From assembly GCA_018060545.1 (NCBI GenBank), contig JAGOVW010000003.1:343-64342 (forward strand): a stretch of DNA of 64,000 nt. Reading direction: 5' to 3'. Of the stretch, positions 1 through 64,000 are shown piece by piece; position 1 is the stretch's first letter; each line of letters begins with the position of its first letter. Both the position numbers and the translations under genes were made by a program. The notes beneath the pieces were generated by a model. The model searched no databases and had not been told where the DNA came from. It saw nothing but the letters and a program-made list of their open reading frames with translations. The DNA comes from Minisyncoccota bacterium (GTDB taxonomy: Bacteria > Patescibacteriota > Minisyncoccia > Phycocordibacterales > UBA2100).

Positions 1-1266
1 ATCTTGTGTGCAGCTTATGTGTCCGCTAAACATTGGTGATGCGTTCACGTAGCAGCTATTTGAATTAAACTCTCCAGATGCATCGCATGACGTCTGCCCA
101 ACACCCGAACGATAGATGTTTGCAATTGCGGATGAAATTTCATTTCCTGCTGATGCGTTGACACAGCTATTGTTATCCACTGCAGTAAAGCGAACTTTGA
201 ATGGCCCTGTTGTGGCGTATGGAGTAAGGAGCGTGAGGTTACCTGATCCATCTGTATCTTCAAGGCTTATGAGTGCAGCCGAAAGCGAGGGCGTGACGTT
301 ACTGACGTCAAAAGATGAGTTAAATCCTTGGTACGTTGAAGTCGCCACCAGTCCATGGTTGTCGACGATGTACACGTACGCGTTGTAATTTCGATCCTGA
401 GTAGGAATAGTGATGGTGGTTGTTGTCGCAGGGTTGAAGCTCGCAATACTGGATGTTGCCCACGATCCGCCTGCACCACAGTAGGTTCCGTTAAAGTCGT
501 TGGATCGGCACACGTACAGACGAAGTGTGTCGGCAGTTCCAACCAGGTCTGTGTCTGTAGCAGTCGATGTCCACGTGACCGTATCACCGGGGTCAACTGG
601 ACCGTCATTTGCTACGAGGTAGAAGATGGGTGGGTGGTTAATTATGAATGGCGACGCGGTGGAGCCTGAACCCTGCTCAAATGTTGCGTTACAACGTGGC
701 AACCCTACGTTTCCGTCGCAAATCCATGCGTACCAATCATTACTCTCCGCATTGAATGGGAATGTTTCGATGGTTGTGGTCGCTGCAGTTGCACCTACAC
801 CACTCACGGTTGCCGCAGAAACGGCCCATTGGTTACCTATGCCACCGTTACATGACGGCGCAGCACCAGAGTTTGCAGTAGGGGCGCCACTCGTTTTGCA
901 GATCAGGAGGTAGTAGTTATCACTACTTGAGTCTGTACCGGTACCGGTAAAAGTGAGAGTCGTTCCTGCGTTAGTAGGCGTTGTTGCCGATGATTCGGTA
1001 CTTTCCTCTGCAACAACAGTCCATGTTGGTGGAGTGTTGAGCACAGTAACTGAGGTAGTTACATCGTCCGCACTCGCCTGTGGTACGTTCACTTCAAAAA
1101 ACACAAAGAAGCCGAGTGCGATAGCTGCGGAACTACCAACAATCGTGAGAAGCGTTATTTTGCCCGCGTTTGCATGGACATTATCAAAGCCACTAAACAT
1201 TGCTGCCCAGGCATCGGTGACTCTTTTCATAGTGTTTCTAACGTGAGACATAGTTACAGTCGTCAT
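1..1266 (-). CDS. Large secreted/surface protein, N-terminal 422 aa only; the gene continues beyond the window start. It has an N-terminal TM anchor, then Thr/Ser-rich Ig/FN3-like modules with Cys pairs.
   Basis: Hand translation of the minus strand (codon first positions congruent to 0 mod 3) gives an open frame from ATG 1266..1264 to position 1 with no stop; the upstream in-frame stop is at 1377..1375. The N-terminus reads MTTVTMSHVRNTMKRV..KITLLTIVGSSAAIALGFFVFF (TM helix). The frame is absent from the supplied track, presumably because it has no in-window stop. Confidence 0.6.
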   Translation of the reverse strand, partial: MTTVTMSHVRNTMKRVTDAWAAMFSGFDNVHANAGKITLLTIVGSSAAIALGFFVFFEVNVPQASADDVTTSVTVLNTPPTWTVVAEESTESSATTPTNAGTTLTFTGTGTDSSSDNYYLLICKTSGAPTANSGAAPSCNGGIGNQWAVSAATVSGVGATAATTTIETFPFNAESNDWYAWICDGNVGLPRCNATFEQGSGSTASPFIINHPPIFYLVANDGPVDPGDTVTWTSTATDTDLVGTADTLRLYVCRSNDFNGTYCGAGGSWATSSIASFNPATTTTITIPTQDRNYNAYVYIVDNHGLVATSTYQGFNSSFDVSNVTPSLSAALISLEDTDGSGNLTLLTPYATTGPFKVRFTAVDNNSCVNASAGNEISSAIANIYRSGVGQTSCDASGEFNSNSCYVNASPMFSGHISCTQD

Positions 1267-1427
1267 GGTAGCACCCACTCGTGGATTGTAGAGAAGCTGA
1301 TGTGGATAAGGAAAGGGAGCGAAGAGAACACTTATCCCTTTAGGGGAAAGGGATCGAAGCGAACACGTATCCTTTTAGGGGAAACATCGCAGCGAGCGTG
1401 GAGCGCCCGGGCACGTGAGGCGCAGTG

Positions 1428-2636
1428 CTATTTGTACCTAATAGCATCAAGAGGGTTAATCTTTGCAGCGCGACGTGCAGGAAAAAGACCGGTCAAGAGA
1501 CCTACGATGGCAGAGAACGCAGCGATGAAGAGGAGGAACCCGAGTGGGTAGCGGAAAATATGCACCGCTTCCCCACCGAAACGACTGGCCGCTGCGCCCA
1601 GCGCCCCGTTCGCCATAAAGCCTAACCCCACCCCAATTGAAATACCCACAACGCCCCCAAGAAATCCTACGATAAGTGCCTCAGTTACGAAGAGCACCAC
1701 AATGTCGCGTGATGACGCTCCAATGGTGCGCATAACTCCAATTTCTGCGGTACGTTCCAAAAGTGTTACGGTCATCGTATTGAACATGCCGATTGCAGAC
1801 ACGGTCAAAGCAATTCCTCCGAAGATAGCGAGTACAGCCTGAATACCCTGAAAGATTTTATTTGCCTGCTCAACTGTTTTCGATAGTGCAGTCACGGTGA
1901 ACCCTTTCTGTAGAATCGCATCCTGCACTGCTGTCAGAGACTCACTATCAATCACACGCACCTGCACGCGTTCATAGAATGGCGCCGAGAAGTGCGACGA
2001 GAATTCATCAAGTGGAATAATGGCGACGAGTGACGCTTCATCGCTACTTACTCCTTTTATTCGGTATTCCTTGGTGAGCGGCACCTCGGTACTGTCTTCA
2101 GTCCCCTCAATCGGCACGAACACACGAAAAGTCACCACCTTACCTAATGCCTCTACGGGATTCTCAACTCCAAAGAGTTTCAAGAGGGCTCCAGAGATAA
2201 TCACCGCATTGCGATCTTCCGCAGCTGTTTCATCTGTAAACAACTCGCCTTCGACTGCTTTCATACCCGTATAGAGAAAGTACGATGGGGCCATTCCCTG
2301 CAGAAAGGCATTTCCGGTCAAACCTTCGAAGGTGATGAGTGTCGGAAAACTCGCCATGGCGGCCACGTCTTTAACCAACTCATTTGCCCGGAATTCATCC
2401 AGTGTTGCCTGATTCAATACAACGATGTGCGACGGTGGGTTAGTGACGTTCAAGCTCAAGAGTGTCTCTCCAAACACGATACGCTCGAGAATAATCCCCT
2501 GCAAACCAAAGCCCAACCCCACCAGAGCGACAACCGCGCCCGTTCCCACACCCATACCTAGAATCGTGAGCCAGGTACGCGAAGGGTTCGTCTTGAACAT
2601 ACGCGTCGAGAGCATGGCAATGTCTTGAATACGCAT
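1428..2636 (-). CDS. ABC transporter permease, FtsX/MacB-like, 4 TM with a large extracytoplasmic domain
   Basis: 402-aa ORF with N-terminal and C-terminal TM helices and the MacB/FtsX permease architecture. It lies 4 nt downstream of the ABC ATPase gene. Confidence 0.8.
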   Translation of the reverse strand: MRIQDIAMLSTRMFKTNPSRTWLTILGMGVGTGAVVALVGLGFGLQGIILERIVFGETLLSLNVTNPPSHIVVLNQATLDEFRANELVKDVAAMASFPTLITFEGLTGNAFLQGMAPSYFLYTGMKAVEGELFTDETAAEDRNAVIISGALLKLFGVENPVEALGKVVTFRVFVPIEGTEDSTEVPLTKEYRIKGVSSDEASLVAIIPLDEFSSHFSAPFYERVQVRVIDSESLTAVQDAILQKGFTVTALSKTVEQANKIFQGIQAVLAIFGGIALTVSAIGMFNTMTVTLLERTAEIGVMRTIGASSRDIVVLFVTEALIVGFLGGVVGISIGVGLGFMANGALGAAASRFGGEAVHIFRYPLGFLLFIAAFSAIVGLLTGLFPARRAAKINPLDAIRYK

Positions 2637-2639
2637 AGG

Positions 2640-3986
2640 TTACGTGTGTGCGCCGAGGAGTTCGTTTGGCTGGATGACATAGCCACCCTGGGCGATGAGT
2701 TTTTCAAGATAGCGGGAAATCAGGTACGCCTGCGACTCTTTGAACTCAGTACCGCCACAATTCAATGGCAGCGTGAGACGCTCTTCAAAATCATCAGCAT
2801 TGATAATGCCTCCCACGCGCTCTTCAAGCGCTACGTGCAGAGCCTTCAATTGTTCTGGCGTTGCGGCTATGTTGAGCTCGAGCTTGATGTACTCAAGTAA
2901 GCGATCAATGAATTTTCTCTGGTGCATAAACAGGGTGTCGCCTTGCAGACCTTCGCGAAACCGCTGCACGTCACGAGAGTGTTCAAAGAGTGAGAACACG
3001 CTGCGTGTCACATCAAATGCCTTGTCGCGCTTGATCCCAACGCCCCCTGATTGCACCGGCTTTACCAAAAATTCTAGAAACATCGTATCGTCCATAGTCC
3101 CCTTTAGCACATCAAGAATCGCTTTCTCCAAGCGCTCGAGCTGAGAGAAACCTATAGCCTGCGTCGCGAAGTTCACCAAGCTCTTTACTTTCAATTCAAT
3201 GGGCTCTGCATATGGGTAGAGGCGCGCCAACTGTTCGATTTCTGTCACAATAGTTTCTCCTGGCTTCGTACGCTTTATCTGTACTTTCTCAGGATTCACG
3301 ACGATGCGGCGCACCACTCCATCACGCATGTAAATAACACGATGCGCATACGGTAGATACTTCGCATCGTGGGTCACCAAAATCACCGTCTTGCGGTCGG
3401 TCATATTGATTTCCTCGAATGAGTCCATCACGTGCTCGGCCGAAATACTATCGAGGTTTCCCACTGGCTCGTCCGCGAGAAGAATTTCAGGGTCGTTCAC
3501 GAGCGCACGCGCCACCGCCACACGCTGCTGCTGACCACCAGACATCATCGTTGGTCGCTTGTCCTCGAGGCGCTCGGGAATACCGAAGCGTCGCAAAAGG
3601 ACCCGCGCTCGCTCATTGCGCTCTTGCACCGGGCGACCCAGGAAAATGCGAGGCAGTGCCACATTATCGAGTACAGAAATTGAAGGAATCAGGTTGAATT
3701 GCTGGTATACAATCCCGATTGTTTGCTGCTGGTATCGGTTCATTTCAGCAGCCGAATACGCGTAGATATCTTCACCTTGCACAAATAGGTGCCCGCCGTC
3801 CGGAATAATACCGCCAAGAATGGTGTACAAGAGGGTTGATTTACCACAGCCCGACGGACCAAAGAGAATGATGTACTCGCGCGGATAGATCTCCACATTT
3901 ATGTTTTTCAGTGCATTGAACTCATTTGATTTCCCTTTGTTGTAGGTAATGAGCATGCTGTCAGCCTGTACTGCAATTTTGGACAT
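2640..3986 (-). CDS. ABC transporter ATP-binding protein (MacB/LolD/FtsE-type NBD) with an unusual ~215-aa C-terminal extension
   Basis: Walker A GPSGCGKST, ABC signature LSGGQQQRVAVARAL, Walker B ILLADEP and the H-loop VTHD are all present. A C-terminal helical domain of unknown function follows the NBD. Confidence 0.85.
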   Translation of the reverse strand: MSKIAVQADSMLITYNKGKSNEFNALKNINVEIYPREYIILFGPSGCGKSTLLYTILGGIIPDGGHLFVQGEDIYAYSAAEMNRYQQQTIGIVYQQFNLIPSISVLDNVALPRIFLGRPVQERNERARVLLRRFGIPERLEDKRPTMMSGGQQQRVAVARALVNDPEILLADEPVGNLDSISAEHVMDSFEEINMTDRKTVILVTHDAKYLPYAHRVIYMRDGVVRRIVVNPEKVQIKRTKPGETIVTEIEQLARLYPYAEPIELKVKSLVNFATQAIGFSQLERLEKAILDVLKGTMDDTMFLEFLVKPVQSGGVGIKRDKAFDVTRSVFSLFEHSRDVQRFREGLQGDTLFMHQRKFIDRLLEYIKLELNIAATPEQLKALHVALEERVGGIINADDFEERLTLPLNCGGTEFKESQAYLISRYLEKLIAQGGYVIQPNELLGAHT

Positions 3987-3987
3987 A

Positions 3988-5472
3988 TTATTGAGCGATA
4001 TTTTTGACCCATCCGAAGGTGCCTTCGAAGTTCTCCAAGATTATATCAATAATACTCTTCTCCTTTATCGGGGTTATGAGAACGTAGTCTTCAGATTGTG
4101 CTTCGTTCTTCGATTCGTCGAAACAGGTCATCCAGAATTTGTATACCGTCGCTGGTGCAAAGCCGACCACCACCTGCGTATGACTCGTGGTTGGGTTTGG
4201 TTCTGGCGGCAGTGATTCCCCACCACCATTCGCGTCGCGAATGAGTCCTTGAGTATAAAAGACTTGGCACGTTGCTGGCTCATCGGTCTCCCACGCAAGC
4301 AAGGTTTGTATTTTTGTATCTTCACCCGGGAAGAGGGTCGACTCGTTTTTCACTTTGGCAATTTGAGGAGCCAACACATCGCGCACCGTAACGAAGGTAA
4401 TAGGCGCACTTTTTGTTTCTTCTCCACCTTCATTCACCGCGGTAATAACCACTGAATAGCGTGTTCCGAACTCCAAGTCCGCAAGCTGCACCGCATGATT
4501 TGCTGCATACACAGGGTCACCAGCCGACTTCGTAGCTTTGTTACGCGTATTCGTAAACTCAACAACGCCCTTTGCCAAAACACCACCCGTATTCCAGCTC
4601 ACGACGGCGGAATGCTCTTGAATACGCGTGATTTTAACTCCTTGTACCAATGCCTTGAGGGCTCGTGTTTTAAAAGTATCATCAGCGGTTTCCCCGCGCA
4701 TACGATAGTCATCCTCTGATGAAATCTTAAAGTGGTACTCGGTTGAGGGATCGAGCCCGATGACGTTTACCACGTGCTTTTTGACACGCTCATTAGGATT
4801 TCCTTGTGCAATGCCATACGGCTCTGAAGCTGCAGGATCGTACTCGCCGTCAGGAGACAGGTACACCATCGAGCCTGATTCTCGATCCGTCACCCAGGTA
4901 AATGTAGCCTCGGTTGCATCAACAACTATCTTTGGTGCACCCACAATTGCAGGTGGTTTCAACACATCGCCTGCTATCTGATTTACCTTATCAACTATTG
5001 CAGTGAGCGCGCTTGGGTCGCGCACCTGGTCCAACTTTTCAATAATTTCTTCCGCCAACACTCTCTGGTCAGGATCTTTAATCGCCTCCACTTCGGGAGG
5101 CACTTCGTCGGTACTGCTTTTTGTCGTAAACACAAAACCCGCCGTCGTGCTCTTGTTCCCTTCTGGATCTGCGGACACAACTCTGAAGTAGTACGTGGTT
5201 GAAGGCTTGAGATTCTCGAGTGTGAGAGAGTGCTCTTTTTTATCAAAGAGTGGGTCGCGCGCCATACCCACATTTGTATCAAGTCCGTAGTTTATCGTTG
5301 CGTCCGTCGGAATGTCAGTTTTCCATTCAATCGTGGCGGTCTCCTCGGTGATTTCCGAGATTTTTACATTCGAAATTTCTGCAGCCTGGGCCAGCGGTGC
5401 CGCTCCCAGCATCCACACGCATAAAATCACCACCAAGCGGATGGAATACCAGGAACGATGTGCGGTGCGCAT
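3988..5472 (-). CDS. Secreted protein with multiple fibronectin type III-like domains
   Basis: Signal peptide (LVVILCVWMLGAAPLAQA) is followed by repeated ~90-aa modules with FN3-like motifs (TATIEWKTD..., YYFRVVSAD, YHFKISS). Its stop abuts the ABC ATPase start. Confidence 0.7.
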   Translation of the reverse strand: MRTAHRSWYSIRLVVILCVWMLGAAPLAQAAEISNVKISEITEETATIEWKTDIPTDATINYGLDTNVGMARDPLFDKKEHSLTLENLKPSTTYYFRVVSADPEGNKSTTAGFVFTTKSSTDEVPPEVEAIKDPDQRVLAEEIIEKLDQVRDPSALTAIVDKVNQIAGDVLKPPAIVGAPKIVVDATEATFTWVTDRESGSMVYLSPDGEYDPAASEPYGIAQGNPNERVKKHVVNVIGLDPSTEYHFKISSEDDYRMRGETADDTFKTRALKALVQGVKITRIQEHSAVVSWNTGGVLAKGVVEFTNTRNKATKSAGDPVYAANHAVQLADLEFGTRYSVVITAVNEGGEETKSAPITFVTVRDVLAPQIAKVKNESTLFPGEDTKIQTLLAWETDEPATCQVFYTQGLIRDANGGGESLPPEPNPTTSHTQVVVGFAPATVYKFWMTCFDESKNEAQSEDYVLITPIKEKSIIDIILENFEGTFGWVKNIAQ

Positions 5473-5551
5473 AAAAGACTCCGCGTACAGTGCGGTGATT
5501 CCATAGTATCAGCTTTACACTCTCCTTCTCTTTTTTGTGCACAGCGAAAAA

Positions 5552-5914
5552 TTATTCGCGTGAACGCATGATCCAGAAAAGAATTAAGAACGAACCCAAC
5601 ACAATGCACGCTATATCGAGCGAACTGAAGTAGTAGTAGGTTGAGGGGCGAGTGCACGACAGATAGTCCGCTGTATTTCCATCACAGAATTTGTCGCTTT
5701 CGAAACTAAAGACGCCGATGAGAACGAGCGCCGTCCCCAGAAAAAGCTCGATTTCTCTACTGAGTACCTCAATGAATTGAGAGAGTCGGTCGAGAAAACC
5801 GTTAAACAGGTGACTCACAATAAGCCCTCCGATGCGCATCGTGCGACCCACACCTCGTCGGTGCTCAGCTGCGTGCTTTTCTGTTGATTCAGTCATACGG
5901 GCACAGTATACCAT
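5552..5914 (-). CDS. Small integral membrane protein (hypothetical)
   Basis: 120-aa ORF with two hydrophobic segments, 16 nt downstream of the preceding gene in the same-strand array. Confidence 0.4.
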   Translation of the reverse strand: MVYCARMTESTEKHAAEHRRGVGRTMRIGGLIVSHLFNGFLDRLSQFIEVLSREIELFLGTALVLIGVFSFESDKFCDGNTADYLSCTRPSTYYYFSSLDIACIVLGSFLILFWIMRSRE

Positions 5915-5929
5915 CCAAATTGCACTGCA

Positions 5930-6574
5930 CTATTTGAGTGTTTCCAACGACTTCTGAATATCCAAGCTTACCTTTTCAAGTTCCACATAGAGATTTGAGC
6001 GGCGATCAAACTGCTCTTCAACGAGTGGTAGGTCACTATTGAGTGCTGCTACATGCGCCTCAGTGAGTGCCCCTCCGTCTTTCATGATTCGTTCAAAAAT
6101 CTGTGCGGTGTGGTAGTTGGCGCGATATGAAAGTCCACGTATGTCAGCAATCAAATCTGCTCGACGGGTCCCCAGTTGCACCACCTCACCGATACTAGTG
6201 AGCTCAGAAAGAGCCAGTGGTGAGGACTGTAGTGACGCCAGTGCTTCTGCGGCTGCCCCCTCTTTCTCACCTATCGCATCAATCTGGACCTCAAGTGTCT
6301 TAAGCAACCCCCTGCCCTGTTCTGACAGCTCATACCGCTCATCGTCGGTCATCGGACGCATCAATACATCAGCAAGAACATGGTCGAGCTCAATTCGTAT
6401 GGGGTTTTCAGACATGCCCACAAGAAATGCCGAATCTTCATGAGCCTCGCCTAAGGTCGCGTAAGACTCGAGCGCTACCACGTCGCGCGGCGCAAAGACA
6501 AACAAGTACAGTGCAATACCGATAGCGAGGACCACTAATCCAAACCCGGCAGCCAGTATCCATTCTTTCTTCAT
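5930..6574 (-). CDS. Membrane-anchored hypothetical protein
   Basis: 214-aa ORF with an N-terminal TM (ILAAGFGLVVLAIGIALYLFVFA) followed by a helical soluble domain. It lies 33 nt downstream of the giant gene stop. Confidence 0.5.
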   Translation of the reverse strand: MKKEWILAAGFGLVVLAIGIALYLFVFAPRDVVALESYATLGEAHEDSAFLVGMSENPIRIELDHVLADVLMRPMTDDERYELSEQGRGLLKTLEVQIDAIGEKEGAAAEALASLQSSPLALSELTSIGEVVQLGTRRADLIADIRGLSYRANYHTAQIFERIMKDGGALTEAHVAALNSDLPLVEEQFDRRSNLYVELEKVSLDIQKSLETLK

Positions 6575-6607
6575 ACGATAGTAATTGTTCTATATAATAG
6601 TGCGTCG

Positions 6608-9600
6608 CTAATCCGAGGTCGCAATGAATGTATTTGTCCCTTGGTGCAATTCGGCTTTTGTACCTGTTGGCACATTCAATCCCCAGTACACATCATCGGA
6701 ACTTGGTGACGTGGACGCGGTCGTCTTTGGAAGGTCCACTTCCACGTTTGTCGCAGAGCCAGTAAGGAATTGGCAGATTGCACATGCACCGTACGTGAAC
6801 GTACTCGTGGCAAATTTTTGTTCGCCAACCGCAATAGAGCCTTCAGAACCCGCCAAATCAGTGCCCGCGACCTGAATATCAATACTTGAGTTTCCTGTGT
6901 TGAGAATCGTGGTCTGTTCATTCACGCCTGCCGTATTGCTTCCCACTTCAAGAGACCCGAAGTCAATATCGGCAGTGTTCACGGCCAATCCGAAGACCGT
7001 AAGCACCTCAACTGGCACGGCTATCGTATCAAACACGCGCTCGCCACTCGAATCCTGGATAAATACCCGGGCGAGCCAGTTTTCAGAAGGATACGCGCTT
7101 GGTGCATCGGTCGCTTCCGCAAAGTACTGAAGGTCGGCGCGGCAGCTCAGCGTACACGAGTTGCCAGCACAGTTACTAAACGAGCACGAAGTTGATGCCA
7201 CCTGATAGCAATTATTCTCGTCGGCGCTACAGGTTACGCCAACACCAGAGCGGTAAATGGTCGTAGTCGCAAATAGCAAGTCCGCGTACCCATTCAAATC
7301 GGTCACTGTTCCTGTGGCGTAGACCGTCGTCGTAGCTCCTTCGGTCAGAGTAATGCTCAAGTCGTTATTGAGATTAAACCCTGCAATCTCAGGAGTATGC
7401 AGGAGCGCGACTTCTGCCACGCGGTCATAGTTATCAAGATCAAGGCCACCATCGGAGGTGCGGAAACAGTATGCTGGGTCGGTTGCATTTGCCGTCAACT
7501 CGAAGTTGTACTCAACTTCCGTTGCTGCGTTCGCAGCAATAGTGGTACTTGAGGTCTGATTCGATGGATCTTCAATCACTTTTCCTAGTGAATATGACAA
7601 GTTCGCAGGGTAGCTGAGAAGACCGGCGGTACCTGCTTGGTCGGTATATTCAGCGGTCGTCGTCATACATGCAGGCGAAGAACCACATCCACCTGACGTA
7701 GTTGGTACGTCATTATAGTTGACGTACGGCACCGACTCACAGTTCAAGGCCGACCCCTTCGCTGCGTATTGTAGTCGGAAATTCTGGCTGAATATTGCAG
7801 CTCCCGTATTTTGAACTGAGAAGCGTAGGCGCACATTTTCCCCGATACTCTGTGCCGAGAGCGCTGTATCTTCAGCTGCTTTCCAGGTAGCACCTCCACT
7901 CCCTTGTTCTGCGCCAAATATGTATGTCGGCTCAACCTGCGTATAAGTGCGTACGCTGTAGAAATCCCATCCACCGTGCTGACCCCAGAAGGAGAAGCCA
8001 ACACCACCTGATGTATGCGTACTATCTGTTGCTGTAGTTGATGCAAACTCTGCCCCCGTGTCGTCATAGACCGTCGCTACGATGGTATTTCCTACATGCC
8101 AATCGACGACCACTTCGTACCATCCCGTGCTGTACGAAACCGTTGTTGACGCAATATGAGTGCCACTACCATCGTTTGACGTTACGTTCTTTGCAAGAAC
8201 CAGGCGATCGGTTGGGTACTCATCCAAACATACCGCATAGTTCGACCCTGATCCTCCGACACCAAAGAGCGTACATGGCTCATCATCCTGCGTTGAATCA
8301 ACATACTGGAAGAAGCGAATGGTCTTTCCCTGTGCGGTGAGTGACCCGGTGCGGCGAATACCGCTCGTCGTTTGATCAGCTGAGTTTGCTCCTGCATCGA
8401 GCCCGTACACGTAGTTGTGATTGAAGGTGGTGTCCGTATCAAACAGTGTCGTGTCACCCGAGTATTCAGAAATGTTGTCGTCCTCGAAATCATCGAAGTA
8501 GTCGAATACTGCCGTGCCGTCATCAGCCCCTGCTACGCCACCATTGCCGTAGTACATATATATAGTAGCCGAACCATTTGCTGCGAGAGTCGGCAGCTCC
8601 ACCCACACCGTAGACGAGACCGAGGCGGACGATTCTTCGCGCCAGTAGTTCAATAGCGTCGTACCGTCATCACTCGTAAAGCGCAAATCGTCGAAATCGC
8701 TCTGCATATCAGCATCGTAGGCAACCTGTATCTCAACCGGGAAGTTTGTGAACGCGGTAGAGGTACCGTTGGTCACCGCAATCTTCTGTCGCTTGCTCCA
8801 TGATGCGGAGTACCATTCGCTATCGAGCGCTCCCTCGGTCCCATCGTCGTTGCGCCATCGGTAGTGCTCTTGGCTCACAAACAAACAGGTACTATCATCC
8901 CATCGAACAGCGCCACAAGAATCCCCACCATCACTATCAAACGCTTCCCCGTCGTAGTTGCCGAGATGGTTGCTAAAGTCCCACGCCGTGATCGGGGATC
9001 CTGTACGTGTCACGTTGTACCCCGTAGAAACGCCTGTTGATGTAGCAAAGCGCACCGAGTCTACCTGCTTACTGGCGTTCGCATCAATTGCGCTCCCTGC
9101 GAGCGTGAGCATGGTTCCACCATCGGTAGAGAGTTCGAAATCACCATTGCTGAGCGAGGTAACTGTTGGCGAACCGGTGATGTTAAGACCGTTCGCGTCT
9201 GTATTGCGTACCTGATAGTAGTTCATGTTGAGGGTGCCCCCCGAGACCGCCCACGTGTAGGTGCCCGTTGAGCCATAAATGGCGATTGTGGTAGATGCTC
9301 CCGCCACACCAACTGCTTGTAGGCCACCCGTTCCAGAGATGGTCACTGAGGAGCTGGTCGCCACCCGCACATCCACCTGGCGTGAACTACCACCGAGCGC
9401 AACACCATCGAAATCGGTTGCATAGCTCCAGTAGTCTGAACCGGTTGAGCGTGCGTACTCACCCCAGATGTAGAGGTCACCATCAACCGCAGCGTGATCT
9501 TGTGAGTAGAGTGAGCCGGTTGAGTTCACCGTGGTGGTACCTGCTGAAGTGTTCCAAGAACGTACATCTGTATTAGCGCCAATAAGGAGCGTGTTGTATA

Positions 9601-12600
9601 CGTCCCCTCCTGCAGTCTTGGTATTCATGGAGTAGCTTGATGCAGAGTTGAGGTAGAGGTTAGAACCGGTCCAGGTAGTAGCAGAGCCACCGACACTATT
9701 AGTGAAGGTACCGTCAACCTCGAGCGTGATTCCAGGATTCAGAGTGAAACTATTCGCATTCGTGATAGAGAAACTACCACTTGAAGTAGCGTTTTCAGTG
9801 ATGGTCCAGCCACCTGAGGAGGAGTTGAATCGCGCACCGTAGAACAGCGATCCTCCGACCGCCACCGTCTTCCCTGTCGTGTTCGCATAGAACGCAACGG
9901 TCCCCGTGTTGTGGTTAAATGTGCCCGCGTTTGCAAATGATCCACCAACGGCGAAGATACCAGCTGGGAGTGTTGTTGAGCCAGTCGTGAGTGTAAAGTT
10001 ATTCGACGTGGTGGCATTCGTATCAAGGAATGTCCAGGCACCACCTGTACCATTGAGGACCAGATCGTAGAAGTTGGATCCACTCGCCTGAATCGTCTTC
10101 CCTATTGCCGCGGCCGTAAACTTGACCATACCTCCGTGGTGATTGAATGTGCCCGTATTCGCAAACGACCCGCCGACGGCAAAGATGCCGGCAGGGAGCG
10201 TTGTTGAACCAGCCGTCACCGTAAAGTTATTTGATGTCGTGGCATTAGTATCCAGGAAGCTCCACGCACCACCCGCACCATTTAATGTGAGGTTGTAGAG
10301 ATTTGAGTTATTCGTGCGAATGTTCTTGCCTATAGCTGCAGCATTTAGATACAGCGTGCCGTTGTTGTGCATAATCGTGCCTCCTGAATTATCGAAGGAA
10401 CCCGCAACACTGAGTGTGCCCGACGGCATGGTCAGAGTACCGTTTGTGACAGTTACGTCACCCGTTGTCGTCGCATTACCGCTGGCAAATGACCAGTTGC
10501 CTCCCACACCGTTGAACACCAGGTTGTAGAAGCTTGAACTCTGTGGGTTGATAGTCTTCCCTGTTGTTGTAGCGGTCAAGGTCACGGTAGAACTTGCGCT
10601 TGCAAAAGTGGCACCGCTTCCGAGTGTGAAGCTGCCACCCACGGCGTGCGACTGAGTCCCGGCGGCGGTGAGTGTCGCACCCGTCTGCACCTCTAGAGAG
10701 CCGTCCCATGCATTGCCCGATCCTCCAGAATTCACGGTAATGTTCCCCGCAGGTGCAAATGTCTTACTGTTCCAGACGATCAGTTTCTTTTCAGCGGGCA
10801 GTACCAATGTGTCGGTAACGGCATCAGTAGCGGTAAATGGAATATCACTATCATCATCCGCATCATAAATAACCATGTCAGCAATGTTGATAGGCGTTGT
10901 GTCTTCGTGGCGCACAATGACCCTGTTCTCGTAGAGATCCATGTCCGTAATATTGGTGATTGGGTCCACCGACACGTTTGCAGCGCGCACTCCACCGTTG
11001 GTATCCAAGAATACCGTGAGCGTATCTCCCGGATTAAAGAACACTCCCGTGATGCTGTACAACCCTGTACCATCACACGACGAGGTGTAACTCCCAGCCC
11101 CCTGGACCATCAAGCGAACCACCGGTGTTATGCCGTCACACACACTACTGACTGATGTTCCCTCGTCTGAGTAGACGTGGCCTTCAATAGTAATGTCTGA
11201 AGAACTATCATCCCAGCGAATATACCCTGGGTCCCCCGCAGGATCGTCGTTGAAACTTTCGCCATCATAGTTTCCGTAGTGCAAGTTGAACTTCCACGAG
11301 CTAGCAGTAGAACCCGTAGCACGCACGTTAAACCCGCTGGAAATACCAGTCGAGGTGGCAAAGGTGTTGCGTGTGAAAATCTTGAGTGGATTTGCAGTAA
11401 TCACACTCCCCGCAACAGTCAGCATCGTGCCGCCATTTACTGCAAGTTCGAAATCACCATTGCTGAGTGAGGTAACTGTTGGCGAACCGGTGATGTTAAG
11501 ACCGCTGGCATTAGTATTGCGCAGAACGTAGTACGACGCATTGAATGTTCCACCACTCACCGAGAACGCATACGCCCCTGTGCCCTGTACATCAATAGTA
11601 GTGGATGCCGCTGCGTCCCCGATGATATCGAGCAGACCGCCGCTATACGTGAGCGTACTCGAAGTCGCCACCCGCACATCCACCTGGCGTGAACTACCAC
11701 CGAGCGCAACACCATCGAAATCGGTTGCATAGCTCCAGTAGTCTGAACCGGTTGAGCGTGCGTACTCACCCCAGATGTAGAGGTCACCATCAACCGCAGC
11801 GTGATCTTGTGAGTAGAGTGAGCCGGTTGAGTTCACCGTGGTGGTACCTGCTGAAGTGTTCCAAGAACGTACATCTGTATTAGCGCCAATAAGGAGCGTG
11901 TTGTATACGTCCCCTCCTGCAGTCTTGGTATTCATGGAGTAGCTTGATGCAGAGTTGAGGTAGAGGTTAGAACCGGTCCAGGTAGTAGCAGAGCCACCGA
12001 CACTATTAGTGAAGGTACCGTCAACCTCGAGCGTGATTCCAGGATTCAGAGTGAAACTATTCGCATTCGTGATAGAGAAACTACCACTTGAAGTAGCGTT
12101 TTCAGTGATGGTCCAGCCACCTGAGGAGGAGTTGAAGTTCACCGAATTGAAGAGTGATCCCCCCGACGCTACCACCTCTCCTGTATCTGTAGAGTTGAAA
12201 AGCACACTACCGCTCGAATGGGTGAAGGTACCCGTATTGAGCCAGCTTCCACCGACATCGAGTGCGCCCACATTTGAAGCAACCAGTGTTGCCCCGCTTC
12301 CTATAGTGAGGTTACCCGTGACATTCGTTGATGGATCATTGGTGTTCAAGGTCACGGTTACCGGATTGGTACCATCGCCCACAACCAGGTTACCTGCGGT
12401 AAGTGTTCCACCTTGCACCGTGAACGTAGGCGATCCTGCAGCAGCCGGTGCCAAGTGCAGGAGCGCATAGGTTTCATCGAGAACACTCGTGGTGGTGGTT
12501 GCCACAAAACTAAATGGCGCTGTTTGAACAGTAAACGTTCCACCAACGACGAGTGGCGTACCACCACCCGTGAGTACCCACGCCGATGAACCCGCCGCTA

Positions 12601-15600
12601 GTGTGTGATTTGCTGCAACGGTCAGTGTTCCCGCCACTGTCGTGGTGGCAGAACCGGTCTTGGTGGTTGTTCGGGCAGCAACACCATTCCCCAACGTAAG
12701 ATTTCTAAACTGCCATGGATTGCTGTTTGCGAAATTGCCTGTGCTTTCGATTCGGACGGTTCCACCGGTCATCGTAATGGTGCCCGCACCCGCAACATCG
12801 CCGCTTTGCACCACCAGGTCGCCGGTTCCACCGAGTGTGCCTGCGGTGAGGGTCAGCCCATTCTGTACGGTCGTGGTACCCGTGCCACTCAAGAGCCAGC
12901 CCCCGCCCACACCATTCAGAACCAGGTTGTATAGGGTCAACGGCGATACGGTCGAGAGCACCTTACCGGTCGTGGTTGCCGTGAGCGTGAGTGTTGTATT
13001 CGCTGGGGTGAATGTACCGCTTGATTCAATGACCAATCCACCACCAATTGCATGCGACTCAGTTCCTGCTCCCGTGAATGTTGATCCAACACCGACATGC
13101 AGCCGTCCGTCTCGTGCATCACCAGAACCACCGGATTCGAGGGTTATGTTTCCACCTGGAGCAAACGTCTTACCTGCAAGGATGTGCAGTTCATTCTCTG
13201 GCGCAACGGTGAGCGTATCCGGTGAACCCGTTGCAGCGGTGAAGAAGATGTCCGCGTCGTTTGAGCTATCGTACAGCGCCAAGTTTGCAATCGTAATAGC
13301 TGCAGTGTCCTCGTGGCGCACGATGAGCGTATTTTCATAGAGGTCAAGGTTGGTGATATCTGCCGTCGGTGTCTTGGTGACCGTAACGGCGCGCTTACCG
13401 CCATTCGTGTTGAGGTATGCCGTGAGGACTGCATCGCCCGCAAATGAGACGCCGGGAATACTGTATGCGCCCGTTCCACCATCACAGGTTCCTGTGTATG
13501 CAGAGCCGCCGTCAACCACAATGCGCACCACAGCCGAACCATCGCACGGAGGATTGCCGATGGCACCTGAGCCTTCAGAAGCGTATACGTTACCTGAAAC
13601 GGTAATACTGAAACCCGAGTTATCCCAACGCACATTACCTGGGTTACCGGTTGGGTCCGTATCGTAATCTTCTCCATCGTAATTCCCTGAATGATTGCGG
13701 AACCACCAATATGAGGTTGGTGTGCCTGTTGCAACGACGTTGAAGCCACTTGAGATACCTGTAGAAGTGGCGAATGCCCCACGCTGGATTTGAAGCGCAG
13801 GATTTTGGTCGATTGCGGTCCCCGCAACGGTAATCATCGTGCCGCCATTCGTCCCGAGTTCGAAGTCACCATCCGAAAGATTATTCACTGTTGCGGTCCC
13901 ACTGATCCACAGACCGTTTGCATCGGTGTTGCGCACTTGGTAGTACTGGGCCTGCAGTGTTGCGCCAGTTCCAACCTGAAGCGCGTACGTGCCACTTCCC
14001 TGATTTGCTACCGTGGTACTTGCCGCAGAACCTCCCAAGATTTGCAATGTGTTTGACCCAACAAAGACTGATGCGCCACTCCCCAGGCGCACATCCACCT
14101 GGCGCGAACTGCCACCAAGCGCTGTACCATCGAAATCCGTCGCATAGCTCCAGAACTCGTTCCCTGTCGGCGTGTATTGTCCCCATATATAGAGGTCGCC
14201 ATCTACCGCTGCGTGGTCTTGTGAATAGAGTGACCCTGTAGCATCCACCGTGTAACCCGAAGCGGAAGAGTTCCACAATTTTATGTCAGTATTAGCACCG
14301 ATTCGCAGCGTCTCGTATGTGTCGCCGCTCTGTGCCTTGGTATTCACACTATAGGCAGTTCCCGAATTGAGGAAGAGCGTTGAGCCCGTCCACGTCGTTG
14401 TGGCACCACCCATACTGTTCGTAAATGTTCCTCCCACTTCGAGTGTTTGCCCCGAGGCAAGAGTGAAGCTCGCGGCACGCGTGATTGACGTGTTATTCGT
14501 CGACGTTGCATGGCTGGCAATCGTCCATCCACCGCCTACAGCGTCGAAACTCATCGAGTAGAATGGCGACGCGCCTGGATTGATGCTCTCACCGCTATCA
14601 GTTGAATTAAACTTCACCGTACCACTGTTGTGCGTAAACGTGCCCACCGAGCTGAGCCAAGAGCCGCCAACCGCAAACACACCAGACGGCAACGTCAGTG
14701 CTCCTTGCTCAATGCGTATCGCGTTCGTCGCAGTGGCATGTGTATCAACAAATGACCACGATCCACCCGTGCCGTTGAACGTTAGGTTGTATACATCAGA
14801 CCCATTGAGGCGAATCGTCTGCGCCGTAGCTGCGGTAAATCGCAGTGTTCCACTGTTGTGCGTCATGGTGCCACCATTTTTTGAAAGCGATCCACCAATC
14901 GCGAATGTACCCGACGGTAAGGTAACCGTGCCTGCAGTGAGCGTCACGTGCCGAGATGATGTTGCTGTCGTTTCCAGGAATGACCATGAGCCTGTTCCGT
15001 TGAAAACGGTGTCGTACAGGCTAGACCCATTGGTGCGAATGGTCTTTGCGCTTGCAGCATTCAGCAAAAGGATACCGTTGTTGTGCATGAATGTACCGCC
15101 GGTGTTGTCGAAGTTACCCGTAACCGTAGTTGTAGCAGTTGGCATCGTGACCGTTCCTGTCGCTATCGTGAAGTTGTTGCCTGCGGTAAGCGTACTCCCG
15201 GTGAATGCCCAGTTACCACCAACACCATTAAAGGTCATGTTGTAGAAGCTCGAAGTCCCTGGGGTGATTGTGTTACCAGTGTCGGTCGCCGTGAAGGTCA
15301 CCGTGCCAGATTGAGCAACGAATGAGTTGTTGTTGATGAAGTTGCCCAGCACTTCGAGCGCATAATTATTGTTCACACTCAAAATATCATCGGCACCGAT
15401 GGTTACATCCGTCATCTTGCTCGCCGCCCCCAAGAGAAGCGTCTTCGTACTTCCATCGACAGTAACAATACCCATGTCCTGCTTGGCAACGGTGTTATCG
15501 GTGAACGTGCTTGAGCCGGTACCATCAAAGGTTGTCGTAGCTGTTCCTTTAGTAAACACGCCATTGGTACTGATGGTCATGTTGCTCGCCACGTTAATGG

Positions 15601-18600
15601 CTTTGTTTCCGTTCTGATTGAGTGTGCCGTACGTAAGGTTTAATGCTCCATCTACATCGAGCGCACTTGAAAGGTTCCATGTTGCTGCACCTGATGTTTG
15701 CCCAAACGTGAGGTTATAGAATGTCGTCGTAGTAGCCCCAGTACCATCAATGGTTTCCGTCGTTGACGTTGCTGTCAGGATAACGGTTGAGGTGTCTTTC
15801 GTGAATGTGCCATTATTGTCCCACGAACCAGTTGCGGTAATGGTGTTGCCGTCAGCAGTAAAGTACCCATTCAAAACCAGGTCATGAGTCGTCACGTTTC
15901 CACCTGACGTAGAATCAGGCCTAAACGTTGTGGAGCTTGCCACATACAGTTTTACCTGCGTGCATTCAGCCAGTCCACATGCAGCAAAGTCGTTGCCCGC
16001 ATCAACTTCAAAGAAGATGTCTTCATCGCCAGAAATCGAGTTGTCGTACTGGGAGATGTTCGCGTTGGTCATGGTTGGCACGTCTTGTGACCCCAGCGAG
16101 ACGTGCTGTTCAAAGAGTTGCATGCCCGTTATGTCTCCCGTTCCGTCGTATACGGTGAGCGCCACTGCTTCACTGTTGTCTGCCGCACCATCAACGAAGA
16201 CGGTAATAACATCGCCTGCAAATGCGGTCACGCTCGGGATACTCCAAGCCCCAGCTGAAATAGTACCCGTCTTTCCAGCTTGCAGCACCCCGTTTACGGC
16301 AACGGCGACGGTGCCGCTCGTCACGTTCGTCGTTTCGTCGTACTGCTTCGCGGTTCCTGAAAGGGTGATACCGTCAGACCATTCAATCGTCCAGTCGTTG
16401 AGCGATGGACAGATACCTGCCGCACAGGCAAGGTTCGCAACGAGGCGAATCTGGTTGTAGGTGATGCGATTGAGGTTGGAAATATCAAGCGGCGACGTAG
16501 ATGTTCCAGTCATGTTGCCCGCCAAATCGACGTTTGGAATCACCGCCCATGAACTGGTCGAAGTAAAGTATTCGATTTGGTACAAAATATCAGACGCGCC
16601 TGGCGTTGAATCGCTAAACAAGAGCCGTTGCCATTTTGGTCCCGTACCACTATCAAAATCTAACTCACTCGACGTGATAGTCCCTGAGTTAAAGGTTGGG
16701 TAGCGGCGCGCAACAATATCCAATGGAATCGTTGCAGGAGTAAGTGTCGGTATAGAGTTAGTTTCTATGATCTGCGCCGTGGACCACTGCGTACCGTTCC
16801 AGTAGCTGAAATCGTACTGTGTGTCACCATCGTTGTACGTGAGTGCCAATATGTTTCCGTCCCCTGTGCGCGCACTGCGTACTTCCCACGAGTCTCCTAA
16901 GGTCGAGATTTGTGCTGGTGTCGTAGCTGATCCAGATCCGGTCCAATACTCATACTCCACTATCAAGCTATCACTGTGCATCATCATGAGATACCCATCG
17001 CGTCCCGCAGTGGTTTCAAACTCACATGAGACTGGTCGGGCATGGAACCCGTTGGTTGTGTTACCGGTCCCCTCAAACTCGGCAAACGTATTCCATCCCG
17101 AACCACTCCACTCTAAGAATCCAAGATCGCTATCAATATCGATATAGCAGAGGCCCATGCGATCACTCCCGACATCACGGACCAGACGACCGTTCGCGAA
17201 ATCGTTTTGCACACCGGCAGTGTTGGTACCGTCCCACCCACTACCGTTCCATGCGTTCCAAATGAAGTTGTTGTTTGCTCCGTTTGCAACACCAACAACT
17301 GCCTGCCCACCTGATTCCTCATACTCCACAAACATACCTTCGGCATTGGCGACCAACTGTGAACCCATGGTCATCGGACTCACACCCCATGCTGTACCAT
17401 TCCATATCTGCGCCTCATAGTCGGTGGCACCCGCAATGGCGCTGCGCACCACTAATACCATTTCATCGGACGCTGGGTCGGCCGCCAGACGTACCCATTC
17501 ACAGTTCCCCGTGGTACCGAGCGCAATACTGCTGGTTGCAGTCCAGCTGGTACCATTCCACACACTAAACACCGCCTCTGTACCACGACACGAAACTACC
17601 ATCGCATCGCCGGATGATGTTTCGTATGCCACATCGAAGCCACGCGCTAGAGCATTGGCCACGGTGGACTCAACTTCCTTAATATTGCCGAATGAATCCG
17701 TTGTCCCGTTATATACCTGCGTCTTCACGACACCCGTCGAACCTAATGTGCCTACAATATACTCATCGCGCGTCGGCGACGCTGCAGCTTCGACAAAGCG
17801 AATGGTGTCACCGGTTGATACACCACTCAACTCACTACCCCACGCCGTACCGGTCCAGATCCGGTAGCGAGGTGCCTGCGTCGTACCTTCGGCGTACGCC
17901 ATGAACGCCTCACGGATTGTTGTAGAGATGCGCGCAATATTGCTGCCGTACGTTTCAACTGAACTCAAGGTATCGGTCTCAAATTGATCATCGGTTGTCT
18001 GGAACCACGTCGAGACAGTCACTGATGTATCTATGGTGAAGCTTTGCAAGTCAGACCACACGGACCACACTCCGGCGCCTGGCGCTGGGTCGATCGCACG
18101 CACACGCCACCAATACGTAACTCCGTTCGTGAGCGCATCTGCTTGCTGGAGGTGGAATGCAATCGAGTTGTTGTCCTTAAATGGTGATGTGTCCGTACTT
18201 GATGCGGTATTGGTAAAGCCACTATGAAGATCGGAGCGTCTCGTGGTTGATGCGGTGAAATCTTGCGTCGTAGAAATAGACACTTCGTAAATCAAGCTAT
18301 CGTTCTGAGGGTCATCAGATCCAAATCTAAACGTTGGCGTCGTGGTGCCGACCTTCTCGTTATCGAACGGAGCGGTGGATGTCGCCTGTCCTACTGCGTA
18401 GCCCCATGAAACCGTCCAATCATTCAATCGCGGAGAGCCGCCGATACTCGTCAGGTTTGCGCGCACTCGAATCTGGTTGTATGTCGTAGGACTCAGTGAG
18501 AGGAGCGACACTGGTGAACCACTACCGAATCCTGCATGGTTACCACTCAAATCCGTATCAGGGACCGTCACCCACGCTGCACTCGAATCTAAGTACTCAA

Positions 18601-21600
18601 TGTGGTAGCGGATATCACCCGTCGTCTCATTGTCGGTCCAGCTCAAGGACCCCCACGCATTTCCCGACGAACCATTGTCGAAATCGATGGCTGAACTCGT
18701 TGTTGTTCCGAGCGTAAGTGGCGGCGTAAGCACCACATCATGTGTTGATGTTGCCTCTGTATCCTCAAACGAGTTGGTATCAAATTGTTCGAGTCGTGTC
18801 TGGTGCCAGGTTGCTACTGTAATCGACGTATCGACCGTAAGACTATAGATGGTTGACCAGCTACTCCAGGTGTTTGAGTTGTTGCGATCTTTCGCACGCA
18901 CACGCCAGTAGTAGGTGGTACCGTTTGACAGTGCAGTCGTGGGAATAAAGCGTATCGTTTGCCCTGCGGTAAATGGATCCTTGTCGGCAGGAGTGGTGAC
19001 GTTACTGAATTCAGTGAAGTTCGTTTGCGAGTCACGATCAACTACCGCAGAGCTGAAGTCATAGGTGTCATCTATTTGCACCTGATAGGTCATATCGTTG
19101 CTCTCAGGATCTTCCGCAGTGAATTCAAACCACGGCGTCGTTGACGCTGTCTTCTCGTTGTCGAAGAGCTTCATTAGGCTCGGTGCAGTTGGCTTAGCGT
19201 TCGTGACCAGAGCAGGATAGGTACTGTACGCATTGAGCGTTTCTCCTTCTGACGTAATGACACGGAAGCAGTAGTTGGTGCCTTCTGTAGCATTGTGCTG
19301 CAACACCCAATCCCACTCACCTTCTTGCGTCGTACTGATTGAATTGGGGTTCGTGGCAGAGTCATTCTCTTCCTCGTACGTCGCAGCAACGTCAGCAGTG
19401 GTAAGGAGAACAGATGGAAGGGTTGCTCCGTCGGAAACACCAGCATTGTTGTATCCTCGCCACGGTGCTGTCGTAGAACCAATTTCTCCCACCTCGAACC
19501 ACTCCGAGCCGGCGCTACAGTTTGCATCTGCTGCGTACTGCAACGTTAAGGACAGTGCGCTACTCGAGAGGGCGACGTTCGAGACGAGTATGGTCATACG
19601 CAGACGCAACACATCGTTCAAGCTTGGCGCACCATCTGCAATTTGAATCGCCGCATCAGTCACCACTTCGCTGGCACCCGACGGCCATACGTCACTCGGC
19701 GTTGCTGCGTTCGTGTTTACATACCATCGGTAATGCTCCTGCGTCAGATACGGGCTGCGCTCCCACGAGAGCGTCCAATCGGTAAGAGACGGTACGTAAG
19801 TGTTTGACGAGGTGAGCGTTGCTTTCAAGCACAGGCTGCTGTACGTCGTGGTCGAGACACTGGACAGGTCAATCGGGCTCGCACTAGCCTGGAAGCCAGT
19901 GCTATTTCCCGTAAGAACTCCGTCAGGCAATAACGACGAACACACACCACCTGATTCATACATCACCTGTACAGTAACGTCGGTACCACTTGGCTCGTTT
20001 GTGCTCCACAACGCTTCGCCCCAGGTAGTGCGATTCGGCACACTTGAAAATGCAATCGGGTCCGACTGAATAGTTCCTGAGTTTGATTGGTACACCTTGG
20101 CTGCAATAGAGATGGGCTCCCTAAATGGCGCGGCGGTCACCGACGGAGAGTTTTCAAGTGTTTGCGCAGCCGACCATGAGGTACCGTCCCAGTAAGAGAA
20201 ATCAAACAGACCATTGAGATCGTCGTGATAGAGCGCAAGGATGTCGCCATCACCAGCTCGTGCCGAGGTTACTCTCCATGAGTCTTGGATAGTAGGCAGG
20301 GTACTTTCTCCGGAGTGAGCTGTTCCATTCCAATACTGTGATCGCGCTGCGGTGTTGTCGCTGTATGGAATCATCAGGTACCCATCGCGTCCCGCGGTCG
20401 TTTCAAATTCACAGGTCACTGGCGTACCTTCGATGGTGCCACTTCCTGCACGGTTGTTCGTTGTTCCTGTTGTTTCAAATTCATTCGTTGCTGCAGCAAA
20501 CACTGCCCAACCCGCACCATCCCAAATAAGGGAGCCCATGTCGTCGTCCTGATCGCCATAACAGAGACCCAACTGGTCGGACCCGTCGTCCTGCCGGAGG
20601 ATTCCCCACTCAAAGTCATTTCCGATTGCCTGAGTCGTTGGTATGCTCCAATCCAAGAGTGCGCCGTCCCACGTCGCCCATGCAAAATTTGCGTTGCCGG
20701 CATTTGAAACTACCACCATCGCCTGCTCTCCCGACTCTTCGTATTCCACCGCGATACCTTCGTGTGCCGCATCGCTCATTGAACCAAGCGTCTGCGAGAA
20801 GGACCATCCACTTCCATCCCACACCTGCGCTTCGTATATCGAGCCCGTGTTGCGCTCGACCAAAATAATCTCATCAGATACAGGATCGGACGCGAGCTTA
20901 ATATATTCACAGTTGAGCGCACTGCCTATATTAATACTGGTAGGCCCGGTCCAGACGCTACCGTTCCACACGTAGTAGGCAGGATCAGCATCACCGTCAC
21001 AGAAAACGACAAGCGCATCACCTGATAGGGTTTCGTACGCAACGTCAAACCCGCGACGTTGGTTATTCGCAACACCGGCCGTCACTTCTTGCAGGTTTCT
21101 CCATGTTGTGGTTGTGGCGCTAAATATTTGCACATTAACGTCGTTTACTGCGTCTTGTGTCGCGAGTACAAATTCATCGCGCGTTGTCCCAGCCTTCGTC
21201 ACCACATACTGAATGATGCCGCCCACATCGAGTGCCGAACCTTCCGAGCCCCACGCCGTACCGTCCCACAAGCGATAGCGTGGTGTAGTAACGGTGCCTT
21301 CACCGTACGCAACGAGCGCATCGTCAGGTGGCGTGAGCGACAGCTCAGCTGCGTTGTTCCCCGACGTTTCAACACTACTGAGCGTACCCGTTTCAAATTG
21401 AGTATCTTGTGTTTGGAACCACTGCGATGGATCGGTGTTGGCTACATAGGTAAAGCTTTGCACAGTACTCCATTCACTCGCCAAATTCGATCCACTTACA
21501 TCAGTTGCTCGTACGCGCCAATAGTACGTGGTTCCAGACACCAGAGAGGTAGGAATCGTAAAGCGAATTTGCTCACCTTCGTTGAACGGGCTGGTGTCTG

Positions 21601-24600
21601 CGGGTGTTGCAATGTTTTGGAAACAGTTTGGCGAGCACCCTGTTTCCACATCAGACGATCGATCCCCAATTGGTGCATCATCGAGCGTTGGATCATCGTC
21701 CCACTGTATCTGGTACAAAATGCTTGAGGTTCCGTCTGGATCGCTCGCACTAAATCTAAAGCTGGGCGTTGAACTCCCCGTCTTCTGGCTTTCGAAAGGT
21801 TCGCCATAGAGCGTTGGTGCATCAGTCGGATAGTTTGCCGCAGCCCAATAACCGAGTAATCGGAATTGATCGTTGGTGGTGTCGTCAGTGAAATACTCAA
21901 TGGTTGAACTCGCATCAGAACCTGCCTTCACGTGGGCCTTACCGATAGACCATCCACCTGTTTCAGCCTCATGAATATTAAAACTACGACCCAGCGTCGA
22001 TGCGTTCGTACGTGCACCAATAATCATTGAGCTGTTCGCATCCGCTGCGTTTGCGTACAAAACTTCCGCGATGCCCGTAGGTGGCACCGTAAAACCGTCA
22101 AGTGCGCGGTCAGTCCACGTAGAGGCCGAGGTCGGACCACCCAAGTCGTCAAATCGCTCGGTGTAGAGCAGACCTGTTGGGCTCGTCTGCCAATACCCCA
22201 TCAGCCAAAAGTCGACACTGGCACCGTTGGCTCCCTTCACTTGGGCAAATCCCTCAATAGTTGCATTAGTGGAACTTGCACGCACCATCATGGTGACACC
22301 GTTTACACCATTCGCTTCTGATTCGTGAATGTTGGCGAGGCGAGACAATGACGAGCTCGCTGCACGCACACCAGCATTCATTTCTGCAACCGTATCCCAG
22401 TTACCCAATGCCATTTCAACGACGTTCCCATGCGAAACACCGTAACTCGAGAGGTTAATAATGCCCCACGTATTGTTCGTAAGCGTAGGGTCAATTTGGG
22501 TGAAGCTCTCGACATACCGACCATCAGTCCAGTATCCCAAAAGCACAAAGGAGATGTTGGTTGTATCTTCAGCGTAGGTCTGAATACTCGATGTAGCAGA
22601 AACCTGCACGTGCATCGTCATCATCGTGACACCTGATGGTTCTGCTTCATGCAGCTGGAAGCGCCGGTCGTTGGTAGAGGTCGAATGGCGCACACCACCA
22701 TACACCTCCGTATTGAAGTCACCATTCACTACTGCAATTTCGGCTACTGCGTTTGCTGGAACACTAAAGGGAGCACTCGCAAGATTCTTCTCTTGCCATG
22801 CACCAGCGACCGTCGGTGTCCACGAACTGTACTTTTCTTGGTAGGAACCAAGTGCGTCTGATGCCACTTTCCAGGTACGTAGCTCCTCAAACGCAACCGC
22901 ATCACCTTCTTTCATGGTGAGAGGACCGAACACGTACAGATACGGGCTGATATCGGGCGAATCGAATACGTACGAAATGACCTTCGTCTCACCTGCTGCC
23001 AGTGCCACATCCCACGACAATCGAATCGCGCCATTGTACTGTTCAACGGACCCATCCGCCTTATCAACCAGAATCGTATCTTCTGGAATCGCCTCGGTGA
23101 TGACACCTTCAAAATCACGCCGTGCCGTAATAGAGAGTGTCATACGGTATGGCTCTTTTGGATAAATTCGCGTTGGCCCGCTGCGCTCCACAACAAACGA
23201 AGGATCGTTGCGGACTTCAAATGCATCGTTGATGCGGTGGAGCACTTCACCCGCTTCTCCAAAGTGAGTGAGGGTCATTGCGTACGTTCCAATGCCACCA
23301 GTCACGTAATCAGCCAAGTAGTCGGCAACATCGACTACGTTGTTGTGCCCGCAGAGCCCCGACGTACGGATAGGCACTTCTTGTTCCGGGCCTTCGGGTG
23401 CTTGTACGAGAAGTTGAAGATGTGCGTCGCAGAGCGTGTCACCGGTATCATCCAAGGCCGCCATCATCAACGCAGCGTTCTCTCCTGGCTCATATACGCT
23501 TTTGTGCGAGTTGATGGCGAGTACGCCCCAATAAAATTCCACCGTGTCGGTAAAGGTGTTACGACCTTCAACAATCACGACCTCCATCTGATATTTACCG
23601 GGGCGGAAACCGCGAGGTTTTTTGGTCAGGGTCAGCGTCCACTCACCGCTTGAGTCATAGATAATATCAACGGGGACCGTCTCGAATTGACCATCAGTGT
23701 GCTTCAGTCGTGCTTGTCGTACAGCAAACGTATCCTTCTTCCCGAGTAGTCGATCTGCAAAGCGCGCAGCAAACGAGCGCTGAGAATTAAATTTGAATCG
23801 AAACTGAGGCTGCTCGTTTCCTTCAAATTGTGACTTTTCAGAAAGTTTTCGGTTCACCTTCTTTGCAGCCACGTCACGCTCGGCAGCTTCTTCTTGCGCG
23901 AGCCAATCGCGTTCGTTACGCAAGAAACGCATGTCAATGTCGCCATAGTATCGTTCACCAGAAGCTTGCAAGATAAGCGGATTCTCTCCTCCATTTGGGA
24001 GCGCCGTCGTCACACGGAAATAGACTGTTTGCTCAGGTAATACAAGAATTCGTTCAGCAACTACCGACGTAGTGACAAATCCTTCCGGAAGAGGGCTGAA
24101 GAGCGCCCAATCAATCCCTGGTACTCCAATTGCAAGTGGCACCCATGTGCTTTGGTATGCGGTCTGCTTCTCCGTACCAACCAGCACGTGCGCAACAGTA
24201 CAGTTTTCCTTGGTGTCATTAAACCATGCACACTGCTCGACCTGCCCCGTTGCGACACAGCGGTGCCGCCCTTCCTCATCCACTGCTTCAGTCCACCCTC
24301 CTTCACAGAAGAACGTCACGTCTTCATACACTGAGTGCTCGACTACCTCGGGTACGTTGCGCAAAAACTGCGCGATGCTCTTGAGCTCACCGGATCCTTG
24401 TGGGAATGCTGCTGAAAGCTCAAAGTATTCTTCCTCGCGACCAGTGTTGGTAACACTCACAAAAAACTGTTTCTCTACAGACGCACCATCCCCCGGAAGT
24501 ACTTTTGCGCTTGATGCGTCGGTGCGCATGGTGAGCACATCCTCATCGATATCATCAACGAGCGGAAATGAAATTGCAGACCCGTCGTCAAGCACGAGCA

Positions 24601-25897
24601 TCGTCTCATCTGCGTCGCTTTCAGAGAGGTCAAATTGAACGTTGTCTGATACTTCTGGATGCGCCGGTCCTTCGCCATCAATCACGTCTTGTGCCCGCTC
24701 TTTGTACAATGCGTCAATCCATAATGCATCGAGAAACAGCTGCTGCGATCCGGAACCATCGGCACGAACATACTCGAGCATCACCCGTGCCCCTTGAAAA
24801 TCTTCCCACGTGTCAATTTCATCAAGCGCCACTGAGAAAAAGCCGTTGTTGGTGTGGTTTGACAACTCTTTGTTAAGAAAAATTCCACCTGCTTCCTTCC
24901 ATCGGCCGTCCACAAAATAGCGCGCAACAACGTTGTCTTCCGCTCCTTCAAAAACCGGCTCATCACCTGCAAAAGAAAACACCAGCTCTGCTCCTACAAA
25001 AGGCTTCTCGGCCAAATCACCATACACACCAAAGCCTGAAAATTCGATAGTGTGGCACGGTGTACCATCGATGACACAGGTCGATATGTCTGGCGCTTGA
25101 GAGTGTGATGGAGTCGCTGCGTTTGTAGGCTCATTCTCTGTAACGGTCACCACCTCGACCGCAGCGTCTTGCTTGGGTGTGGTTGTTGACGTGACGTCTT
25201 CCAATTCCACACCATCGGTCGTTGTTGCAAATACAGGTGTGGTAAGTAGTGAAAGCAGTGAAAATGCGCCCTCACGTACAGCAAACGCAAGTGGCAGGGT
25301 GCTTCCGTCGTTCATACTCGTTGGCTCACTTATCACAGCAGGGACAACTTCAGGAGCAGCGTCAGGTACAACACTCTCAGTACTCTCTGCTTCCTGTGGT
25401 ACTACCACTTCTTCTGCCGCCGTGTCTTCAGGCACGGCGTCTGCTGTGCCCGCTTCTTCATTCGCTCCACCATCGATTACATTCGTAGATGTTTCCTGCG
25501 CAGGAGAAGCCTCCACGTCAGCATCGTTGTGTGTCGTGGATTCCACAACATCATCAACAGGAACGTCGATTGAGGTTGTCTCGGGCAGTGCCTCAGAACT
25601 TTCACCATGAATTACTGGGGCTTCAGAAGGCACCTGAGCATCTGCGCGAACGTACGCAGCAATATCTTCAGTAAAGCTTGCACGCACCGCATCCTCGGAA
25701 AGATCCTGAGTCAGTGCCTTCTCTGGGGCGTGCCACCCTTCTGCAGTAACAACAGTTGGGAAAATGTGCGCACGCTTCACCTCACGATACGCCATAACAA
25801 ACGAACTGGTCGCCCATAAGGTATAGCCAAGAATACCCAACACCACAGCGGTGACGGTGATAAATTTCCACGGGATTTTTGCAGTGCGAGGACTCAT
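6608..25897 (-). CDS. Giant (6429 aa) membrane-anchored surface protein. After the N-terminal TM anchor comes an acidic/Pro-rich linker, then FN3-like modules (TTYYWRVRA motifs), then long beta-helix/Gly-Thr-Ser-rich repeat tracts and a Cys-rich C-terminal region.
   Basis: A single uninterrupted 19.3-kb ORF. It has an N-terminal signal-anchor (ITVTAVVLGILGYTLWATSSFVMAY) and three FN3-like 'F..EKT..TP.F.F...DP....YQ.Q.D....F' + 'YYWRVRA' modules. Internal near-identical ~158-aa repeats (GSLYSQDHAAVDGDLYIWGEYARSTGSDYWSYATDFDGVALGGSSRQVDVRVATSS occurs twice) and a good 3rd-position GC bias are also present. Confidence 0.85.
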   Translation of the reverse strand: MSPRTAKIPWKFITVTAVVLGILGYTLWATSSFVMAYREVKRAHIFPTVVTAEGWHAPEKALTQDLSEDAVRASFTEDIAAYVRADAQVPSEAPVIHGESSEALPETTSIDVPVDDVVESTTHNDADVEASPAQETSTNVIDGGANEEAGTADAVPEDTAAEEVVVPQEAESTESVVPDAAPEVVPAVISEPTSMNDGSTLPLAFAVREGAFSLLSLLTTPVFATTTDGVELEDVTSTTTPKQDAAVEVVTVTENEPTNAATPSHSQAPDISTCVIDGTPCHTIEFSGFGVYGDLAEKPFVGAELVFSFAGDEPVFEGAEDNVVARYFVDGRWKEAGGIFLNKELSNHTNNGFFSVALDEIDTWEDFQGARVMLEYVRADGSGSQQLFLDALWIDALYKERAQDVIDGEGPAHPEVSDNVQFDLSESDADETMLVLDDGSAISFPLVDDIDEDVLTMRTDASSAKVLPGDGASVEKQFFVSVTNTGREEEYFELSAAFPQGSGELKSIAQFLRNVPEVVEHSVYEDVTFFCEGGWTEAVDEEGRHRCVATGQVEQCAWFNDTKENCTVAHVLVGTEKQTAYQSTWVPLAIGVPGIDWALFSPLPEGFVTTSVVAERILVLPEQTVYFRVTTALPNGGENPLILQASGERYYGDIDMRFLRNERDWLAQEEAAERDVAAKKVNRKLSEKSQFEGNEQPQFRFKFNSQRSFAARFADRLLGKKDTFAVRQARLKHTDGQFETVPVDIIYDSSGEWTLTLTKKPRGFRPGKYQMEVVIVEGRNTFTDTVEFYWGVLAINSHKSVYEPGENAALMMAALDDTGDTLCDAHLQLLVQAPEGPEQEVPIRTSGLCGHNNVVDVADYLADYVTGGIGTYAMTLTHFGEAGEVLHRINDAFEVRNDPSFVVERSGPTRIYPKEPYRMTLSITARRDFEGVITEAIPEDTILVDKADGSVEQYNGAIRLSWDVALAAGETKVISYVFDSPDISPYLYVFGPLTMKEGDAVAFEELRTWKVASDALGSYQEKYSSWTPTVAGAWQEKNLASAPFSVPANAVAEIAVVNGDFNTEVYGGVRHSTSTNDRRFQLHEAEPSGVTMMTMHVQVSATSSIQTYAEDTTNISFVLLGYWTDGRYVESFTQIDPTLTNNTWGIINLSSYGVSHGNVVEMALGNWDTVAEMNAGVRAASSSLSRLANIHESEANGVNGVTMMVRASSTNATIEGFAQVKGANGASVDFWLMGYWQTSPTGLLYTERFDDLGGPTSASTWTDRALDGFTVPPTGIAEVLYANAADANSSMIIGARTNASTLGRSFNIHEAETGGWSIGKAHVKAGSDASSTIEYFTDDTTNDQFRLLGYWAAANYPTDAPTLYGEPFESQKTGSSTPSFRFSASDPDGTSSILYQIQWDDDPTLDDAPIGDRSSDVETGCSPNCFQNIATPADTSPFNEGEQIRFTIPTSLVSGTTYYWRVRATDVSGSNLASEWSTVQSFTYVANTDPSQWFQTQDTQFETGTLSSVETSGNNAAELSLTPPDDALVAYGEGTVTTPRYRLWDGTAWGSEGSALDVGGIIQYVVTKAGTTRDEFVLATQDAVNDVNVQIFSATTTTWRNLQEVTAGVANNQRRGFDVAYETLSGDALVVFCDGDADPAYYVWNGSVWTGPTSINIGSALNCEYIKLASDPVSDEIILVERNTGSIYEAQVWDGSGWSFSQTLGSMSDAAHEGIAVEYEESGEQAMVVVSNAGNANFAWATWDGALLDWSIPTTQAIGNDFEWGILRQDDGSDQLGLCYGDQDDDMGSLIWDGAGWAVFAAATNEFETTGTTNNRAGSGTIEGTPVTCEFETTAGRDGYLMIPYSDNTAARSQYWNGTAHSGESTLPTIQDSWRVTSARAGDGDILALYHDDLNGLFDFSYWDGTSWSAAQTLENSPSVTAAPFREPISIAAKVYQSNSGTIQSDPIAFSSVPNRTTWGEALWSTNEPSGTDVTVQVMYESGGVCSSLLPDGVLTGNSTGFQASASPIDLSSVSTTTYSSLCLKATLTSSNTYVPSLTDWTLSWERSPYLTQEHYRWYVNTNAATPSDVWPSGASEVVTDAAIQIADGAPSLNDVLRLRMTILVSNVALSSSALSLTLQYAADANCSAGSEWFEVGEIGSTTAPWRGYNNAGVSDGATLPSVLLTTADVAATYEEENDSATNPNSISTTQEGEWDWVLQHNATEGTNYCFRVITSEGETLNAYSTYPALVTNAKPTAPSLMKLFDNEKTASTTPWFEFTAEDPESNDMTYQVQIDDTYDFSSAVVDRDSQTNFTEFSNVTTPADKDPFTAGQTIRFIPTTALSNGTTYYWRVRAKDRNNSNTWSSWSTIYSLTVDTSITVATWHQTRLEQFDTNSFEDTEATSTHDVVLTPPLTLGTTTSSAIDFDNGSSGNAWGSLSWTDNETTGDIRYHIEYLDSSAAWVTVPDTDLSGNHAGFGSGSPVSLLSLSPTTYNQIRVRANLTSIGGSPRLNDWTVSWGYAVGQATSTAPFDNEKVGTTTPTFRFGSDDPQNDSLIYEVSISTTQDFTASTTRRSDLHSGFTNTASSTDTSPFKDNNSIAFHLQQADALTNGVTYWWRVRAIDPAPGAGVWSVWSDLQSFTIDTSVTVSTWFQTTDDQFETDTLSSVETYGSNIARISTTIREAFMAYAEGTTQAPRYRIWTGTAWGSELSGVSTGDTIRFVEAAASPTRDEYIVGTLGSTGVVKTQVYNGTTDSFGNIKEVESTVANALARGFDVAYETSSGDAMVVSCRGTEAVFSVWNGTSWTATSSIALGTTGNCEWVRLAADPASDEMVLVVRSAIAGATDYEAQIWNGTAWGVSPMTMGSQLVANAEGMFVEYEESGGQAVVGVANGANNNFIWNAWNGSGWDGTNTAGVQNDFANGRLVRDVGSDRMGLCYIDIDSDLGFLEWSGSGWNTFAEFEGTGNTTNGFHARPVSCEFETTAGRDGYLMMMHSDSLIVEYEYWTGSGSATTPAQISTLGDSWEVRSARTGDGNILALTYNDGDTQYDFSYWNGTQWSTAQIIETNSIPTLTPATIPLDIVARRYPTFNSGTITSSELDFDSGTGPKWQRLLFSDSTPGASDILYQIEYFTSTSSWAVIPNVDLAGNMTGTSTSPLDISNLNRITYNQIRLVANLACAAGICPSLNDWTIEWSDGITLSGTAKQYDETTNVTSGTVAVAVNGVLQAGKTGTISAGAWSIPSVTAFAGDVITVFVDGAADNSEAVALTVYDGTGDITGMQLFEQHVSLGSQDVPTMTNANISQYDNSISGDEDIFFEVDAGNDFAACGLAECTQVKLYVASSTTFRPDSTSGGNVTTHDLVLNGYFTADGNTITATGSWDNNGTFTKDTSTVILTATSTTETIDGTGATTTTFYNLTFGQTSGAATWNLSSALDVDGALNLTYGTLNQNGNKAINVASNMTISTNGVFTKGTATTTFDGTGSSTFTDNTVAKQDMGIVTVDGSTKTLLLGAASKMTDVTIGADDILSVNNNYALEVLGNFINNNSFVAQSGTVTFTATDTGNTITPGTSSFYNMTFNGVGGNWAFTGSTLTAGNNFTIATGTVTMPTATTTVTGNFDNTGGTFMHNNGILLLNAASAKTIRTNGSSLYDTVFNGTGSWSFLETTATSSRHVTLTAGTVTLPSGTFAIGGSLSKNGGTMTHNSGTLRFTAATAQTIRLNGSDVYNLTFNGTGGSWSFVDTHATATNAIRIEQGALTLPSGVFAVGGSWLSSVGTFTHNSGTVKFNSTDSGESINPGASPFYSMSFDAVGGGWTIASHATSTNNTSITRAASFTLASGQTLEVGGTFTNSMGGATTTWTGSTLFLNSGTAYSVNTKAQSGDTYETLRIGANTDIKLWNSSASGYTVDATGSLYSQDHAAVDGDLYIWGQYTPTGNEFWSYATDFDGTALGGSSRQVDVRLGSGASVFVGSNTLQILGGSAASTTVANQGSGTYALQVGTGATLQAQYYQVRNTDANGLWISGTATVNNLSDGDFELGTNGGTMITVAGTAIDQNPALQIQRGAFATSTGISSGFNVVATGTPTSYWWFRNHSGNYDGEDYDTDPTGNPGNVRWDNSGFSITVSGNVYASEGSGAIGNPPCDGSAVVRIVVDGGSAYTGTCDGGTGAYSIPGVSFAGDAVLTAYLNTNGGKRAVTVTKTPTADITNLDLYENTLIVRHEDTAAITIANLALYDSSNDADIFFTAATGSPDTLTVAPENELHILAGKTFAPGGNITLESGGSGDARDGRLHVGVGSTFTGAGTESHAIGGGLVIESSGTFTPANTTLTLTATTTGKVLSTVSPLTLYNLVLNGVGGGWLLSGTGTTTVQNGLTLTAGTLGGTGDLVVQSGDVAGAGTITMTGGTVRIESTGNFANSNPWQFRNLTLGNGVAARTTTKTGSATTTVAGTLTVAANHTLAAGSSAWVLTGGGTPLVVGGTFTVQTAPFSFVATTTTSVLDETYALLHLAPAAAGSPTFTVQGGTLTAGNLVVGDGTNPVTVTLNTNDPSTNVTGNLTIGSGATLVASNVGALDVGGSWLNTGTFTHSSGSVLFNSTDTGEVVASGGSLFNSVNFNSSSGGWTITENATSSGSFSITNANSFTLNPGITLEVDGTFTNSVGGSATTWTGSNLYLNSASSYSMNTKTAGGDVYNTLLIGANTDVRSWNTSAGTTTVNSTGSLYSQDHAAVDGDLYIWGEYARSTGSDYWSYATDFDGVALGGSSRQVDVRVATSSTLTYSGGLLDIIGDAAASTTIDVQGTGAYAFSVSGGTFNASYYVLRNTNASGLNITGSPTVTSLSNGDFELAVNGGTMLTVAGSVITANPLKIFTRNTFATSTGISSGFNVRATGSTASSWKFNLHYGNYDGESFNDDPAGDPGYIRWDDSSSDITIEGHVYSDEGTSVSSVCDGITPVVRLMVQGAGSYTSSCDGTGLYSITGVFFNPGDTLTVFLDTNGGVRAANVSVDPITNITDMDLYENRVIVRHEDTTPINIADMVIYDADDDSDIPFTATDAVTDTLVLPAEKKLIVWNSKTFAPAGNITVNSGGSGNAWDGSLEVQTGATLTAAGTQSHAVGGSFTLGSGATFASASSTVTLTATTTGKTINPQSSSFYNLVFNGVGGNWSFASGNATTTGDVTVTNGTLTMPSGTLSVAGSFDNSGGTIMHNNGTLYLNAAAIGKNIRTNNSNLYNLTLNGAGGAWSFLDTNATTSNNFTVTAGSTTLPAGIFAVGGSFANTGTFNHHGGMVKFTAAAIGKTIQASGSNFYDLVLNGTGGAWTFLDTNATTSNNFTLTTGSTTLPAGIFAVGGSFANAGTFNHNTGTVAFYANTTGKTVAVGGSLFYGARFNSSSGGWTITENATSSGSFSITNANSFTLNPGITLEVDGTFTNSVGGSATTWTGSNLYLNSASSYSMNTKTAGGDVYNTLLIGANTDVRSWNTSAGTTTVNSTGSLYSQDHAAVDGDLYIWGEYARSTGSDYWSYATDFDGVALGGSSRQVDVRVATSSSVTISGTGGLQAVGVAGASTTIAIYGSTGTYTWAVSGGTLNMNYYQVRNTDANGLNITGSPTVTSLSNGDFELSTDGGTMLTLAGSAIDANASKQVDSVRFATSTGVSTGYNVTRTGSPITAWDFSNHLGNYDGEAFDSDGGDSCGAVRWDDSTCLFVSQEHYRWRNDDGTEGALDSEWYSASWSKRQKIAVTNGTSTAFTNFPVEIQVAYDADMQSDFDDLRFTSDDGTTLLNYWREESSASVSSTVWVELPTLAANGSATIYMYYGNGGVAGADDGTAVFDYFDDFEDDNISEYSGDTTLFDTDTTFNHNYVYGLDAGANSADQTTSGIRRTGSLTAQGKTIRFFQYVDSTQDDEPCTLFGVGGSGSNYAVCLDEYPTDRLVLAKNVTSNDGSGTHIASTTVSYSTGWYEVVVDWHVGNTIVATVYDDTGAEFASTTATDSTHTSGGVGFSFWGQHGGWDFYSVRTYTQVEPTYIFGAEQGSGGATWKAAEDTALSAQSIGENVRLRFSVQNTGAAIFSQNFRLQYAAKGSALNCESVPYVNYNDVPTTSGGCGSSPACMTTTAEYTDQAGTAGLLSYPANLSYSLGKVIEDPSNQTSSTTIAANAATEVEYNFELTANATDPAYCFRTSDGGLDLDNYDRVAEVALLHTPEIAGFNLNNDLSITLTEGATTTVYATGTVTDLNGYADLLFATTTIYRSGVGVTCSADENNCYQVASTSCSFSNCAGNSCTLSCRADLQYFAEATDAPSAYPSENWLARVFIQDSSGERVFDTIAVPVEVLTVFGLAVNTADIDFGSLEVGSNTAGVNEQTTILNTGNSSIDIQVAGTDLAGSEGSIAVGEQKFATSTFTYGACAICQFLTGSATNVEVDLPKTTASTSPSSDDVYWGLNVPTGTKAELHQGTNTFIATSD
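9357..9829. repeat. Intragenic repeat copy A: 473-bp core identical to 11664..12136, part of a ~2.3-kb tandem unit inside the giant gene
   Basis: Direct comparison of the two stretches. They are identical from gtcgccacccgcacatccacctggcg... to ...ccacctgaggaggagttgaa at an offset of 2307 bp. Confidence 0.8.
11664..12136. repeat. Intragenic repeat copy B (identical core to 9357..9829)
   Basis: Same as copy A. The flanks are similar but diverged (e.g. 9121.. versus 11431..). Confidence 0.8.
14089..14560. repeat. Intragenic repeat copy C: diverged (~80% by eye) third unit of the same tandem repeat
   Basis: cgcacatccacctggcgcgaactgccaccaagcgc...ccatcgaaatccgtcgcatagctccag aligns with copies A and B at offset ~2415 bp. 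The protein-level repeat is GSLYSQDHAAVDGDLYIWGQYTPTGNEFWSYATDFDGTALGGSSRQVDVRL. The end coordinate is approximate. Confidence 0.55.
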
Positions 25898-26094
25898 GGA
25901 AAATCAGCGAAAATGCAGGCAATACAAAGCAGCACTAGGCGTAGTGCCTGCCCGCTAATTTTATCAGTTTTTACAAGGTTTTTTGGCTAAAATTGGCCGA
26001 AAATGTGTACAAGAAACAGCCACATGCATGGCTTACAATAAGGCTTTTTTGCCCTTTTCACATACGGCCACGCACTCACGCATTCAGCAACGTG

Positions 26095-27621
26095 TTACTG
26101 CTGTGCACGCACAAGCTTTTTCAGGTCCTCAATGGCCGTGTCCATCAAGCCTTCGGAGATGTCCAGAACCTCTTTAATCTCTTCAAGAAGCGCACGTTCC
26201 TCGGTGGTCAGTTGGGGCTTTGGGTCGAAGTCATTGATCAGTTGCTCGAACTCTTCACGCATCGCCGAAAAGACACGGTCGTTCTTTTCTCGAACCTCGA
26301 GCACGCGCTGCAACAGCTGCCCATGATCTTGCTGCCCTGTTTGTCGCGAGTGCATGTTCCACGCAACAAAGCCACCCGTCGTTAACGCAAACACAATCAA
26401 GAGCATGCGCTCAATGGTCCACGGTGACTGATTCGCTGCAGGATCCTCTGCTCCCTTTGCACTGGGTTTATCAACTTTCGGTAGATCGAGTTCGGCCTGG
26501 GTTTCGCGCGCATTACCTGCCCTATCGTACGCCCGCACCAATACCGTGCGTACCCCACCCTCTTGAGGCGGCACGAGATAGGTCCCATTACTCATGTCTT
26601 GCTCACGAATACTCAATACGGCCCCGTCTCCTATTTTGAGATCATAGTGATCAAGGCCAGAGAGCGCATCGGCACTTTTAAAGGCAAACTTGGCTGGCTC
26701 ACCTTCGCCCACAGTGGCAAGCGTTACAGAAAACTCGTCTGGCAATACGGTATCAATCTGCACTTTCCTCTTAGCCACCTCTCCCCACCCAAACTCATTT
26801 CTGAATTGTGCATAGAAGTACCACACACCATCGGCGACTCCTTCAATTTTCTGATCTACCGCGGTTGGTTTTTGCACCACGGTTGGTTTGTCATCTTCCT
26901 TTTCTGAAAGCAGCGTGCGCACACCGGTCACATCAGCAGGTGGCTTCCATGAAAAATGCACCGTCGACGTGCTATACCAAAGATCTGGCTTCTGATGGGT
27001 GTTTGAGTTAAGGACTGGTGCGATCGGCGTGATACTTGCGTCACCTTCCACATCAACAGCGGCTTCCGGCTCTTCTGCGACCGGCTCAGCTTTCGGTGGT
27101 GGCGGTGGTGGCTCTGCAGCGGCAGCAGCAATCACGAAACTCCCTTCGTTTCCCTTCGAATACACGTTGGTACCCTTTCCATCGGCAGCAAGAACGGATC
27201 CTTTGGTAAAACTCGTTTTTGCAGACCCTTCCGCTTTCGCCTTAAACTTGATGGTCAAAATCGTGCCCTGAGTCGTAAAGGCGGTCGGCGTTCCGCCACT
27301 AAACTGAATCGTGCCTGCGGTATTTGAAAATGCGGGGTCAGCCGTCCACAACGAAAAGACTGAACCATCTTTCGAGACACTTGAAACGGAGAGCAGATCT
27401 TTATCAAATGAAATTTCACCGTCGGCTGCGTTGATACTCGTTCCATTCGGATTAACCGAAACTTGTACTGAGAATTCCTTACCAACAGAAAAATTTCCCG
27501 TTACCGGTGAAAAAAGGAGGTCTGCCGCATACAAGGTACTCGGCAACGAAAAAAGAATAGAGAAGAAAAGCGCACTAGTGGCAGCGCGGAGCCGGTGACT
27601 TGTAACTGTAGGTACGGTCAT
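26095..27621 (-). CDS. Hypothetical secreted/membrane-anchored protein (signal peptide, Pro-rich linker, C-terminal TM and coiled-coil tail)
   Basis: The ORF is 26095..27663. The likely start is the internal Met (MTVPTVTSHRLRAATSALFFSILFSLPSTLYA, a signal peptide). It contains a PPPPPK linker and a hydrophobic LLIVFALTTGGFVAW segment near the C-terminus. Confidence 0.5.
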   Translation of the reverse strand: MTVPTVTSHRLRAATSALFFSILFSLPSTLYAADLLFSPVTGNFSVGKEFSVQVSVNPNGTSINAADGEISFDKDLLSVSSVSKDGSVFSLWTADPAFSNTAGTIQFSGGTPTAFTTQGTILTIKFKAKAEGSAKTSFTKGSVLAADGKGTNVYSKGNEGSFVIAAAAAEPPPPPPKAEPVAEEPEAAVDVEGDASITPIAPVLNSNTHQKPDLWYSTSTVHFSWKPPADVTGVRTLLSEKEDDKPTVVQKPTAVDQKIEGVADGVWYFYAQFRNEFGWGEVAKRKVQIDTVLPDEFSVTLATVGEGEPAKFAFKSADALSGLDHYDLKIGDGAVLSIREQDMSNGTYLVPPQEGGVRTVLVRAYDRAGNARETQAELDLPKVDKPSAKGAEDPAANQSPWTIERMLLIVFALTTGGFVAWNMHSRQTGQQDHGQLLQRVLEVREKNDRVFSAMREEFEQLINDFDPKPQLTTEERALLEEIKEVLDISEGLMDTAIEDLKKLVRAQQ

Positions 27622-27665
27622 ATTGATGCGTAGCGCATCGCGAGAGCACTCTGCACACAGCAACG

Positions 27666-28145
27666 CTACACTGCTGTGACGTTGATTCGCACTCCACTCT
27701 CTACCGAACGCTTAAGTGGCAAATAGAGCATCAACACTCCTTCACGCATTTTTGCCTCAGTCTTCGCAGCATCCACTTCCGCGGGAAGAATGATTTGTCG
27801 ATAAAACTTTCCCCACGAACATTCTTCAAGAACACTCTCCTTACCTTCGCTTTCCGGGTGGTCGAAGTGCTCTCCACTAGGGCGATTGCGCTGCCCTTTG
27901 ATGGTTACCACATCGCCATCGCCATCAATGGTGACACCGTAGTCATGAACACTTGAGCCAGCAATCTGCGCGTAGATAACAATCGCGTTTGGTGTTTGGT
28001 AAATATCTACCTTCAATTGCTCTGCGATTGCACCCCCTTCTTCCGGTGGCTTATTCTGTGCTTCAATTTTATCTTTTTTTGCATCATCGGGAGTCGTAGG
28101 AAGTACGTCCTTCTTTTTTAGTCTTTCAAGAAATGATGATGACAT
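27666..28145 (-). CDS. Hsp20/alpha-crystallin family small heat-shock protein
   Basis: The alpha-crystallin domain core is present (..DIYQTPNAIVIYAQIAGSSVHDYGVTIDGDGDVVTIKGQR..). The annotated ORF starts at 28214, but the native start is probably the internal MSSSFLERL. Confidence 0.8.
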   Translation of the reverse strand: MSSSFLERLKKKDVLPTTPDDAKKDKIEAQNKPPEEGGAIAEQLKVDIYQTPNAIVIYAQIAGSSVHDYGVTIDGDGDVVTIKGQRNRPSGEHFDHPESEGKESVLEECSWGKFYRQIILPAEVDAAKTEAKMREGVLMLYLPLKRSVESGVRINVTAV

Positions 28146-28209
28146 AGTGTGGTGAGGTCCATCGCTGGTACACAAGTGATTATAGCGGTGCATCATGCAA
28201 CGCAATGCG

Positions 28210-28229
28210 CACACATGCGCACATGTGTG
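28210..28229. promoter_or_regulatory. Perfect palindrome CACACATG-CGCA-CATGTGTG upstream of the hsp20 start (candidate operator or structure)
   Basis: Seen directly. 8-bp arms with a 4-bp spacer, ~65-85 nt upstream of the putative Hsp20 start. It matches neither CIRCE nor HAIR consensus. Confidence 0.3.
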
Positions 28230-28270
28230 GATATCATTAGTATTTTTTCCGTATAAAACGAAAAAAATAT

Positions 28271-28855
28271 TTATTCGGAGAATGTATGCGTTCCTGGATA
28301 CAACGTCACATCACTGAACGGAAACAGACGAGTGAATGCTCGGCCAACAATAAAACGTTCGTGAAGTTGCCCCCACACGCGTGAATCCGAACTTGCTGGA
28401 CGATTGTCTCCCATCACGAAATATTCATTGTCGGATAGTTTTGTGCTTACGTTCGCACTTTTTGTTTTAACGTCGTGCAAGTATGGTTCATCAAGAATAA
28501 ACGACGTGCCATCTTTTTTTTCAATCGTGACCAGATTGTTTTCAATGCGCACCCGCTCACCCGGAAGTCCGATAATGCGCTTTACAAAGAAAACACGTGC
28601 ATCAAGCGGGTAGCGGAAAATGATGACATCACCACGCTGTGGCTCATTAACGCGATAAGACACTTTATCAATAACTAAATAATCACGTGGCTCAAAAGTC
28701 GGGACCATTGAAGTCCCGGACACGATGAATGGCTGGGCGATGAACATGCGTACGGGGAGCACAATAGCCATAGCGATGACGCTATAGAGAAACATTTCAC
28801 CCAAGACGCTCCGTCCCTGGGAAGGTTCTGGCGGTGTAGTAGTCTGATCTGGCAT
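28271..28855 (-). CDS. lepB: Signal peptidase I
   Basis: S26 boxes are present: SGTSMVPTF (catalytic Ser box), KRIIGLPGE and GDNRPASSDSR. There is a TM segment near the N-terminus. The ORF extends to 28918 but the likely start is the internal MPDQTTTPP. Confidence 0.8.
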   Translation of the reverse strand: MPDQTTTPPEPSQGRSVLGEMFLYSVIAMAIVLPVRMFIAQPFIVSGTSMVPTFEPRDYLVIDKVSYRVNEPQRGDVIIFRYPLDARVFFVKRIIGLPGERVRIENNLVTIEKKDGTSFILDEPYLHDVKTKSANVSTKLSDNEYFVMGDNRPASSDSRVWGQLHERFIVGRAFTRLFPFSDVTLYPGTHTFSE

Positions 28856-28954
28856 CGAAACAGTATACCCGCACACCTTGCGCCGCCAAGCGCCAACGGT
28901 GTGCGGGTATATCTGCATGTCAGCAGTACCGGCAAAAAAACGCAGCCCGCCGCA

Positions 28955-29632
28955 CTATTTCAATTCAACTGAGGTAATGACCACCGGCTCAACTGGGCGA
29001 TCGTTTGGCCCTGTCTCAACAGAGCTAATCATCATCACAATATCCAACCCTTCTGTTACTTTTCCAAATACGGTGTGCTTAGGGTCAAGAAAGCCGTTGT
29101 CCTTTGTGTTGATGAAGAACTGGCTGCCGTTTGTGTTGGGGCCAGCGTTTGCCATAGAGATAGTGCCGGCAACGTTTTTATTCTGTGTCGTTATTTCATC
29201 GGCAAACGTGTAGCCTGGGCCACCAGTTCCCCAGCGTGCCATTTGTGCATCGTCCTTCGAGAGCGGGTCGCCACCTTGGATCATGAAATCTTTAATGACG
29301 CGGTGAAACTTGGTTTCATTGTAGAAGCCCTCACGTGCCAGCTTAACGAAGTTTGCCACGGTGTTTGGAGTAACGGTACCGAACAACTCGATAGTGATGT
29401 CACCCTTGTTGGTATGTAGTGTTGCGTTCATAACATTTTTATCAGTGTCTTGCGGTTGAGTTGATTCTTCCGTGCGCACCTCTCCTGTAGGGGGTGTATT
29501 TGGCTGAGGCGCAGCAGTGTCGCCATACGGAGCGGTTTCAACAACAGGAGCGGACGTGCCCCCTTTTGCGAAAACCCAATACCCTCCCAGTAACACAATC
29601 GTGAGCCCAACAACTACCGCAAGACTTTTCAT
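28955..29632 (-). CDS. Cyclophilin-type peptidyl-prolyl cis-trans isomerase, exported or membrane-anchored
   Basis: N-terminal signal/TM (MKSLAVVVGLTIVLLGGYWVFA). Cyclophilin motifs are present: HRVIKDFMIQGGDP, GTISMANAGPNTNGSQFFI, HTVFGKV. Confidence 0.85.
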   Translation of the reverse strand: MKSLAVVVGLTIVLLGGYWVFAKGGTSAPVVETAPYGDTAAPQPNTPPTGEVRTEESTQPQDTDKNVMNATLHTNKGDITIELFGTVTPNTVANFVKLAREGFYNETKFHRVIKDFMIQGGDPLSKDDAQMARWGTGGPGYTFADEITTQNKNVAGTISMANAGPNTNGSQFFINTKDNGFLDPKHTVFGKVTEGLDIVMMISSVETGPNDRPVEPVVITSVELK

Positions 29633-29723
29633 GATTTATTAATTGATTATCTAAGCAATGCCAAGAGTGTATCACAGTGACTCTTTTCGCCATATAACAA
29701 CGGCGACACCCGCTGTGTGGCGG

Positions 29724-30221
29724 CTAGGTGGAGTGCGCTTTTCGAACAATCACCTGTGCACAGAGGGCTGAGAGTATGAAGAAAACAAAGCCAGTAAAAC
29801 AAGGGCTCTGCAAAGGGTGCACGCCCGGGGCACAGCTAACGGACGTGGCGAAGTGTATCCACTTGAAATACTCACACGCCTCATACACCAACACGAGAGC
29901 CGCAAAACAGACGCCGAAAATGAGGAAGTTTCGTAGCCAGCGCTCGTCGCGCAGTGTAAAGCGCATCAAAAGTACGAGCGACGCAGTGAAGCCGATAATG
30001 AATGCACAGGTGCCGAAGAAACACGGAGTCAGGAGTGGATTTTGTGTGAACGTATCGGCAAAGCGAAAAATCGTGCCGTGCAACGCATGAAAATCGTACA
30101 GCTGGCCGAAGAGCGTGTAGGTGGAAAAGAGTGTTCCTCCTCCCAGTAAGAGCATCTGCACGAGCAGTAGCTGATGGAGTACCCCCTCTGTCGTTCGTGC
30201 GGGCATACCAAAAGCATACAC
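29724..30221 (-). CDS. Integral membrane protein with paired cysteines (hypothetical; possibly a thiol-disulfide/VKOR/DsbB-like redox membrane protein)
   Basis: 165-aa ORF with four hydrophobic segments. Loops contain Cys pairs (TPCFFGTC; SCAPGVHPLQSPC). The family assignment is not secure. Confidence 0.35.
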   Translation of the reverse strand: MYAFGMPARTTEGVLHQLLLVQMLLLGGGTLFSTYTLFGQLYDFHALHGTIFRFADTFTQNPLLTPCFFGTCAFIIGFTASLVLLMRFTLRDERWLRNFLIFGVCFAALVLVYEACEYFKWIHFATSVSCAPGVHPLQSPCFTGFVFFILSALCAQVIVRKAHST

Positions 30222-30251
30222 CCGCCCGTGGTGGGTGCAACGCCTTGTGTG

Positions 30252-31136
30252 CTAAAACGCCAAGTCGCGAATAACCTCTGCGTCGATTTCCTTCAAGTTT
30301 GCCGGACGAATCGCTCCAAAGAGACGCACCGTATCGCCCACCACAAAACGTGCCAGCTGAGCCGGCTTCTTTGCCGTGTTCAAAACAGTAGTACCCACAG
30401 GGAGATACACCAAGTAGTCGCTTCCTTCAATCGTCACTGTGGCGACAGTGGGAGGTGTAGAAGCTGAGAGCGCCTTGAGTGTTCCTTGGAAGTTTTTACC
30501 ACTAAAGACCGTTGGATCTTGGTACACCTCAATCTTGCGCGCCTTTAATGTATTTGTTTTATAGTCATACTCCCCTTGTGCAGAAACTATTGAATCCCCT
30601 ACCTGCACGTCCGCGGCTGTTATGAGGCGCACCCCTTTGCTGATGGTTGTGGTAGCGGTCAGCTTCAGTGTTGTGGTTGATGAATCGGGACGGATAAGAT
30701 TCATGGTCTGATCACCCAAAGACACGCCCGTCACCTTACCTTTGAAATCTTTATCGGCACGCATCAGCGACACATTTCTTATTTTTGTCGGTTTTATCAC
30801 TAACACTCCTTCGCCAGAGGAGAGCTTTCCTTCAATATCAATAAGATCCCCTTCCTTTATATCGTTCACGGTGGCTGGCTCGCCATAAGCACGCAAAAAT
30901 ACCGTGTCTTTTGCGGTGATAACCGTAATACGCACATACATCAAACTCCAGGTGGCACGCGTGAACAAATTGCCATCCGCCTTTTGCATCACTTTGATGT
31001 TCTTTCCGATAAACGTACCATCTTCTCGCACTTGAATGTCGGACGTAATATCAGCAGAAGCGACAGCAGGGAGCGCAAAAAGACACGCAACCATCACACT
31101 GAGTAACGATGTTTTCATGACGGAAGTATGCCACAA
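30252..31136 (-). CDS. Secreted hypothetical protein (beta-rich)
   Basis: 294 aa with a signal peptide (LLSVMVACLFALPAVASA). No recognisable catalytic motif. Confidence 0.5.
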   Translation of the reverse strand: MWHTSVMKTSLLSVMVACLFALPAVASADITSDIQVREDGTFIGKNIKVMQKADGNLFTRATWSLMYVRITVITAKDTVFLRAYGEPATVNDIKEGDLIDIEGKLSSGEGVLVIKPTKIRNVSLMRADKDFKGKVTGVSLGDQTMNLIRPDSSTTTLKLTATTTISKGVRLITAADVQVGDSIVSAQGEYDYKTNTLKARKIEVYQDPTVFSGKNFQGTLKALSASTPPTVATVTIEGSDYLVYLPVGTTVLNTAKKPAQLARFVVGDTVRLFGAIRPANLKEIDAEVIRDLAF

Positions 31137-31214
31137 GTTGTCGCGTGTCGCAGTATAGAAAATGAGGAAAGGCGCGCCCGTTGGGCGCGCCTTCTATTAT
31201 TTGTCCAAAAACCA

Positions 31215-32153
31215 TCACGAGAGCTGACTCTCCGTGAGTATCACCCCCATGCCATCAGGCTCAGCAGTGACACCAAGTGCTTCAGCACGATCGGCAAGTG
31301 TGGGATGCGTCTGCAAGAACCACAAGTTGCTCCGTTTACGGAAGTACTCGAACGGGTGGCGTTGATACCCATCGATGGACGCACCCACCGAGAGCATGCC
31401 CTTAATGAGCTCGTCTCGGAAATCCGGTGTGGTGATACCGATGGCACCAATGTCTGCCATGTACTCTCGTGCGCGCGAGAATGCGAGCGAGAGTAGCTCG
31501 TAGAGCATCTGCAGAGCGAAGAGCACCGCCACTACCTTCATCAGGTAGCGTGTTTCCCCCGCCTGCGTTGCACCATAGAGAACGATGCTCACGGTACACG
31601 CAAGACCGATGAGGTACGTCTGCCATTGCAGCACTTTCGCGCCGGCTTGGATCATACTCATCGCAACATTGTCACGATGCTTCATGTGGGCGAGTTCGTG
31701 CGCAACGACTCCCATCGCAGAACGGGTGTCCAGCACCTGCTGAATGTCACCCATCAGAATGAGAAAACGTTCCGAAAGGCTGACCGTCGCGGCCGCATTA
31801 ATCCGCCCCTCCATCACCACCACAGTGGGTGGCTTGGAAAATCCTGCGCGCGTTGACAACACATCCACGATCTCGTGGAGACGCTGGTCCCTGACGAGGC
31901 CCTGCCTCTTTCTGAGCAAGAGACCACCAATCTGAGCCAAGGCAACGATTGCCAGTGCGTAGGCTGCAACCACCAAGATCAGGTGATTGCTGAACACAGC
32001 CGCAGTGCGCGTCGTTGGTGCCGGCCCGACCACGAATGAAACCACCGCTGGCAGAAACCAGAAGATGGTGCCCATCGCGAGAAAGTAGAACCAGCTTTTC
32101 GCTGTCTGCGTAATGATGTGCCAGCCGAAACCCGGCACCCATGTCCACAGCAT
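31215..32153 (-). CDS. htpX: M48 family zinc metallopeptidase, HtpX-like
   Basis: HELAHMKHRD (HExxH) zinc motif, multiple TM helices, typical HtpX length. Confidence 0.8.
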   Translation of the reverse strand: MLWTWVPGFGWHIITQTAKSWFYFLAMGTIFWFLPAVVSFVVGPAPTTRTAAVFSNHLILVVAAYALAIVALAQIGGLLLRKRQGLVRDQRLHEIVDVLSTRAGFSKPPTVVVMEGRINAAATVSLSERFLILMGDIQQVLDTRSAMGVVAHELAHMKHRDNVAMSMIQAGAKVLQWQTYLIGLACTVSIVLYGATQAGETRYLMKVVAVLFALQMLYELLSLAFSRAREYMADIGAIGITTPDFRDELIKGMLSVGASIDGYQRHPFEYFRKRSNLWFLQTHPTLADRAEALGVTAEPDGMGVILTESQLS

Positions 32154-32339
32154 GCAAACCTCCTGTTGCTATTGATCTGGGGTTTTCCCAGCCTTTTGTA
32201 TTATACCATATAATACGTTCATTGCAATATTTGCCTGGGCCCTCCCCTCACCCCTTCCCATCGAAACGTGTTTGTTGACTCCTTATGCGTTGCCTCGTAA
32301 GGTGGCGCCAGACTGCACATAAACGAAAGGGCATAGAGA

Positions 32340-33140
32340 ATGACAACGACTGTACCCCCGTACATCGGTGTTACCGGCATCATGACCGCACAGGAAGCGC
32401 GTGCAGCATTACGCATCGCGAAGACTTGGGAAAGTCCCTATAAGGTGATGCTGGGCGTACTCGCCAGCTCGAAGACACTTTCCGGTATGAAGAACAGGTG
32501 GCCCAACCGCTACCCTTTGCCGGGAAGAATTGCAGAAATTTTTCTGAGCCACCCCAAGGCGCTGAACTTTCTGCACTACTCGACGGACACGCCAGAGTTT
32601 CTTGCCGCACAACTGCTCGCGGCAGTAAAGATTGCTGGGCCACATCTTCACGGGTTCCAACTGAACGTGCAGTGGCCAGATGTTGACGAACTGCAACATT
32701 TCCATCTGAACTCGAGCCCCGTTGGCAGGTATCAACTCGTACTGCAACTCGGTCCGCAAGCAATCTATGGATGCTCATCACTCGAGAATTTGGTGAGACG
32801 CGTTGCACTGTACAGAGATCTAGTGCAGTACGTGCTCTTGGACTGTAGTGCAGGGAACGCTATCGGCTTTGATCCTGCGCTGACCTATGCACGTATGGAG
32901 GCACTGCGCGAATCATGCCCATGGGCACACGTCGTCGTTGCCGGTGGCATATCAAGCAAGCTCGAAACGTTTTGCCAACTTGAGAGACTGACCTCTCTCC
33001 AAGAACATCTCTCGTGCGATGCCGAAAGTGGCCTGCGCACCACTGACGACGACGATCTGGATATTGCTGAAGTTCAGCACTATCTAAAAAGCGTCCACTT
33101 GGGATTTCATCGCGGACTCTTTGGTGGCGCCATGCGCTGA
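32340..33140 (+). CDS. TIM-barrel protein resembling phosphoribosylanthranilate isomerase (TrpF-like); function uncertain
   Basis: YIGVTGIMTAQEARAA (compare TrpF 'KICGIT..EDA'), HLHGFQLNVQ (compare 'LQLHG'), QYVLLDCSAGNAIGFDPAL (compare 'LLD...GGsG..FDW') and HVVVAGGIS (compare 'ILAGGL'). Confidence 0.4.
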   Translation: MTTTVPPYIGVTGIMTAQEARAALRIAKTWESPYKVMLGVLASSKTLSGMKNRWPNRYPLPGRIAEIFLSHPKALNFLHYSTDTPEFLAAQLLAAVKIAGPHLHGFQLNVQWPDVDELQHFHLNSSPVGRYQLVLQLGPQAIYGCSSLENLVRRVALYRDLVQYVLLDCSAGNAIGFDPALTYARMEALRESCPWAHVVVAGGISSKLETFCQLERLTSLQEHLSCDAESGLRTTDDDDLDIAEVQHYLKSVHLGFHRGLFGGAMR

Positions 33141-33155
33141 TTCAGCAATTGCAGA

Positions 33156-33187
33156 GGGCGGCCCTACGGGCCGCCCTTTTCTTTATG
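33156..33187 (+). terminator. Rho-independent terminator of 32340..33140
   Basis: agggcggccc-tac-gggccgccct stem-loop followed by tttctttat. Confidence 0.7.
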
Positions 33188-33196
33188 CACACAAAA

Positions 33197-33230
33197 CACA
33201 CAGCCGCCCCAGAGGGGCGGCTGTGTGTTC
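33197..33230. repeat. Perfect 15-bp-stem hairpin (acacacagccgcccc-agag-ggggcggctgtgtgt) between convergent genes
   Basis: Seen directly. No T-run on either side. It may be a second, bidirectional terminator or a REP-like element. Confidence 0.5.
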
Positions 33231-33238
33231 CATATCAG

Positions 33239-33364
33239 GCTTATCGTTTCTTGCCCTTCACTGGCTTGCGCAATGCGCGCTTAGCCTGCTTTACCGCGAG
33301 ACGCTTTTTAGTCTTGCGTGAGCGCGACTTGCTCTGTCGGATATCCAAACTTGCTCGTTTTGCC
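33239..33364 (-). CDS. Possible 41-aa highly basic small protein (MAKRASLDIRQSKSRSRKTKKRLAVKQAKRALRKPVKGKKR); ribosomal-protein-like composition, unassigned
   Basis: ATG..TAA ORF below the track's 60-aa cutoff. The strong hairpin lies immediately downstream. Identity not established. Confidence 0.3.
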
Positions 33365-33399
33365 ATGCAGGCAGTATACACGAAAAAATATTATTCTCT

Positions 33400-34134
33400 C
33401 TAACGACCCCCCTGTTTACCCACACCTCCCCCCATTTCTCTCTCGGATGAAATAATCGCGTCGTAGGCCGATTGTGTAATTTTGACCGGAGCATATACAA
33501 TGCCGCGCCCAGCAAGCTGCTTCGTAAAGGCGCGCAGATGGTTTCGTGATCCGCGCGTCAGATTACCGTACACAAGCGCTATGTCAGCATTGTCAGTAGC
33601 CGCAATCTGCACTTCCAAATCGGCCAAGTCTATATCTTCAATGAGCGCGCCCACTTTAAGCGCCTCTTCAGCAGAATGTCCGCCGCGCGCCATTAATTCG
33701 TCGTATAACTTCTGCAAGTCTGGGTTTGCAAATACTCCCGGGACATCACGTACCGCTGGATCCGGAATATCGTACTTTACCAGAAGTGCCTGCACTGCTT
33801 CGGTATGCGTCTGCTCACTTTGCGCAATATTGCTAAAAATAGGCAGCCTCCATTCCTCACCGAGGCTTCGATACACATCACGCGCCAACTTTTCTTCTTC
33901 ACGCATAAACAAGAGCCCTGCACGCTCAGCGTCAGAGATGTCCTGGGCAGCCAGCGAGCTTATTTCCGGGCGCAACGAAACAAAATCTGCAGCAAGCGGC
34001 ATGTCAGTATCTGGTAAAGCAGTGGGTGCCGACGCAGATGTCACTGTTTCAGACGGTTGTCGTGCCTGGACCGCATACATCCCCAACCCCGTCGCTAAAA
34101 TGAGTCCGAGAACTATAAGGTATGTATTCTTCAT
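33400..34134 (-). CDS. Secreted ferritin-like (DUF2202-like) domain protein
   Basis: Signal peptide (MKNTYLIVLGLILATGLGMYA). The ferritin-like repeat motifs EEKLARDVY.. and NIAQSEQTHTEAV.. are typical of DUF2202 from memory. Confidence 0.45.
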   Translation of the reverse strand: MKNTYLIVLGLILATGLGMYAVQARQPSETVTSASAPTALPDTDMPLAADFVSLRPEISSLAAQDISDAERAGLLFMREEEKLARDVYRSLGEEWRLPIFSNIAQSEQTHTEAVQALLVKYDIPDPAVRDVPGVFANPDLQKLYDELMARGGHSAEEALKVGALIEDIDLADLEVQIAATDNADIALVYGNLTRGSRNHLRAFTKQLAGRGIVYAPVKITQSAYDAIISSEREMGGGVGKQGGR

Positions 34135-34146
34135 GCGTTCACTATA

Positions 34147-34776
34147 CTACGCATGCACTTCGGATTCGATGTGCCGGACCTCTTTCCCCACCACTTTCCC
34201 CTCTGTATCAATGTCGTACAAAAGAATCCCACCGAAGAGCATTTCTATGTCTTTCACTTTTTCATCCGGAATCGATTCCAAATGCTTCATCAGGGCACGA
34301 ATGGCATTGCCGTGTGACACCATCAGCACGTTCTTACCTTCCTTGAGAAAAGGCAAGATGTGAGTTTCGTAAAATGGCACCACCCGCGCATACACCATTT
34401 TCAGCGTCTCGCCGTTGGGTACCGGACAGTCCCACTCCCGGCGCACCTTCTCCCACTGTTCGTGCCCAATCATCTCTTCCATTTCCCACTTATTCTTCCC
34501 TGTGTAGTCGCCATAGTCACGCTCATTGATTTCCGCCGCGTGTTGCGTGGGTACATGAGACAAATCGAGTGCCTCAAGCATGCACGAAAGTGTTTCAATT
34601 GAGCGCACCTGCATAGATGCAAATGCCTGATCGATGTGGATCCCGTGTATCAATAGACCCATTTCACCCGATTTTTTAAAACCATACTCGGTGAGATGAC
34701 AATCTCTGCTTCCTGTCCATAAGCCCTTTTTATTCCATTCCGATTCGTGGTGCCGTGCAATGATGAGTTTTGCCAT
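34147..34776 (-). CDS. gpmA: Histidine-phosphatase family phosphoglycerate mutase (GpmA-like, 2,3-BPG-dependent)
   Basis: RHHESEWN (the RHGE/SxWN catalytic His motif), HGNAIRAL. The ORF extends to 34836 but the likely start is MAKLIIARHH. Confidence 0.75.
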   Translation of the reverse strand: MAKLIIARHHESEWNKKGLWTGSRDCHLTEYGFKKSGEMGLLIHGIHIDQAFASMQVRSIETLSCMLEALDLSHVPTQHAAEINERDYGDYTGKNKWEMEEMIGHEQWEKVRREWDCPVPNGETLKMVYARVVPFYETHILPFLKEGKNVLMVSHGNAIRALMKHLESIPDEKVKDIEMLFGGILLYDIDTEGKVVGKEVRHIESEVHA

Positions 34777-34836
34777 ACGCCACATCATAGCAGAAGGGCC
34801 GGACACGTCGTGTCCGGCCCTTCTGCTCTTCAACAC

Positions 34837-35442
34837 CTACGCAAACAATCGCTCACGTAGCGCATCTATACCCTTCCCTGATTTACTAGAGCAAAGCATC
34901 ACTTCCCCTTCTTTCGCATCAAGAGATATCTGCTTCACAGCGGCATGCAGATCTTTTTGATTCAACTTGTCTACCTTGTGTACCGCAACCACGTACGGCA
35001 GCGACTCCTCGCGCAGCACATGCAAAATCTGCTCGTCGAACTCCGTGATTCCAGCAACCACGTCAATCACCAAAACCACCGTCTGAATATTGGCATCTGC
35101 CTCTGCCAGGTACCACATAATTAATTTACGCAATTTCTCTCGGTCTTTGGGTGCAGCCTCTGCATATCCGTAGCCGGGCAAGTCGGCGAGGAGAAACGTC
35201 CCGTTAATATCGAAGAAGTTAATTTCCGTCGTTTTCCCAGGCTTTTTGCCGGAGCGTGCCAATTCTCGGCGGCCCGTGAGTGCGTTTACCAGGCTTGATT
35301 TGCCCACATTCGAGCGCCCCACAAACGCCACGTGTGGCTTTTTGCCGGTCACGATATCGTCGGTGCCGCGAATACCCTTCACAAAAGTAGCCTGGATGTT
35401 CATGTTGGGCATTCTACACGTCTTCGCCGCTATAGCGAGCAT
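34837..35442 (-). CDS. engB: Ribosome-biogenesis GTPase EngB/YihA (YsxC)
   Basis: G1 motif GRSNVGKSSLVNALTG, G3 DLPGYG, G4 HKVDK. About 200 aa. Confidence 0.85.
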   Translation of the reverse strand: MLAIAAKTCRMPNMNIQATFVKGIRGTDDIVTGKKPHVAFVGRSNVGKSSLVNALTGRRELARSGKKPGKTTEINFFDINGTFLLADLPGYGYAEAAPKDREKLRKLIMWYLAEADANIQTVVLVIDVVAGITEFDEQILHVLREESLPYVVAVHKVDKLNQKDLHAAVKQISLDAKEGEVMLCSSKSGKGIDALRERLFA

Positions 35443-36216
35443 TTATCGTCGAGGAGGAAGCGGCACAAAAACAGACGTCTTAGCTTTGTATGCTTCCCAC
35501 TCAGGGTTCCCTTCCCACTTCTTCTCGAGCATCGGCACGCCAGAGACCTTGAGCAAGAGATAAGTAATGAGTATCGGGCTCAGAAACACCACTACAGGGT
35601 ACGCGGTGATGCCAGATGCTGCGAGCGCCATACCCCACCACAGCGTACTTTCACCGAAATAGTTTGGGTGGCGCGAATATTTCCAGAGACCTGATTGCAT
35701 AATGGTGCCGACACGATTCTTGTTACGCAAAAATCGATCCAGCTGTGCATCACCAATAGCCTCGAATAGAAAGCCTACAAGCCAGAGAGCGAGGCCCACC
35801 CAAAACACGCCATACGATGCGGTGGCGCTGGGAAAAACTAGCGCAAGCGTAAGCGGAAGTGCGACAACAAAAATCACCGCCCCTTGCAGCAGATACACCT
35901 GCAAGAAACTGCGCCACAGAAACGTATTTCCCCACGCATCGCGCCAGGCTTTGTACCGAAAGTCTTCAGGCTTGCCGCGGTTCTTAAAGCAAATGCGTAG
36001 CGAAAGTCGGCACGCCCACACGCACAGAGGCAGCAGGAGCACGAGCGCAGCGAACGAGATAGCGGACGAAAAGTACGCCGCAGCACCTGCAAGCGCCACA
36101 AACGCCATCCCATATCCCACATCTGCCGTACCGTTGTTGTGGCGTACCAGCGCAATCAGGAAGAGAGAGCTCATGTAACACAGCAGCACCCCTGCGGCCG
36201 ATAACAGTGCCGTCAT
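35443..36216 (-). CDS. DUF1295 / steroid-5alpha-reductase-ICMT-like membrane protein
   Basis: KYSRHPNYFGESTLWWG motif and multi-TM topology. The ORF extends to 36261, but that would overlap the upstream gene by 44 nt, so the likely start is the internal MTALLSAAG. Confidence 0.55.
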   Translation of the reverse strand: MTALLSAAGVLLCYMSSLFLIALVRHNNGTADVGYGMAFVALAGAAAYFSSAISFAALVLLLPLCVWACRLSLRICFKNRGKPEDFRYKAWRDAWGNTFLWRSFLQVYLLQGAVIFVVALPLTLALVFPSATASYGVFWVGLALWLVGFLFEAIGDAQLDRFLRNKNRVGTIMQSGLWKYSRHPNYFGESTLWWGMALAASGITAYPVVVFLSPILITYLLLKVSGVPMLEKKWEGNPEWEAYKAKTSVFVPLPPRR

Positions 36217-36217
36217 A

Positions 36218-36685
36218 CTAGCGTGTGAAATATGATGCCAAGATGTAGGTGATTGATGCAACCGCCGCCGAGAGGACCGTGCCCCAGAGCATGTCTACGA
36301 TTGAAACGAGTGCAGGCCAGTCGCGCAGCGTTGACCAATTAGTGAGGTCATACGTGGCGTAGGTGAAAAATCCAAAGAGCGCCCCATAGAGAAGTGCCTT
36401 CATAAAGTTCTTCTCAGCCAGAGCGGGCACTATCACGAAGAATGAGAGACCAACAAGGAATATCAGATAGAAGCTGATCGCAACGGGCCAATTCACTGTT
36501 GGCGCAAGCAGGTGCCCAATCTGATCTTTATAAAAAGTGCGCGCCACAAATCCCAGCCACACCATATCAATTGCAAAAAACACGGGCACTGAAAGCAGGT
36601 ACACCCACGCAAACTGTAGTAGTGATGTCATGCCCAGATTGTACCTCGATTTCAGCAAGGAATCATGAAGGCTCGTGCCTTGCAC
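36218..36685 (-). CDS. Integral membrane protein (hypothetical, DUF2177-like)
   Basis: 155 aa with four hydrophobic segments. Confidence 0.45.
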   Translation of the reverse strand: MQGTSLHDSLLKSRYNLGMTSLLQFAWVYLLSVPVFFAIDMVWLGFVARTFYKDQIGHLLAPTVNWPVAISFYLIFLVGLSFFVIVPALAEKNFMKALLYGALFGFFTYATYDLTNWSTLRDWPALVSIVDMLWGTVLSAAVASITYILASYFTR

Positions 36686-36686
36686 C

Positions 36687-37436
36687 TTATCCCAACACTC
36701 TCTTCAGGGTATAGATCCAATCGGCGTTTTGGTCGTGGCTATCTTCGGTATCAGCCTCTTTCTGCTTCAGGAGCCACTGCAGATAGCTTCGATCCTCTTT
36801 AGCCAGATCTACCAGAAGCTTGCCTGCATGTTTGCCAAAAGTAATGCGCGTTATGAACGAAGGTGCCTGCGAAATGGCGACCATGGCGGCAATGGTTGCT
36901 GCAGCATCTGCATGTTCTTTGCGCAACTTATCGTACAGGCGCGCAAAGAGCGCTTTGAGCACACGCACATCGCCAAGCGCATCGTGCGCAGCCGCATCAG
37001 CCACTTCCAAATCCAGCGCGTAGCGCAAATACTGCAGACGATACGCACCCAGCTTCCCTTCAGGATCCAGATGGCGCGCCACTTTCAATGTGTCGATGAC
37101 CACGCGAGCTTCTACCCCGTCTCGCTTCAGCATATCAATATCAAAAGGCGCATTGTGAGCGACCATCACCACGTCTACCTGCGGCAAAAGTACAGCAAGA
37201 TTCGTGTGTGTTACAGAACCAGGAAAAGGCTTCTTATCTGCAACGTCTTTATTCGTGTAGCCCGTCGCTTCCATCGCTTCGATACAGAGCGGGACCGGAG
37301 GCTTGAACATCTCGCACACTTCTTTGCCCTCGTGTTCGTAGGCTACCTGGAAAATACGGTCATGCGCTTCGCGCCCCGTTGTCTCTGTATCTAAAAACAC
37401 CAGCCGGTGCTTTGTGATTTCATCGAGTGCATTCAT
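36687..37436 (-). CDS. DEDDh 3'-5' exonuclease (DnaQ/PolIII-epsilon-like)
   Basis: Exo I FLDTETTG, Exo II HNAPFDIDML, Exo III HDALGD. Confidence 0.8.
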   Translation of the reverse strand: MNALDEITKHRLVFLDTETTGREAHDRIFQVAYEHEGKEVCEMFKPPVPLCIEAMEATGYTNKDVADKKPFPGSVTHTNLAVLLPQVDVVMVAHNAPFDIDMLKRDGVEARVVIDTLKVARHLDPEGKLGAYRLQYLRYALDLEVADAAAHDALGDVRVLKALFARLYDKLRKEHADAAATIAAMVAISQAPSFITRITFGKHAGKLLVDLAKEDRSYLQWLLKQKEADTEDSHDQNADWIYTLKRVLG

Positions 37437-37470
37437 GGACGTAGAGTAACACGCAGCGCAGCACCTGCAC

Positions 37471-37899
37471 TCATCGATTCAAATACGTAATAGTGAGCTG
37501 CAAGCAGGTAGCAAAGGTGCCCCAGAGAAGGTACGGGATGTTGGCATAGACCATCCAGCGCAAATCAGGTGCCGCATGCCAGAGCGCAAAGAGTGCCCAT
37601 ATCAAGGTGCCGACCACCAAAAGAATGTCGAGTGAGGCGAGGAGGTTATTTTTCAAACCAAACTGAATGGGTGTAAAAATGAGATTGAAGAACAGGTTCA
37701 ACGCAAACGGGAGCGCCACCATCCACGGAAGCACACCCGTGAATGCTTTGTAAAACACCGTACCAAAGGTGATGGCGATGATGGTGTACAACACGGACCA
37801 CACGGGGCCAAACAGCCAGCTGGGTGGCGACCACCATGGTTTTATAAATTGTTCATACAGTATTGGTTCGTTCATGAACTCTATTGTACGCCCTAACAC
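37471..37899 (-). CDS. tspO: TspO/MBR (tryptophan-rich sensory protein) family membrane protein
   Basis: WWSPPSWLFGPVWSVLYTIIAI and the Trp-rich 5-TM pattern. Confidence 0.8.
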   Translation of the reverse strand: MLGRTIEFMNEPILYEQFIKPWWSPPSWLFGPVWSVLYTIIAITFGTVFYKAFTGVLPWMVALPFALNLFFNLIFTPIQFGLKNNLLASLDILLVVGTLIWALFALWHAAPDLRWMVYANIPYLLWGTFATCLQLTITYLNR

Positions 37900-37923
37900 A
37901 TGATGCTGATATGAGGGCGCGTA

Positions 37924-39312
37924 TTACTCGCCCACCGCTGGCGAGAGAATGCCTCGCGACTTTGACCCAAAGTAACCGGCTGCGGGAGTAATGCCTTTTG
38001 CTTTCTGGAAGGCTATCAGCGCCGCTCTAGTGCGGGCACCAAAATAGGTAGATTCACTGCCGGGTGCGCCATCACCTGTTTCGGCGATAGTGAAGCCTGC
38101 ACCATTGAGTATTTTCTGCAAAGCGCGCACATCCTCCCCTTCCATACCCACCTCTAGATCGCGCGAGAATTGAAAAGAACTGGCCGTAGCTAATTGAGGA
38201 CTCACAGGTACTTCTGCTTGTGGGATAGCTGCCGCACCAGTGAGTGCTGCACGGGTTCGTTCGCCGTAGTAGCCAGATGCTGGCGTAATGCCGTGCGTCT
38301 TCTGGAACTCAACCAAAGCGTTTTTGGTAACAGTGCCAAAATATCCCGTCGCACCAGAGCGTGCCAGGTAGGCTGCCGCGGGGCCAGTGTTTTTTGCGAT
38401 AAGCATGCGCTGCAAGGAAACCACCGCAGCACCCATCGCACCAAGCTCCAGATCATCACCAACAGGAACTGTCCCTATGGCTATTGGCGTTGTTTGTATC
38501 GGAACACTAGATGCAGAAGCCGCACCTGAAGGCAGCGCATCAGAGAGTACTCGCGGCAATGCAACACCACCCTGTGCGAGTGAGCGTAATGTGTTGGGTA
38601 ACGCAGTGACAAGATATTGTGCAAGGTTCGTTGGATCGGAAACAGAGGCGACCAGGTGCGCGATACTTGCCGACTGCTCTGCGGCAGAAAAAGTTTCCGC
38701 AAGACGAGGTAGTGGATCTGTCGCACCGTTTTTTCTTACTTCGAAATGCAGATGTGCCCCGGCACCCTTCGCGTTACCGGTGTCGCCCACAAAGCCAATA
38801 ATGTGCCCACGTGGTATACGCTTGCCCTGAGTAACACCGTCAGCAATCTTGTCGAGGTGCATGTATACAAATGTTTCGCCACCAGGATTTGCGGTGTACA
38901 CCACCAACCCCGAGCTCGGCCCGTTTCCTGTGCGTAACACTATGGCGTCAGTGGGCGATGCGATAGGTGTGCCGCGCGGCGCCATTATGTCTAGTCCTTC
39001 GTGAATACGGGTACCGTTGCCGCGTGCATCGCCAAAATTCGGCGATAGATCTGAAACCGCGACACCAAACAGCACGGGTATAGGAAACGTGGGAGTGGGT
39101 TGCTGCGAAAGTGAGGCGAGAGCGTCGCGCATCGCGCCATCGTAGCGACGCCATGTATCGATTTTAGTTTCATCGGCTACTTGCCACTCATCTGCAGCAG
39201 GTTCCGTGCTTTGGCTTTGTGCAAAACCATAGATAGGCACGTAGAGAAATAAGGCTGCGACAATCGCGGCACTCCATTGAGCACTTTTCGGTATCTGCGC
39301 GAAATTCATTCC
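37924..39312 (-). CDS. Secreted M23 (LytM-type) peptidase with two C-terminal peptidoglycan-binding (PG_binding_1-like) domains
   Basis: HEGLDI ... GDTGNAKGAGAHLHFEV zinc-binding motifs. C-terminal repeats (GEDVRALQKILN.., ..VVSLQRMLIA..) are PGBD-like. Signal peptide after the internal MNFAQIP. The ORF extends to 39453. Confidence 0.8.
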   Translation of the reverse strand, partial: GMNFAQIPKSAQWSAAIVAALFLYVPIYGFAQSQSTEPAADEWQVADETKIDTWRRYDGAMRDALASLSQQPTPTFPIPVLFGVAVSDLSPNFGDARGNGTRIHEGLDIMAPRGTPIASPTDAIVLRTGNGPSSGLVVYTANPGGETFVYMHLDKIADGVTQGKRIPRGHIIGFVGDTGNAKGAGAHLHFEVRKNGATDPLPRLAETFSAAEQSASIAHLVASVSDPTNLAQYLVTALPNTLRSLAQGGVALPRVLSDALPSGAASASSVPIQTTPIAIGTVPVGDDLELGAMGAAVVSLQRMLIAKNTGPAAAYLARSGATGYFGTVTKNALVEFQKTHGITPASGYYGERTRAALTGAAAIPQAEVPVSPQLATASSFQFSRDLEVGMEGEDVRALQKILNGAGFTIAETGDGAPGSESTYFGARTRAALIAFQKAKGITPAAGYFGSKSRGILSPAVGE

Positions 39313-39573
39313 CTTATAGTACACACATATAAGACGTGGCGCGCTTTGCTTCCTTACCTTCGGTGCATACAAAGTCTCTTGACACCGTGCTGATTGATGG
39401 TATTTTGAAAATGGCATCAAATAGGTGCAAGCTCTGTGAAAGGCATTCGCCATGAACCCGATTCAACAATCACCTCGTGCGAGCAATGAATCTATACGGC
39501 AGGGCCGTCAGTACGTCCCTCGACTGTATGTTTTCATTGGCCGCACGCGAGCGGCCCCGCTCGGAGTCGCAAA

Positions 39574-39786
39574 ATGCCCCAGCATACCCACTTCCACCGG
39601 AAGAATCGCCTCTTTTCTTACTCGTTTACCACGGGCGTGAAGCTCGTTGAGGCCCCGCGCCTCAAGACCGAGAACGACGTGCTCTCGCACGCGCTCTGGT
39701 TGGTGAACCACGGAAAGGATGAGGAGGCGGAGCGGTTTCTTGATCGGTACTGTTCGCAGTCCCGCTCGAGTGATCGTGGTGTGTAG
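39574..39786 (+). CDS. Small hypothetical protein (70 aa)
   Basis: An ORF in an otherwise empty 480-bp gap, followed immediately by the hairpin at 39798..39823. Confidence 0.3.
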   Translation: MPQHTHFHRKNRLFSYSFTTGVKLVEAPRLKTENDVLSHALWLVNHGKDEEAERFLDRYCSQSRSSDRGV

Positions 39787-39797
39787 GCCACTCACTG

Positions 39798-39823
39798 CCC
39801 CTCCCGCTTTTTTGCGGGAGGGG
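39798..39823 (+). terminator. Stem-loop cccctcccgc-tttttt-gcgggagggg
   Basis: A 10-bp GC stem seen directly. It lacks a canonical 3' T-run. Confidence 0.4.
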
Positions 39824-39928
39824 CGAACTATTTGTGTATAGATGCACAAGCGCTGTACTCAAGTTCTTGACTAGACCAGCACGCAGCTATCGCTATACTC
39901 TCGCGCAGACAGCAACAGGAGGTTACCA

Positions 39929-40534
39929 ATGCCCATCCTTCTTCCATACCAGTACGTCGAGCATCGCAACATCATCAAGATGGCAAAACCAATCGTGTTT
40001 CTGCTCGGGCCTGTTCGCGGCGGCGGCGATTGGCAAGCCGATGCAAGCGAGCGCATCTTCGATATCGAACCAGATGCAATAGTCGTCTGCCCATGTCGCT
40101 GGGATGAAAGCCACCGGTTGAGTAGATTTTTTTTCAACCTACCGATCGAAAAGGCGCGCGGGCAACAGTTGAGTTGGGAGCGTATATACCTGCAGTACGC
40201 AGGTATTGGGCACAGCAGCCTCTCCGAACCTTTCTATTCCCCGGGTATGCCAGAGTCGCGCGTTCGTGGATGCATTCTTGGTTGGCTTCCTCCCGAGAGT
40301 ATTGATAAACCGCATCCAGGCCCTGAACCATATGCCATGGACACGCGTGGCGAACTTGGCGAATGGCGCGTGAAAGTGCGTTTGTACAACGCGCGCGTTG
40401 CATTGGGCTCGAGCGGTGAGTTTTATGGCTTGAGCCAGATTCAGCGCAACTACAGTGCAGAAGTTGGGTATGACTTCCCCATACACAAGACATTAACCGA
40501 CACGGTGGCTGCAGCATGTGCCCTGGCTGCGTGA
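39929..40534 (+). CDS. Hypothetical protein (possible Rossmann-like nucleoside-deoxyribosyltransferase/LOG-superfamily fold)
   Basis: 201-aa ORF. The PIVFLLGPVRGGGDWQ Gly-rich loop is only suggestive. The start may be the internal MAKPIVF. Confidence 0.35.
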   Translation: MPILLPYQYVEHRNIIKMAKPIVFLLGPVRGGGDWQADASERIFDIEPDAIVVCPCRWDESHRLSRFFFNLPIEKARGQQLSWERIYLQYAGIGHSSLSEPFYSPGMPESRVRGCILGWLPPESIDKPHPGPEPYAMDTRGELGEWRVKVRLYNARVALGSSGEFYGLSQIQRNYSAEVGYDFPIHKTLTDTVAAACALAA

Positions 40535-40611
40535 ATCCATTGACAGGCATCACACATAGAAAGAGCCGCAGCAAAGCTGCGGCTCTCGTTTTTATTAGAA
40601 CGTCCTGGGCG

Positions 40612-42258
40612 TTAGCGCAACGACTGCGCATCGCGCTTCAGCTGATCCAACTGGCGTCCCATCTCTTCGATGATGCGCAAGATCTTTTCCTTCGCACCAA
40701 GTTCTGCTGGAAGGGTTCCTTTCGGTACCACCTCACTTCCACGCAGCCACTCCTCGAAATCGTCGCGTTGCGCAAACACCTTTATGGCGTCTGGCCGCGA
40801 CGCATTCGCAACAGCGGTTGCTGAAATGCCGGAGTAATTGATGTTCGTGATGGTGTACTTCCAGTACAGCGTGTTGTCGTTCGGCCGTACGATGTAGACC
40901 GGTTCGATTGCCACGATGGTGCCGGATGACTTCTCGCCGCCACGATACCATTGATAGCCTGGAATGTTGGTGAGTCGCTCGCGCGACGCCCCAGCGCCAT
41001 AGACCACTTCATGAGCATCGAACTGGTGGAAGCTTCCTTCGCCGTTCCACGCGTTCATGTAGTACATGCGAAAGAGCCCTTGTGCAGCGCCTTCGCCACG
41101 CGTTGCCGTGACGAGGTAGGTTTTCTTGTCGGCACCACGAGTCACGAACGGGAACTGATTGTCACCCGGCAGAGGTTCGATGGCGAGTTTGCCAGCGACC
41201 CGCACAAACGGTGTGAGCAATCCGTATCCCGCACGATAGTTCTGCAGAGCCACGTAGGAGCGCGCAAGAGATTCGGGAAAGATCCATTGATCCTTGAGTC
41301 GCTTGTCGGCAAGAGCTTGCGTCGGGTTGAGATTTTCAATCGTCCCATCCGAATGCACGAGCGTCACACCACCCCAATACGGCAGCCGCCACAGATAGCC
41401 ATACTTGATCTTCGGCGCAACCAGCGTCAGCTTTCTTGGCTGTGCTGGGTTGAGCACCAGGTAGTGCGGCGTATCATAGTTGGCAAAGAAGTCGGCCTTG
41501 GCCAGAGCATACTCGAGGTTGTCGAACCACTCCATACCGGGGCCTACTTTTTGCACATCATCGAGCCGAGCAAGGCGCTTGCGCGGATCTTGCGCGACCG
41601 ACGCAGAGTCGTCGAGGTACAGAAACCCTGGGTTCTGCATGGTGAAAACATTGAACACGCCCGAAGGTGTTATTGGTGCCGCATAACCGAAGTTTTGCTC
41701 ACCCACAATCGGACGCACATACTTACATTCCACCTGCTCACCCGTCGACGACACCGAGTTACCGATGTCGGTGCAGGCGTTCAGCAGAGGCGTGAAGCGA
41801 ACCGACTCGGGTGCAGTCGGGATCAATCCTTTCCGCTCCGTGAAGTTCGCTGCATATGTGCGATACGTAAGATAGTCAGTCCCCGCATACACGAAGAGAG
41901 CCCAGAGCACGTAGAGCACCGTGAGCGTCGCCAACACGGCAAGAGGCCGACGATGGTCTCTTGCACGCACGGCCGAGGACGTACCATGCACATGTGCACG
42001 GTAATATCGCCACGCACCCCACAGCAACGCAACGAACGGTACGCTATACCAGCCGTTCCTCAGCACCACGTCGAACACGAAGTTCTGCGTGAAGCGCGGA
42101 AATAGCTGGTACATAACGATGCCAGTAATAGCAAGAACAACCGCATTGACGATGAGGACTTTGCGCCGACCAGTATTCTTTTCTGGTTCGACAGGGTCCG
42201 CACCGCGGCCACCTTGCCACGGTGATCTCTGTGCACGTATCCCAGTACGAGTAGTCAT
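40612..42258 (-). CDS. Polytopic membrane protein with a large extracytoplasmic domain (hypothetical), translationally coupled to the downstream M48 peptidase
   Basis: 548 aa. N-terminal TM helices (VLIVNAVVLAITGIVMY; SVPFVALLWGAW; LAVLATLTVLYVLWALFVY). Its start overlaps the upstream gene's stop by 4 nt. Confidence 0.55.
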   Translation of the reverse strand: MTTRTGIRAQRSPWQGGRGADPVEPEKNTGRRKVLIVNAVVLAITGIVMYQLFPRFTQNFVFDVVLRNGWYSVPFVALLWGAWRYYRAHVHGTSSAVRARDHRRPLAVLATLTVLYVLWALFVYAGTDYLTYRTYAANFTERKGLIPTAPESVRFTPLLNACTDIGNSVSSTGEQVECKYVRPIVGEQNFGYAAPITPSGVFNVFTMQNPGFLYLDDSASVAQDPRKRLARLDDVQKVGPGMEWFDNLEYALAKADFFANYDTPHYLVLNPAQPRKLTLVAPKIKYGYLWRLPYWGGVTLVHSDGTIENLNPTQALADKRLKDQWIFPESLARSYVALQNYRAGYGLLTPFVRVAGKLAIEPLPGDNQFPFVTRGADKKTYLVTATRGEGAAQGLFRMYYMNAWNGEGSFHQFDAHEVVYGAGASRERLTNIPGYQWYRGGEKSSGTIVAIEPVYIVRPNDNTLYWKYTITNINYSGISATAVANASRPDAIKVFAQRDDFEEWLRGSEVVPKGTLPAELGAKEKILRIIEEMGRQLDQLKRDAQSLR

Positions 42259-43118
42259 GATGCAACTTCCTCCTTCTTCATGATGGACTCGAGTGATGCG
42301 ATCCGTTCCTCAAGGCCCGGATGGGCAAGCATGAGGTCGTGCAGTATGGGCTCGTCGGAGCTTTCGCCACGATGAGCCGCGCCGTGCGCATGTAGTTTCT
42401 TGAGCGCACTGATGAGCGGGCGCGAGTCGCCGATATACCACGCACCGAGCGCATCGGCAGCAATCTCCCTTTCTTGTGAAATAGAGAAGCGTGATATGTA
42501 GAACGCCGCCTGGCTTATCCCATAGAGTACCCAACCAAACACCATGAGCACTGGGGACTGGTTGAATAGCGAACGGGGCGAGGCAAGCAACTTGTGCAGC
42601 TTGTCGATGACACCAAGAATCATACCAATCACGGCAAGAATTCCGGTGTCACGACACCGAATGTGCGCGAACTCATGGGCGATAACGCCCTCAAGTTCTT
42701 CATCAGTCAGCATGTCCACGAGCTCGCGCGAAACGGCAACAGCGCACAGACCAGGTATCCCCGGCCCATAGGCCATTGCGTTTGGCTTCCCGCCAATCTC
42801 TACAATCCATCCGCGTGGGCGAATCCACATGCGCGCCTTTCGGCTCACCTGCTTCATCGCTCGAATGAACCGCTCATCCTTTTCAGGATGGGGTGCTTTT
42901 GCGCGAAAGATGGTGTTGACCAGCACTTCACCCAGGAAAAACACAGCGGTCATCAGTGCCAAAGACGGCATAATGATTGCCACTACTGCTCCCGGGCCGG
43001 CGAGTCTGAGCGCAATAAACGCCGCAAAAACACAGAGCACGGCGATATTGAACACACCCATACAGGTGTACCCCCAGCTCACCAAGACGGTGCTCCAGAG
43101 TCGCTTTCTGTCTATCAT
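42255..43118 (-). CDS. M48 family zinc metallopeptidase (second HtpX-like paralogue)
   Basis: HEFAHIRCRD (HExxH) motif, four or more TM helices. Confidence 0.75.
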   Translation of the reverse strand: MIDRKRLWSTVLVSWGYTCMGVFNIAVLCVFAAFIALRLAGPGAVVAIIMPSLALMTAVFFLGEVLVNTIFRAKAPHPEKDERFIRAMKQVSRKARMWIRPRGWIVEIGGKPNAMAYGPGIPGLCAVAVSRELVDMLTDEELEGVIAHEFAHIRCRDTGILAVIGMILGVIDKLHKLLASPRSLFNQSPVLMVFGWVLYGISQAAFYISRFSISQEREIAADALGAWYIGDSRPLISALKKLHAHGAAHRGESSDEPILHDLMLAHPGLEERIASLESIMKKEEVAS

Positions 43119-43181
43119 CGAGTTCCTTTCCTGTCAGTGATCAACTCGCGAGACTATACAATATGCGTACAGTATGTCAAT

Positions 43182-43487
43182 TTACCGTTTTATCAACGCA
43201 ATATCTATACCTTCCTTTTTAAGCAAGGTGAGTTTTGTTTTGATACCACCTTTTCCTGAATAGCCACCGAGTGATCCATCGGTGCGCACCACACGATGGC
43301 ACGGCACTTCGGGTGCGAGTGGATTTTTCCCTACCGCATTCCCTACCGCGCGAATTGCTTTTGGTTTACCGATTCTCTTCGCAAGCTCTGCATATGTAAT
43401 CACCTCACCCTTCTTGATGCGACACAGCTCGTGCCACACTTTTTTTTGAAACGGCGTGCCTTTTGCTTTTTCTATCGCATCCTTCAT
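43182..43487 (-). CDS. ogt: Methylated-DNA--protein-cysteine methyltransferase (MGMT/Ogt) DNA-binding/active-site domain
   Basis: PCHRVV active-site motif. ITYAELA and RAVGNAVGKNP are the HTH and recognition motifs. Confidence 0.8.
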   Translation of the reverse strand: MKDAIEKAKGTPFQKKVWHELCRIKKGEVITYAELAKRIGKPKAIRAVGNAVGKNPLAPEVPCHRVVRTDGSLGGYSGKGGIKTKLTLLKKEGIDIALIKR

Positions 43488-43490
43488 ACA

Positions 43491-43937
43491 TTACTTTGCA
43501 GATGGATCCTCTTGCATCACGCCAAAAATATTACCTTCTGTATCTTTAAAATATGCGAGCCATCCCATGCCTGGAATGGGAGCTTTGGGAACGGCTTCAG
43601 TCCCCTGTGCCGCAAGAATCTTTGAAATGGCGGCATCGATATGTTCCACGGTCATGGTGCACACATATGCGTTCACTGCTTGCCCTTCTGTTGGCGCAGG
43701 GCCTTTACGTATCATCATGCCACCATCCATGCCTGGCCATTTGTCTCCTTCTTCTGCTTTGCCAGTCATGACCGCCCAATACTCCATACCAGGCATGTCC
43801 CATTTCTTAATGTCCCATCCAAATACTGATGCATAAAAAGCAGCAGCGCGTTCTGGGTTTTCTGCATGAATCTCAAAATGTACAGGTCTATTGTGGGCCA
43901 TAGTGTTTGTCGAGCGAATATACGGAAAGCGTAGCAC
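43491..43937 (-). CDS. VOC/glyoxalase-family protein
   Basis: The HFEIHAENPERAAAFY...FGW and tandem beta-alpha-beta-beta-beta pattern is typical of glyoxalase I/bleomycin-resistance folds. Confidence 0.65.
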   Translation of the reverse strand: MLRFPYIRSTNTMAHNRPVHFEIHAENPERAAAFYASVFGWDIKKWDMPGMEYWAVMTGKAEEGDKWPGMDGGMMIRKGPAPTEGQAVNAYVCTMTVEHIDAAISKILAAQGTEAVPKAPIPGMGWLAYFKDTEGNIFGVMQEDPSAK

Positions 43938-44000
43938 ATAAGAAAAGCGGGCGCCGAAGGCGCCCGCTCGTATGAATTGTATGAACCACTAGGTGCCGAC

Positions 44001-45167
44001 TCAATCGCCGCCACCATCGCCACCGCCGTCGCCACCGCCACTGTCACTGTCGCTGCTTCCAGAGAACCAGCCACCGCGTCGATCATCGTCATCATCACGA
44101 GATGCCACCGGCGCAACTCGAGCCGGTTCTTCGGCACGCTCATGCTCATAGCGACTTGAGGCCGGTTGTGCAATCTGCACATCTGCCTCGTCCGACTCAT
44201 TAGGAGCAGCATCGTCCCCATCATCACGATCTCCTGCTTCGTCCGCATCTTCTGCGGCTTCCGCAAAATTCTCGGAATCAGGATTATCGAGCGAACCTTT
44301 CAGCGGATCGAAATCCTCTGGCAAGTTCTGGATCTGCTCGACGACCGATGGATCCAAGCTGGCGATGCTCTCGATTGCGGTGAGGTCAACAGAGTCGATG
44401 TCTTTTGCCACCTCTGCTTGCCAATCATCGAAGCCACCCATCGATTCCTTTCGGTCGGCGTCGGTGAACCCGAGCGGCGTAGCAGCTGCTTCACCTGGCT
44501 TGAGTGCCAGGTATGCAAGCCCCAAAACCGCTGCTGCAGCAAACGCAGCCATCATGCCGTTACTTGTGCCTTCACGCCCGTTCGCACGGGTATTCAGGCA
44601 GCGCTCCGGCGGGATGCCGTATTCCGCACCAGCTTTCTGCGCGTCGAGATTTGCCGCAAGGAAAATCACAATGTTCCCTCGCGACTGAAACTCTTCCAGC
44701 CGCATGCGGAGCTTTGCCACATCACGGTACTTCTGCGACGAATTTTCCAGACCGTCCGTGAAGATTTCAAGAATCTTTCGACCAGTTTGGGGAGCATCGA
44801 GAATCGGATCGATGCAGTAGCCAATAGCATCGTTCAGAGGTGTTGCCGCACGCGGCTTCACCTCGTCGGCTGCAATGGCACGAAGTGTTGCCATCGCCTC
44901 GTTGTCGCGGATCTTGTCGATGCCGAGCGAGTCGAAAGTCACCACGTGGCACTTGATTGAACGCGCCAGCGGATCGCGCCGATTGTTGGTAATCGAAGCG
45001 TTGACGGCCTTCAGCAAATCCTTGATTGCTGGCTGCATGGAACCAGAGCGATCAAGAAGTCGCAGCATTTCAACATCCAACACCGGTGCATATGCACGGC
45101 GAACCGCAGGTGATGGAGCAATCTGTGTGTCGCTCTCGCGACCAAAAATCCAAGACCAAAACCCCAT
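44001..45167 (-). CDS. von Willebrand factor A (vWA) domain membrane protein with an acidic, Gly-Asp-repeat C-terminal tail
   Basis: MIDAS DRSGSM (DxSxS), one TM (MMAAFAAAAVLGLAYLAL), tail ...GGGDGGGDGGGD. The ORF extends to 45233. Confidence 0.6.
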   Translation of the reverse strand: MGFWSWIFGRESDTQIAPSPAVRRAYAPVLDVEMLRLLDRSGSMQPAIKDLLKAVNASITNNRRDPLARSIKCHVVTFDSLGIDKIRDNEAMATLRAIAADEVKPRAATPLNDAIGYCIDPILDAPQTGRKILEIFTDGLENSSQKYRDVAKLRMRLEEFQSRGNIVIFLAANLDAQKAGAEYGIPPERCLNTRANGREGTSNGMMAAFAAAAVLGLAYLALKPGEAAATPLGFTDADRKESMGGFDDWQAEVAKDIDSVDLTAIESIASLDPSVVEQIQNLPEDFDPLKGSLDNPDSENFAEAAEDADEAGDRDDGDDAAPNESDEADVQIAQPASSRYEHERAEEPARVAPVASRDDDDDRRGGWFSGSSDSDSGGGDGGGDGGGD

Positions 45168-45342
45168 GTCGTATCCTTTCCTTCTGTTGGTAGGCAACAA
45201 GCAGTTGCGCTTGTCCACTATGTATAGTAACACATTTTATTAATATATCAAGTACCTGAAACTGCCCTATTTCCTTTTTACATACGACGACATAGACAAC
45301 CTGTACCGGCTGTAGCACACTGCAGTAAGTTATCGGTGACCT

Positions 45343-45819
45343 GTGGAGGAAACAGTGAGACTCGCAATGACCCTACTCGCCTACATCGCCCTACTGACGG
45401 GACACGCAGCCTATGCTGCGAGCCCGTTCGATCCTTTTGTGGGCTACTGGAAAGGCAATGCTGTCGGCAAAGTGTCTGATGGAAATCAAGAAGGTCTGAC
45501 ATGCACCACGAACAATTCACTGCAGGCAAATGACACACTGCGCATAGTCTTGCGCTGTGCCAATGCGGCGGGTGTCAGCCTCAAGGTGTACACCACCGTG
45601 AAGTTGAGTGCGGGCAAGCTCTCTGGAACCTGGGAAGAACGGACCTACGGTGTCTCTGGTACCGTCTCGGGGTCCCTTCAGGAGAGCGTACTGAATGCTC
45701 TGGTCGACAGCCCAAACTATGCTGCGGCCATTAAAATCACGCGCACTGCAGGCGGCTTGTCCGTTTCAGTGAAGCCTACCAAGGGCACCGGCAGTTTTGT
45801 TGCGACACTCGGCAGCTAG
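45343..45819 (+). CDS. Secreted hypothetical protein
   Basis: Signal peptide (LAMTLLAYIALLTGHAAYAA). 158 aa, beta-rich. Confidence 0.5.
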   Translation: MEETVRLAMTLLAYIALLTGHAAYAASPFDPFVGYWKGNAVGKVSDGNQEGLTCTTNNSLQANDTLRIVLRCANAAGVSLKVYTTVKLSAGKLSGTWEERTYGVSGTVSGSLQESVLNALVDSPNYAAAIKITRTAGGLSVSVKPTKGTGSFVATLGS

Positions 45820-45876
45820 GTGCTGCGCACGAAGACCCCACCTGTGTGGGGTCTTCTCTATTTGCATAGTGACACC

Positions 45877-46701
45877 TTATCGCACCAACGCCCCAAGCTT
45901 GAATCCTGCTAGTTCAGTTTCAGGGCGACGATCTCCGCTATGTTGCCCGTTGAAATCAGCAGAAGCATCCACTCCACACATACCTTTGATTGCCCCTTGC
46001 CCGCCAGGGTGTTTAGAAATCCAAGACGTAACGTCATACACATTCCCATTCACGATGGTGTAGCAGCTTGATGCTGAATTGTGTTTTGCCACTTCAGAAA
46101 GCGTGAGCCCTGCTACGATACTTCCCGTAACGCTACCCTGCGCACTTCCGGTGCCTGACTGCGTAGTGCCCGCACTCCCCGTGGTGCCACCAGAACTCCC
46201 GGAACCGCGTCGATCATCTTCGCGATCCTCATCTTCATCTTCGTTGTCATCGTCACTGTGTCGCATATCGTCATCCTCGTCATCACGATCTTCTCTGCGA
46301 GAAGATGTGCTGCGTTCAGTGTCATCCTGGTCCTCGCTGCCTACACGCGCTGTTGCACTTCCTTCAACACGTCCATCACTATCATCGAATTCGTCATTCA
46401 GATCATCCTCTCCACGTCCGCGCGAGCGAGTATCGTCGCTATCATAATCATCGCTCGACGCCACGCGCGAGCGCGCTTCAATTTTTGTTTGGTATCGTAC
46501 AAGAGCCGAGCGTACCTGCTCGATGACTCCTCTTTCTTCTATAGTAAGTGTAGGCACCGTGCTTGATGCACCTACTTGAGCGGCTGCGGTCGTATCCGTG
46601 CTTGCGTCCCCGCCTCCAGGGAGCGCTACGAGTAATATGCCAATAATAGTTGAGAACAGTTCATCAAATATAGTCATAAGAAAACAGACGCGTAGACCCA
46701 C
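45877..46701 (-). CDS. Membrane-anchored cytochrome b5-like heme-binding domain protein with a long acidic low-complexity linker
   Basis: C-terminal cyt-b5 motif (YTIVNGNVYDVTSWISKHPGGQGAIKGMCGVDASADF). N-terminal TM. The ~120-aa D/E/R-rich region is EDDLNDEFDDSDG...DDDNEDEDEDREDDRR. Confidence 0.7.
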   Translation of the reverse strand: MGLRVCFLMTIFDELFSTIIGILLVALPGGGDASTDTTAAAQVGASSTVPTLTIEERGVIEQVRSALVRYQTKIEARSRVASSDDYDSDDTRSRGRGEDDLNDEFDDSDGRVEGSATARVGSEDQDDTERSTSSRREDRDDEDDDMRHSDDDNEDEDEDREDDRRGSGSSGGTTGSAGTTQSGTGSAQGSVTGSIVAGLTLSEVAKHNSASSCYTIVNGNVYDVTSWISKHPGGQGAIKGMCGVDASADFNGQHSGDRRPETELAGFKLGALVR

Positions 46702-46719
46702 TCTCTCTTACACCCTTTC

Positions 46720-47055
46720 TTAGTTGCCGCAGGTACAGGCTGTGTCTGCACAGAGCTGTGCACCAGCGCACGAGGTAAGCGCACCTTCAACACCGCCCAC
46801 GTTCTCTACGTCGCTAAACCCTGCATCGCGCAGCGTCTTAGCTGCTCGGCCCGCGCGTCCACCAGCCATACAATGGACGCGAATAGGCACCTCACGGGAC
46901 AATTCTCCAACTGCTCCAAATTCGCCTAGCTCGATATCTGCAATGGGTAGGTGAACCGCCCCTGCAATGTGCCCCGCATCAAACTCTTCTTTTGTTCGTA
47001 CATCGATAATGATCATAGAGGTGTTTTGAACTATATAAGAATAAGAGTGTACCAT
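46720..47055 (-). CDS. Single-domain rhodanese (sulfurtransferase)
   Basis: Active-site loop HCMAGGRAGRAA. 111 aa. Confidence 0.75.
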   Translation of the reverse strand: MVHSYSYIVQNTSMIIIDVRTKEEFDAGHIAGAVHLPIADIELGEFGAVGELSREVPIRVHCMAGGRAGRAAKTLRDAGFSDVENVGGVEGALTSCAGAQLCADTACTCGN

Positions 47056-47072
47056 TTGTCGTTATACAAAGA

Positions 47073-47099
47073 ATCGCCGCAGCCAAAGGCTGCGGCGAT
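47073..47099 (-). terminator. Rho-independent terminator of 47113..47520
   Basis: atcgccgcagcc-aaa-ggctgcggcgat stem followed, in minus-strand sense, by ttctttgtat. Confidence 0.7.
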
Positions 47100-47112
47100 C
47101 GTAGAACTGCAA

Positions 47113-47520
47113 TCAATGAAGCGCGGCCGAGCGTCTGCTCAGATCGTGAAAGTGATAGAGCTCGTCGCAGGGTATGCGGCCCATATCCTCACCACGCCCA
47201 AGTCGACCATCTTCGATCAAACGTCGCAGCGTATCAGCACCTTGCGCCAAGTCTTTTTCATTGAGGAGAAAGTTCACCAGGTATTCACCATCTTCGACCT
47301 CTACCTTGGCGCGAAAGAGTGTGCCAGTGCGCCCACCCACCGAGCACGATGTACCATCGGTCTCGATGAAGCCGTCGCACAGATCGCTTTTGATAACCAT
47401 CGTCCCATTCTGTTGGCGATACAGGTCGCATGCGGCATATTTCAGCACCGCGCACACTTCATCCGCGAGCATTCCCGGGCCATTCTTAACCATGAGACAC
47501 GTCCACGAGTCGTACGACAT
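47113..47520 (-). CDS. Hypothetical protein (135 aa)
   Basis: The ORF has a dedicated terminator hairpin. The antisense 196-aa plus-strand ORF is considered spurious. Confidence 0.5.
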   Translation of the reverse strand: MSYDSWTCLMVKNGPGMLADEVCAVLKYAACDLYRQQNGTMVIKSDLCDGFIETDGTSCSVGGRTGTLFRAKVEVEDGEYLVNFLLNEKDLAQGADTLRRLIEDGRLGRGEDMGRIPCDELYHFHDLSRRSAALH

Positions 47521-47635
47521 AGCGCATTCCTTTTTGGTTGAACTTTTTGGATACTACCTCCGCAAAACTCAGAGCACAACAGCCTGCCGCCGCACGAAAC
47601 CCCCGCTATCCACACGGTGCTTGACGCCAGATTTA

Positions 47636-47656
47636 TTAGTGTATATACTACACTAA
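47636..47656. promoter_or_regulatory. Operator-like palindrome 1, TTAGTGTA-TATAC-TACACTAA (core TAGTGT-N7-ACACTA), upstream of the NadM-NadV operon
   Basis: Inverted repeat seen directly. It shares its core with site 2. Confidence 0.45.
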
Positions 47657-47696
47657 GTTAGCACCTTAGAGGCATCCGCCTCTCTTTCTTGAGGTT

Positions 47697-47723
47697 TATA
47701 TAGTGTTATATAAACACTATATA
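47697..47723. promoter_or_regulatory. Operator-like palindrome 2, TATATAGTGTT-ATATA-AACACTATATA (core TAGTGT-N7-ACACTA), 43 bp upstream of the NadM start, overlapping a TATA-rich -10-like region
   Basis: Perfect 11-bp arms seen directly. Confidence 0.45.
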
Positions 47724-47765
47724 TCCCAAGAAAGGAGCTCTTTGAAAACTCAGAAAGGACACGCT

Positions 47766-48662
47766 ATGCCTAAGTCGAAACAGAAGCTCAGTGTTGTGAT
47801 TGGCCGGTTCCAGGTACCCAGACTCCACGAAGGGCATCTGCACCTCTTGGAGATGGCCGCCAGAAATGGTCACGCACTTCTCGTTGTTCTTGGCTCACGC
47901 CGAGCACTACCCACGCAAAGGAACCCGCTCAGTTTTGCCATGCGCAAAGCAATGGTGTTGGCCGAGTACCCACACGCCACTGTGCTGGAACACTTCGACC
48001 ACCCATCGGACAGTGTATGGAGCACGGCGCTCGACGCTCTGATCCAGAGCGCATTCCCCGGACACTCCCCCACCCTCTTTGGATCACGCGACTCATTCAT
48101 CCCGCACTACCGCGGCGCGTTCAAGACGAAGTTGGTGAAGGAAGTACCGCACAAGAATGGCACCGCATTGCGCGAACACATCGCACACACGGAGCAGACG
48201 AGCGAAGACTTCCGCCGTGGCGTGATTCATACACACACCACACGCCTGCCCATTCCCTACCCTGCGATTGATGTGGCAGTACTCGCCCCCGTGCGTCGCC
48301 AGATTCTCTTGGGCGAGAAGAAAGCAGATGCGGGCAAACGACGCTTCATCGGTGGCTTCTTTGATCCGTCGCAAGACGAATCGATGGAGCACGCCGCAAA
48401 GCGCGAGACCCGTGAAGAAGCGCCGTCCATCGAAGTGTGCGGGTTCGATTACATCGGCTCGCGCGTCATTGACGATTGGCGCTATCGCGATGCTTCCGAC
48501 AAAATTGTCAGCTCACTCTTTGCGACCACTTACGTATTTGGCGCAACAAACGCTGGCGACGACCTCGATGCATTGCATTGGGTAAACTACGCCGATCTAC
48601 TCGACGTACTTACCCCCGAGCATCTCCCCTTCGGCGAGATGCTTGCAGCAAAAATTCGCTAA
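47766..48662 (+). CDS. nadM: Bifunctional NMN adenylyltransferase / Nudix ADP-ribose pyrophosphatase (NadM-Nudix)
   Basis: Nucleotidyltransferase motif GRFQVPRLHEGH (the NadM 'GRFQPxHxGH') and Nudix box GGFFDPSQDESMEHAAKRETREEA. SD AAAGGA lies 6 nt before ATG 47766. The track's upstream GTG at 47703 lies inside the palindrome. Confidence 0.8.
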   Translation: MPKSKQKLSVVIGRFQVPRLHEGHLHLLEMAARNGHALLVVLGSRRALPTQRNPLSFAMRKAMVLAEYPHATVLEHFDHPSDSVWSTALDALIQSAFPGHSPTLFGSRDSFIPHYRGAFKTKLVKEVPHKNGTALREHIAHTEQTSEDFRRGVIHTHTTRLPIPYPAIDVAVLAPVRRQILLGEKKADAGKRRFIGGFFDPSQDESMEHAAKRETREEAPSIEVCGFDYIGSRVIDDWRYRDASDKIVSSLFATTYVFGATNAGDDLDALHWVNYADLLDVLTPEHLPFGEMLAAKIR

Positions 48663-48678
48663 CCCACAGGAGAACATC

Positions 48679-50088
48679 ATGAACACCATGCACGACATCA
48701 ACACAGCCGAACTCACCGACAGCTACAAGATTTCGCACTGGAAGCAGTACCCACCGAAAACCGAGCACGTCTATTCGTTCCTCGAAAGCCGCGGCGGCGT
48801 GTTTCCCGAAGTCACCTTCTTTGGCCTTCAGTACTACCTGAAGCGCTATCTGGAAGGAGCAGTTATCACGCGTGAGAACGTCGAGGAGGCAGCGGAAGAT
48901 TTCGCTGCACACTTCGGCGATCCCACACTGATGAATACCGAAGGCTGGGAGCGCATTCTCTCGGTACACGGCGGCCGACTACCACTCGTCATAAAGGCAG
49001 TGCCCGAAGGACTCACCGTTCCCACCGGCAATGTCTTGATGAGCATCGAGAACACCGATACGAAACTTCCGTGGCTCACGAACTACGCCGAGACACTGCT
49101 CTCGATGCTGTGGTATCCCATTACCATCGCAACGCAGAGCCGGCAGATGCGCCACTTGGTCCTACGCTCTCTTGCCGAAACGGGTGATGAAAGCGGCATT
49201 GACTTCAAGGTCCACGACTTCGGTTTCCGTGGTTCGACATCCGTCGAATCGGCCGGCATCGGCGGCGCGGCACACCTCGTTTCCTTCAAAGGCACAGACA
49301 CCTTCCAAGGTATCCGTGTTGCGAAGAAGTACTACAAGGAGGCTATGGCCGGCTTCTCGATTCCTGCGGCCGAGCATTCCACGATTACGTCGTGGGGTCG
49401 CGAAAACGAGGTTGATGCGTATCGCAACATGCTCGAACAGTTCCCGAAAGGCCTCGTCGCCGTCGTCTCTGACAGCTACGACATCTATCGAGCGGTCTCC
49501 GAGCTTTGGGGCAAAGAACTGCGCGAGCAGGTCTTGGCCCGCGATGGCACACTGGTGGTGCGCCCGGATTCGGGCAACCCACCGGAAGTGGTGCTGAAAG
49601 TGCTCGCCCTTCTCGGCGAAGCATTCGGCACCACTCGTAACGCCAAAGGGTACCTCGTACTGAATCCGAAGGTACGTGTGATCCAAGGCGATGGTATCGA
49701 CTACACCATGATCGGCGTCATCCTTGATGCGATGAAACAGCATGGCTGGTCAGCCGACAACATCGCCTTCGGTTCTGGCGGCGGACTCCTGCAGAAGGTC
49801 AATCGCGACACGCAGAAGTTTGCCATCAAGTGCTCGGCAATCGACACCGCTGGTCGCTGGCACGATGTTATGAAAGATCCCATCACTGATCCGGGCAAGC
49901 GATCGAAAGCCGGCAAGCTGGCACTCGTCGCGGTTCCCGGGGCACATGGCATCGGCTATAGAACGATGCGCGAAGAAGAAGCCGCACGACGGGGATTGAA
50001 AAATATCCTCGTACCGGTCTTCGAAAACGGCAGAGTTCTTTCTGAGCACACGTTCGCCCAAATTCGCGAACGCGCACTTGCACAGTAA
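48679..50088 (+). CDS. nadV: Nicotinamide phosphoribosyltransferase (NadV/NAMPT)
   Basis: N-terminus ..NTAELTDSYKISHWKQYPP.. matches the NAMPT 'TDSYKVTHYKQYPP'. About 470 aa with ..GFRGS.., ..VIQGDGI.. The AGGAG SD is 7 nt upstream of ATG 48679. Confidence 0.85.
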   Translation: MNTMHDINTAELTDSYKISHWKQYPPKTEHVYSFLESRGGVFPEVTFFGLQYYLKRYLEGAVITRENVEEAAEDFAAHFGDPTLMNTEGWERILSVHGGRLPLVIKAVPEGLTVPTGNVLMSIENTDTKLPWLTNYAETLLSMLWYPITIATQSRQMRHLVLRSLAETGDESGIDFKVHDFGFRGSTSVESAGIGGAAHLVSFKGTDTFQGIRVAKKYYKEAMAGFSIPAAEHSTITSWGRENEVDAYRNMLEQFPKGLVAVVSDSYDIYRAVSELWGKELREQVLARDGTLVVRPDSGNPPEVVLKVLALLGEAFGTTRNAKGYLVLNPKVRVIQGDGIDYTMIGVILDAMKQHGWSADNIAFGSGGGLLQKVNRDTQKFAIKCSAIDTAGRWHDVMKDPITDPGKRSKAGKLALVAVPGAHGIGYRTMREEEAARRGLKNILVPVFENGRVLSEHTFAQIRERALAQ

Positions 50089-50100
50089 GCAAGGCGCACA

Positions 50101-50134
50101 CTCCCCCGCACATGATGCGGGGGAGTTTCTTGTT
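50101..50134 (+). terminator. Rho-independent terminator after nadV
   Basis: ctcccccgca-catga-tgcgggggag followed by tttcttgtt. Confidence 0.75.
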
Positions 50135-50633
50135 ACGAATCGAGCGCCTTCAACAAATCCTCAATATCGAGTGGTTCAGTGACCATGTCTACCTCACCGT
50201 CATTTTTCACCTTCCACTCTTTTCGCGGCCGATCGGCATATAACTCAACCCCAATACCATCAGGATCATTTAAATAGAGAGCTTCGGAAACACCATGATC
50301 GGCAAAACCGGTAAAAGGATACCCTGCGTCCATCAGCTTTTTTAGGATGCGTGCCAACTCTTTGCGTGATGGCATGAGTATCGCAAAATGAAACAATCCT
50401 GAATGACCTGGTGGTGGAGGCGTTGCCCCCTTACCTGCCCATGTATTCAGCGCTAGATGGTGGTGGTATCCGCCAGCTGAAAGAAACACGGCGGAAGTGC
50501 CGTAGCGTGCGGTAATTTCAAAGCCCAATAGGTCGCGATAAAAAGCGAGCGAGCGATCCAAATCGCCCACGGTAAGGTGCACATGCCCGATAGTGGTTTG
50601 TGGATGAAGTGCCATAGGGTGATTGAAAGACAC
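50133..50633 (-). CDS. VOC family protein (glyoxalase / extradiol-dioxygenase-like)
   Basis: HVHLTVGDLDRSLAFYRDLLGF.. and a second ..HFAILMPSRKELARI.. repeat. The track uses a GTG start. An alternative ATG (MALHPQ) is at 50614. Confidence 0.7.
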   Translation of the reverse strand: MSFNHPMALHPQTTIGHVHLTVGDLDRSLAFYRDLLGFEITARYGTSAVFLSAGGYHHHLALNTWAGKGATPPPPGHSGLFHFAILMPSRKELARILKKLMDAGYPFTGFADHGVSEALYLNDPDGIGVELYADRPRKEWKVKNDGEVDMVTEPLDIEDLLKALDS

Positions 50634-50817
50634 CTCTTGCGAGGTGTCTTTTCATTTACTTAACTTTCTTTGGCTTCTTAGCCTCCTTCTTTCGTGAGTT
50701 GTTTCCTTTTGCCATATGAAAAACTATCTCGAGTAATGTACACATCCTAGCATGCGCCTGTACCGTGCATGTCTGTTGTGAACTGGTGAAAAGAGCGCAG
50801 TCGCGTATCATGCAGGG

Positions 50818-52071
50818 ATGCGCATCGCGGTAGTTGGATCAGGTATTTCTGGTATGGCCGCGGCATATCTCCTTGCACCTCACGCAGAGGTTACACTCTA
50901 CGAGCAAGCGCCCCAGCTTGGTGGCCACGCACACACTGCAACGGTTGCATTCAAAGACGTCACTGTGCCCGTCGACACGGGGTTCATGGTGTACAACCCG
51001 GTGCGATATCCATACTTCGTCGCACTCCTCAACGATCTGCAGGTCACTTCGCTCAACACGGTGATGAGTTTTTCGGCACACATTCCTGGCGAAGTTATGT
51101 ACAGCAGTGAGTTTCGCGGCCTTTTCGGCAATCTGCGCCAATGCATGAATCCTCGTTACTGGCGCATGATTGTAGACATCATACGATTCAATGCAGCAGC
51201 AAAGCGTTTCTTGCAGCAGCCAGACCCCGAAAAGCTCCTGGGAGATTTTCTGAGTGAGCACCGCTTTTCACCAGAGCTGTCGTCGTGGTACCTCTACCCC
51301 ATGATGGCATCAATTTGGTCTGCAGGGACCGATGCTTTGGAAAAATACCCCGCATACGAAACGTTCCGTTTTCTCAATAATCACCTGCTGCTCAACACGA
51401 TTACCAAAGCACAGTGGAAGACTATACAGGGTGGCTCTATTCGGTACGTGGAAGCCCTTGCGCAACGACTCGCACGCGAAGGTGTGACCATCCGTCTCAG
51501 CACACCAGTTACGTCCGTCACCCGCTCCACCGATGCCGTAACAATAACGACCGACAACAGCAGTGCTACCTTTGATCACGTCTATATCGCCACGCACGCG
51601 GACGAGGCACTTACCATGCTCCACGATGCAACTCATGCCGAGCGTGACGTATTGGGACTATTCTCCTACAGCTCGAATCACGTCGTCTTGCACAGCGACG
51701 AATCCTTTATGCCACCCCGCAAGAACACATGGGCATCGTGGAATTACGTCGAAGAAGTGGGGGCTACAAAGCGCGTCGCACTCACCTACTATATGAATTC
51801 ACTGCAACACATTAAGAAAGAATACCCAGTTTTTGTCACACTCAACCCGTCGCGCACACCTCGCACTGATCTCACCCATCACACGTACACGTATGCCCAT
51901 CCCGTGTTTGATGCTGCAGCTCGTTCGGGCCAAGCGCGCATACAGGAAATAAGCACGGGTCGTACTCACTATGTGGGTGCACACTTAGGTTTTGGATTTC
52001 ATGAAGACGGCATCGCGTCTGCGGTACACGCGGTGCAAGCGCTTGGCTTCCCTATCCGTCTTTCTCTATGA
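50818..52071 (+). CDS. FAD-dependent oxidoreductase (amine-oxidase-like; the kind associated with cyclopropane-fatty-acid synthase clusters)
   Basis: N-terminal dinucleotide-binding motif IAVVGSGISGMAAAY. 417 aa. Followed by DUF1365 with a 4-nt overlap. Confidence 0.75.
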   Translation: MRIAVVGSGISGMAAAYLLAPHAEVTLYEQAPQLGGHAHTATVAFKDVTVPVDTGFMVYNPVRYPYFVALLNDLQVTSLNTVMSFSAHIPGEVMYSSEFRGLFGNLRQCMNPRYWRMIVDIIRFNAAAKRFLQQPDPEKLLGDFLSEHRFSPELSSWYLYPMMASIWSAGTDALEKYPAYETFRFLNNHLLLNTITKAQWKTIQGGSIRYVEALAQRLAREGVTIRLSTPVTSVTRSTDAVTITTDNSSATFDHVYIATHADEALTMLHDATHAERDVLGLFSYSSNHVVLHSDESFMPPRKNTWASWNYVEEVGATKRVALTYYMNSLQHIKKEYPVFVTLNPSRTPRTDLTHHTYTYAHPVFDAAARSGQARIQEISTGRTHYVGAHLGFGFHEDGIASAVHAVQALGFPIRLSL

Positions 52072-52859
52072 AGAACGTGGAGCTCCTCACCGCCACAGTG
52101 GGCCACGAACGATTTTCACCCAAAAAGAACGCCTTCACCTACCAGGTGTACTACACGGTGTGTCCCGTTACCAATGAACCCGTAGCCACGCCAGCACTCT
52201 TTTCGTTCAACCGCTTTAATGTGCTCAGCATGCATACGAAAGATCATGGCCCAAAAGATGGCAGCGCGTGGCGCCCGTGGATTGCGGCACAGTGCAGCAC
52301 ACGAGGAATGCACGTAGCAGATGACGATGTCGTGCTGTTAGTTGCACACCCACGTCTTTTTGGCTTTGCATTCAACCCCATTTCATACTGGCTCGTGTTC
52401 GAAAAAAATACACACCTGAAAGCGGTACTATGTGAGGTGCACAACACGTTTGGCGATAACCACAATTACCTACTCCTGAACGAGGATTTCAGAAGCATCG
52501 AGCCGTCCGACCTCTTTGCGGCAAAGAAGAATTTGTACGTCTCGCCCTTCAATACCGTTGCACCAGGCAGCTATACGTTCTCGTTCACCGTGAACCCCAC
52601 GAAATTCAAATCGGTCATCAACTATTACGAAAACAACGTACACCTGTTGAATACATACATGGGCGGCACCCGCACCACGCTTACCACCAGGCGCATCTGT
52701 ACCGTCGTAATCATGTACCCATTGATGACACTGTTGGTTGTGTGGCGCATCCACTGGCAAGCCGTACGCCTCTACGTCAAAGGAGTGCGTCCCACCCTTT
52801 CATCTCGCCCACAGCATACGAAGGACAAAACGACACAGGGTTCTCGCACAACGCCGTAA
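52068..52859 (+). CDS. DUF1365 family protein
   Basis: Conserved position downstream of the amine-oxidase-like gene. Motif ..RLFGFAFNPISYW.. The 4-nt start/stop overlap indicates coupling. Confidence 0.65.
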   Translation: MKNVELLTATVGHERFSPKKNAFTYQVYYTVCPVTNEPVATPALFSFNRFNVLSMHTKDHGPKDGSAWRPWIAAQCSTRGMHVADDDVVLLVAHPRLFGFAFNPISYWLVFEKNTHLKAVLCEVHNTFGDNHNYLLLNEDFRSIEPSDLFAAKKNLYVSPFNTVAPGSYTFSFTVNPTKFKSVINYYENNVHLLNTYMGGTRTTLTTRRICTVVIMYPLMTLLVVWRIHWQAVRLYVKGVRPTLSSRPQHTKDKTTQGSRTTP

Positions 52860-53978
52860 CTAATTTTCTTTGATGAGATGTATCTGCCCCACATCAATCG
52901 TCCCCGAGCGGAACAACCCCGCACACACCATCAGATAGTATCGCCACATGCGATAAAAGCGCTCGTCGTACAAAGTATTACCCGCATCATCGGTTAGCTT
53001 CTGAATCTCACCCCACGCGCCACGAAACCGTTCGTCCCACATCATGAGCGTGCGGTCATAGTCTTTGCCAAATCGCTCAATCTCATTCATCGTAAACAAT
53101 CCGCGAATCGCACTTTCCAGCTGCGCCAAGGGTGGCAACACTCCATTAGGGAAAATACGTGTGGAAATCCATGAATCAGGTACTCCTTGCCCTAGTATGG
53201 CCTGCAGAAGAAAAGCCCCCTCAACTTTCAGCATCGTATGGGCCACCTGCATGTACGCGCGCAAGTTCTTCAATCCCACCGCTTCGATCATTTCAATAGA
53301 AACAACACGATCGAAACTTCCCTCGTACTCTTTTGGCAGCGTTCGATAGTCACCAAAGTAAAAAGTCACTGGGAGCCCCTCACACTTTTTTTCAGCAAAT
53401 GCGAGCTGTTCTTTTGAAACGGTCACACCGACAACACTCACTCCGTAGTGTTGTGCAGCATAAGCTGCGAAAGTGCCCCACCCACAACCAATTTCAAGTA
53501 CGCGCATACCAGGGGCGAGCTTGAGCGTTTTACACACGCGATCAAATTTTGCGTACTGGGCTTCTGCGAGAGTGGTGGCACCATTCCCGAAATAGCCCGA
53601 GCTGTATCCCATACTCTCTCCAAGCATGCGTTCGTACAGGCCGTTGCCCACATCGTAGTGTCTTTGCGCCACTTGAAACGCGCGGCGCACACTCTGCAAG
53701 TTGAAGAAGGTGTTTTGCATGCGCAGCAGCATATCTGCCAGCTGGCCAATATCGTATTCCAACTGCGCTCGCAGTACCCGATAGAAGAACTCATCGAGCT
53801 TCTCACAGTCCCACATACCAGAAACGTAGGCGTCACCCAACCCCAAACTTCCCAACACAAAGGTGCGCCAATACACACGAGCATCGTGTACGTGAGGGTC
53901 ATGCGGCTGCGTGCCGTTGATAGTCAGCCCTACAGACTGCAGCAACTCGGTTGCTCTGCGTTGAAATAGTGCACGCAT
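52860..53978 (-). CDS. cfa: Cyclopropane-fatty-acyl-phospholipid synthase
   Basis: SAM-binding motif VLEIGCGWGTFAAYAA. Cfa-specific C-terminal motifs (..YYLMVCAGLFRSG..). 372 aa. Confidence 0.85.
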   Translation of the reverse strand: MRALFQRRATELLQSVGLTINGTQPHDPHVHDARVYWRTFVLGSLGLGDAYVSGMWDCEKLDEFFYRVLRAQLEYDIGQLADMLLRMQNTFFNLQSVRRAFQVAQRHYDVGNGLYERMLGESMGYSSGYFGNGATTLAEAQYAKFDRVCKTLKLAPGMRVLEIGCGWGTFAAYAAQHYGVSVVGVTVSKEQLAFAEKKCEGLPVTFYFGDYRTLPKEYEGSFDRVVSIEMIEAVGLKNLRAYMQVAHTMLKVEGAFLLQAILGQGVPDSWISTRIFPNGVLPPLAQLESAIRGLFTMNEIERFGKDYDRTLMMWDERFRGAWGEIQKLTDDAGNTLYDERFYRMWRYYLMVCAGLFRSGTIDVGQIHLIKEN

Positions 53979-53981
53979 ATA

Positions 53982-54347
53982 TTAGTACCCAAGCATCGTC
54001 ACCATGGTAAATAGGCCCACACTGCTATAGAGGGCAACCGGTGTGCGTGGCAACACCAGCGCATCTGTGCCGCGCCTCAAGACCACCATTCCCAGTGCCA
54101 CCACCCCTACATACAGAGCGACTCCGCCACACGTACCCATTCCCGTCTGTGTGGGTGAAAGCACCACCAAAAGCGCACCAGAACCAAGCGTCATCACGGC
54201 AAGGCCAGAGAGTAGCGAGTACATGCGCTCACTCCAGAGCGCTGTAGCGGACCCTATCCAAACGCGCGCCGCAATCACACCAACGCACAGTAAGGTAACT
54301 ACGCCCAAGAGTACGTGGGCGTACAGGAGTAGTGCGCTAAAAAACAT
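53982..54347 (-). CDS. Small integral membrane protein (hypothetical) upstream of cfa
   Basis: 121 aa with three or four TM helices, 3 nt from the cfa start. Confidence 0.45.
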   Translation of the reverse strand: MFFSALLLYAHVLLGVVTLLCVGVIAARVWIGSATALWSERMYSLLSGLAVMTLGSGALLVVLSPTQTGMGTCGGVALYVGVVALGMVVLRRGTDALVLPRTPVALYSSVGLFTMVTMLGY

Positions 54348-54458
54348 ACAGGTGCATCATACCAAACCTACAGATGCCCGTCCTCACCGTTCACACTTTG
54401 ACCCACGGCGCACCCTTATGGTACGGTCACACGCAGTCACACAACAGAGGAGGTACGA

Positions 54459-54947
54459 GTGAAATTCGAACATAGTTTCGTAGCCAGCGAGACCAGAGTC
54501 GTCAGTTGCGCACGTATTCTGGTGCGGCGAGAAGTGGCGGCAAAACATGGAGCTGTTCCAAGCAGCGCCGACGTTGATCAGGCCAAAGCACAGTTCCTGA
54601 AAGCAGAGCTGTACGGCCTAGCGTCGCTCATTGATGCGGTGCGCGCCGTCGAAACAGCAGAAGATGTTCTGGGATACTTCGGGTTCACCTTCGACCGCGA
54701 CCGCCTCCAGAGCACACCGCTACAAGAAGGCGAAACGATGTTGGACCGGGGCATGAAAATCATGCGCCTACCTCACCCACAATGGGGCAACCGGCTCGGC
54801 ACCGCTACCGTGCTTGATGAGCTGGTGCATCTCGCGGCAGATCCAAACTTGGCCATGCTGAGCGCAGAACATCGTGCAGTATTGAATGAGGCGACCGCCG
54901 AAGGTGCCGCGTTCTTCTCTCAAGCCACAAGCAGTGGGAGCTCTTAA
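54459..54947 (+). CDS. Hypothetical protein (162 aa)
   Basis: ORF only. No recognisable motif. Confidence 0.4.
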   Translation: MKFEHSFVASETRVVSCARILVRREVAAKHGAVPSSADVDQAKAQFLKAELYGLASLIDAVRAVETAEDVLGYFGFTFDRDRLQSTPLQEGETMLDRGMKIMRLPHPQWGNRLGTATVLDELVHLAADPNLAMLSAEHRAVLNEATAEGAAFFSQATSSGSS

Positions 54948-54999
54948 AAATATCCGGCGCAGCATATTGCTGCGCCGGATTCGATTTTCTTGATAGCAC

Positions 55000-55437
55000 C
55001 TAGGGAACAAAACCATGATCAGCATGTTGCTTCCTATATGCAGCAAGCATCTGCACGATGTATTCGCCATCTGGCAGATTCCCCTCCTCGTCGAGCCAGA
55101 TGAATACACGTTCCGACATGCCATTCAAAACAGTAGCAGCACAAGTCGCACCACAGCCCAGGTGATATGCCACGTAAAACAGAGGCGCTATTTCCTGCCA
55201 CTCATGCTCATCCTGAATGATGGGAAGCGGTGCACTGCTATCCCACACCGCTACTCGACTGGGGGCATCGAACCACACATCACGCGGTGTGCAGGTCACC
55301 CAGCACAGTGCTTTGTGCCGGAGGAATGCGACACGTGGCCCCAGCGTATCGTCATCGGGAATGTTCACCAAATCAAAAGCTTTGCGCACCGTTAGCTCGA
55401 ACGCCGCGAATCGCTCATCATGCACCAGATCGAACAT
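55000..55437 (-). CDS. Hypothetical protein (145 aa)
   Basis: ORF only. Convergent with 54459..54947. Confidence 0.4.
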   Translation of the reverse strand: MFDLVHDERFAAFELTVRKAFDLVNIPDDDTLGPRVAFLRHKALCWVTCTPRDVWFDAPSRVAVWDSSAPLPIIQDEHEWQEIAPLFYVAYHLGCGATCAATVLNGMSERVFIWLDEEGNLPDGEYIVQMLAAYRKQHADHGFVP

Positions 55438-55517
55438 GGCTTCTCCTCCTGTTTCCGTATGTACTGTAGAACAGCTCAGGATGGAAACAACTCAATCGAA
55501 GTTACCCGCTCTATCTC

Positions 55518-55781
55518 CTATTCTTCGATAGCTGCCTGTGTGGCATCTTCGTGTGCCTGCATTTTCATTCGTATGCTGTTTGCCTGCTCGAGGGCGTCTT
55601 GGTTTCTTCCAATCGTGTAGTGGTGGGCCATCTGGTACCCGCGCTCTAGATAGCTCACGCCCTGTTCGTCTTTTATAGAGTACGCCGCGCCTACTGCTGC
55701 AATAAGCACGATGATAGAAACGGTACTAAACCCTCGTTGTGATGATGGTGTCATGTGGGAAATTATAACCATGGCATGCAA
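55518..55781 (-). CDS. Small single-TM protein (hypothetical)
   Basis: Hydrophobic segment VSIIVLIAAVGAAY. Confidence 0.3.
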   Translation of the reverse strand: MHAMVIISHMTPSSQRGFSTVSIIVLIAAVGAAYSIKDEQGVSYLERGYQMAHHYTIGRNQDALEQANSIRMKMQAHEDATQAAIEE

Positions 55782-55891
55782 GCATCACGACTTCACACGC
55801 AGTACACGCTATAATTGCTTTTCCGAATAACTGTGGTATTTTATGTCCCGGCCAAAAAATCTGGGCCGATCACAAGAGAAGGAGCAGAACG

Positions 55892-56074
55892 ATGAGTTGC
55901 AAAGCCTGCGGGCAGAACCACGCAAAAGGCCGCTGTCCGCCGAAGCGCGACAATCGCGCAGCACGCAAGCGCGCCGAACGTGCGCAAGAAGCTGCCAGCA
56001 ACAACGTTCCGATGCGCGGCATGCCCGTGTCGGGAACCGGCAAGACGTCCGCCTCCGCAAAGAGCGACGCATAG
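55892..56074 (+). CDS. Small basic Cys-containing protein (60 aa; CxxC...C)
   Basis: MSCKACGQNHAKGRCPP.. with a canonical AAGGAG SD 11 nt upstream of the ATG. Confidence 0.4.
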   Translation: MSCKACGQNHAKGRCPPKRDNRAARKRAERAQEAASNNVPMRGMPVSGTGKTSASAKSDA

Positions 56075-56155
56075 ATTCCTTCTTCCTCAGCACGGATTTG
56101 GAAAGGAGTACATTCATGGCCCCCAGCTACGCTGGGGGCCGCACTTTTTCCGCGC

Positions 56156-56599
56156 CTACCGCACGACGTCAGCACCTGCTTTTTCTAACGCCCCAATTCC
56201 TCCCGCAGCATCCCGCACCTGGGTAAAGCCAAGCTCACGCATCATTGCCAGTGTTTTCCCCGAACGATTCCCACTGCGGCAGTACACGTAGTACGACGCG
56301 TCCTTATCCAGCTGCGCAATCTTTTCGTTAAAATCGGGTGCATAGAAATCCATCAAGACCGCATCCTTCATATGCCCTTCTGCAAACTCTGCGGGCGTGC
56401 GTACATCGAGGACTACAGCGTTCGCATCATTCCTATACTCAGCAAGAAACGTTGGTGCCGCGATGGTTTGCAGTGCACTTGATTCAAGACCAGCCGCAGG
56501 CACGCTCGCCGTTTTGGCAAAAAATAGCACTCCGCTCCCCACGAGCACCGCACCAAGTGCAACACCCATCAACACACGTTTTGTTGCCATCGTAATCAT
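56156..56599 (-). CDS. Exported rhodanese-domain sulfurtransferase
   Basis: Signal peptide (MGVALGAVLVGSGVLFFAKTASVPAAG). Active-site loop YCRSGNRSG. Confidence 0.75.
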   Translation of the reverse strand: MITMATKRVLMGVALGAVLVGSGVLFFAKTASVPAAGLESSALQTIAAPTFLAEYRNDANAVVLDVRTPAEFAEGHMKDAVLMDFYAPDFNEKIAQLDKDASYYVYCRSGNRSGKTLAMMRELGFTQVRDAAGGIGALEKAGADVVR

Positions 56600-56643
56600 A
56601 GAATCACTGTAGCACGCATCGCATATGGAGTGGCGGCCACTAG

Positions 56644-57159
56644 TTACACAGTGCCTTCAATTTCTTTTGGTTGCGTATACGTCCAGGTTTCAATCTCTTT
56701 ACCATTGAGGTACACAAACACCTGTACCGAATCGAAAAGGTCGGCAACCGCATACATGCGCTTTCCTACATGTTCCCGTTCTGTGGATGCGTGCTGTGCA
56801 CTTGCTTTCAGCTGATTAACGGTGCTGCCACTGCGCGCATCCACGATACTTGCCGGATTACCATCTAAATCTTTTTGCGCCCAGCGGATGTAGTGCTGCA
56901 CCTCGCTGAACTCATCTGGTGTTGCAATCGATGCCATGGTTGGAATACGGTCTTTGATCGCATGCATCTGTGCTTCGAAATCACTCTGTCGCGCCTCGTG
57001 AGTATCACCGCCCCCTTCCGTTGGTACAGGTGTTGGCTGTACCGCACCCTCTGATACTGCATCAGCTACTGGTGCAACTTCCTGCTTATTTTTTCTGCCT
57101 GGCAAAAATGAAAATCGCATATGTGAAAAGGATAGCATGTGTATCACCGCATCCTGCAC
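56644..57159 (-). CDS. Hypothetical protein (171 aa, no Cys) immediately downstream of the Ubl/E1/JAB operon
   Basis: ORF only. 74-nt gap from the Ubl gene. Confidence 0.4.
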   Translation of the reverse strand: MQDAVIHMLSFSHMRFSFLPGRKNKQEVAPVADAVSEGAVQPTPVPTEGGGDTHEARQSDFEAQMHAIKDRIPTMASIATPDEFSEVQHYIRWAQKDLDGNPASIVDARSGSTVNQLKASAQHASTEREHVGKRMYAVADLFDSVQVFVYLNGKEIETWTYTQPKEIEGTV

Positions 57160-57233
57160 CCCTCAAAAGCAAAAAAGAGAACCGCCCAGCACGCTGGGCG
57201 GTTCGTATAAATGAACAGGTCACGGTGCCAAGG

Positions 57234-57494
57234 TCAGCCCTTGTCGCCGGCCTGCTTGATGACCTCGATGTTGTCGCCGGGCTGGATCACGTAGGTGCGC
57301 CCGGCTGCCTTTCCATTCACGAGCACAGATCCCTTCCACGGTTCGTTGTATCCCATCACGTCGGCCACATCCTGATCGCCGAGGAAGTCCTCGACGGTTC
57401 GGCCGACCGCATCGAAACTCTGCGTGGTCGGACCGTACGAGAGGGAGAGTTGCACGCTGCCCGTGGTCACGGGCGAGTCTGCGATGTCGCTCAT
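57234..57494 (-). CDS. Ubiquitin-like beta-grasp protein (ThiS/MoaD-like), 86 aa, C-terminal ...QAGDKG
   Basis: ..VLVNGKAAGRTYVIQPGDNIEVIKQAGDKG fits the ThiS/MoaD 'V.vNg......l.dGD.v.i' pattern with a terminal Gly. The 4-nt overlap (ATGA) with the E1 gene implies translational coupling. Confidence 0.6.
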   Translation of the reverse strand: MSDIADSPVTTGSVQLSLSYGPTTQSFDAVGRTVEDFLGDQDVADVMGYNEPWKGSVLVNGKAAGRTYVIQPGDNIEVIKQAGDKG

Positions 57495-58189
57495 TTCTTG
57501 GTTCCTTCCGTTCTTAGTACCGGGCGTTGTTGCCCACTCTTGATGTCGAAATACAGTTCACTGTACACGACACCAATTTCTGTGATGACGTAGAACGCGT
57601 TCGCCATATTGGCGGCCGCGGTGAGATTCGCAAATGCCAACTGTGGCGTCCCCAGGGCCGAGCGCTCTTCGCAACTTAGCTCGTCGGGATTCCGATCAGT
57701 GGGCTTCTGAATCTCGGGGTGCAGGTAGGTCAACGGCGGAGTCACGTTCTTCTTTCCCCGACGAATATACACCTGCACGTTGCCGTCGTCGAAGCCGTTA
57801 CCGCCCGAAATGAGGGTCCCGTCTTTGAGTGTGGCGCAGTGGTCGGAGAGCAGCTTTCGCGTCGCGTGGTTATCAACGCACGAGAACACCACACTCCCTT
57901 CCGGAATCAGCACGAATGCATTGTCGTCGGTGATGAACCGCGGCTTTGCATCCACCTGCAATTCCGGTAGTAGTCGCTTCAGGCGGGCTGCAGTTACTTC
58001 TGCCTTGTTACCCAACGCGTCAAATTCTTGGCGCGCTTCATTCTTTGGCTCGTACTGATCTCCATCCACGAGCACGAGCTGTGCCTGCGGAAATGATTGG
58101 CGCAGATAGCGCGCCAGTGGCGGCGCCAGGTGCGTGCCAATACCTCCGAGGCCAACGATAACAACACGGCGAATGTCAGGTTTCTTCAT
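57491..58189 (-). CDS. E1-like ThiF/MoeB-family adenylyltransferase (232 aa, minimal E1 without rhodanese or Zn extension)
   Basis: RVVIVGLGGIGTHLAPPLARYL (GxGxxG), LVLVDGDQYEPKNEARQ (the 'D.D.ve.sNlnRQ'), KAEVTAARLKRLLPELQV, SCVDNHATR (the 'DN...R'). SD AGAGGAG 7 nt upstream. Confidence 0.75.
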   Translation of the reverse strand: MKKPDIRRVVIVGLGGIGTHLAPPLARYLRQSFPQAQLVLVDGDQYEPKNEARQEFDALGNKAEVTAARLKRLLPELQVDAKPRFITDDNAFVLIPEGSVVFSCVDNHATRKLLSDHCATLKDGTLISGGNGFDDGNVQVYIRRGKKNVTPPLTYLHPEIQKPTDRNPDELSCEERSALGTPQLAFANLTAAANMANAFYVITEIGVVYSELYFDIKSGQQRPVLRTEGTKK

Positions 58190-58916
58190 GGAGTACTCCT
58201 CTTGTTGGCGACGATGCTTGTGGTAGCCGAGCAGAACTTGAATGAGTCACATTGTTCACCCATGATTCGGGAACTTCCCAATCCATAAGTGCGGGAGCGT
58301 CGCTGTGAAAGCTGTACGCCCCTCGCCGATCTTGCCACGAGAACCGTCCGTCTTCTTGCACGCCACCCACATGGGTGTCGATGCAGAAACGATGACTGCG
58401 CACCACGAGCGACGCTTCCATGGAAAACTTCGACCGTTGGTTCAGATCACCAATGATGATATGTACCCCATCGAAATCTGCCTCGTCTGCATCATCCACC
58501 GATGAATGCCGCGCGACCAGACTTCCATGCGAATGCATGGTGCCGACGCAGCTATATCCAGGAATCCGCTCGCTCATGTCGTAGTGTACGTGCGCTGCAC
58601 TCACTATCTGCGGCGGAACAGTGCATGCCCATCCCGCAGGTCCGTGATGCAGCAACACTGCTGCTTCCGAGCGATACAGCTGATAGATGCGCCGGAAGAA
58701 TAGCAACACCTGCCCTACCACCACCGCATCAATCGGTGGCAAGAGAAGCTGTGCCTGGGGGCGTTCCCGCTCGAGTGTTGCCACATCGATGGGTACCGTC
58801 GCTGCAAGCCAGTTATTCCTGATGCGCAGAAAAACCCCGTTTGTCGCCACCACATGTGCAGTGGAAACATGGTCAGGTATCTGCACACCAGGTCGTTTCA
58901 GAAAGACCGGTAGCAT
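58176..58916 (-). CDS. JAB/JAMM (MPN+) metalloprotease, deubiquitinase-like
   Basis: JAMM motif HSHGSLVARHSSVDD (H-x-H-x7-S-x2-D) with an upstream Glu (YRSEAA). GAGGAG SD. Overlaps the E1 start by 14 nt. Confidence 0.7.
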   Translation of the reverse strand: MLPVFLKRPGVQIPDHVSTAHVVATNGVFLRIRNNWLAATVPIDVATLERERPQAQLLLPPIDAVVVGQVLLFFRRIYQLYRSEAAVLLHHGPAGWACTVPPQIVSAAHVHYDMSERIPGYSCVGTMHSHGSLVARHSSVDDADEADFDGVHIIIGDLNQRSKFSMEASLVVRSHRFCIDTHVGGVQEDGRFSWQDRRGAYSFHSDAPALMDWEVPESWVNNVTHSSSARLPQASSPTRGVLHEET

Positions 58917-58921
58917 ATGGT

Positions 58922-60376
58922 TTACTCCTCACGTCTTGGTTGTTGATCTTGCAACGCACCGCCGAGCTGATCAGCCACTGCAGAGAGCGCCGAAGCGAGC
59001 GTTTCGTTGATAGTTTCTTGCACCTGTGTTGCCGCACGTTTGCTCACTGCCGCAACGGTGTCGCTTATCTTTGCGTCGGTGCACGCTTTTTCAAGCTCAG
59101 AACGAATCAGATCGGCCATCCGTTGTGCAATGCCGGCTTCATGTAGTGCGGTGCGCATTTTCTCGTCGAATGATGCGCGTGCTGCGGCGACGCCTTTCTC
59201 GTCGCTCACAGCATTAACCACTGCCTCTCGAATCGCCAAACTTAATGCGCCAGACACATCGTGAGAGTATCGTTCGAGTCGTGACATGGCTCGCCCTGCA
59301 TTGAATGCAGTAGCTTTTGCTGGTGCTCGCGCACCAAAGCTTGCCACAGTGAACCCACTCTCAAGCCACCGAATCTTCAGGACATCGAGCGGACGCCCAG
59401 AACTCGTCGTACGCCACGTGCGCAACGAAAAGTCAGGGATCTTTCGTGCCGACGCTTCGTAGTGCGCATTCAGATGATGTGAACTAAAGCTGCTCTCCCA
59501 AAAAGATAGTTGCGCCGACACAGCGATATCTGCCGGTGCACCACGCGTTACACGTGGCGCAGGAAAGCAGAGCGCCAAGTCGGGATGCAAATCCGGAAGA
59601 GGTGGCCGATGCAAACGATCGGTTGGAAGCGCGAGCGGTTCGTTTCTGAAAAACGCGTGAAAGTTGTTGTACCTCCCGTTCTCCAGCACGAGCGCAAACA
59701 CCACATATGGAAACGAAAGCTGCACGAGCTCACGATCCCATCTAATAGTGCGTACGCGCGGCGCCTCTTCTATGAAGTAGATCGTCGTCGAGTCGCCTCG
59801 GTAGACAAAGCGAGTACCAATCGGAAGCGCGGTGACTTGTTCGTCACGCGATACCCCGGCACCTGCCTCTTTGCGGGCATACACAATCATTTGAGCGAGG
59901 CACTCTTTAATGCCCTGCTCAAACTGTTTCTGCCCAATCGTTCCCGCAGCCTCTACCATCGATCGGTGTACTGCCTGGATGGCAGCACGTCCTTCGGTAG
60001 CAAATGCTGCTGGCAATTCCTCGGTGCCCAAAACCAGCGCATCAACCTCGCGATTGAATGCGTTTCGAGCACGACCGGAACGCTGCTTTGCGCTGCGCTC
60101 CACTGCCTCTCTGATAGTGCTCTGCGCCTCTTGGCCCAGCTTTTGTAGCGCTGCAGAAACTTCCTTCGCTGCTGTTGCTGCAATACTCTTTAGTGTGAAC
60201 GACTCATGCTCCACCACAGTGATGCGGGGAAATATGAGCCAGAACCACCCACGCTGTTCGAGCGAAAATCGCCTGAAAGCGTGCTCTTTCTGCGGGTCAC
60301 GCTGAAAGATAGATTGCTTACACAACTGCAACCAAGAAAGATCTCCCGCCACGCTGTGCCTGATACGGCTAAGCAT
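58922..60376 (-). CDS. Hypothetical 484-aa protein, first gene of the Ubl/E1/JAB operon. It is a candidate E2-like or target-recognition component.
   Basis: 5 nt upstream of the JAB gene with an AGAGGAG SD. It contains ..LPDLHPDLALCFPAP.. (HPx-x3-C, reminiscent of the UBC 'HPN...C' active site), but this is unverified. Otherwise the sequence is Ala/Arg-rich and helical. Confidence 0.5.
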   Translation of the reverse strand: MLSRIRHSVAGDLSWLQLCKQSIFQRDPQKEHAFRRFSLEQRGWFWLIFPRITVVEHESFTLKSIAATAAKEVSAALQKLGQEAQSTIREAVERSAKQRSGRARNAFNREVDALVLGTEELPAAFATEGRAAIQAVHRSMVEAAGTIGQKQFEQGIKECLAQMIVYARKEAGAGVSRDEQVTALPIGTRFVYRGDSTTIYFIEEAPRVRTIRWDRELVQLSFPYVVFALVLENGRYNNFHAFFRNEPLALPTDRLHRPPLPDLHPDLALCFPAPRVTRGAPADIAVSAQLSFWESSFSSHHLNAHYEASARKIPDFSLRTWRTTSSGRPLDVLKIRWLESGFTVASFGARAPAKATAFNAGRAMSRLERYSHDVSGALSLAIREAVVNAVSDEKGVAAARASFDEKMRTALHEAGIAQRMADLIRSELEKACTDAKISDTVAAVSKRAATQVQETINETLASALSAVADQLGGALQDQQPRREE

Positions 60377-60514
60377 GTGCGTTTCTCCTCTGTACGTTAA
60401 GGTTCAATCCAGACGGTTCATACCATAAAAACAGGGGTTTGTATACACGCGCTGATTTACATTCAGCACGCACAGTGGTATCACCTCTAGGGACAACAAA
60501 GCTGGGAGTGACAC

Positions 60515-61114
60515 ATGCCCACCATCATCGCGACGCTCAAGAAAAATCCTGAAGACCACGCGCTCTTGCACGACATGTATCGCCATGTGTATCTGAATGG
60601 CGAATGCTACGCATTCGCCATTGCCCTGAACGACGGATTAGGCTGGCCAATGGTCGGCCTCATGAAAGGCGACGTCATCTGGCACGCCGGCGTTCGCGCT
60701 CCTGACGGGCGGATACACGATGTGCGCGGCTTCCTCTCTGAGGAAACATTCGCCTCGTACTTCTTGTCTCCCCCGTTTGTGCTGCGCACAATTGATGAAA
60801 CGATGATGCGCAACACACGCAAAATCGATGAGCACACCATTAGGTATGCACGCCATCTGGCTGAAACGCTGTGGCCCGAGCTGCCATGGAAAGAAACCTA
60901 CGCCATGAAAGTGCATGCGTTTGCTGAGGAGCTCGAAGCGCTCTCCAGGAAGCATGGATTCTGGATTACGGGCTCGGTACCTGCGCAGGCCCCACGCTTG
61001 TACAAAGAATGTGGCGATGAAGGCGGCTACCGAGTGTGCCCCACGAGCGATGGATTGGCATACACCGTGAGACGCTATCTGGATTTTGAGGTTGACGTGG
61101 ATGATCTCGAATAA
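60515..61114 (+). CDS. Hypothetical protein (199 aa), divergent from the Ubl operon
   Basis: ORF with GGGAG SD and a downstream terminator. Confidence 0.5.
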   Translation: MPTIIATLKKNPEDHALLHDMYRHVYLNGECYAFAIALNDGLGWPMVGLMKGDVIWHAGVRAPDGRIHDVRGFLSEETFASYFLSPPFVLRTIDETMMRNTRKIDEHTIRYARHLAETLWPELPWKETYAMKVHAFAEELEALSRKHGFWITGSVPAQAPRLYKECGDEGGYRVCPTSDGLAYTVRRYLDFEVDVDDLE

Positions 61115-61133
61115 GATCACTCACAGAAAATGG

Positions 61134-61163
61134 AACCGCCGCATTCTGCGGCGGTTTTGATTT
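61134..61163. terminator. Bidirectional Rho-independent terminator between convergent genes 60515..61114 (+) and 61171..61707 (-)
   Basis: aaccgccgc-attct-gcggcggtt followed by ttgattt on the plus strand. On the minus strand a T-rich run (ccattttctgtg) follows. Confidence 0.7.
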
Positions 61164-61170
61164 GAAAGAT

Positions 61171-61707
61171 TTAGACATTACGGTGCGGCGCCCAATGTTT
61201 CTCTGTGATAGTAGAAACCTGTGTTTGAAAGTCAGTACCTACATTAACAACTTCCAGTGGTAATTCCGCCTGAGAAAAGATATCCGCCACCAACGCATCC
61301 CTTTCTATACGATCAGCACGCTGATGCGATGATCCGTTCAGCTCTATCGCAACGATGGGTTTAAAGCTTCTGTCGCATATCAAAAAATCCACATGCTTTG
61401 GAAGTATTTTGTTTCTGCGATTATAGAATCCTACGCCATGCACGGCGTCTATAACATCTGCTATGCGCATATTCGGGAAGAGGTGATACTCGGCCGGCAG
61501 CTGTTTTCTGATTTCAAAAAAAAGTGCCTGCTCGCTGGCGTTCATCACGACAGAGCGTACCCTGTACCCTTTTGGGCGTACATGAACTTGATTAGTGGTC
61601 TTCCCCCCTCCAAAATCAACACCATCGAATCCAACAAAAATCGCGAGGTATAGAAAGAGCCCAAGGAAGAAGATCACTCCGAGACCAACGAAAATCAGAT
61701 TACTCAC
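61171..61707 (-). CDS. Membrane-anchored DUF2726/NERD-like (restriction-endonuclease-fold) protein
   Basis: N-terminal TM (LIFVGLGVIFFLGLFLYLAIFVGF). The core ..KHVDFLICDRSFKPIVAIELNGSSHQRADRIERD.. matches the DUF2726 'VDFvl.d....p..vIElDg.sH' nuclease-fold signature from memory. Confidence 0.55.
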   Translation of the reverse strand: MSNLIFVGLGVIFFLGLFLYLAIFVGFDGVDFGGGKTTNQVHVRPKGYRVRSVVMNASEQALFFEIRKQLPAEYHLFPNMRIADVIDAVHGVGFYNRRNKILPKHVDFLICDRSFKPIVAIELNGSSHQRADRIERDALVADIFSQAELPLEVVNVGTDFQTQVSTITEKHWAPHRNV

Positions 61708-61967
61708 CCACTAACTATAGCAGAGCCTTTTCTCCACTCTCGCCCCGTTGAGTTCATGAAAGATAGGTCCTACGGCTTCCCTACTTCAAATCGAAAGTCG
61801 AGAGTGACAACGTTCCACATGATTAGATTTCGCATGGGTTTAGTTTAAGGGAAAAGATGTGCTGTGACTCACCCGCCCCTACCCCATGCGAACAATCGGG
61901 GAGCTCACGTATGCCTCGCTAAGACGATGGAACCAGCGCATGCTAGGCGGTTTCGATTTCAAAAAAG

Positions 61968-63812
61968 CTAACTAATATCAACGCTCCATGCCGTGTCATA
62001 GGCGTACTGAGCGAGATCCATAGCACGCTTATCAATGAGCTCCTTATCCCATGTTCGCCCTTTGTATTGAGTGATTATACGTTTGCTGTTGCCTAAGTTT
62101 GCAAGCCACTTGCCATCCTCGTCAATTTTTGCAAACTTTTCTTCAGGGGTCGCGTCGTTAAATGAACTGTTTGAATGCATCGATATGACTAGCAAGTTCC
62201 CTATGTTGTCACCACTTTCAGGCCCGACCAAGTCTCCTTTCCTCTGAAACAGACTTCTGGGGTAAAAGTGCTCAATATTGGCACTATTTTTCTTAATATC
62301 GGAAGACGGGACATACAGAGGATAGATCTGATCCCCTTGCGATTCAGCGTTTGCCAAGCGGTCGAAAATGTAATACGTAAGAGGCTTTCCAATTTCATCA
62401 CTACTAATGCTGGAAAATTGAGAGATAAACGACTTGCGCTTGTTCCTAAGCTCAAGCAGCTTTGTCTTAAGTTTCTGTTCTTTCTCAATGAGAGTGGCAA
62501 AATCCGGGGCATCACTGAACGCTTTTGCATACTCGGCGTACAGTGTCTCAACTTGATTTCCGATATTTCCACCAATAACAGTATTAATAAAATGGAAATT
62601 TTCCAACCTTTTTATAAAACAAATAAACAACTCACCACTCGACTTCTTTCCACTAGGATTCGCCCCATCTTCTGTTGAGAATCGTTTTAGCGCTTCGAGG
62701 TAGGTATAGATCAAAGGGTAAAGTTGAGTAATCCCAAAAAGCTGGAATGCTGAGATTGAGCGAACAATTGGATTTCGCTGGTATTTCTTACCCAGCAGGT
62801 GCAGACTACCCATCTCCTCGAAGTATTTTAAAAGACTTTCGCCATGCGCAAAGGTAATGTCTTCATCCAACATCATCCTATAAAAAAACGAGAAACGTAA
62901 GAGATTTTCAACCAACTCGAGAGTACTCTTTCCTTTTACGAGAACATTCAGCTTAGGGAAAATATCCTTCCTAAGAGTTTTGCCATTAAAGGTGACAGTG
63001 TAATACTTCAACATTTGACTCAACTTGTCAGATGAATTCGCGGAAATTTGATCCCATTTTTGATCGATTTCATCATGCAATGATTCCTTGGAGTTCTGGA
63101 ATAGGAGGTTTTTGACAAGATCAGATTGAGCCAATTTGACTCCTCTAGCATTTGTTCGCTCAAAAATATCAAATGCTTCTTGTGGGTCATCTAATTTTAT
63201 CTCGGTCACAAAAATGCGCTGCAGCGAATTCAATATTTCAGCCAATTCGCTCGATGACAGACTCTTAACTTTGTCATGGAGGAAGTGAAAAACAGGTTCC
63301 ACTTTTCTCTTCATCTTCCGATATCTTCTGCCATCGAGTCCCTCAATCTTGTCGGGGATGTGACCATCCCACTTATAATCAGACATCAGGTCATACAAAG
63401 GCTTGATTCCTTTAGCAGGTGTCAATTTTTTTATTCCAGTATTTTCAGCTCTGGCAAATCGGTTCGCCACGTAGTCAATTAGGTTCGTCACATTCGAAAT
63501 TAAAAGAGGATCATCATTCAGAATTTTGGCTCGCACACGAATTGCTATGAATAGGATCTGTAAAGTGGTGATTCTCTGCTGCCCATCAATAATTGACAAG
63601 GTGTCGCCTGCGGTGCTGCTCCTAAGAAATATAAAACTACCAAAGAAAAGTGAGTCTTTACCTTTTTGATTAACCGACTCTAAATCAGCCCAGAAGTTCT
63701 CAATTTGCTCCTTCCCCCAATCATACCCACGTTGAAATCGAGGAACTTCGTATAAAACTTCTTTTTCAAACACCGATATAAGGTCGACGTTATGAGGTTC
63801 AAATTTAGCCAT
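61968..63812 (-). CDS. GmrSD-family type IV (modification-dependent) restriction endonuclease: N-terminal DUF262 (ParB-like NTPase) fused to C-terminal DUF1524 (His-Me finger nuclease)
   Basis: DUF262 motifs ..FQRGYDWGKEQ.. and IIDGQQRITTLQ (DGQQR). The C-terminal ..NIEHFYPRS.. His-Me/HNH-like motif is typical of DUF1524. 614 aa. Conspicuously AT-rich relative to neighbouring genes. Confidence 0.8.
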   Translation of the reverse strand: MAKFEPHNVDLISVFEKEVLYEVPRFQRGYDWGKEQIENFWADLESVNQKGKDSLFFGSFIFLRSSTAGDTLSIIDGQQRITTLQILFIAIRVRAKILNDDPLLISNVTNLIDYVANRFARAENTGIKKLTPAKGIKPLYDLMSDYKWDGHIPDKIEGLDGRRYRKMKRKVEPVFHFLHDKVKSLSSSELAEILNSLQRIFVTEIKLDDPQEAFDIFERTNARGVKLAQSDLVKNLLFQNSKESLHDEIDQKWDQISANSSDKLSQMLKYYTVTFNGKTLRKDIFPKLNVLVKGKSTLELVENLLRFSFFYRMMLDEDITFAHGESLLKYFEEMGSLHLLGKKYQRNPIVRSISAFQLFGITQLYPLIYTYLEALKRFSTEDGANPSGKKSSGELFICFIKRLENFHFINTVIGGNIGNQVETLYAEYAKAFSDAPDFATLIEKEQKLKTKLLELRNKRKSFISQFSSISSDEIGKPLTYYIFDRLANAESQGDQIYPLYVPSSDIKKNSANIEHFYPRSLFQRKGDLVGPESGDNIGNLLVISMHSNSSFNDATPEEKFAKIDEDGKWLANLGNSKRIITQYKGRTWDKELIDKRAMDLAQYAYDTAWSVDIS

Positions 63813-63931
63813 ATAGCAATGGTATCACCACATCGTACGGAACACATCGGCCCAGCTACGGCTTTTCGAATCCAAGCTGCAGTATGCCCCCAGCATACTG
63901 CTTCCCGCAGCAAAATCTACTGCGTATATTT

Positions 63932-64000
63932 TGCTGCCGGACTTGGATTCGAACCAAGATACCCTGCTCCAGAGGCAGGAGTCCTACCATTAGACGATCC
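63932..64000 (-). tRNA. tRNA-Gln (anticodon CUG), 5' end truncated by the window edge (~4 nt missing)
   Basis: The reverse complement reads ..GGATCGTCTAATGGTAGGAC-T-CCTGC-CTCTGGA-GCAGG-GTAT-CTTGG-TTCGAAT-CCAAG-TCCGGCA-G-CAA. It has D-loop, anticodon loop with U33-CUG, T-loop GGTTCGAATCC and acceptor 3' strand TCCGGCA. Confidence 0.6.

Follow-up and report, generated by a model that had tools for sequence, protein, structure and literature searches.

An intact 19.3-kb gene in a Paceibacterota bacterium

The window, a 64,000-nt stretch of contig JAGOVW010000003.1, comes from a CPR bacterium of the Paceibacterota, in agreement with an earlier sequence-only reading that had pictured a small-genome bacterium. 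It carries a giant gene:

6608..25897, minus strand: giant ORF, 6,429 aa; NCBI MBP9668907.1, 'DUF2341 domain-containing protein'

Starting with ATG, this 19.3-kb frame runs through 6,429 codons with zero internal stops and zero N bases; a stop-free run of its length would be expected by chance at (61/64)^6429 ~ e^-309. The NCBI gene call, made independently on a Candidatus Paceibacterota MAG, gives the identical 6,429-aa product. The giant ORF is a real, intact gene, and the single ORF described in the sequence-only reading, which gave no strand, was exact in its coordinates. Horizontal transfer of the gene was considered and rejected, as its GC content is 51–54% along its length, the same as in the flanks.

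Membrane anchor, stalk and FN3-like modules

The N-terminal part of the protein comprises the following features:

25796..25864, minus strand: N-terminal TM helix / signal-anchor by hydropathy, aa 12–34
25088..25720, minus strand: acidic Ala/Val/Thr/Pro-rich low-complexity spacer, aa 60–270, net charge -38
22898..25090, minus strand: conserved membrane-proximal globular region with conserved Cys pairs, aa 270–1000
21803..22930, minus strand: three tandem repeats of ~110–115 aa each, 30–35% identical, aa 990–1365
21398..21820, minus strand: FN3-like module 1 (Pfam Ig_Rha78A_N), aa 1360–1500, TYYWRVRA at aa 1459
19178..19750, minus strand: 'QEHYRW' beta domain, aa 2050–2240; its HYRW motif is seen again at the beginning of the C-terminal module
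18785..19186, minus strand: FN3-like module 2, aa 2238–2371, TYYWRVRA at aa 2330
17978..18394, minus strand: FN3-like module 3, aa 2502–2640, TYWWRVRA at aa 2596

By hydropathy, aa 12–34 is the sole TM-grade hydrophobic segment of the protein, as a second hydrophobic stretch (aa 6288–6306) forms a beta-strand in the AF2 model. The N-terminal ~100 aa are conserved, with aa 5–117 being 36–51% identical to P0002, L086, L088, P0168, P0230 and P0287. A short N-terminus would remain in the cytoplasm, followed by the TM helix acting as a Sec signal-anchor, with the remainder of the protein extracellular, and export would most simply be Sec-dependent via this signal-anchor. The spacer that follows (A 14.7, V 12.8, T 12.3, E 11.8, S 9, D 8.5 and P 8.1%) is not conserved and varies in length among homologs. 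Further out, Pfam at E<=10 gave one insignificant match in each of two regions, i.e. a weak MG2-like beta-sandwich near aa 798–838 and a single weak CBM_6-like match in the tandem repeats of aa 990–1365.

The three FN3-like modules are mutually 39–43% identical in chunked BLAST. Module 1 matches Ig_Rha78A_N (PF25788) in two stretches at 49.4 bits against a cut-off of 27.4, and module 2 has only a weak, sub-threshold Pur_ac_phosph_N match. The signal-anchor, the acidic, Pro-rich stalk and the three FN3-like modules with their WRVRA motifs had all been put forward in the sequence-only reading and are borne out here, as is the all-beta extracellular architecture with its single membrane anchor and FN3 and Ig modules.

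Two beta-propellers resembling PLL lectins

Two further blocks lie among the FN3-like modules:

19718..21430, minus strand: propeller block 1, aa 1490–2060, a seven-bladed beta-propeller followed by a beta-sandwich
16328..17980, minus strand: propeller block 2, aa 2640–3190, 43–50% identical to block 1

These two ~560-aa blocks were absent from the sequence-only reading, as were the DUF2341/LamG-like tip and the 473-nt perfect repeat described below. The AF2 model of propeller block 1 has pLDDT >90 over residues 40–430, with 28 strands arranged in seven blades, and the motif W(D/N)GxxW is conserved in each blade. Its top Foldseek matches are all PLL-family fucose lectins (PLL, PHL, PLL2-5, BP39L and CV39L; E 1e-13 to 1e-10, TM 0.63–0.68), with kelch and AFL/AOL/RSL lectins ranking behind them. 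The PLL-family lectins likewise have seven four-stranded blades with a Trp conserved per blade; however, they are small, soluble proteins of ~350 aa, whereas here the propeller is a module within a giant protein. Sequence homology to PLL lectins was not detected, with no PDB sequence match at E<=1 and 13–16% identity in the structural alignments. The likeness in fold is generic and is no proof of sugar binding. PLL lectins bind sugars between blades via the per-blade Trp residues (PMC6943638), and by analogy of these motifs the propellers of the giant protein may bind sugars as well.

The propeller belongs to a large, unannotated domain family with ~3,600 cluster representatives, found on pilin-like and other giant proteins. 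It heads ~550-aa proteins with type IV pilin-like N-termini, one of which (L092) is encoded immediately behind a pilin and genes resembling PilB and PilC. The pilin-like call takes sub-threshold Pfam matches (N_methyl 20.6 vs 21.2 bits, Pilin_N E 0.36) together with the motifs seen on inspection and the operon around L092. Such homologs, together with the combination of Pilin_N and DUF2341 in P0083, P0092 and P0109, would fit a giant protein that is associated with type IV pili, either presented by them or docking onto them. We consider this very unlikely, as the giant N-terminus carries neither a prepilin G|F...E nor an archaeal [KR]G|[AVS] cleavage motif, the conserved operon (see below) contains no pilus genes, and ~650 kDa is implausible for a pilin subunit.

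A conserved C-terminal tip

The distal end of the protein consists of a 760-aa module:

6611..8890, minus strand: distal C-terminal module, aa 5670–6429, with DUF2341, a ConA/LamG-like domain and Cys-bonded Ig-like domains
8468-8698, minus strand: DUF2341 domain (Pfam PF10102), aa ~5734–5810

DUF2341 scores 79.1–80.5 bits against a cut-off of 23.4. The AF2 model of the C-terminal 760 aa (pLDDT 93.2) consists of beta-sandwich domains, for which Foldseek returned the beta-sandwich arrays of integrin legs, A2M and RbmA together with ConA/LamG-type lectin domains, and no enzyme or toxin fold. A C-terminal toxin was accordingly rejected, the tip being a conserved beta-sandwich/lectin array. Searches of the proximal region, propeller and C-terminal module against PDB sequences found nothing meaningful, and an NCBIfam search of the giant protein found nothing. 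Of its 46 Cys, 14 fall within the last 555 aa, so that the Cys-rich distal region of the sequence-only reading is modestly supported. Across 55 homologs, each of these 14 is either invariant or conserved to >=90%, which fits extracellular disulfides.

The tip is not hypervariable; like all other modules of the protein, it is uniformly 45–55% identical among family members. Host-specific adhesins are often hypervariable, and the uniform conservation of the tip is as compatible with a conserved ligand as with a structural role.

A widespread family of giant proteins

We define here the Paceibacteria giant DUF2341 family as proteins with an N-anchor, proximal region, FN3, Ig, repeat blocks and the 760-aa module at the extreme C-terminus. 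The C-terminal module, recovered more widely than any other part of the family, forms ~70 clusters (90% identity clustering) at 40–65% identity and was found in at least 87 GTDB species genomes, with one locus recovered per genome. At least nine relatives are full length (5.6–7.5k aa) and share the domain order of the giant protein; in nine of them this order is N-anchor, proximal region, FN3, propeller, Ig, repeat block and C-terminal module. The giant protein also chains colinearly to P0001–P0003, of which P0002 and P0003 have other modules in place of the propellers. Domain order is thus conserved and colinear in independently assembled homologs, which upholds the earlier view of one contiguous gene as opposed to unrelated genes joined together. 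Among 50 orthologous loci, 46 have an ORF open across the entire 10 kb upstream flank (>=4,090 aa), one of them on the closed chromosome CP060229.1. The giant protein typifies a widespread family of 5.6–7.5k-aa proteins that had not been characterised before.

Repeat region and intragenic gene conversion

Between the propellers and the tip lies a long repetitive region:

8888..16330, minus strand: Ig-like modules and T/G/S/N-rich repeats in 76–77-aa units, aa 3190–5670
11664..12136, minus strand: 473-nt perfect in-frame repeat, N-proximal copy, aa 4588–4745; offset 2,307 nt
9357..9829, minus strand: 473-nt perfect in-frame repeat, C-proximal copy, aa 5357–5514

The T/G/S/N repeats cover ~2,300 aa (36% of the protein), and their 76–77-aa unit, with the consensus GKTI..S.FYNL.FNG.GG.W.F...GTVTLP.G...V.G.F.N.GG.F.HN.GTV.F, is nested in three super-repeats of ~770–800 aa each (aa 3718–5670). 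The periodic G/T/S/N-rich repeats noted from the sequence are therefore present, with T at 13, G at 10.1, S at 10 and N at 6%. The units show period-2 hydrophobicity. Pfam, NCBIfam and PDB sequences returned nothing for the region, including PDB searches with an 803-aa block and a profile of the 76-aa unit. Beta-helices and beta-solenoids are built of stacked coils of ~18–30 aa; of the repeats, the 76–77-aa unit and the period-2 hydrophobicity are what was seen. We presume, as the sequence-only reading did in suggesting a beta-helix, that the repeats form a putative rigid beta-solenoid shaft; an arrangement as tandem small beta-sandwiches is possible.

A perfect 473-nt repeat inside the gene could point to an assembly artefact, in which collapsed or expanded repeats or a chimeric join produced an artificial 19-kb ORF, or to a pseudogene. 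Consistent with this, most database members of the family are contig-end fragments, and at loci L004/L030 and L091 the gene is shattered into many same-strand ORFs. However, the number and order of blocks are the same as in P0003 and P0001, with which the giant protein is colinear at a near-constant offset over aa 3100–6429 and aa 3713–6429, respectively, both copies of the 473-nt repeat included. Moreover, three other species carry an orthologous internal tract that is 99.7–100% identical at nearly the same in-frame offset, and these tracts differ by 21–29% between species. Together with the absence of stops and N bases and the existence of full-length relatives, these findings make an artefact or pseudogene extremely improbable. 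The near-identical tracts and the colinearity of homologs instead point to gene conversion as opposed to misassembly, and intragenic gene conversion is recurrent in this gene family.

A conserved operon with a type VII ABC transporter

The giant gene is flanked by genes on the same strand:

28271..28918, minus strand: signal peptidase I (S26), conserved upstream neighbour
27666..28214, minus strand: HSP20 small heat-shock protein, conserved upstream neighbour
26095..27663, minus strand: cohesin membrane protein, 522 aa, upstream partner with conserved synteny
5930..6574, minus strand: 214-aa N-terminally anchored protein, no Pfam match, closest subclade only
5552..5914, minus strand: 120-aa two-TM protein, closest subclade only
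3988..5472, minus strand: secreted multi-FN3 protein, 494 aa, signal peptide ...AQA|AE
2640..3986, minus strand: ABC ATPase, LolD/MacB/YtrE-like, with a conserved unmatched ~220-aa C-terminal extension
1428..2636, minus strand: type VII ABC permease (MacB_PCD + FtsX), four TM segments and a large extracytoplasmic domain

The arrangement in the window, with S26, HSP20 and cohesin genes upstream and FN3, ABC ATPase and permease genes downstream, is that of the family. The multi-FN3 gene follows the giant gene in 73/74 loci, the downstream FN3, ABC ATPase and FtsX genes keep the same order and strand in 66/67, and the three upstream genes are present in 5/5 loci recovered with the N-terminus. Intergenic gaps are 1–197 nt. 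Promoter and terminator scans around the giant gene gave nothing above shuffle expectation, and the claim of a transcription unit is therefore limited to gene spacing.

The 522-aa upstream protein consists of a signal peptide, a cohesin domain (37.7 bits vs cut-off 24.1), a Pro-rich linker, a C-terminal TM and a charged cytoplasmic tail. Neither the giant protein nor any other product of the operon shows a dockerin, with its paired Ca-binding loops, by Pfam match or by motif.

The permease matches MacB_PCD and FtsX in Pfam at 77.4 and 69.7 bits. Five KD windows match (aa 23–41, 261–279, 275–293, 312–330 and 367–385), giving four TM segments as the overlapping windows in aa 261–293 were counted as one helix. 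Its closest solved relatives in the PDB are YtrF, MacB and LolC/E, and those of the ATPase are MJ0796, LolD and MacB. By these sequence relationships, the linked ABC is assigned to the type VII (MacB/YtrEF/LolCDE-like) mechanotransmission transporters and is predicted to be no protein exporter. The sequence-only reading had proposed an adjacent ABC exporter: an ABC is indeed present, but it lies four genes downstream and is of MacB type. With the characterised type VII transporters (MacB, LolCDE, FtsEX, YtrEF and BceAB) it shares the MacB_PCD + FtsX permease and the LolD/MacB-like ATPase, whereas the conserved extra ~220-aa C-terminal domain of the ATPase has no known relative. Leaving the 214-aa anchored neighbour aside, no partner of MFP or TolC type turned up near it. 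To our knowledge, strict linkage to a giant surface protein has been described for no characterised type VII ABC.

As a type VII transporter, the ABC would not serve as the export route of the giant protein. If it acts like MacB, LolCDE and FtsEX, cytoplasmic ATP hydrolysis would drive mechanical work outside the cytoplasm, on a partner that is plausibly the FN3 protein, the conserved membrane-proximal region of the giant protein, or both. We infer from synteny that the ABC and the giant protein are linked.

Known export and anchoring classes

The giant protein was compared with the known classes of large surface and secreted proteins. A sortase-anchored adhesin was rejected because the LPXTG regex LP.[TSA]G matches nowhere in the protein, which ends in ...TNTFIATSD, and an autotransporter because its C-terminal 760 aa are modelled as beta-sandwiches without a barrel (pLDDT 93); the sequence-only reading had found neither signature. 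An RTX/T1SS adhesin was rejected in view of the lack of any HemolysinCabind or RTX match and the MacB-type ABC, and two-partner secretion (FhaB/CdiA) in view of the lack of a TPS (Haemagg_act) Pfam match in aa 1–3333 and an N-terminus formed by a TM helix.

The very large, repeat-rich beta sequence, the linked ABC transporter and the FhaB COG matches of other giant Patescibacteria proteins (PMC11809585) could still suggest that the protein is released, as an exoprotein or a filament for toxin delivery of FhaB/CdiA or RTX type that the ABC helps to secrete. This reading is highly improbable given the absence of a TPS domain, RTX repeats and a toxin or enzyme fold, the conserved beta-sandwich/lectin array at the C-terminus, the conserved N-terminal TM helix, and an ABC of type VII and not a type I secretion ABC_membrane/C39 exporter.

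A putative glycan-binding surface fibre

Outward from the membrane, the giant protein is laid out as an acidic spacer, the proximal region, FN3-like modules with two propellers, the T/G/S/N repeats and a DUF2341/ConA-LamG/Ig tip. The fibre would hold lectin-type modules far from the cell, where they would bind the envelope of a partner or host cell, or a polysaccharide. The modelled folds, i.e. PLL-like propellers and a ConA/LamG-like tip, favour a role in binding or adhesion, and the protein may function as an adhesin or epibiotic fibre. We thus put a probability of roughly 0.6 on the giant ORF encoding a genuine Paceibacteria cell-surface fibre, multivalent, glycan-binding and used for attachment, in a conserved operon with a non-exporting type VII ABC.

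The protein might instead be a structural component of the envelope, for instance a scaffold across the wall, a coat resembling an S-layer or a fibre tied to cell shape or division, that binds the cell's own wall, is serviced by a YtrEF/FtsEX-like ABC and is no host adhesin. Conservation of the locus across at least 87 species is consistent with this, as are the uniform identity of all modules and their strictly colinear order, unlike fast-evolving adhesins. The S26 peptidase and HSP20 neighbours are housekeeping-like, and YtrF, the closest solved permease, is part of a cell-wall-stress operon. On the other hand, the lectin-like propellers, the LamG/ConA tip and the presence of the propeller on pilin-like proteins point to external ligands; the propeller swaps in P0002/P0003 and recurrent gene conversion are commoner in interaction proteins; and Pfam finds no peptidoglycan-binding or SLH-type domain. 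We therefore regard a structural envelope role as rather unlikely.

RTX adhesins carry C-terminal RTX repeats and a T1SS signal, are exported by an ABC_membrane-type exporter with MFP and TolC, and are held in an outer membrane through their N-terminus; their genes are frequently broken in short-read assemblies, as in the giant family here. Such type I-secreted adhesins (LapA, MpIBP, FrhA and SiiE; see also 10.1101/2025.09.30.679566) are likewise giant modular fibres with extender and distal lectin-type domains. The giant protein differs from them in its lack of RTX repeats, its N-terminal TM anchor in the cytoplasmic membrane, its type VII ABC and its putative C-terminal binding tip. In other ultra-small, host-dependent episymbionts, the SPEARE proteins of Nanohaloarchaeota and the giant ORFs of Omnitrophota are also very large multidomain secreted or surface proteins proposed for host contact, and carry enzymatic domains (protease, nuclease and cell-wall hydrolase; for context, see PMC10066038 and 10.1101/2023.11.21.568195). 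In contrast, no enzymatic domain was detected in the giant protein.

Closest in kind are the giant (>4,000 aa) Patescibacteria proteins with DUF2341 and/or FhaB domains noted in the Patescibacterium danicum paper (PMC11809585), which share phylum, size class and DUF2341 domain with the protein studied here. That paper infers a role in adhesion or host interaction and suggests domain reshuffling by homologous recombination, which the gene-conversion tracts seen here fit. It found no full-length homologs of its giant proteins and describes no family, operon or structure, whereas the present work delimits a colinear family (at least 87 species) with its fixed operon and the folds of modules; MBP9668907.1 was not found in the accessible portion of its supplement text.

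The giant gene is the largest in these ~1-Mb genomes, and in MAGs it usually escapes notice, since assemblies break within it. The gene is tied to one operon with a MacB-type ABC motor in at least 66 species, and its family is a clear case of recurrent intragenic gene conversion. As a by-product, the analysis brings to light a large unannotated propeller domain family.

In microscopy, Paceibacteria attach to hosts with uncharacterised extracellular material at the contact sites (PMC10936435). In a 2026 review, attachment of Paceibacteria is attributed to type IV pili alone (PMC13293708). Paceibacteria are a very large class of the CPR/Patescibacteria, and the giant protein and its operon are testable candidates for their attachment apparatus. 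More speculatively, and in our view unlikely as a whole, the giant fibre, FN3 protein, cohesin protein and type VII ABC, with the unique extension of its ATPase, might together form an undescribed, lineage-wide ATP-powered Paceibacteria surface apparatus that captures host cells. Hydrolysis would be transmitted mechanically via the MacB-like permease and would deploy, tension, release or remodel the lectin-tipped fibre, with a length on the order of 100 nm by rough estimate. If true, attachment to hosts would be served by a machine other than the type IV pili now credited with it in the phylum.

The giant gene is a single intact open reading frame

As the sequence-only reading had proposed, the stretch 6608-25897 of the window holds one ORF. 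It is encoded on the minus strand, begins with ATG and has 6,429 codons without an internal stop. The chance of such a stop-free run is ~(61/64)^6429, roughly e^-309, at a GC content of ~52%, and GC content stays flat from the gene into its flanks. An independent gene call yielded an identical 6,429-aa product (contig JAHZTO010000632.1, assembly GCA_020049755.1), and its NCBI entry is MBP9668907.1, 'MAG: DUF2341 domain-containing protein [Candidatus Pacebacteria/Paceibacterota bacterium]'. The gene is real, intact, already deposited and effectively uncharacterised.

Within the gene, a 473-nt direct repeat, perfect and in-frame (9357-9829 and 11664-12136, offset 2,307 nt), is the obvious site for assembly collapse or mis-join. 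Across both copies, however, the giant protein is colinear, at a near-constant offset, with two homologs, P0003 (aa 3100-6429) and P0001 (aa 3713-6429). Orthologous in-frame tracts were also found at three loci from other species:

Repeat tracts in the orthologous giant genes
L007: 6771-7237 and 9078-9544, 467 nt, 100% identity, offset 2,307
L079: 1133-1579 and 3542-3988, 447 nt, 100% identity, offset 2,409
L066: 7016-7311 and 9329-9624, 296 nt, 99.7% identity, offset 2,313

The colinearity and the orthologous tracts argue that the gene structure is genuine, and an assembly artefact is disfavoured. Since the tracts are 99.7-100% identical within genomes versus just 71-79% between the four species, they are characteristic of recurrent gene conversion within the gene (concerted evolution), not of an assembler artefact. 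The putatively converted segment (~155 aa) is one specific segment at an equal gene position in all four species. This pattern fits the recombination and domain-reshuffling idea put forward for giant Patescibacteria proteins (PMC11809585).

Domain architecture

The domain order was derived from chunked self-BLAST, Pfam and two structure models.

Domains of the giant protein
aa 12-34: transmembrane (TM) helix
aa 60-270: acidic spacer
aa 270-1000: conserved proximal region, weak MG2-like hint
aa 990-1365: three repeats, each ~115 aa
aa 1360-1500: FN3-like module 1
aa 1490-2060 (window 19718-21430): propeller block 1
aa 2050-2240: 'QEHYRW' domain
aa 2238-2371: FN3-like module 2
aa ~2400-2500: beta-domain, ~100 aa
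aa 2502-2640: FN3-like module 3
aa 2640-3190 (window 16328-17980): propeller block 2
aa 3190-5670: Ig-like modules and 76-77-aa repeats, in three super-repeats of ~770-800 aa each
aa 5670-6429: C-terminal module

The N-terminal anchor suggested earlier corresponds to a single TM-grade helix, and the acidic stalk to a spacer rich in A/V/T/E/S/D/P with a net charge of -38. The three expected FN3-like modules carry (Y/W)WRVRA motifs at aa 1459, 2330 and 2596, with a Pfam match to Ig_Rha78A_N at 49.4 bits; the periodic T/G/S/N-rich sequence is likewise present, and the protein indeed has no LPXTG motif. Calling the distal region 'Cys-rich' was an overstatement at 14 Cys per 555 aa, yet all 14 are conserved over 55 homologs. 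The repeat region, 36% of the protein, gave no match in Pfam, NCBIfam or PDB, and for this reason 'beta-helix' is kept as a tentative description, suggested by the unit consensus and a period-2 hydrophobicity.

The C-terminal module, modelled from a 55-sequence alignment, is predicted to be all-beta (pLDDT 93.2). By structure comparison, the model resembles beta-sandwich arrays (integrin-leg, alpha-2-macroglobulin and RbmA), and its ConA/LamG-type matches are thrombospondin C-terminal, GH43 C-terminal and galactocerebrosidase lectin domains. No enzyme or toxin fold appeared among its structural matches.

The propeller blocks resemble fucose lectins

A propeller block modelled from a 41-sequence alignment reached pLDDT >90 over residues 40-430, with 28 predicted strands forming seven four-stranded blades, followed by a beta-sandwich. 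Each blade has a conserved W(D/N)GxxW motif. All of the best solved-structure matches were seven-bladed fucose lectins of the PLL/PHL/PLL2-5/BP39L/CV39L group (E 1e-13 to 1e-10, TM 0.63-0.68), with kelch domains and AFL/AOL/RSL fucose lectins ranking next. In PLL lectins, the sugar sites lie between blades and are formed via per-blade Trp residues (PMC6943638). The likeness is limited to fold and motif logic, however, as identity is 13-16% and a PDB sequence search returned no sequence-level match to PLL lectins.

The same propeller forms the head of ~550-aa proteins bearing type IV pilin-like N-termini. At locus L092 (2255-7647), one such homolog directly follows a PilB-like ATPase, two PilC-like genes and a classic archaeal pilin; Pfam scores for the pilin motifs of the ~550-aa homologs fall just under threshold. 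These other contexts of its modules independently support an adhesive role for the giant protein. That the giant protein is itself a pilus component is disfavoured.

The W(D/N)GxxW seven-bladed propeller constitutes a large domain family that is essentially without Pfam annotation, with 3,644 cluster representatives matching at E<=1e-3, and 1,698 at the stricter E<=1e-30. Among its homologs (P0115-P0304), up to 12 copies occur in other giant proteins of up to 7,926 aa, and it is also found in the ~550-aa proteins, many of which (P0129-P0158) have archaeal RG|VSNI... or bacterial G|FSxLE pilin-like N-termini.

A family with a fixed scaffold

Searches with the N-terminal half recovered three colinear giants, P0001 (5,614 aa), P0002 (4,160 aa, partial, Paceibacterota) and P0003 (5,661 aa), and one partial relative, P0004. 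The C-terminal 760 aa matched ~70 clusters at 40-65% identity and full coverage, almost all of them 'partial' contig-end fragments from Paceibacteria, Minisyncoccia, Parcubacteria and Kaiserbacteria MAGs, so the giant gene is evidently common, although assemblies mostly break within it. When one genome per GTDB species was scanned, the C-terminal module turned up in 87 genomes, including Kaiser-, Adler-, Nomura- and Lloydbacteria and the closed chromosome CP060229.1. Fifty loci have the full 10-kb upstream flank; in 46 of them the ORF stayed open throughout, for a length of at least 4,090 aa. An exhaustive profile search added nine full-length members of 5,625-7,456 aa, which share a common module order with the C-terminal module last in all; in seven of them the N-terminus includes a strongly hydrophobic segment (KD maximum >2.0).

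In P0002 and P0003 the propellers are replaced by another module, so the scaffold evidently stays fixed while its binding modules are exchanged. P0001, for its part, contains additional DUF2341/LamG inserts. The substitute module is a repeated unit of ~450 aa (P0002 aa ~1040-1500 and ~2100-2570, and equivalent regions of P0003), with no match in the giant protein of the window.

Several loci call for comment. In L004/L030 (GCA_041389005.1, JAWKSR010000001.1) and L091 (ERZ1714332 contig_782), the orthologous gene is shattered into many short same-strand ORFs, through either long-read indel errors or genuine pseudogenisation, and internal stops occur in L060 and L078. L060 (JBLIMJ010000001.1) has a full Paceibacteria-type operon under the label 'Acidimicrobiales bacterium' and is probably a mis-binned contig. 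Many CAY*/CAZ* loci with the C-terminal module bear the label 'uncultured Candidatus Saccharibacteria', apparently a default of the catalogue and not a real placement.

The giant gene lies in a conserved operon with a type VII ABC transporter

The genes from 29632 down to 1428 are all on the minus strand, separated by gaps of 1-197 nt.

Genes of the operon, in order (all minus strand)
1: cyclophilin, a neighbour that is not conserved
2: S26 signal peptidase
3: HSP20
4: 522-aa protein with signal peptide, cohesin domain, C-terminal TM and charged tail
5: giant gene
6: 214-aa anchored protein
7: 120-aa two-TM protein
8: secreted 494-aa multi-FN3 protein
9: ABC ATPase, 2640-3986
10: MacB_PCD/FtsX permease

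Of 67 loci with 7 kb or more of sequence, 66 have the FN3, ATPase and permease genes downstream of the giant gene, in unchanged order and on its strand. Upstream, the S26, HSP20 and cohesin genes are present in every locus that contains the N-terminus (L002, L086/L087, L088 and L089), and the N-terminal anchor is conserved in the same loci. The 214-aa and 120-aa proteins are limited to the closest subclade.

The nearest solved relatives are YtrF, MacB, Spr0695 and LolC/E for the permease, and MJ0796, LolD, MacB and YtrE for the ATPase. The adjacent transporter, earlier taken for an exporter, is thus a type VII mechanotransmission ABC and not a type I secretion exporter, and therefore not the export route of the giant protein; an FhaB/RTX-like exoprotein is also disfavoured. 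The ATPase has a C-terminal extension of ~220 aa (residues ~230-448) that is conserved across the family loci and has no match in Pfam or PDB.

In many loci (L007, L012, L013, L015, L017, L018, L058, L066 and others), further cohesin-domain paralogs are encoded ~9-10 kb past the giant gene, beyond the ABC genes. They share 26-35% identity with the 522-aa protein encoded upstream, so the conserved cluster may extend past the window end. Elsewhere in the window, 37924-39453 encodes a 509-aa protein that combines an M23 peptidase domain with two PG_binding_1 domains. It is a candidate for the wall-degrading enzymes that have been proposed to act in host attack or attachment by Paceibacteria. A GmrSD-type restriction endonuclease gene (61968-63812) occupies the sole low-GC stretch (41.8% versus ~52%) and adjoins a truncated tRNA at the window edge (63934-64000), possibly a small defence island.

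Proposed role in attachment

The giant protein has one TM helix, at its N-terminus, and an all-beta body with lectin-like folds and conserved Cys, and its gene lies in a fixed operon; the function of the protein we infer throughout. It would be inserted via Sec as an N-in/C-out signal-anchor, with the acidic spacer spanning the wall and the repeat region serving as a shaft. The two propellers, together with the DUF2341/LamG/Ig tip, would act as multivalent glycan-binding heads that attach to a partner cell or polymer. By analogy with MacB, LolCDE and FtsEX, the ABC transporter would use ATP to act mechanically on a partner outside the cytoplasm. Plausible partners are the FN3 protein and the giant protein's own conserved juxtamembrane part, and such a coupling is suggested by synteny. 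Every module including the tip is evenly conserved (45-55% identity) and not hypervariable, which makes a structural envelope component the main alternative to an attachment fibre.

A giant, modular, adhesin-like surface fibre would belong to a kind already known. Of the 149 NCBI Patescibacteria proteins >4,000 aa reported in PMC11809585, 82 have FhaB and/or DUF2341 domains, and adhesion was inferred for such giants; that study recovered no full-length homologs for the proteins it reported and defined neither a family nor an operon. A 2026 review of the phylum credits attachment to type IV pili only (PMC13293708), and, for cultured Paceibacteria-methanogen pairs, the structures that mediate attachment have been described as unknown (PMC10936435). 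The literature searched held no description of this family, its propellers or its ABC-linked operon. What is new is the combination of an N-terminal membrane anchor, PLL-like propellers, a DUF2341/LamG tip and an obligate type VII ABC linkage.

Follow-up and report, generated by a model that had tools for sequence, protein, structure and literature searches.

[quoted passage not shown] The original prediction had described a packed operon for a 484-aa protein, a JAB peptidase, an E1 and a Ubl with 5-, 14- and 4-nt junctions, each gene with its own Shine-Dalgarno sequence, and had proposed a role against phages.

Gene set and expression signals

All four open reading frames were confirmed, together with their junctions and Shine-Dalgarno sequences, and the following features were assigned to the locus:

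60377–60514, minus strand: upstream intergenic region of 138 nt, presumed promoter/leader
58922–60376, minus strand: gene 1, 484-aa protein (GAGGAG Shine-Dalgarno)
60194–60376, minus strand: its N-terminal helix and beta-hairpin region, residues 1–61 (AF2 secondary structure; conserved G43, W44 and P50)
59861–60193, minus strand: its "arm", a long antiparallel helical hairpin, residues 62–172 (AF2 helices 62–117 and 120–172)
59321–59836, minus strand: its E2-like core, residues 181–352 (AF2 pLDDT 90–97; region common to all family members)
59567–59569, minus strand: Cys270 codon, predicted E2 thioester cysteine (conservation)
58961–59299, minus strand: its C-terminal helical region, residues 360–472 (AF2 helices 360–392, 394–413, 416–431 and 434–472)
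58176–58916, minus strand: JAMM/JAB metallopeptidase, 246 aa, with an N-terminal JAB-N-like domain (Prok-JAB and PRTRC_A matches)
58665–58667, minus strand: codon of the upstream catalytic Glu84 of the JAB (read from the sequence)
58494–58535, minus strand: JAMM motif H128-S-H130-x7-S138-x2-D141 (HSHGSLVARHSSVD, residues 128–141; read from the sequence)
57491–58189, minus strand: minimal ThiF-type E1, 232 aa (Pfam ThiF, 85 bits)
57671–57673, minus strand: Cys173 codon in the "ELSCEE" loop, predicted E1 thioester cysteine (conservation)
57234–57494, minus strand: beta-grasp Ubl, 86 aa, ending in KQAGDKG followed by the stop codon (weak ThiS and Ub-Mut7C matches)
57237–57239, minus strand: codon of the C-terminal Gly86, predicted adenylation and conjugation site (sequence and conservation)
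57179–57204, minus strand: intrinsic terminator, an 11-bp stem with 8 G-C pairs, then TCTTTTTTGC

The four genes form one tightly coupled operon with its own terminator. A 5-nt gap separates the 484-aa protein from the JAB, and the JAB/E1 and E1/Ubl pairs overlap by 14 and 4 nt, respectively. The start codons are preceded by GAGGAG, GAGGAG, AGGAG or GGAAGG, and the terminator stem, with its T-run, lies 30 nt past the final stop codon (57204–57179). Because no match to the sigma-70 consensus occurs in the 138-nt upstream region, its status as a promoter or leader is presumed only. The short motifs named in the original prediction were also recovered, namely HSHGSLVARHSSVD in the JAB, GLGGIG and DNHATR in the E1, DLHPDLALC in the 484-aa protein, and QAGDKG at the end of the Ubl.

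Conservation of the four-gene unit among homologues, which the original prediction had named as a check, was observed. Five additional CPR loci (six CPR loci in total) have the set in identical order although their flanks are unrelated, so the arrangement is not due to chance, and no fifth gene is conserved across the six. The same order (E2-JAB-E1-Ubl) is also seen in mid-distance relatives, and 21 of the 22 viral loci found in IMG/VR carry all four genes in this order.

Catalytic residues and an E2-like core

The E1 contains the motifs GLGGIG, DGD..E..N..RQ, GNK and DNHATR, and has neither a rhodanese domain nor CxxC zinc motifs. Its closest solved structure is ThiF (1zud, E = 4e-9), and every one of the 25 primary E1s at the CPR and phage loci has the predicted thioester cysteine. 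The JAB reaches 26.2 bits against the Pfam Prok-JAB model (cut-off 25) and weakly matches DUF2016 at residues 20–43; sequence comparison found no relative of solved structure. Among 25 JABs of CPR and phage origin, conservation of the E...HxHx7Sx2D motif is at least 95%.

Beta-grasp families are matched repeatedly among 18 members of the Ubl family (TGS in 13, ThiS in 11 and Ub-Mut7C in 9). The "AG-x-K-G" C-terminus is kept in the CPR, phage and poly-Ubl relatives, and Gly86 is replaced by alanine in three CPR orthologues. The Ubl of the source organism needs no C-terminal trimming, whereas some relatives carry one further residue (C or R, giving KGC or KGR ends) and a Bacillus phage relative encodes a four-unit head-to-tail poly-Ubl with KAGVKG|M junctions; from their sequences, these relatives are predicted to need trimming by the JAB. 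Such a range of ends is expected of a C-terminally activated Ubl that is accompanied by a processing and deconjugating peptidase.

For the 484-aa protein, one suggestion had been an E2 fused to additional domains, and this is the one that held. Exhaustive HMMER searches (E ≤ 1e-3) recovered relatives in 1,126 representative clusters, which share residues ~181–352. Pfam Prok-E2_D is matched by 29 of 75 members in an unbiased sample of the family, several above the gathering score, and apart from it no family recurs among the 75. These matches fall on the E2-like core, and relatives also match PRTRC_B. Together, the profile matches support the protein as a probable E2-family member with extra domains. 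In the core, a beta-meander is followed by FFRNEPL, a P-x-L-P-D...C270 loop, and helices bearing W293, F297 and W321. Cys270, which lies in the DLHPDLALC stretch, is invariant in A1–A4 and at least 95% conserved across 26 CPR and phage sequences. The comparison of this stretch to a UBC active site stands for the cysteine, but not for the "HPD" triplet as an equivalent of HPN, since the triplet varies among orthologues that keep only the Cys and a P-x-L-P-[DN] motif. The UBC fold that had been anticipated around this segment was not confirmed by fold or profile comparisons.

The extra domains surround this core in the AF2 model (mean pLDDT 81.8). G43, W44 and P50 of the N-terminal region are invariant columns in A1 and A3, and an HMM of residues 1–66 matches long forms of ~480–500 aa only. 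The arm helices (pLDDT ~75–86) find only generic helical hairpins as structural matches, while the C-terminal helical region has no family match. Across the six CPR and 21–22 viral loci, the catalytic E1 and E2 cysteines, the JAMM site and the AG-x-K-G end of the Ubl are all conserved. Three things are thereby established: which genes make up the set, to which families they are assigned, and that every catalytic residue is conserved in both CPR bacteria and phages.

Relationship to known Ubl systems

The original assignment to a "6E"/Bil/Bub type was not supported, since class 6e corresponds to Bub (PMC11601596), class 6c corresponds to type II Bil (PMC10557695), and the JAB and E1 match the PRTRC_A and PRTRC_ThiF models of class 6d. 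With PADLOC, the E2, JAB and Ubl matched nothing and the E1 drew only weak, generic matches (BilD reached E = 0.043 only). Membership in Bil, Bub or CBASS was rejected. Operons of class 6d are annotated by NCBI as the PRTRC (ParB-related, ThiF-related) cassette. The class was predicted in 2006 as Ubl/JAB/E1/E2-like operons (Iyer, Burroughs & Aravind 2006, PMC1779556), and no experimental test of it was found in the literature.

By its sequence features, the operon is closest to this 6d/PRTRC class, as a long-E2 variant. In both, a small E1 and a JAB bearing an additional N-terminal domain are encoded separately, the Ubl is a single domain that ends in Gly, the E2-like protein has a conserved Cys but not the classical HPN His, and the distribution is mobile and patchy. 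The JAB (PRTRC_A positions 28–176 of 192; 36 bits, cut-off 101.8) and the E1 (PRTRC_ThiF positions 13–217 of 245; 46.9 bits, cut-off 144.75) align almost end to end, although with scores 3–4 times below the cut-offs. The canonical order (Ubl, E2, helical protein, JAB, E1) is found in a small-form relative, L035. On the other hand, the operon lacks ParB, PRTRC_E/F and the separate "novel alpha-helical protein", its Ubl gene comes last, and its E2, at 484 aa, starts with a beta region, continues with a helical hairpin of ~110 residues and has a further ~110 helical residues towards the C-terminus. A His downstream of the Cys, described for 6d as "absolutely conserved", is kept here (H301) only by the closest CPR clade. 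The hosts also differ: CPR bacteria and large phages carry this operon, whereas 6d/PRTRC is found on plasmids or ICEs of Proteobacteria, Firmicutes and Bacteroidetes.

Like BilABCD (types I and II), the operon encodes Ubl, E2, JAB-type DUB and E1 as separate polypeptides without an E3. Target recognition in Bil is proposed to lie with the E2, and the DUB trims one residue from some Ubls (PMC10557695), which is comparable to the KGC/KGR ends described above. However, the Bil gene order is Ubl-E2-DUB-E1, its E1 is large, with two domains (IAD, and AAD with a CYS domain and a zinc site), in place of a 232-aa single ThiF domain, and the evidence for phage defence that exists for Bil has no counterpart for this cassette. 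Bub operons, too, encode a bacterial route for conjugating a Ubl, made up of the Ubl itself, an E1, an E2-like protein and a peptidase. Several beta-grasp domains occur in some of their Ubls (PMC11601603), a feature comparable to the poly-Ubl of the Bacillus phage. In Bub, however, neither the E1 nor the E2 has a catalytic Cys, so that the intermediates are oxyesters (Tyr/Ser), and a DUF6527 serine protease acts as the peptidase (PMC11601596). The operon in the window instead has both cysteines, which are conserved, and a JAMM peptidase.

A sulfur-carrier pathway of the ThiS-ThiF, MoaD-MoeB or CysO-MoeZ-Mec+ kind, which the original prediction had kept as an alternative, would also combine a ThiF-fold adenylating enzyme with a small beta-grasp protein and, in the CysO pathway, a JAB (Mec+). 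The E1 would then turn the Ubl into a thiocarboxylate for cofactor or cysteine synthesis, with the C-terminus exposed by a Mec+-like JAB. ThiF, MoeB and Uba4 are indeed the closest solved relatives of the E1, ThiF and MoeB are its top NCBIfam matches by E-value, the Ubl weakly matches ThiS, and ~640 nt downstream there is a gene for a rhodanese. We nevertheless consider this reading highly improbable. The ThiF/MoeB scores all fall far under the equivalog cut-offs (e.g., 54 versus 275), the Ubl ends in -DKG or -xKA instead of -GG, the E2-family Cys protein is strictly co-conserved, no cysM, thiG, moaE or similar gene occurs in any flank, and the cassette is present in phages. The rhodanese was correctly judged an unlikely partner, as its N-terminus is a hydrophobic segment for export or anchoring, the terminator and a further open reading frame separate its gene from the operon, and the other loci lack it. 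The evidence thus supports a Ubl, E1 and JAB operon of the conjugation type, which is outside biosynthetic pathways and every characterised defence family.

Distribution and proposed role

Two nuclease genes beside the cassette in the window were confirmed, one for GmrSD, a type IV restriction enzyme, and the other for a DUF2726 nuclease. The defence island that had been read from them was not supported, as they form a separate two-gene islet of 40–47% GC beside a cassette at the contig norm (55–57%) and are not conserved at other loci. The nearby tRNA proved real: it matches Rfam at 63934–64000, where it is cut by the window edge, and was missed by ARAGORN.

A Bil-like host defence, in which the Ubl is attached on infection to phage proteins such as virion parts and blocks assembly, would fit these nuclease neighbours, RmuC next to the cassette at L006, and a SymE-like toxin, serine recombinase and Prim-Pol at L001. 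The patchy distribution, variable flanks and fast-evolving E2 are typical of defence genes, and Bil and type II CBASS provide precedents (PMC10557695, PMC11601603). We regard such a role as unlikely, given the PADLOC result, the separate composition of the nucleases, and relatives that are mostly in large phage genomes and not in known anti-phage systems. Many of the 22 IMG/VR relatives are fixed between SbcCD-like and RNA-polymerase genes. The synteny conserved in large viral contigs runs from an SbcC-like ATPase through a Metallophos nuclease and WYL_2 to the cassette, after which come another ThiF-like gene and a split RNAP beta'. A related module (poly-Ubl, Prok-E2_D-like, JAB and ThiF) occurs in the cultured Bacillus jumbo phage vB_BauM_KLEB27-3, amid RNA-repair and nucleotide-metabolism genes.

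These conserved replication and transcription blocks, which weigh against the proposed anti-phage role, favour another reading, in which the module serves the phage or mobile element itself, through host takeover, counter-defence or reversible tagging that controls its own replication, repair or transcription proteins, with CPR copies as integrated or domesticated remnants. The BFVD structural relatives are all of tailed-phage origin, plasmids or ICEs carry the related PRTRC cassette (Iyer 2006, Table 1, PMC1779556; NCBIfam name), and the L001 cassette adjoins a serine recombinase and a Prim-Pol/PriCT primase. This reading remains tentative, as the cassette in the window has the GC content of its contig, is surrounded by ordinary metabolic genes, and shows no detectable integrase or att repeat nearby; defence systems directed at rival phages are found in phages too, which makes a phage location compatible with defence. 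For the CPR copy, we lean slightly towards an element-derived function over host defence.

Overall, we favour, with a probability of about 0.72, a self-contained and horizontally mobile Ubl-conjugation operon with a thioester relay and reversible tagging, circulating between phages or other elements and CPR bacteria. We infer the thioester relay, what the arms do and which proteins are the targets. The ThiF-type E1 would adenylate the exposed Gly86 and load the Ubl on Cys173 as a thioester, from which it would be handed to Cys270 in the Prok-E2_D-type core. By oligomerising and/or binding targets, the long helical arms may do the work of an E3, and the Ubl would end up on amino groups of target proteins. 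The JAMM peptidase would undo the conjugation and, in relatives with an extra-residue Ubl or poly-Ubl, also mature the precursors. The operon may act as a conflict or takeover module that passes between CPR bacteria and mobile elements such as large phages. The E1, 44–51% identical to the phage E1s, is the slowest evolving of the proteins, and the E2-like protein, at 21–29% identity, the fastest, as would be expected if the E2 arms carry specificity.

A four-gene ubiquitin-like cassette

Four minus-strand ORFs lie where the original prediction placed them, and all of the motifs quoted for them were found in the sequence:

58922-60376, minus strand, ORF for the E2-like protein (484 aa)
58176-58916, minus strand, ORF for the JAB peptidase (246 aa)
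57491-58189, minus strand, ORF for the E1 (232 aa)
57234-57494, minus strand, ORF for the ubiquitin-like protein (Ubl, 86 aa)

The E2-like and JAB ORFs are 5 nt apart, the JAB and E1 ORFs overlap by 14 nt, and the E1 and Ubl ORFs overlap by 4 nt. All four genes have a strong Shine-Dalgarno sequence upstream, and a terminator consisting of an 11-bp GC-rich hairpin and a T-run is located 30 nt past the last stop codon of the cassette. The four genes constitute one unit. The start annotated at NCBI for an identical protein (P0001, 476 aa) is 8 codons downstream of the 484-aa start (window 60353-60376); the GAGGAG Shine-Dalgarno sequence and the orthologues aligning from residue 1 favour the 484-aa start.

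The E1 is a minimal ThiF domain (Pfam ThiF, 85 bits), and its nearest solved relative is ThiF. It has the features of an E1-like enzyme (ThiF/MoeB/Uba), namely GxGxxG, an Arg finger, DN..R and a Cys at the catalytic position. The residues G13, G15, G18, D42, D44, N50, K62, D106, and R111 are each at least 95% conserved, and Cys173 (“E[LM]SCEE”), which likely sits in the E1 crossover loop, is found in 25 of 25 primary E1s. The JAMM motif of the JAB is intact (Glu84, H128-S-H130...S138..D141; conservation of at least 95% over 25 sequences), and the protein scores 26.2 bits against Pfam Prok-JAB (cut-off 25). Approximately 95 residues, a possible JAB-N domain, precede the JAMM domain and include a weak DUF2016 match (residues 20-43, 18.2 bits versus a cut-off of 24.3); the five CPR (candidate phyla radiation) orthologues share a Trp but not the “strictly conserved Arg”.

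The window Ubl ends in AGDKG right at the stop codon, and thus has an exposed or exposable C-terminal Gly. The “AG-x-K-G” ending is kept in phage and other Ubl relatives, some of which carry one additional residue (KGC, KGR) or are poly-Ubl, while three CPR orthologues end in Ala rather than Gly. The Ubl and its relatives consistently match the beta-grasp families TGS (13/18), ThiS (11/18), and Ub-Mut7C (9/18), all below the gathering score, and a Ubl profile has weak matches in the PDB to TGS, SAMP2, MoaD, and a ThiS-like protein. The gene set, together with catalytic residues conserved from CPR to phage, bears out the proposal of a Ubl, E1, and JAB conjugation-type operon.

The 484-aa E2-like protein

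The 484-aa protein has no direct match in Pfam, NCBIfam, PADLOC or PHROGs, and Pfam Prok-E2_D (PF14460) found nothing in the protein itself at E ≤ 0.1. An exhaustive HMMER profile search with its family recovered 1,126 representative clusters at E ≤ 1e-3 (509 at E ≤ 1e-10), which have in common the segment corresponding to residues ~181-350. In an unbiased sample of these relatives (every second match), 29 of 75 match Prok-E2_D at E ≤ 0.01 and no second family recurs; one relative of the 484-aa protein matches PRTRC_B, weakly. Five relatives that match the profile of the window protein at E ≤ 1e-18 exceed the PF14460 gathering score of 25 bits (P0077, 29.8; P0106, 27.2; P0053, 33.8; P0076, 27.3; P0089, 27.3 bits). 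Because relatives reach PF14460 while the window protein does not, its membership in Prok-E2_D would be transitive, as a divergent branch.

The AlphaFold2 model of the protein, built on a 36-sequence alignment (mean pLDDT 81.8), contains the following regions:

Residues 1-61, N-terminal helix and beta-hairpin region
Residues 62-172, antiparallel helical hairpin of ~110 residues
Residues 185-350, core with a beta-meander, an extended loop with Cys270, then helices (pLDDT 90-97)
Residues 360-472, four C-terminal helices

Cys270, in the loop after the beta-meander, is invariant in all four alignments (A1-A4), and its conservation across 26 CPR and phage sequences is at least 95%. The CPR and phage versions also share the FPYV strand, W293, F297, and W321. 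The idea that the helical hairpin was inserted between the core and an N-terminus shared with small-form E2s found no support, because an HMM of residues 1-66 matches long forms only.

The triplet “HPD” (residues 264-266), previously taken as a hint of an E2-like active site, is not conserved among orthologues. The nearest analogue of the HPN motif may be a conserved F-[FY]-R-N-x-P-L just past the last strand. H301, which is C-terminal to Cys270, does not vary among the 11 closest sequences but is lost from the 36-sequence alignment and from that of the small forms, which read “FN” at this position. Foldseek found no significant match to the E2-like protein in the PDB, profile searches of the PDB with full-length and core alignments returned chance-level matches only, and comparison of the core alignment with UBE2D2, UBE2N, and UBE2I (approximate sequences) in hhalign gave a probability of 1.6%. 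The view of the protein as a probable E2 with extra domains holds up. Similarity to canonical E2 profiles, HPN motif included, was not found.

Relation to class 6d and distribution in CPR and phages

[quoted passage not shown] The layout and protein types of the window cassette match this class (Iyer et al., 2006; PMC1779556), which is annotated at NCBI as PRTRC (NCBIfam TIGR03734-03742), and the canonical 6d gene order is seen in a small-form relative. Membership in PRTRC itself was considered for the window cassette and rejected. The JAB scores 36.2 bits against PRTRC_A (model positions 28-176 of 192; cut-off 101.8) and the E1 46.9 bits against PRTRC_ThiF (positions 13-217 of 245; cut-off 144.75), so that both curated cut-offs are missed approximately threefold or more. 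In addition, the ORFs neighboring the cassette have no NCBIfam match, a ParB-related protein and PRTRC_E/F (the separate alpha-helical protein) are absent, and the “absolutely conserved” His of 6d past the Cys is limited to the closest clade of the cassette.

The original prediction had placed the operon with Bil/Bub/6E-type systems, which was wrong, as the nearest class is 6d. Bil (6c or type I), Bub (6e), and type II CBASS (6b) were ruled out by the published systems (PMC10557695, PMC11601596, PMC11601603) and by PADLOC, in which the models for BilABCD, Bub, and type II CBASS did not match the E2, JAB or Ubl; the E1 had weak partial matches to Cap2 E1-E2 (best E = 1e-7, N-terminal ~80 residues) and a match to BilD at E = 0.043. 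We rate the cassette as a CPR- and phage-borne variant of a known but experimentally unexplored class, with a long-form E2, a rearranged order, and four genes. No functional study of 6d/PRTRC or of phage-borne versions was found in the literature searched.

A word-indexed search with the 484-aa protein returned five homologues only, all from CPR. The same four genes occur in the same order, with unrelated flanks, in the locus of each homologue and in a sixth locus (Ca. Uhrbacteria), and all-against-all BLAST of the flanks of six CPR loci identified no fifth conserved gene (target, E3 or effector). Mid-distance relatives (~21% identity; 486 and 691 aa) keep the order of E2-like protein, JAB, ThiF, and a ~76-aa ORF. 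A scan of genome contigs by degenerate pattern, a method that needs close relatives, added one extra locus only, and ten relatives are metagenomic singletons by cluster membership. In a Moranbacteria locus (L001, 4110-8785), the cassette adjoins a large serine recombinase, a Prim-Pol/PriCT primase, and a pol-beta-thumb protein, with a SymE-like toxin gene on its other side; this cassette appears to be on or beside an integrated mobile element. E1 matches on plasmids (Clostridium, Thermoanaerobacterium, Alicyclobacillus) are lone ThiF genes, with no E2, JAB or Ubl detected in the one locus examined.

A scan of IMG/VR identified 22 loci on contigs of 24-527 kb, one of 527 kb being UViG_3300005613_000001. 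HMMs built from CPR sequences detected the E2-like protein, JAB, and E1 in the same order at all 22 loci, and the Ubl at 21 of them, the exception being L021, where the CPR-orthologue HMM had no Ubl match. The phage E2-like proteins are longer (~850-880 aa) and the phage JABs are 350-620 aa. Identity between window and phage proteins is 44-51% for E1, 27-35% for JAB, and 28-39% for Ubl, but only 21-29% for the E2 core. BFVD contained four significant structural relatives, all uncharacterised proteins from uncultured tailed phages. In five of the seven phage loci examined, the cassette is part of a fixed same-strand block, preceded by an SbcC-like ATPase, a Metallophos nuclease, WYL_2, and a small ORF, and followed by a ~150-190-aa ORF, a second ThiF-like gene, and a split RNA-polymerase beta', which has only distant likeness to the split subunits of jumbo phages.

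The second ThiF-like ORF (~285-305 aa) is located ~0.7 kb downstream of the Ubl gene in many phage loci, including L015, L016, L021, L022, L024, L026, and the following:

L010, 13403-14278, second ThiF-like ORF
L013, 13816-14676, second ThiF-like ORF

Its match to Pfam ThiF (69.6 bits) is confined to the N-terminal ~115 residues, and the Cys loop ELSCEE is missing. By analogy with eukaryotic E1s, it could be the inactive subunit of a heterodimeric E1. The JAB of L013 (10414-11949, 512 aa) has a Cys-rich C-terminal extension with weak zinc-finger-type matches (C1, PHD, zf-C2HC5); such an extension, absent from CPR JABs, might serve in binding targets or the Ubl.

The Bacillus phage vB_BauM_KLEB27-3 (216.7 kb, OM634661.1), cultured on B. 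australimaris, carries a related module (L031, 745-6735), which the annotation of OM634661.1 does not call a ubiquitin-like system:

gp199, four head-to-tail Prok_Ub units (93.9 bits), each ending in KAGVKG then Met, with a short tail
gp196, weak Prok-E2_D match
gp195, JAB, annotated as PRTRC_A
gp194, ThiF-family E1

Each of the four Prok_Ub repeats in gp199 is matched by the Ubl family HMM, and the module also encodes a 559-aa protein without an assigned family.

Biological role and genomic neighborhood

The reading of the operon as a Ubl-conjugation system holds up. The Ubl would be adenylated, then held as a thioester on the E1 Cys, then passed to the E2 Cys, and then transferred to a target, while the JAMM peptidase would reverse conjugation or mature the Ubl. 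Every residue needed for this relay and for the JAMM step is conserved between very distant hosts. No conserved E3 candidate was found in the cassette loci. The E2-like protein evolves faster and varies more in length than any other component, and its arms are therefore natural candidates for target selection or oligomerisation. The alternative, that the Ubl acts in a sulfur-carrier pathway, is very unlikely, as the Ubl lacks a -GG end, the E1 lacks a rhodanese domain, and a biosynthetic partner gene is absent from every flank inspected. A rhodanese is encoded nearby, but it belongs to a separate transcription unit and is not conserved. Also at odds with a sulfur carrier are the strict co-conservation of a Cys-bearing E2-family protein with the cassette and the occurrence of the cassette in phages.

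The anti-phage role proposed for this conjugation system gained no support. Tentatively, and with a probability that we put at roughly three in ten, the system may be centred on phages: a clade of large or jumbo phages, and CPR bacteria that traded genes with such elements, would encode a full E1-E2-Ubl-DUB cascade in which a giant, fast-evolving E2 with helical arms (or 850-aa extensions) picks targets directly, so that host or rival-phage proteins are tagged during infection. Such a viral ubiquitination machine would mirror Bil, and class 6d may have originated in this setting. Classes 6b (CBASS), 6c (Bil), and 6e (Bub) were predicted in 2006, and each brought a mechanistic surprise once studied. 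The window locus is a compact four-gene version of 6d without ParB or accessory genes, in which the built-in helical arms of the E2 could replace an E3. The conservation of the cassette in a group of large phages, and a related module with a polyubiquitin-style precursor in a cultured Bacillus jumbo phage, raise the question of whether phages run ubiquitin-like conjugation themselves, and against what. The material is tractable: the proteins are small, their catalytic residues are clear, and one phage is in culture together with its host. Should the system instead prove defensive in CPR, it would join the small number of defence mechanisms characterised in this vast radiation of uncultured bacteria.

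The tRNA noted beside the cassette region is real (Rfam, 63934-64000, minus strand, 46.4 bits) and is cut by the window edge; ARAGORN found no tRNA in the window, missing the edge-cut one. Two genes are located between the tRNA and the cassette:

61171-61707, DUF2726 nuclease
61968-63812, GmrSD/HEC-06 type IV restriction enzyme

The nuclease and restriction genes invoked as a defence-island context for the cassette are thus genuine, but they form a separate islet (61000-63900) of 40-47% GC, whereas the cassette, at 55-57% GC, does not differ from the remainder of the contig. No att-like repeat of the tRNA 3' end was found, and consequently an island boundary is not definable. The tRNA-adjacent stretch looks like a small acquired islet. 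Divergent from the cassette is a 199-aa ORF (window 60515-61114, plus strand) with only a faint YunG-like match. A homologue that is 78% identical is present in the related locus L007, where it lies three additional genes away from the cassette; this arrangement indicates that an insertion or deletion occurred recently at the edge of the cassette among close relatives.

Elsewhere in the window, overlapping genes for a NadM-Nudix-like cytidylyltransferase/NUDIX protein (319 aa) and NAMPT (481 aa) (47703-50088, plus strand) form an NAD salvage pair. Pairs of this kind are also found in phages. At 50818-53978, genes for a flavin amine oxidase, DUF1365, and a cyclopropane-fatty-acid synthase are adjacent, and the synthase gene runs in the opposite direction to the others. 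A lipid-modification cluster of this sort seems out of the ordinary in a CPR organism with a reduced genome, and may be relevant to whether the MAG carries the correct taxonomic label.

Follow-up and report, generated by a model that had tools for sequence, protein, structure and literature searches.

The AT-rich segment at the end of the 64,000-nucleotide stretch of DNA analysed here (the window) is probably, at roughly three chances in four, a single, intact, stand-alone gene for a GmrSD-like restriction nuclease of the HEC-06 type, situated 3' of a tRNA-Gln(CTG) gene in a CPR/Patescibacteria genome. Bacteria of this group have very small genomes and are believed to depend chiefly on defences of the restriction type. 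Our analyses support the view that the gene, a nuclease gene of defence type immediately 3' of tRNA-Gln, is foreign in composition, and comparative data indicate that it is probably horizontally mobile. As judged from synteny, the foreign unit appears to be one ORF and not a two-gene island. The features of the locus, from the window end inwards, are these:

63933..64000, minus strand: tRNA-Gln (anticodon CTG), the gene extending 4 nt beyond the window, to 64004 (Rfam; ARAGORN on the parent contig)
63813..63932, minus strand: 120-nt spacer from the tRNA to the GmrSD gene, with two strong hairpins and an inverted T-arm copy (fold; shuffles)
61968..63812, minus strand: probable solitary HEC-06-type GmrSD-like gene, 614 aa, 40.8% GC (Pfam; PADLOC; motifs; AF2; composition)
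61927..61963, no strand: repeat B, about 40 nt long, a decayed duplicate of terminator A next to the stop codon of GmrSD (alignment; fold)
61840..61926, no strand: lineage-specific spacer from repeat B to the conserved region upstream of DUF2726 (blastn and alignment against the relative L020)
61171..61838, minus strand: apparently resident DUF2726 gene (61171-61707, 178 aa) with its conserved upstream region (61708 to about 61838) (Pfam; conservation in L020)
61130..61167, no strand: repeat A, a perfect bidirectional terminator hairpin separating the DUF2726 and 199-aa genes, which converge on it (terminator scan; fold)
60515..61114, plus strand: resident gene for a conserved hypothetical protein of 199 aa, which bounds the locus on its inner, conserved side (homologues; L020)

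Identity and predicted structure of the nuclease gene

An earlier, sequence-only reading of the window had placed a GmrSD-like DUF262-DUF1524 gene of about 40% GC at 61968..63812, and this proved correct. On a single chain, the product matches Pfam GmrSD_N (DUF262, PF03235; E 2.1e-33, residues 15-238) and GmrSD_C (DUF1524, PF07510; E 2.7e-07, residues 460-602), each exceeding the gathering score. The PADLOC model for HEC-06 (PDLC04154) covers residues 3-612 with model positions 6-567 of 569 (E 1.9e-57, 193 bits), the next-best families being Orf5 (151 bits), SspE (54 bits, N-terminal only) and mREase_IV (34.5 bits). The NTP-hydrolysis motif DGQQR, as defined in work on GmrSD (PMC4619093), is present as D76-G77-Q78-Q79-R80 and, like S46 and the EH and N...N motifs, shows no variation across 12 close homologues and a wider set of 117. 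The C-terminal His-Me/HNH residues, whose roles are taken from the same work (PMC4619093) and from HEC-06 mutants (bioRxiv 10.1101/2024.01.29.577857), are E514-H515 (within IEHFYP), N539 and N548; H515, N539 and N548 are invariant in the 117 sequences. The protein is full length relative to its homologues, and comparison with the closest of these, at 75% identity, gives a dN of 0.17 and saturated dS. The gene is embedded in neither an Hma nor a type I R-M system; its neighbours are the tRNA and DUF2726 genes, and no helicase, methylase or ATPase gene adjoins it among the window ORFs or at the contig end.

A model based on only 12 sequences reached a pLDDT of 60, too low to be of use. The final AF2 model (pLDDT 90.9, pTM 0.81) has a ParB/Srx-like N-domain, a helical linker and a beta-beta-alpha C-domain, and a Foldseek search of the PDB returned whole-chain matches to SspE (E 5.7e-14) and DndI (9JFL; E 5e-13, TM 0.61-0.64), with BrxU (7P9K) absent among the 50 matches listed. 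DndI is also matched in sequence (E 1.1e-14), at about 17% identity. These being the closest solved structures, and PADLOC giving weak SspE matches on the N-terminal domain, the protein could be read as a phosphorothioate-sensing effector of the DndI/SspE type, in which a backbone modification spares self DNA and unmodified invader DNA is nicked. However, no dnd, ssp or iscS-type genes were seen in the 28 window ORFs scanned, among the genes called in the last 13.6 kb or in seven homologue neighbourhoods. The low identity to DndI, the full-length HEC-06 score of 193 bits, far above the 54 bits of the N-terminal SspE match, and the ability of HEC-06 to defend E. coli alone make this reading extremely unlikely.

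The tRNA-Gln gene and its spacer

Rfam detects a tRNA at 63934-64000 on the minus strand (46.4 bits). Both the tRNA call and the inspection of the contig end were made on the parent contig, JAHZTO010000632.1 (L001; 64,505 bp), which belongs to MAG GCA_020049755.1, labelled 'Candidatus Pacebacteria bacterium'. There, ARAGORN identifies tRNA-Gln(CTG) at 163-234, corresponding to 63933-64004 (minus strand) of the window, in agreement with the tRNA-Gln that had been proposed beside the nuclease; on the 64-kb window alone ARAGORN reports no tRNA, because the window end cuts the gene 4 nt short. The tRNA gene and GmrSD share a strand, with 120 nt from the end of the former to the start codon of the latter, placing the nuclease gene on the 3' side of the tRNA. 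Only 166 nt of contig follow the window end; past the tRNA there are 162 nt, host-like in composition (55.6% GC) and ending in a same-strand ORF.

The 120-nt spacer folds at -47 kcal/mol (z -2.1) with two strong hairpins. Within it, 12 nt of the tRNA T-arm recur in inverted orientation at 63865-63876 (TTCGAATCCAAG, plus strand); this copy pairs with 63942-63953, and its score was reached in 0/300 spacer shuffles. The att-repeat search that had been suggested as a check gave a negative result: across the 64 kb there is no direct copy of the tRNA 3' end as a 22-mer with up to 3 mismatches, no exact repeat of it of at least 11 nt, and no gapped local alignment above a score cut-off of 20 (shuffled probes' 95th percentile, 23). 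The sequence-only reading had seen no integrase in the window; there is none anywhere in the contig, and no recombinase domain among the precomputed Pfam matches for its last 13.6 kb. Neither the contig nor the repeat searches of the 64 kb yielded an integrase, transposase or att repeat accounting for the arrival of the GmrSD gene.

Base composition

The GmrSD ORF has 40.8% GC, compared with 52.5 +/- 1.9% in windows of the same size elsewhere in the stretch (minimum 47.0%; z -6.2), and values of 46/33/44% at GC1/GC2/GC3, against roughly 60/42/56% in other genes. Its Karlin dinucleotide distance is 163, against 70 +/- 21, a value reached by 0/194 background windows (delta* z 4.3), and its composition-normalised tetranucleotide correlation is 0.39, against 0.705 +/- 0.07. 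Low GC is restricted to this ORF, the spacers on either side having about 49% and the locus flanks 52-56%. The contrast drawn by the sequence-only reading is therefore real, and windowed GC and tetranucleotide usage, which it had named as a check, are far from uniform; its figure of 55-60% for the flanks was too high. The DUF2726 gene, at 45.8%, is intermediate, as had been said.

The same reading took AT-richness as a signature of horizontal transfer. The composition is indeed deviant, but the offset is shared by the whole family: the GmrSD gene is AT-richer than its flanks in 26/26 loci, by a near-constant 11 points or so, and its GC tracks that of the host (r=0.85). Together with saturated dS, this constancy marks the deficit as a family trait and not as a mark of recent arrival, and so low GC cannot by itself be read as evidence of recent transfer. 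A universal deficit that tracks host GC is also compatible with long residence.

The DUF2726 gene and the limits of the foreign segment

The DUF2726 ORF (61171..61707, minus strand; GTG start, 178 aa; Pfam DUF2726, E 2.8e-20) encodes an N-terminal transmembrane helix and a PD-(D/E)XK/Vsr-like domain, and both the helix and the catalytic-type residues are conserved in 16 CPR homologues. Homologues with a named organism come from CPR MAGs (Minisyncoccia, Nomurabacteria, Pacebacteria). The protein has no PADLOC or NCBIfam match, and DUF2726 is a neighbour at none of the GmrSD homologue loci in seven annotated neighbourhoods. The close relative L020 keeps the DUF2726 gene (protein 85% identical), about 130 nt upstream of it, terminator A and the 199-aa gene (itself 80% identical), all at 80% nucleotide identity; neither GmrSD nor a tRNA lies beside DUF2726 there, an acetyltransferase standing in their place. 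By blastn and alignment, the synteny breakpoint falls at about 61825-61850. Because the contig stops shortly beyond tRNA-Gln, the left flank of that gene is missing, and consequently a clean empty site, conserved on both sides, could not be demonstrated.

Repeat A (61130..61167), conserved in L020, folds at -17.9/-20.8 kcal/mol (z about -4). Repeat B aligns to it with a score of 39; over the whole 64 kb, the best score among 100 shuffles was 34. Repeat B folds poorly now and is missing from L020. The 199-aa protein, which has no Pfam, PADLOC or NCBIfam match, has 134 homologues at E<=1e-5, of which the 120 listed are 41-100% identical; where a source is named among the matches listed, it is a Parcubacteria/Paceibacteria-type MAG.

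These data bear on whether GmrSD and DUF2726 form one horizontally acquired, tRNA-integrated defence island, possibly reaching an integrase past the window, as the sequence-only reading had it. Both genes are AT-richer than their flanks (40.8% and 45.8%), encode nuclease-fold proteins and lie on the same strand between the tRNA and conserved genes, and DUF2726 proteins have been reported near mobile elements in some phyla (PMC3424549). Yet the arrangement in L020, with DUF2726, its upstream region, terminator A and the 199-aa gene retained and GmrSD and the tRNA missing, largely refutes a joint acquisition, and the CPR origin of the named DUF2726 homologues fits vertical-type retention of a gene that lacks a PADLOC match and is never beside the GmrSD homologues examined. 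Moreover, classic islands occupy the 3' side of the tRNA, which here is inside the window and holds no integrase, and past the tRNA the contig offers only the 162 host-like nt. We therefore regard a two-gene island as very unlikely. What remains of the earlier proposal is a mobile, foreign GmrSD gene beside a tRNA, shorn of the second gene, the integrase and the att repeat; its suggested comparison with relatives did find GmrSD and the tRNA absent at the corresponding place in L020, but DUF2726 retained. On this comparative evidence DUF2726 appears to be a resident, lineage-typical, membrane-anchored nuclease-fold gene of a CPR-wide family, outside the acquired unit.

A deviant segment at a contig end in a metagenome-assembled genome might also be an artefact of assembly or binning, the AT-rich last 2.3 kb having been wrongly joined from another organism. 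The junction at 61,700-62,000 is known from one assembly; a fragment from a second, independent assembly, L102, is identical over 59541-61723 and stops before it. Nevertheless, the GmrSD stop codon adjoins repeat B, which is itself a diverged duplicate of the resident terminator A, GC returns to host-like values in the tRNA and in the 162 nt past it (55.6%), and the order tRNA-Gln then GmrSD is found independently in four other loci (L003, L006, L034 and L038). An artefact is scarcely credible in the light of this.

Distribution and tRNA linkage of the family

A genome scan recovered only 10 loci among 185,579 species representatives, and the family was not found on viral contigs. GmrSD proteins of 59-75% identity are shared by MAGs whose labels place them in different CPR groups, their genes having a GC3 of 26-29% in 50%-GC hosts, and relatives adjoin unrelated housekeeping genes in MAGs labelled Saccharibacteria, Lloydbacteria and others. 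At seven related loci, homology to the window stops at the ORF limits, plus the tRNA where present. These comparisons show that the GmrSD clade is spread over several CPR lineages and that its neighbourhoods are unrelated. Of the traits by which an island may be recognised, a deviant composition and a presence that varies between relatives are both seen, with the caveat that the GC offset is family-wide.

At the CPR loci L003, L034 and L038, the GmrSD genes that come after the conserved block dus-dnaX-tRNA-Gln(TTG) represent three different subfamilies (30-37% mutual identity), and other members of these subfamilies are located elsewhere. GmrSD identities are incongruent with those of DnaX, which is 50% identical between L003 and L034 where GmrSD is only 30%; L104 has no GmrSD at this site. 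Across the family, a tRNA lies within 1 kb upstream on the same strand at 8 of about 25 informative dereplicated loci, five of the eight being tRNA-Gln, compared with 0/60 control loci of distant DUF262-only relatives. Gene order shows the family to be recurrently just downstream of tRNA genes, above all tRNA-Gln. This adjacency to tRNA-Gln spans GmrSD identities of 29-100% and could in part be ancient synteny.

Another account takes the gene as an old, vertically inherited CPR resident, ancestrally linked to tRNA-Gln, whose low GC would be intrinsic (a Lys/Asn/Ile/Phe-rich protein, weak expression, AT-biased drift). It agrees with the family-wide offset (26/26 loci, about 11 points, r=0.85 with host GC), with the lowering of GC1 and GC2 by as much as GC3, with dS saturated even against the nearest homologue, and with tRNA-Gln adjacency from 29% to 100% identity, including the conserved dus-dnaX-tRNA-Gln block. 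It sits poorly with the patchy distribution (10 loci), with flanks that differ in every genome, with the absence of the gene from the L020 counterpart locus and from the L104 dus-dnaX-tRNA-Gln site, with three subfamilies at one site and the disagreement between GmrSD and DnaX in L003 and L034, and with proteins 59-75% identical, encoded at GC3 of 26-29% in 50%-GC hosts, in differently labelled CPR MAGs. Strictly vertical descent therefore seems unlikely to us, and a horizontally moving single gene is preferred.

In three distant relatives (L038, L014 and L036) the tRNA 3' end is repeated exactly, over 15-23 nt and in direct orientation, between the tRNA and GmrSD, leaving GmrSD outside the att-like repeat pair. 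All three carry inverted T-arm copies as well as direct tRNA 3'-end repeats; the window has the inverted copy alone. It is conceivable, though we hold it to be doubtful, that HEC-06-type GmrSD genes spread as single-ORF cassettes lacking an integrase, among ultra-small CPR bacteria and also in some other lineages, and home to the tRNA 3' flank, preferentially that of tRNA-Gln. They might do so by recombination anchored on conserved tRNA sequence, or by hitch-hiking on, or surviving from, small tRNA-Gln-specific integrative elements; this second route would leave scars of both kinds, the inverted T-arm copies and the direct 3'-end repeats. If true, genomes deemed poor in mobile-element machinery would possess, at the tRNA-Gln flank, a dedicated and exchangeable slot for defence.

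Proposed mode of action

By analogy with characterised relatives, the N-terminal ParB/Srx-fold DUF262 domain would bind and hydrolyse NTP through DGQQR, the long helical linker would mediate dimerisation, and the C-terminal DUF1524 His-Me (HNH-like) domain would nick or cut DNA. Because there are no partner modification genes nearby, the protein is most likely a type IV-like enzyme acting against phage DNA with a modified base, a mode and substrate that we infer. The closest solved structures, DndI and SspE, are phosphorothioate-sensing proteins and not readers of base modification, which counts against a type IV assignment. A self-contained enzyme, functional when transferred alone, would explain movement as an ORF-sized unit.

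Comparison with known systems

HEC-06 (Hma-embedded candidate 06) defends E. coli, and the substitutions Q79A/R80A and E471A/H472A abolish defence (bioRxiv 10.1101/2024.01.29.577857). The gene described here resembles it in a full-length profile match, DGQQR at the same numbering (Q79/R80), S46, the (E)H motif and a single protein of similar size. It differs in that HEC-06 is found in Hma/type I R-M systems of Proteobacteria, whereas our gene is solitary, lies beside a tRNA in a CPR genome and is known from sequence. Embedding in Hma/type I R-M systems is how HEC-06 was found and not a requirement for its function (bioRxiv 10.1101/2024.01.29.577857). The GmrSD type IV enzymes (EcoCT596 GmrSD, Eco94GmrSD) share DUF262+DUF1524, DGQQR and H...N...N, and likewise stand alone with no methyltransferase (PMC4619093), but the relation holds only at the level of Pfam domains, the PADLOC type IV model scoring 34.5 bits on the N-terminus, and glucosyl-hmC DNA specificity is not inferable for the CPR gene.

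DndI (IscS-DndBCDE-DndI) and SspE (SspABCD-SspE) are the closest solved structures and have the same two-domain design of NTPase and HNH nickase (PMC11662687); they have adjacent PT-modification genes, which are found neither here nor beside the seven homologues, and identity to DndI is about 17%. BrxU, which is BREX-embedded and described as targeting modified phage DNA (PMC8565348), has a GmrSD-like fold and motifs, but there is no BREX context here, and the nucleotide-binding motif RLFDS described for BrxU (bioRxiv 10.1101/2024.01.29.577857) is missing from the N-terminus. Islands linked to tRNA genes offer a further parallel, in the deviant defence gene directly 3' of a tRNA and the variable occupancy of one tRNA site among genomes; they differ from this locus, which has a single gene and lacks both an integrase and an att direct repeat, and from the relatives with att-like repeats, which have the gene outside the repeat pair.

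The locus provides a concrete example of a stand-alone, apparently functional nuclease of the GmrSD/HEC-06 type in CPR, and therefore suggests that the DNA of phages infecting these hosts may be modified. An enrichment of the EggNOG 'Defense mechanisms' category among genes transferred in Patescibacteria has been reported (PMC12455944). The family's preference for the tRNA-Gln 3' flank is specific and statistically clear, and this flank could be surveyed systematically as a defence hotspot in CPR genomes. Set beside these systems, it is a defence gene of an unremarkable, horizontally moving type, and current views are not overturned by it.

Results

A solitary GmrSD gene beside tRNA-Gln

The AT-rich stretch at the right end of the window is a solitary, intact GmrSD gene (DUF262-DUF1524 restriction nuclease) of the HEC-06 type, situated in the 3' flank of a tRNA-Gln gene of a CPR bacterium. 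The locus is a real but ordinary feature in which no integration machinery can be recognised, rather than the two-gene nuclease island, DUF2726 plus GmrSD, that the sequence-only reading had proposed.

Features at the right end of the window
60515-61114, + strand: 199-aa gene, conserved hypothetical
61130-61167: repeat A, perfect bidirectional terminator hairpin (terminator scan)
61171-61707, - strand: DUF2726 gene, 178 aa (Pfam DUF2726, E 2.8e-20)
Between the DUF2726 and GmrSD genes: intergenic region, 260 nt
61927-61963: repeat B, ~40-nt copy of repeat A, abutting the GmrSD stop codon
61968-63812, - strand: GmrSD gene, 614 aa (Pfam GmrSD_N, E 2.1e-33; GmrSD_C, E 2.7e-07)
Between the GmrSD gene and tRNA-Gln: spacer, 120 nt, holding an inverted T-arm copy
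63933-64004, - strand: tRNA-Gln(CTG) (ARAGORN on the parent contig; Rfam match 63934-64000)

The tRNA-Gln gene expected at the window end was borne out by both Rfam and the ARAGORN call on the parent contig; ARAGORN reported no tRNA in the window itself because the gene loses 4 nt at the window end. The parent contig is JAHZTO010000632.1 of MAG GCA_020049755.1; at 64,505 bp it exceeds the window only slightly, stopping 166 nt beyond its end, and the fragment past the tRNA matches neither DnaX/HolB (as in loci L003 and L104), nor the 855-aa gene of L006, a GmrSD-homologue locus, nor the acetyltransferase of L020, a contig from a close relative. Elsewhere in the window there is a giant ORF of 6,429 aa (6608-25897, - strand) in which repeats recur every ~2.3 kb, two of them being 100% identical across 300 nt; its neighbours are MacB/FtsX-type ABC transporter genes and genes for fibronectin-III and cohesin-domain proteins.

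Among PADLOC models the GmrSD protein scores best with HEC-06, at 193 bits and E 1.9e-57, its residues 3-612 aligning to positions 6-567 of the 569 in the model; Orf5, SspE and the generic type IV model score well below this. The protein contains a DGQQR motif at D76-R80, S46, IEHFYP (E514-H515), N539 and N548, none of which varies across 12 close homologues or across a family alignment of 117 sequences; their counterparts in GmrSD have been defined as NTPase and His-Me finger residues (PMC4619093). An AlphaFold model from the 117 sequences reached pLDDT 90.9 and pTM 0.81, a first model from 12 sequences having been discarded (pLDDT 60), and its significant PDB matches are DUF262-DUF1524 enzymes, SspE (E 6e-14) and DndI (9JFL; TM 0.61-0.64 over the whole chain), of which DndI was also recovered by sequence search. 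NCBIfam gave no match for the GmrSD, DUF2726 or 199-aa genes, and neither did PADLOC for the DUF2726 protein. The GmrSD gene is full length when set against its homologues, and the closest of these (75% amino-acid identity) gives a dN of 0.17 with dS saturated, hence no dN/dS ratio; these values point to an intact gene under purifying selection.

Composition of the GmrSD gene and its family

The GmrSD ORF has 40.8% GC, compared with 52.5 ± 1.9% in same-size windows elsewhere (minimum 47.0%; z = -6.2), and all three codon positions are lowered (46/33/44% versus about 60/42/56%). Its Karlin delta* is 163 versus 70 ± 21, a value reached by 0 of 194 background windows, and its composition-normalised tetranucleotide correlation is 0.39 versus 0.705 ± 0.07, so the ORF is deviant on GC, dinucleotide and tetranucleotide measures alike. 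This deficit is restricted to the ORF: the adjoining spacers have about 49% GC, the tRNA 57% and the 162 nt past it 55.6%. The DUF2726 gene is intermediate (45.8%); its signature z-scores, and those of the 199-aa gene, were not used, both genes being too short against 1.8-kb background windows. By-eye estimates of ~40% GC for the GmrSD gene and of an intermediate DUF2726 gene were accurate, and that of ~55-60% for the flanks was too high, 52-56% being measured.

Across the GmrSD/HEC-06 family, the gene has a lower GC than the DNA around it in all 26 loci with usable flanks (L001-L038), by a mean offset of -11.4 points (range -1.6 to -18.8), and gene GC follows flank GC (r = 0.85); the offset of -12.6 points in the window is typical. 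Because the offset is family-wide and gene GC tracks that of the flanks, GC taken alone is a weak argument for transfer, and the offset may stem either from transfer between hosts alike in GC or from a composition inherent in the family.

Extent of the variable segment

L020, a 7.6-kb contig of GCA_021733565.1, was reached via a DUF2726 protein of 85% identity, and by blastn its positions 4928-6305 align with window 61824-60455 at 80% identity. The aligned block comprises the DUF2726 upstream region, the DUF2726 gene, terminator A and the 199-aa gene; an acetyltransferase gene precedes it in L020, and upstream of it neither GmrSD nor the tRNA is present. Since this relative keeps the block without GmrSD or tRNA, DUF2726 is a resident gene, and the variable unit is GmrSD by itself, between about 61,840 and the tRNA. 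The proposed island therefore divides: GmrSD is variable among relatives, and DUF2726 is conserved with no joint variation. What the window has in common with seven loci of GmrSD homologues is confined to the ORF, start codon to stop codon, together with the tRNA where present.

For the 199-aa protein, 134 homologues were found at E≤1e-5; among the 120 listed, identities are 41-100% and the named sources are Parcubacteria/Paceibacteria-type MAGs. DUF2726 homologues with a named source organism likewise come from CPR MAGs, and the 16 members aligned all have a transmembrane helix at the N-terminus, along with D107/E122/N124/H128-type residues that are invariant. In the literature DUF2726 figures only as a PD-(D/E)XK protein of unassigned function (PMC3424549). 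The NCBI name belongs to a 124-aa version of the protein; the 178-aa GTG-start form (61171-61707) is probably the real one, since it is kept, transmembrane helix included, in the 85%-identical homologue and in 16 CPR homologues.

Further left, an operon of Ubl-like, ThiF(E1), JAB and 484-aa genes (56600-60455), host-like in its oligonucleotide signature, is an indel relative to L020, which has unrelated DUF2200 and 176-aa genes (~1.1 kb) in its place between two conserved genes, a rhodanese gene (nucleotide identity 93%) and the 199-aa gene (80%). The locus thus has two separate variable segments flanking a resident DUF2726/199-aa pair. In L105, a relative whose homologue of the 199-aa gene is 63% identical, a PIN_12 gene is embedded in a type I R-M system (HsdS, HsdM, HsdR; 10807-16609) that lies 2-8 kb from that homologue, which places another defence system in an equivalent neighbourhood. 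Small GIY-YIG genes (78-84 aa) are found at L004 12095-12331, L006 9678-9932 and L105 6058-6303; GIY-YIG and Peptidase_S51 genes (the latter in L004 and L007) recur beside GmrSD homologues in different CPR genomes, and one GIY-YIG gene is near a 199-aa homologue in a CPR genome.

Soundness of the junction

Repeat B is about 80% identical to repeat A with one indel, and abuts the GmrSD stop codon as repeat A abuts that of DUF2726; their alignment score of 39 compares with a maximum of 34 when 100 shuffled sequences were aligned to the full 64 kb. Repeat A forms a strong hairpin and is present in L020; repeat B has lost the hairpin fold and is lineage-specific, being absent from L020. As a copy of the resident terminator, repeat B marks the 3' flank of GmrSD as native DNA of this genome; it may have arisen by local duplication when the gene was inserted. 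The repeat sequence departs from the R''/R' attC consensus, and an integron cassette was rejected: repeat A is a plain GC-rich bidirectional terminator with a 10-bp stem, and the 64 kb contain no third copy.

That the AT-rich contig end is chimeric might be supposed from the presence of the junction in one assembly only. The second-assembly fragment, L102 (GCA_020047435.1, contig JAHZTN010157300.1, 2.2 kb), is 100% identical to window 59541-61723 and stops short of the junction: its end lies in the intergenic region towards GmrSD, 16 nt before the DUF2726 start codon. A lookup of the identical 199-aa protein returned only the parent contig and this fragment, with no further flank. However, the native 3' flank marked by repeat B and the host-like GC past the tRNA (55.6% over 162 nt) argue against a chimera; the end of L102 may be due to low coverage at the junction or to strains that differ there.

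Association with tRNA genes

Among dereplicated family loci, the gene is preceded by a same-strand tRNA <1 kb away in about 8 of 25 informative cases: tRNA-Gln in five (the window, L003, L006, L034 and L038), tRNA-Pro in L014, tRNA-Ser in L018 and tRNA-Asn in L036. Control loci with more distant, DUF262-only relatives have no tRNA of any kind (0/60). A shared, co-transferred tRNA seems unlikely, since the spacers between tRNA and GmrSD have no homology across loci and the tRNAs are 65-84% identical. L014 also has a second ORF, DUF262-only and with a weak GmrSD_N match (3298-4386), upstream of the tRNA-Pro.

In three of these loci, all from distant relatives, the tRNA 3' end recurs exactly as a direct copy of 15-23 nt that lies 110-180 nt past the tRNA; an inverted 13-15-nt T-arm copy lies about 100 nt before it, and GmrSD is beyond the pair; these scars bound only ~100-180 nt.

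Att-like scars beside tRNA genes
L038: 3737-3859
L014: 4803-4907
L036: 3440-3564
Window: 63865-63876 (inverted copy only)

The 12-nt inverted copy in the window spacer has a score unreached in 300 spacer shuffles. Exact, fuzzy and gapped searches found no significant direct repeat of the tRNA 3' end in the 64-kb window; a degenerate direct copy in the spacer was marginal (score 16, p~0.013) and below the gapped-search cut-off. As the sequence-only reading had noted, no integrase is present in the window, nor in the tRNA-GmrSD loci as far as annotated.

A recurrent site after dus-dnaX-tRNA-Gln

Dus-DnaX/HolB-tRNA-Gln(TTG) is a conserved CPR block, directly followed by a GmrSD-family gene in three loci and by unrelated genes in L104.

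Loci with the Dus-DnaX/HolB-tRNA-Gln(TTG) block
L003: 8708-11765
L034: 868-4066
L038: 2123-5695
L104: 12091-14048

The three GmrSD genes belong to different subfamilies (mutual identity 30-37%) with nearer relatives at other loci, and their identities are incongruent with those of the adjacent DnaX (L003 versus L034: 50% for DnaX, 30% for GmrSD). Different subfamilies at one site, not following DnaX, suggest a repeatedly refilled hotspot and not vertical descent, and the block looks like a refillable defence slot.

Discussion

A scan of 185,579 species representatives yielded only 10 GmrSD loci, and members of the close clade (53-75% identity), from MAGs labelled Saccharibacteria, Lloydbacteria and others in their records, are always lone genes amid unrelated housekeeping genes; a search for viral carriers in IMG/VR found no relative of the clade. 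The GmrSD gene is thus horizontally mobile over evolutionary time; a recent arrival is not demonstrable, since dS is saturated even against the nearest homologue. Of the acquired defence island originally envisaged at the tRNA, the mobility of GmrSD stands, and the classic island machinery and the membership of DUF2726 do not. Candidate routes of arrival would be small tRNA-specific integrative elements that later decayed, or recombination anchored on the tRNA. Only the preference that the family as a whole shows for tRNA-Gln flanks in CPR genomes is mildly new.

DndI and SspE rely on adjacent phosphorothioate-modification genes (PMC11662687). Unlike them, the GmrSD gene has no such neighbours: none was found in the 28 window ORFs scanned, in precomputed Pfam matches over the last 13.6 kb, or beside any GmrSD homologue examined. 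The protein would therefore most likely act alone, attacking modified invader DNA in the manner of a type IV enzyme. HEC-06, a single GmrSD-like protein, protects E. coli against phages, its defence being lost in the DGQQR mutants Q79A and R80A and the nuclease mutants E471A and H472A (bioRxiv 10.1101/2024.01.29.577857); the GmrSD protein matches nearly the whole length of the HEC-06 model and has the same DGQQR motif.
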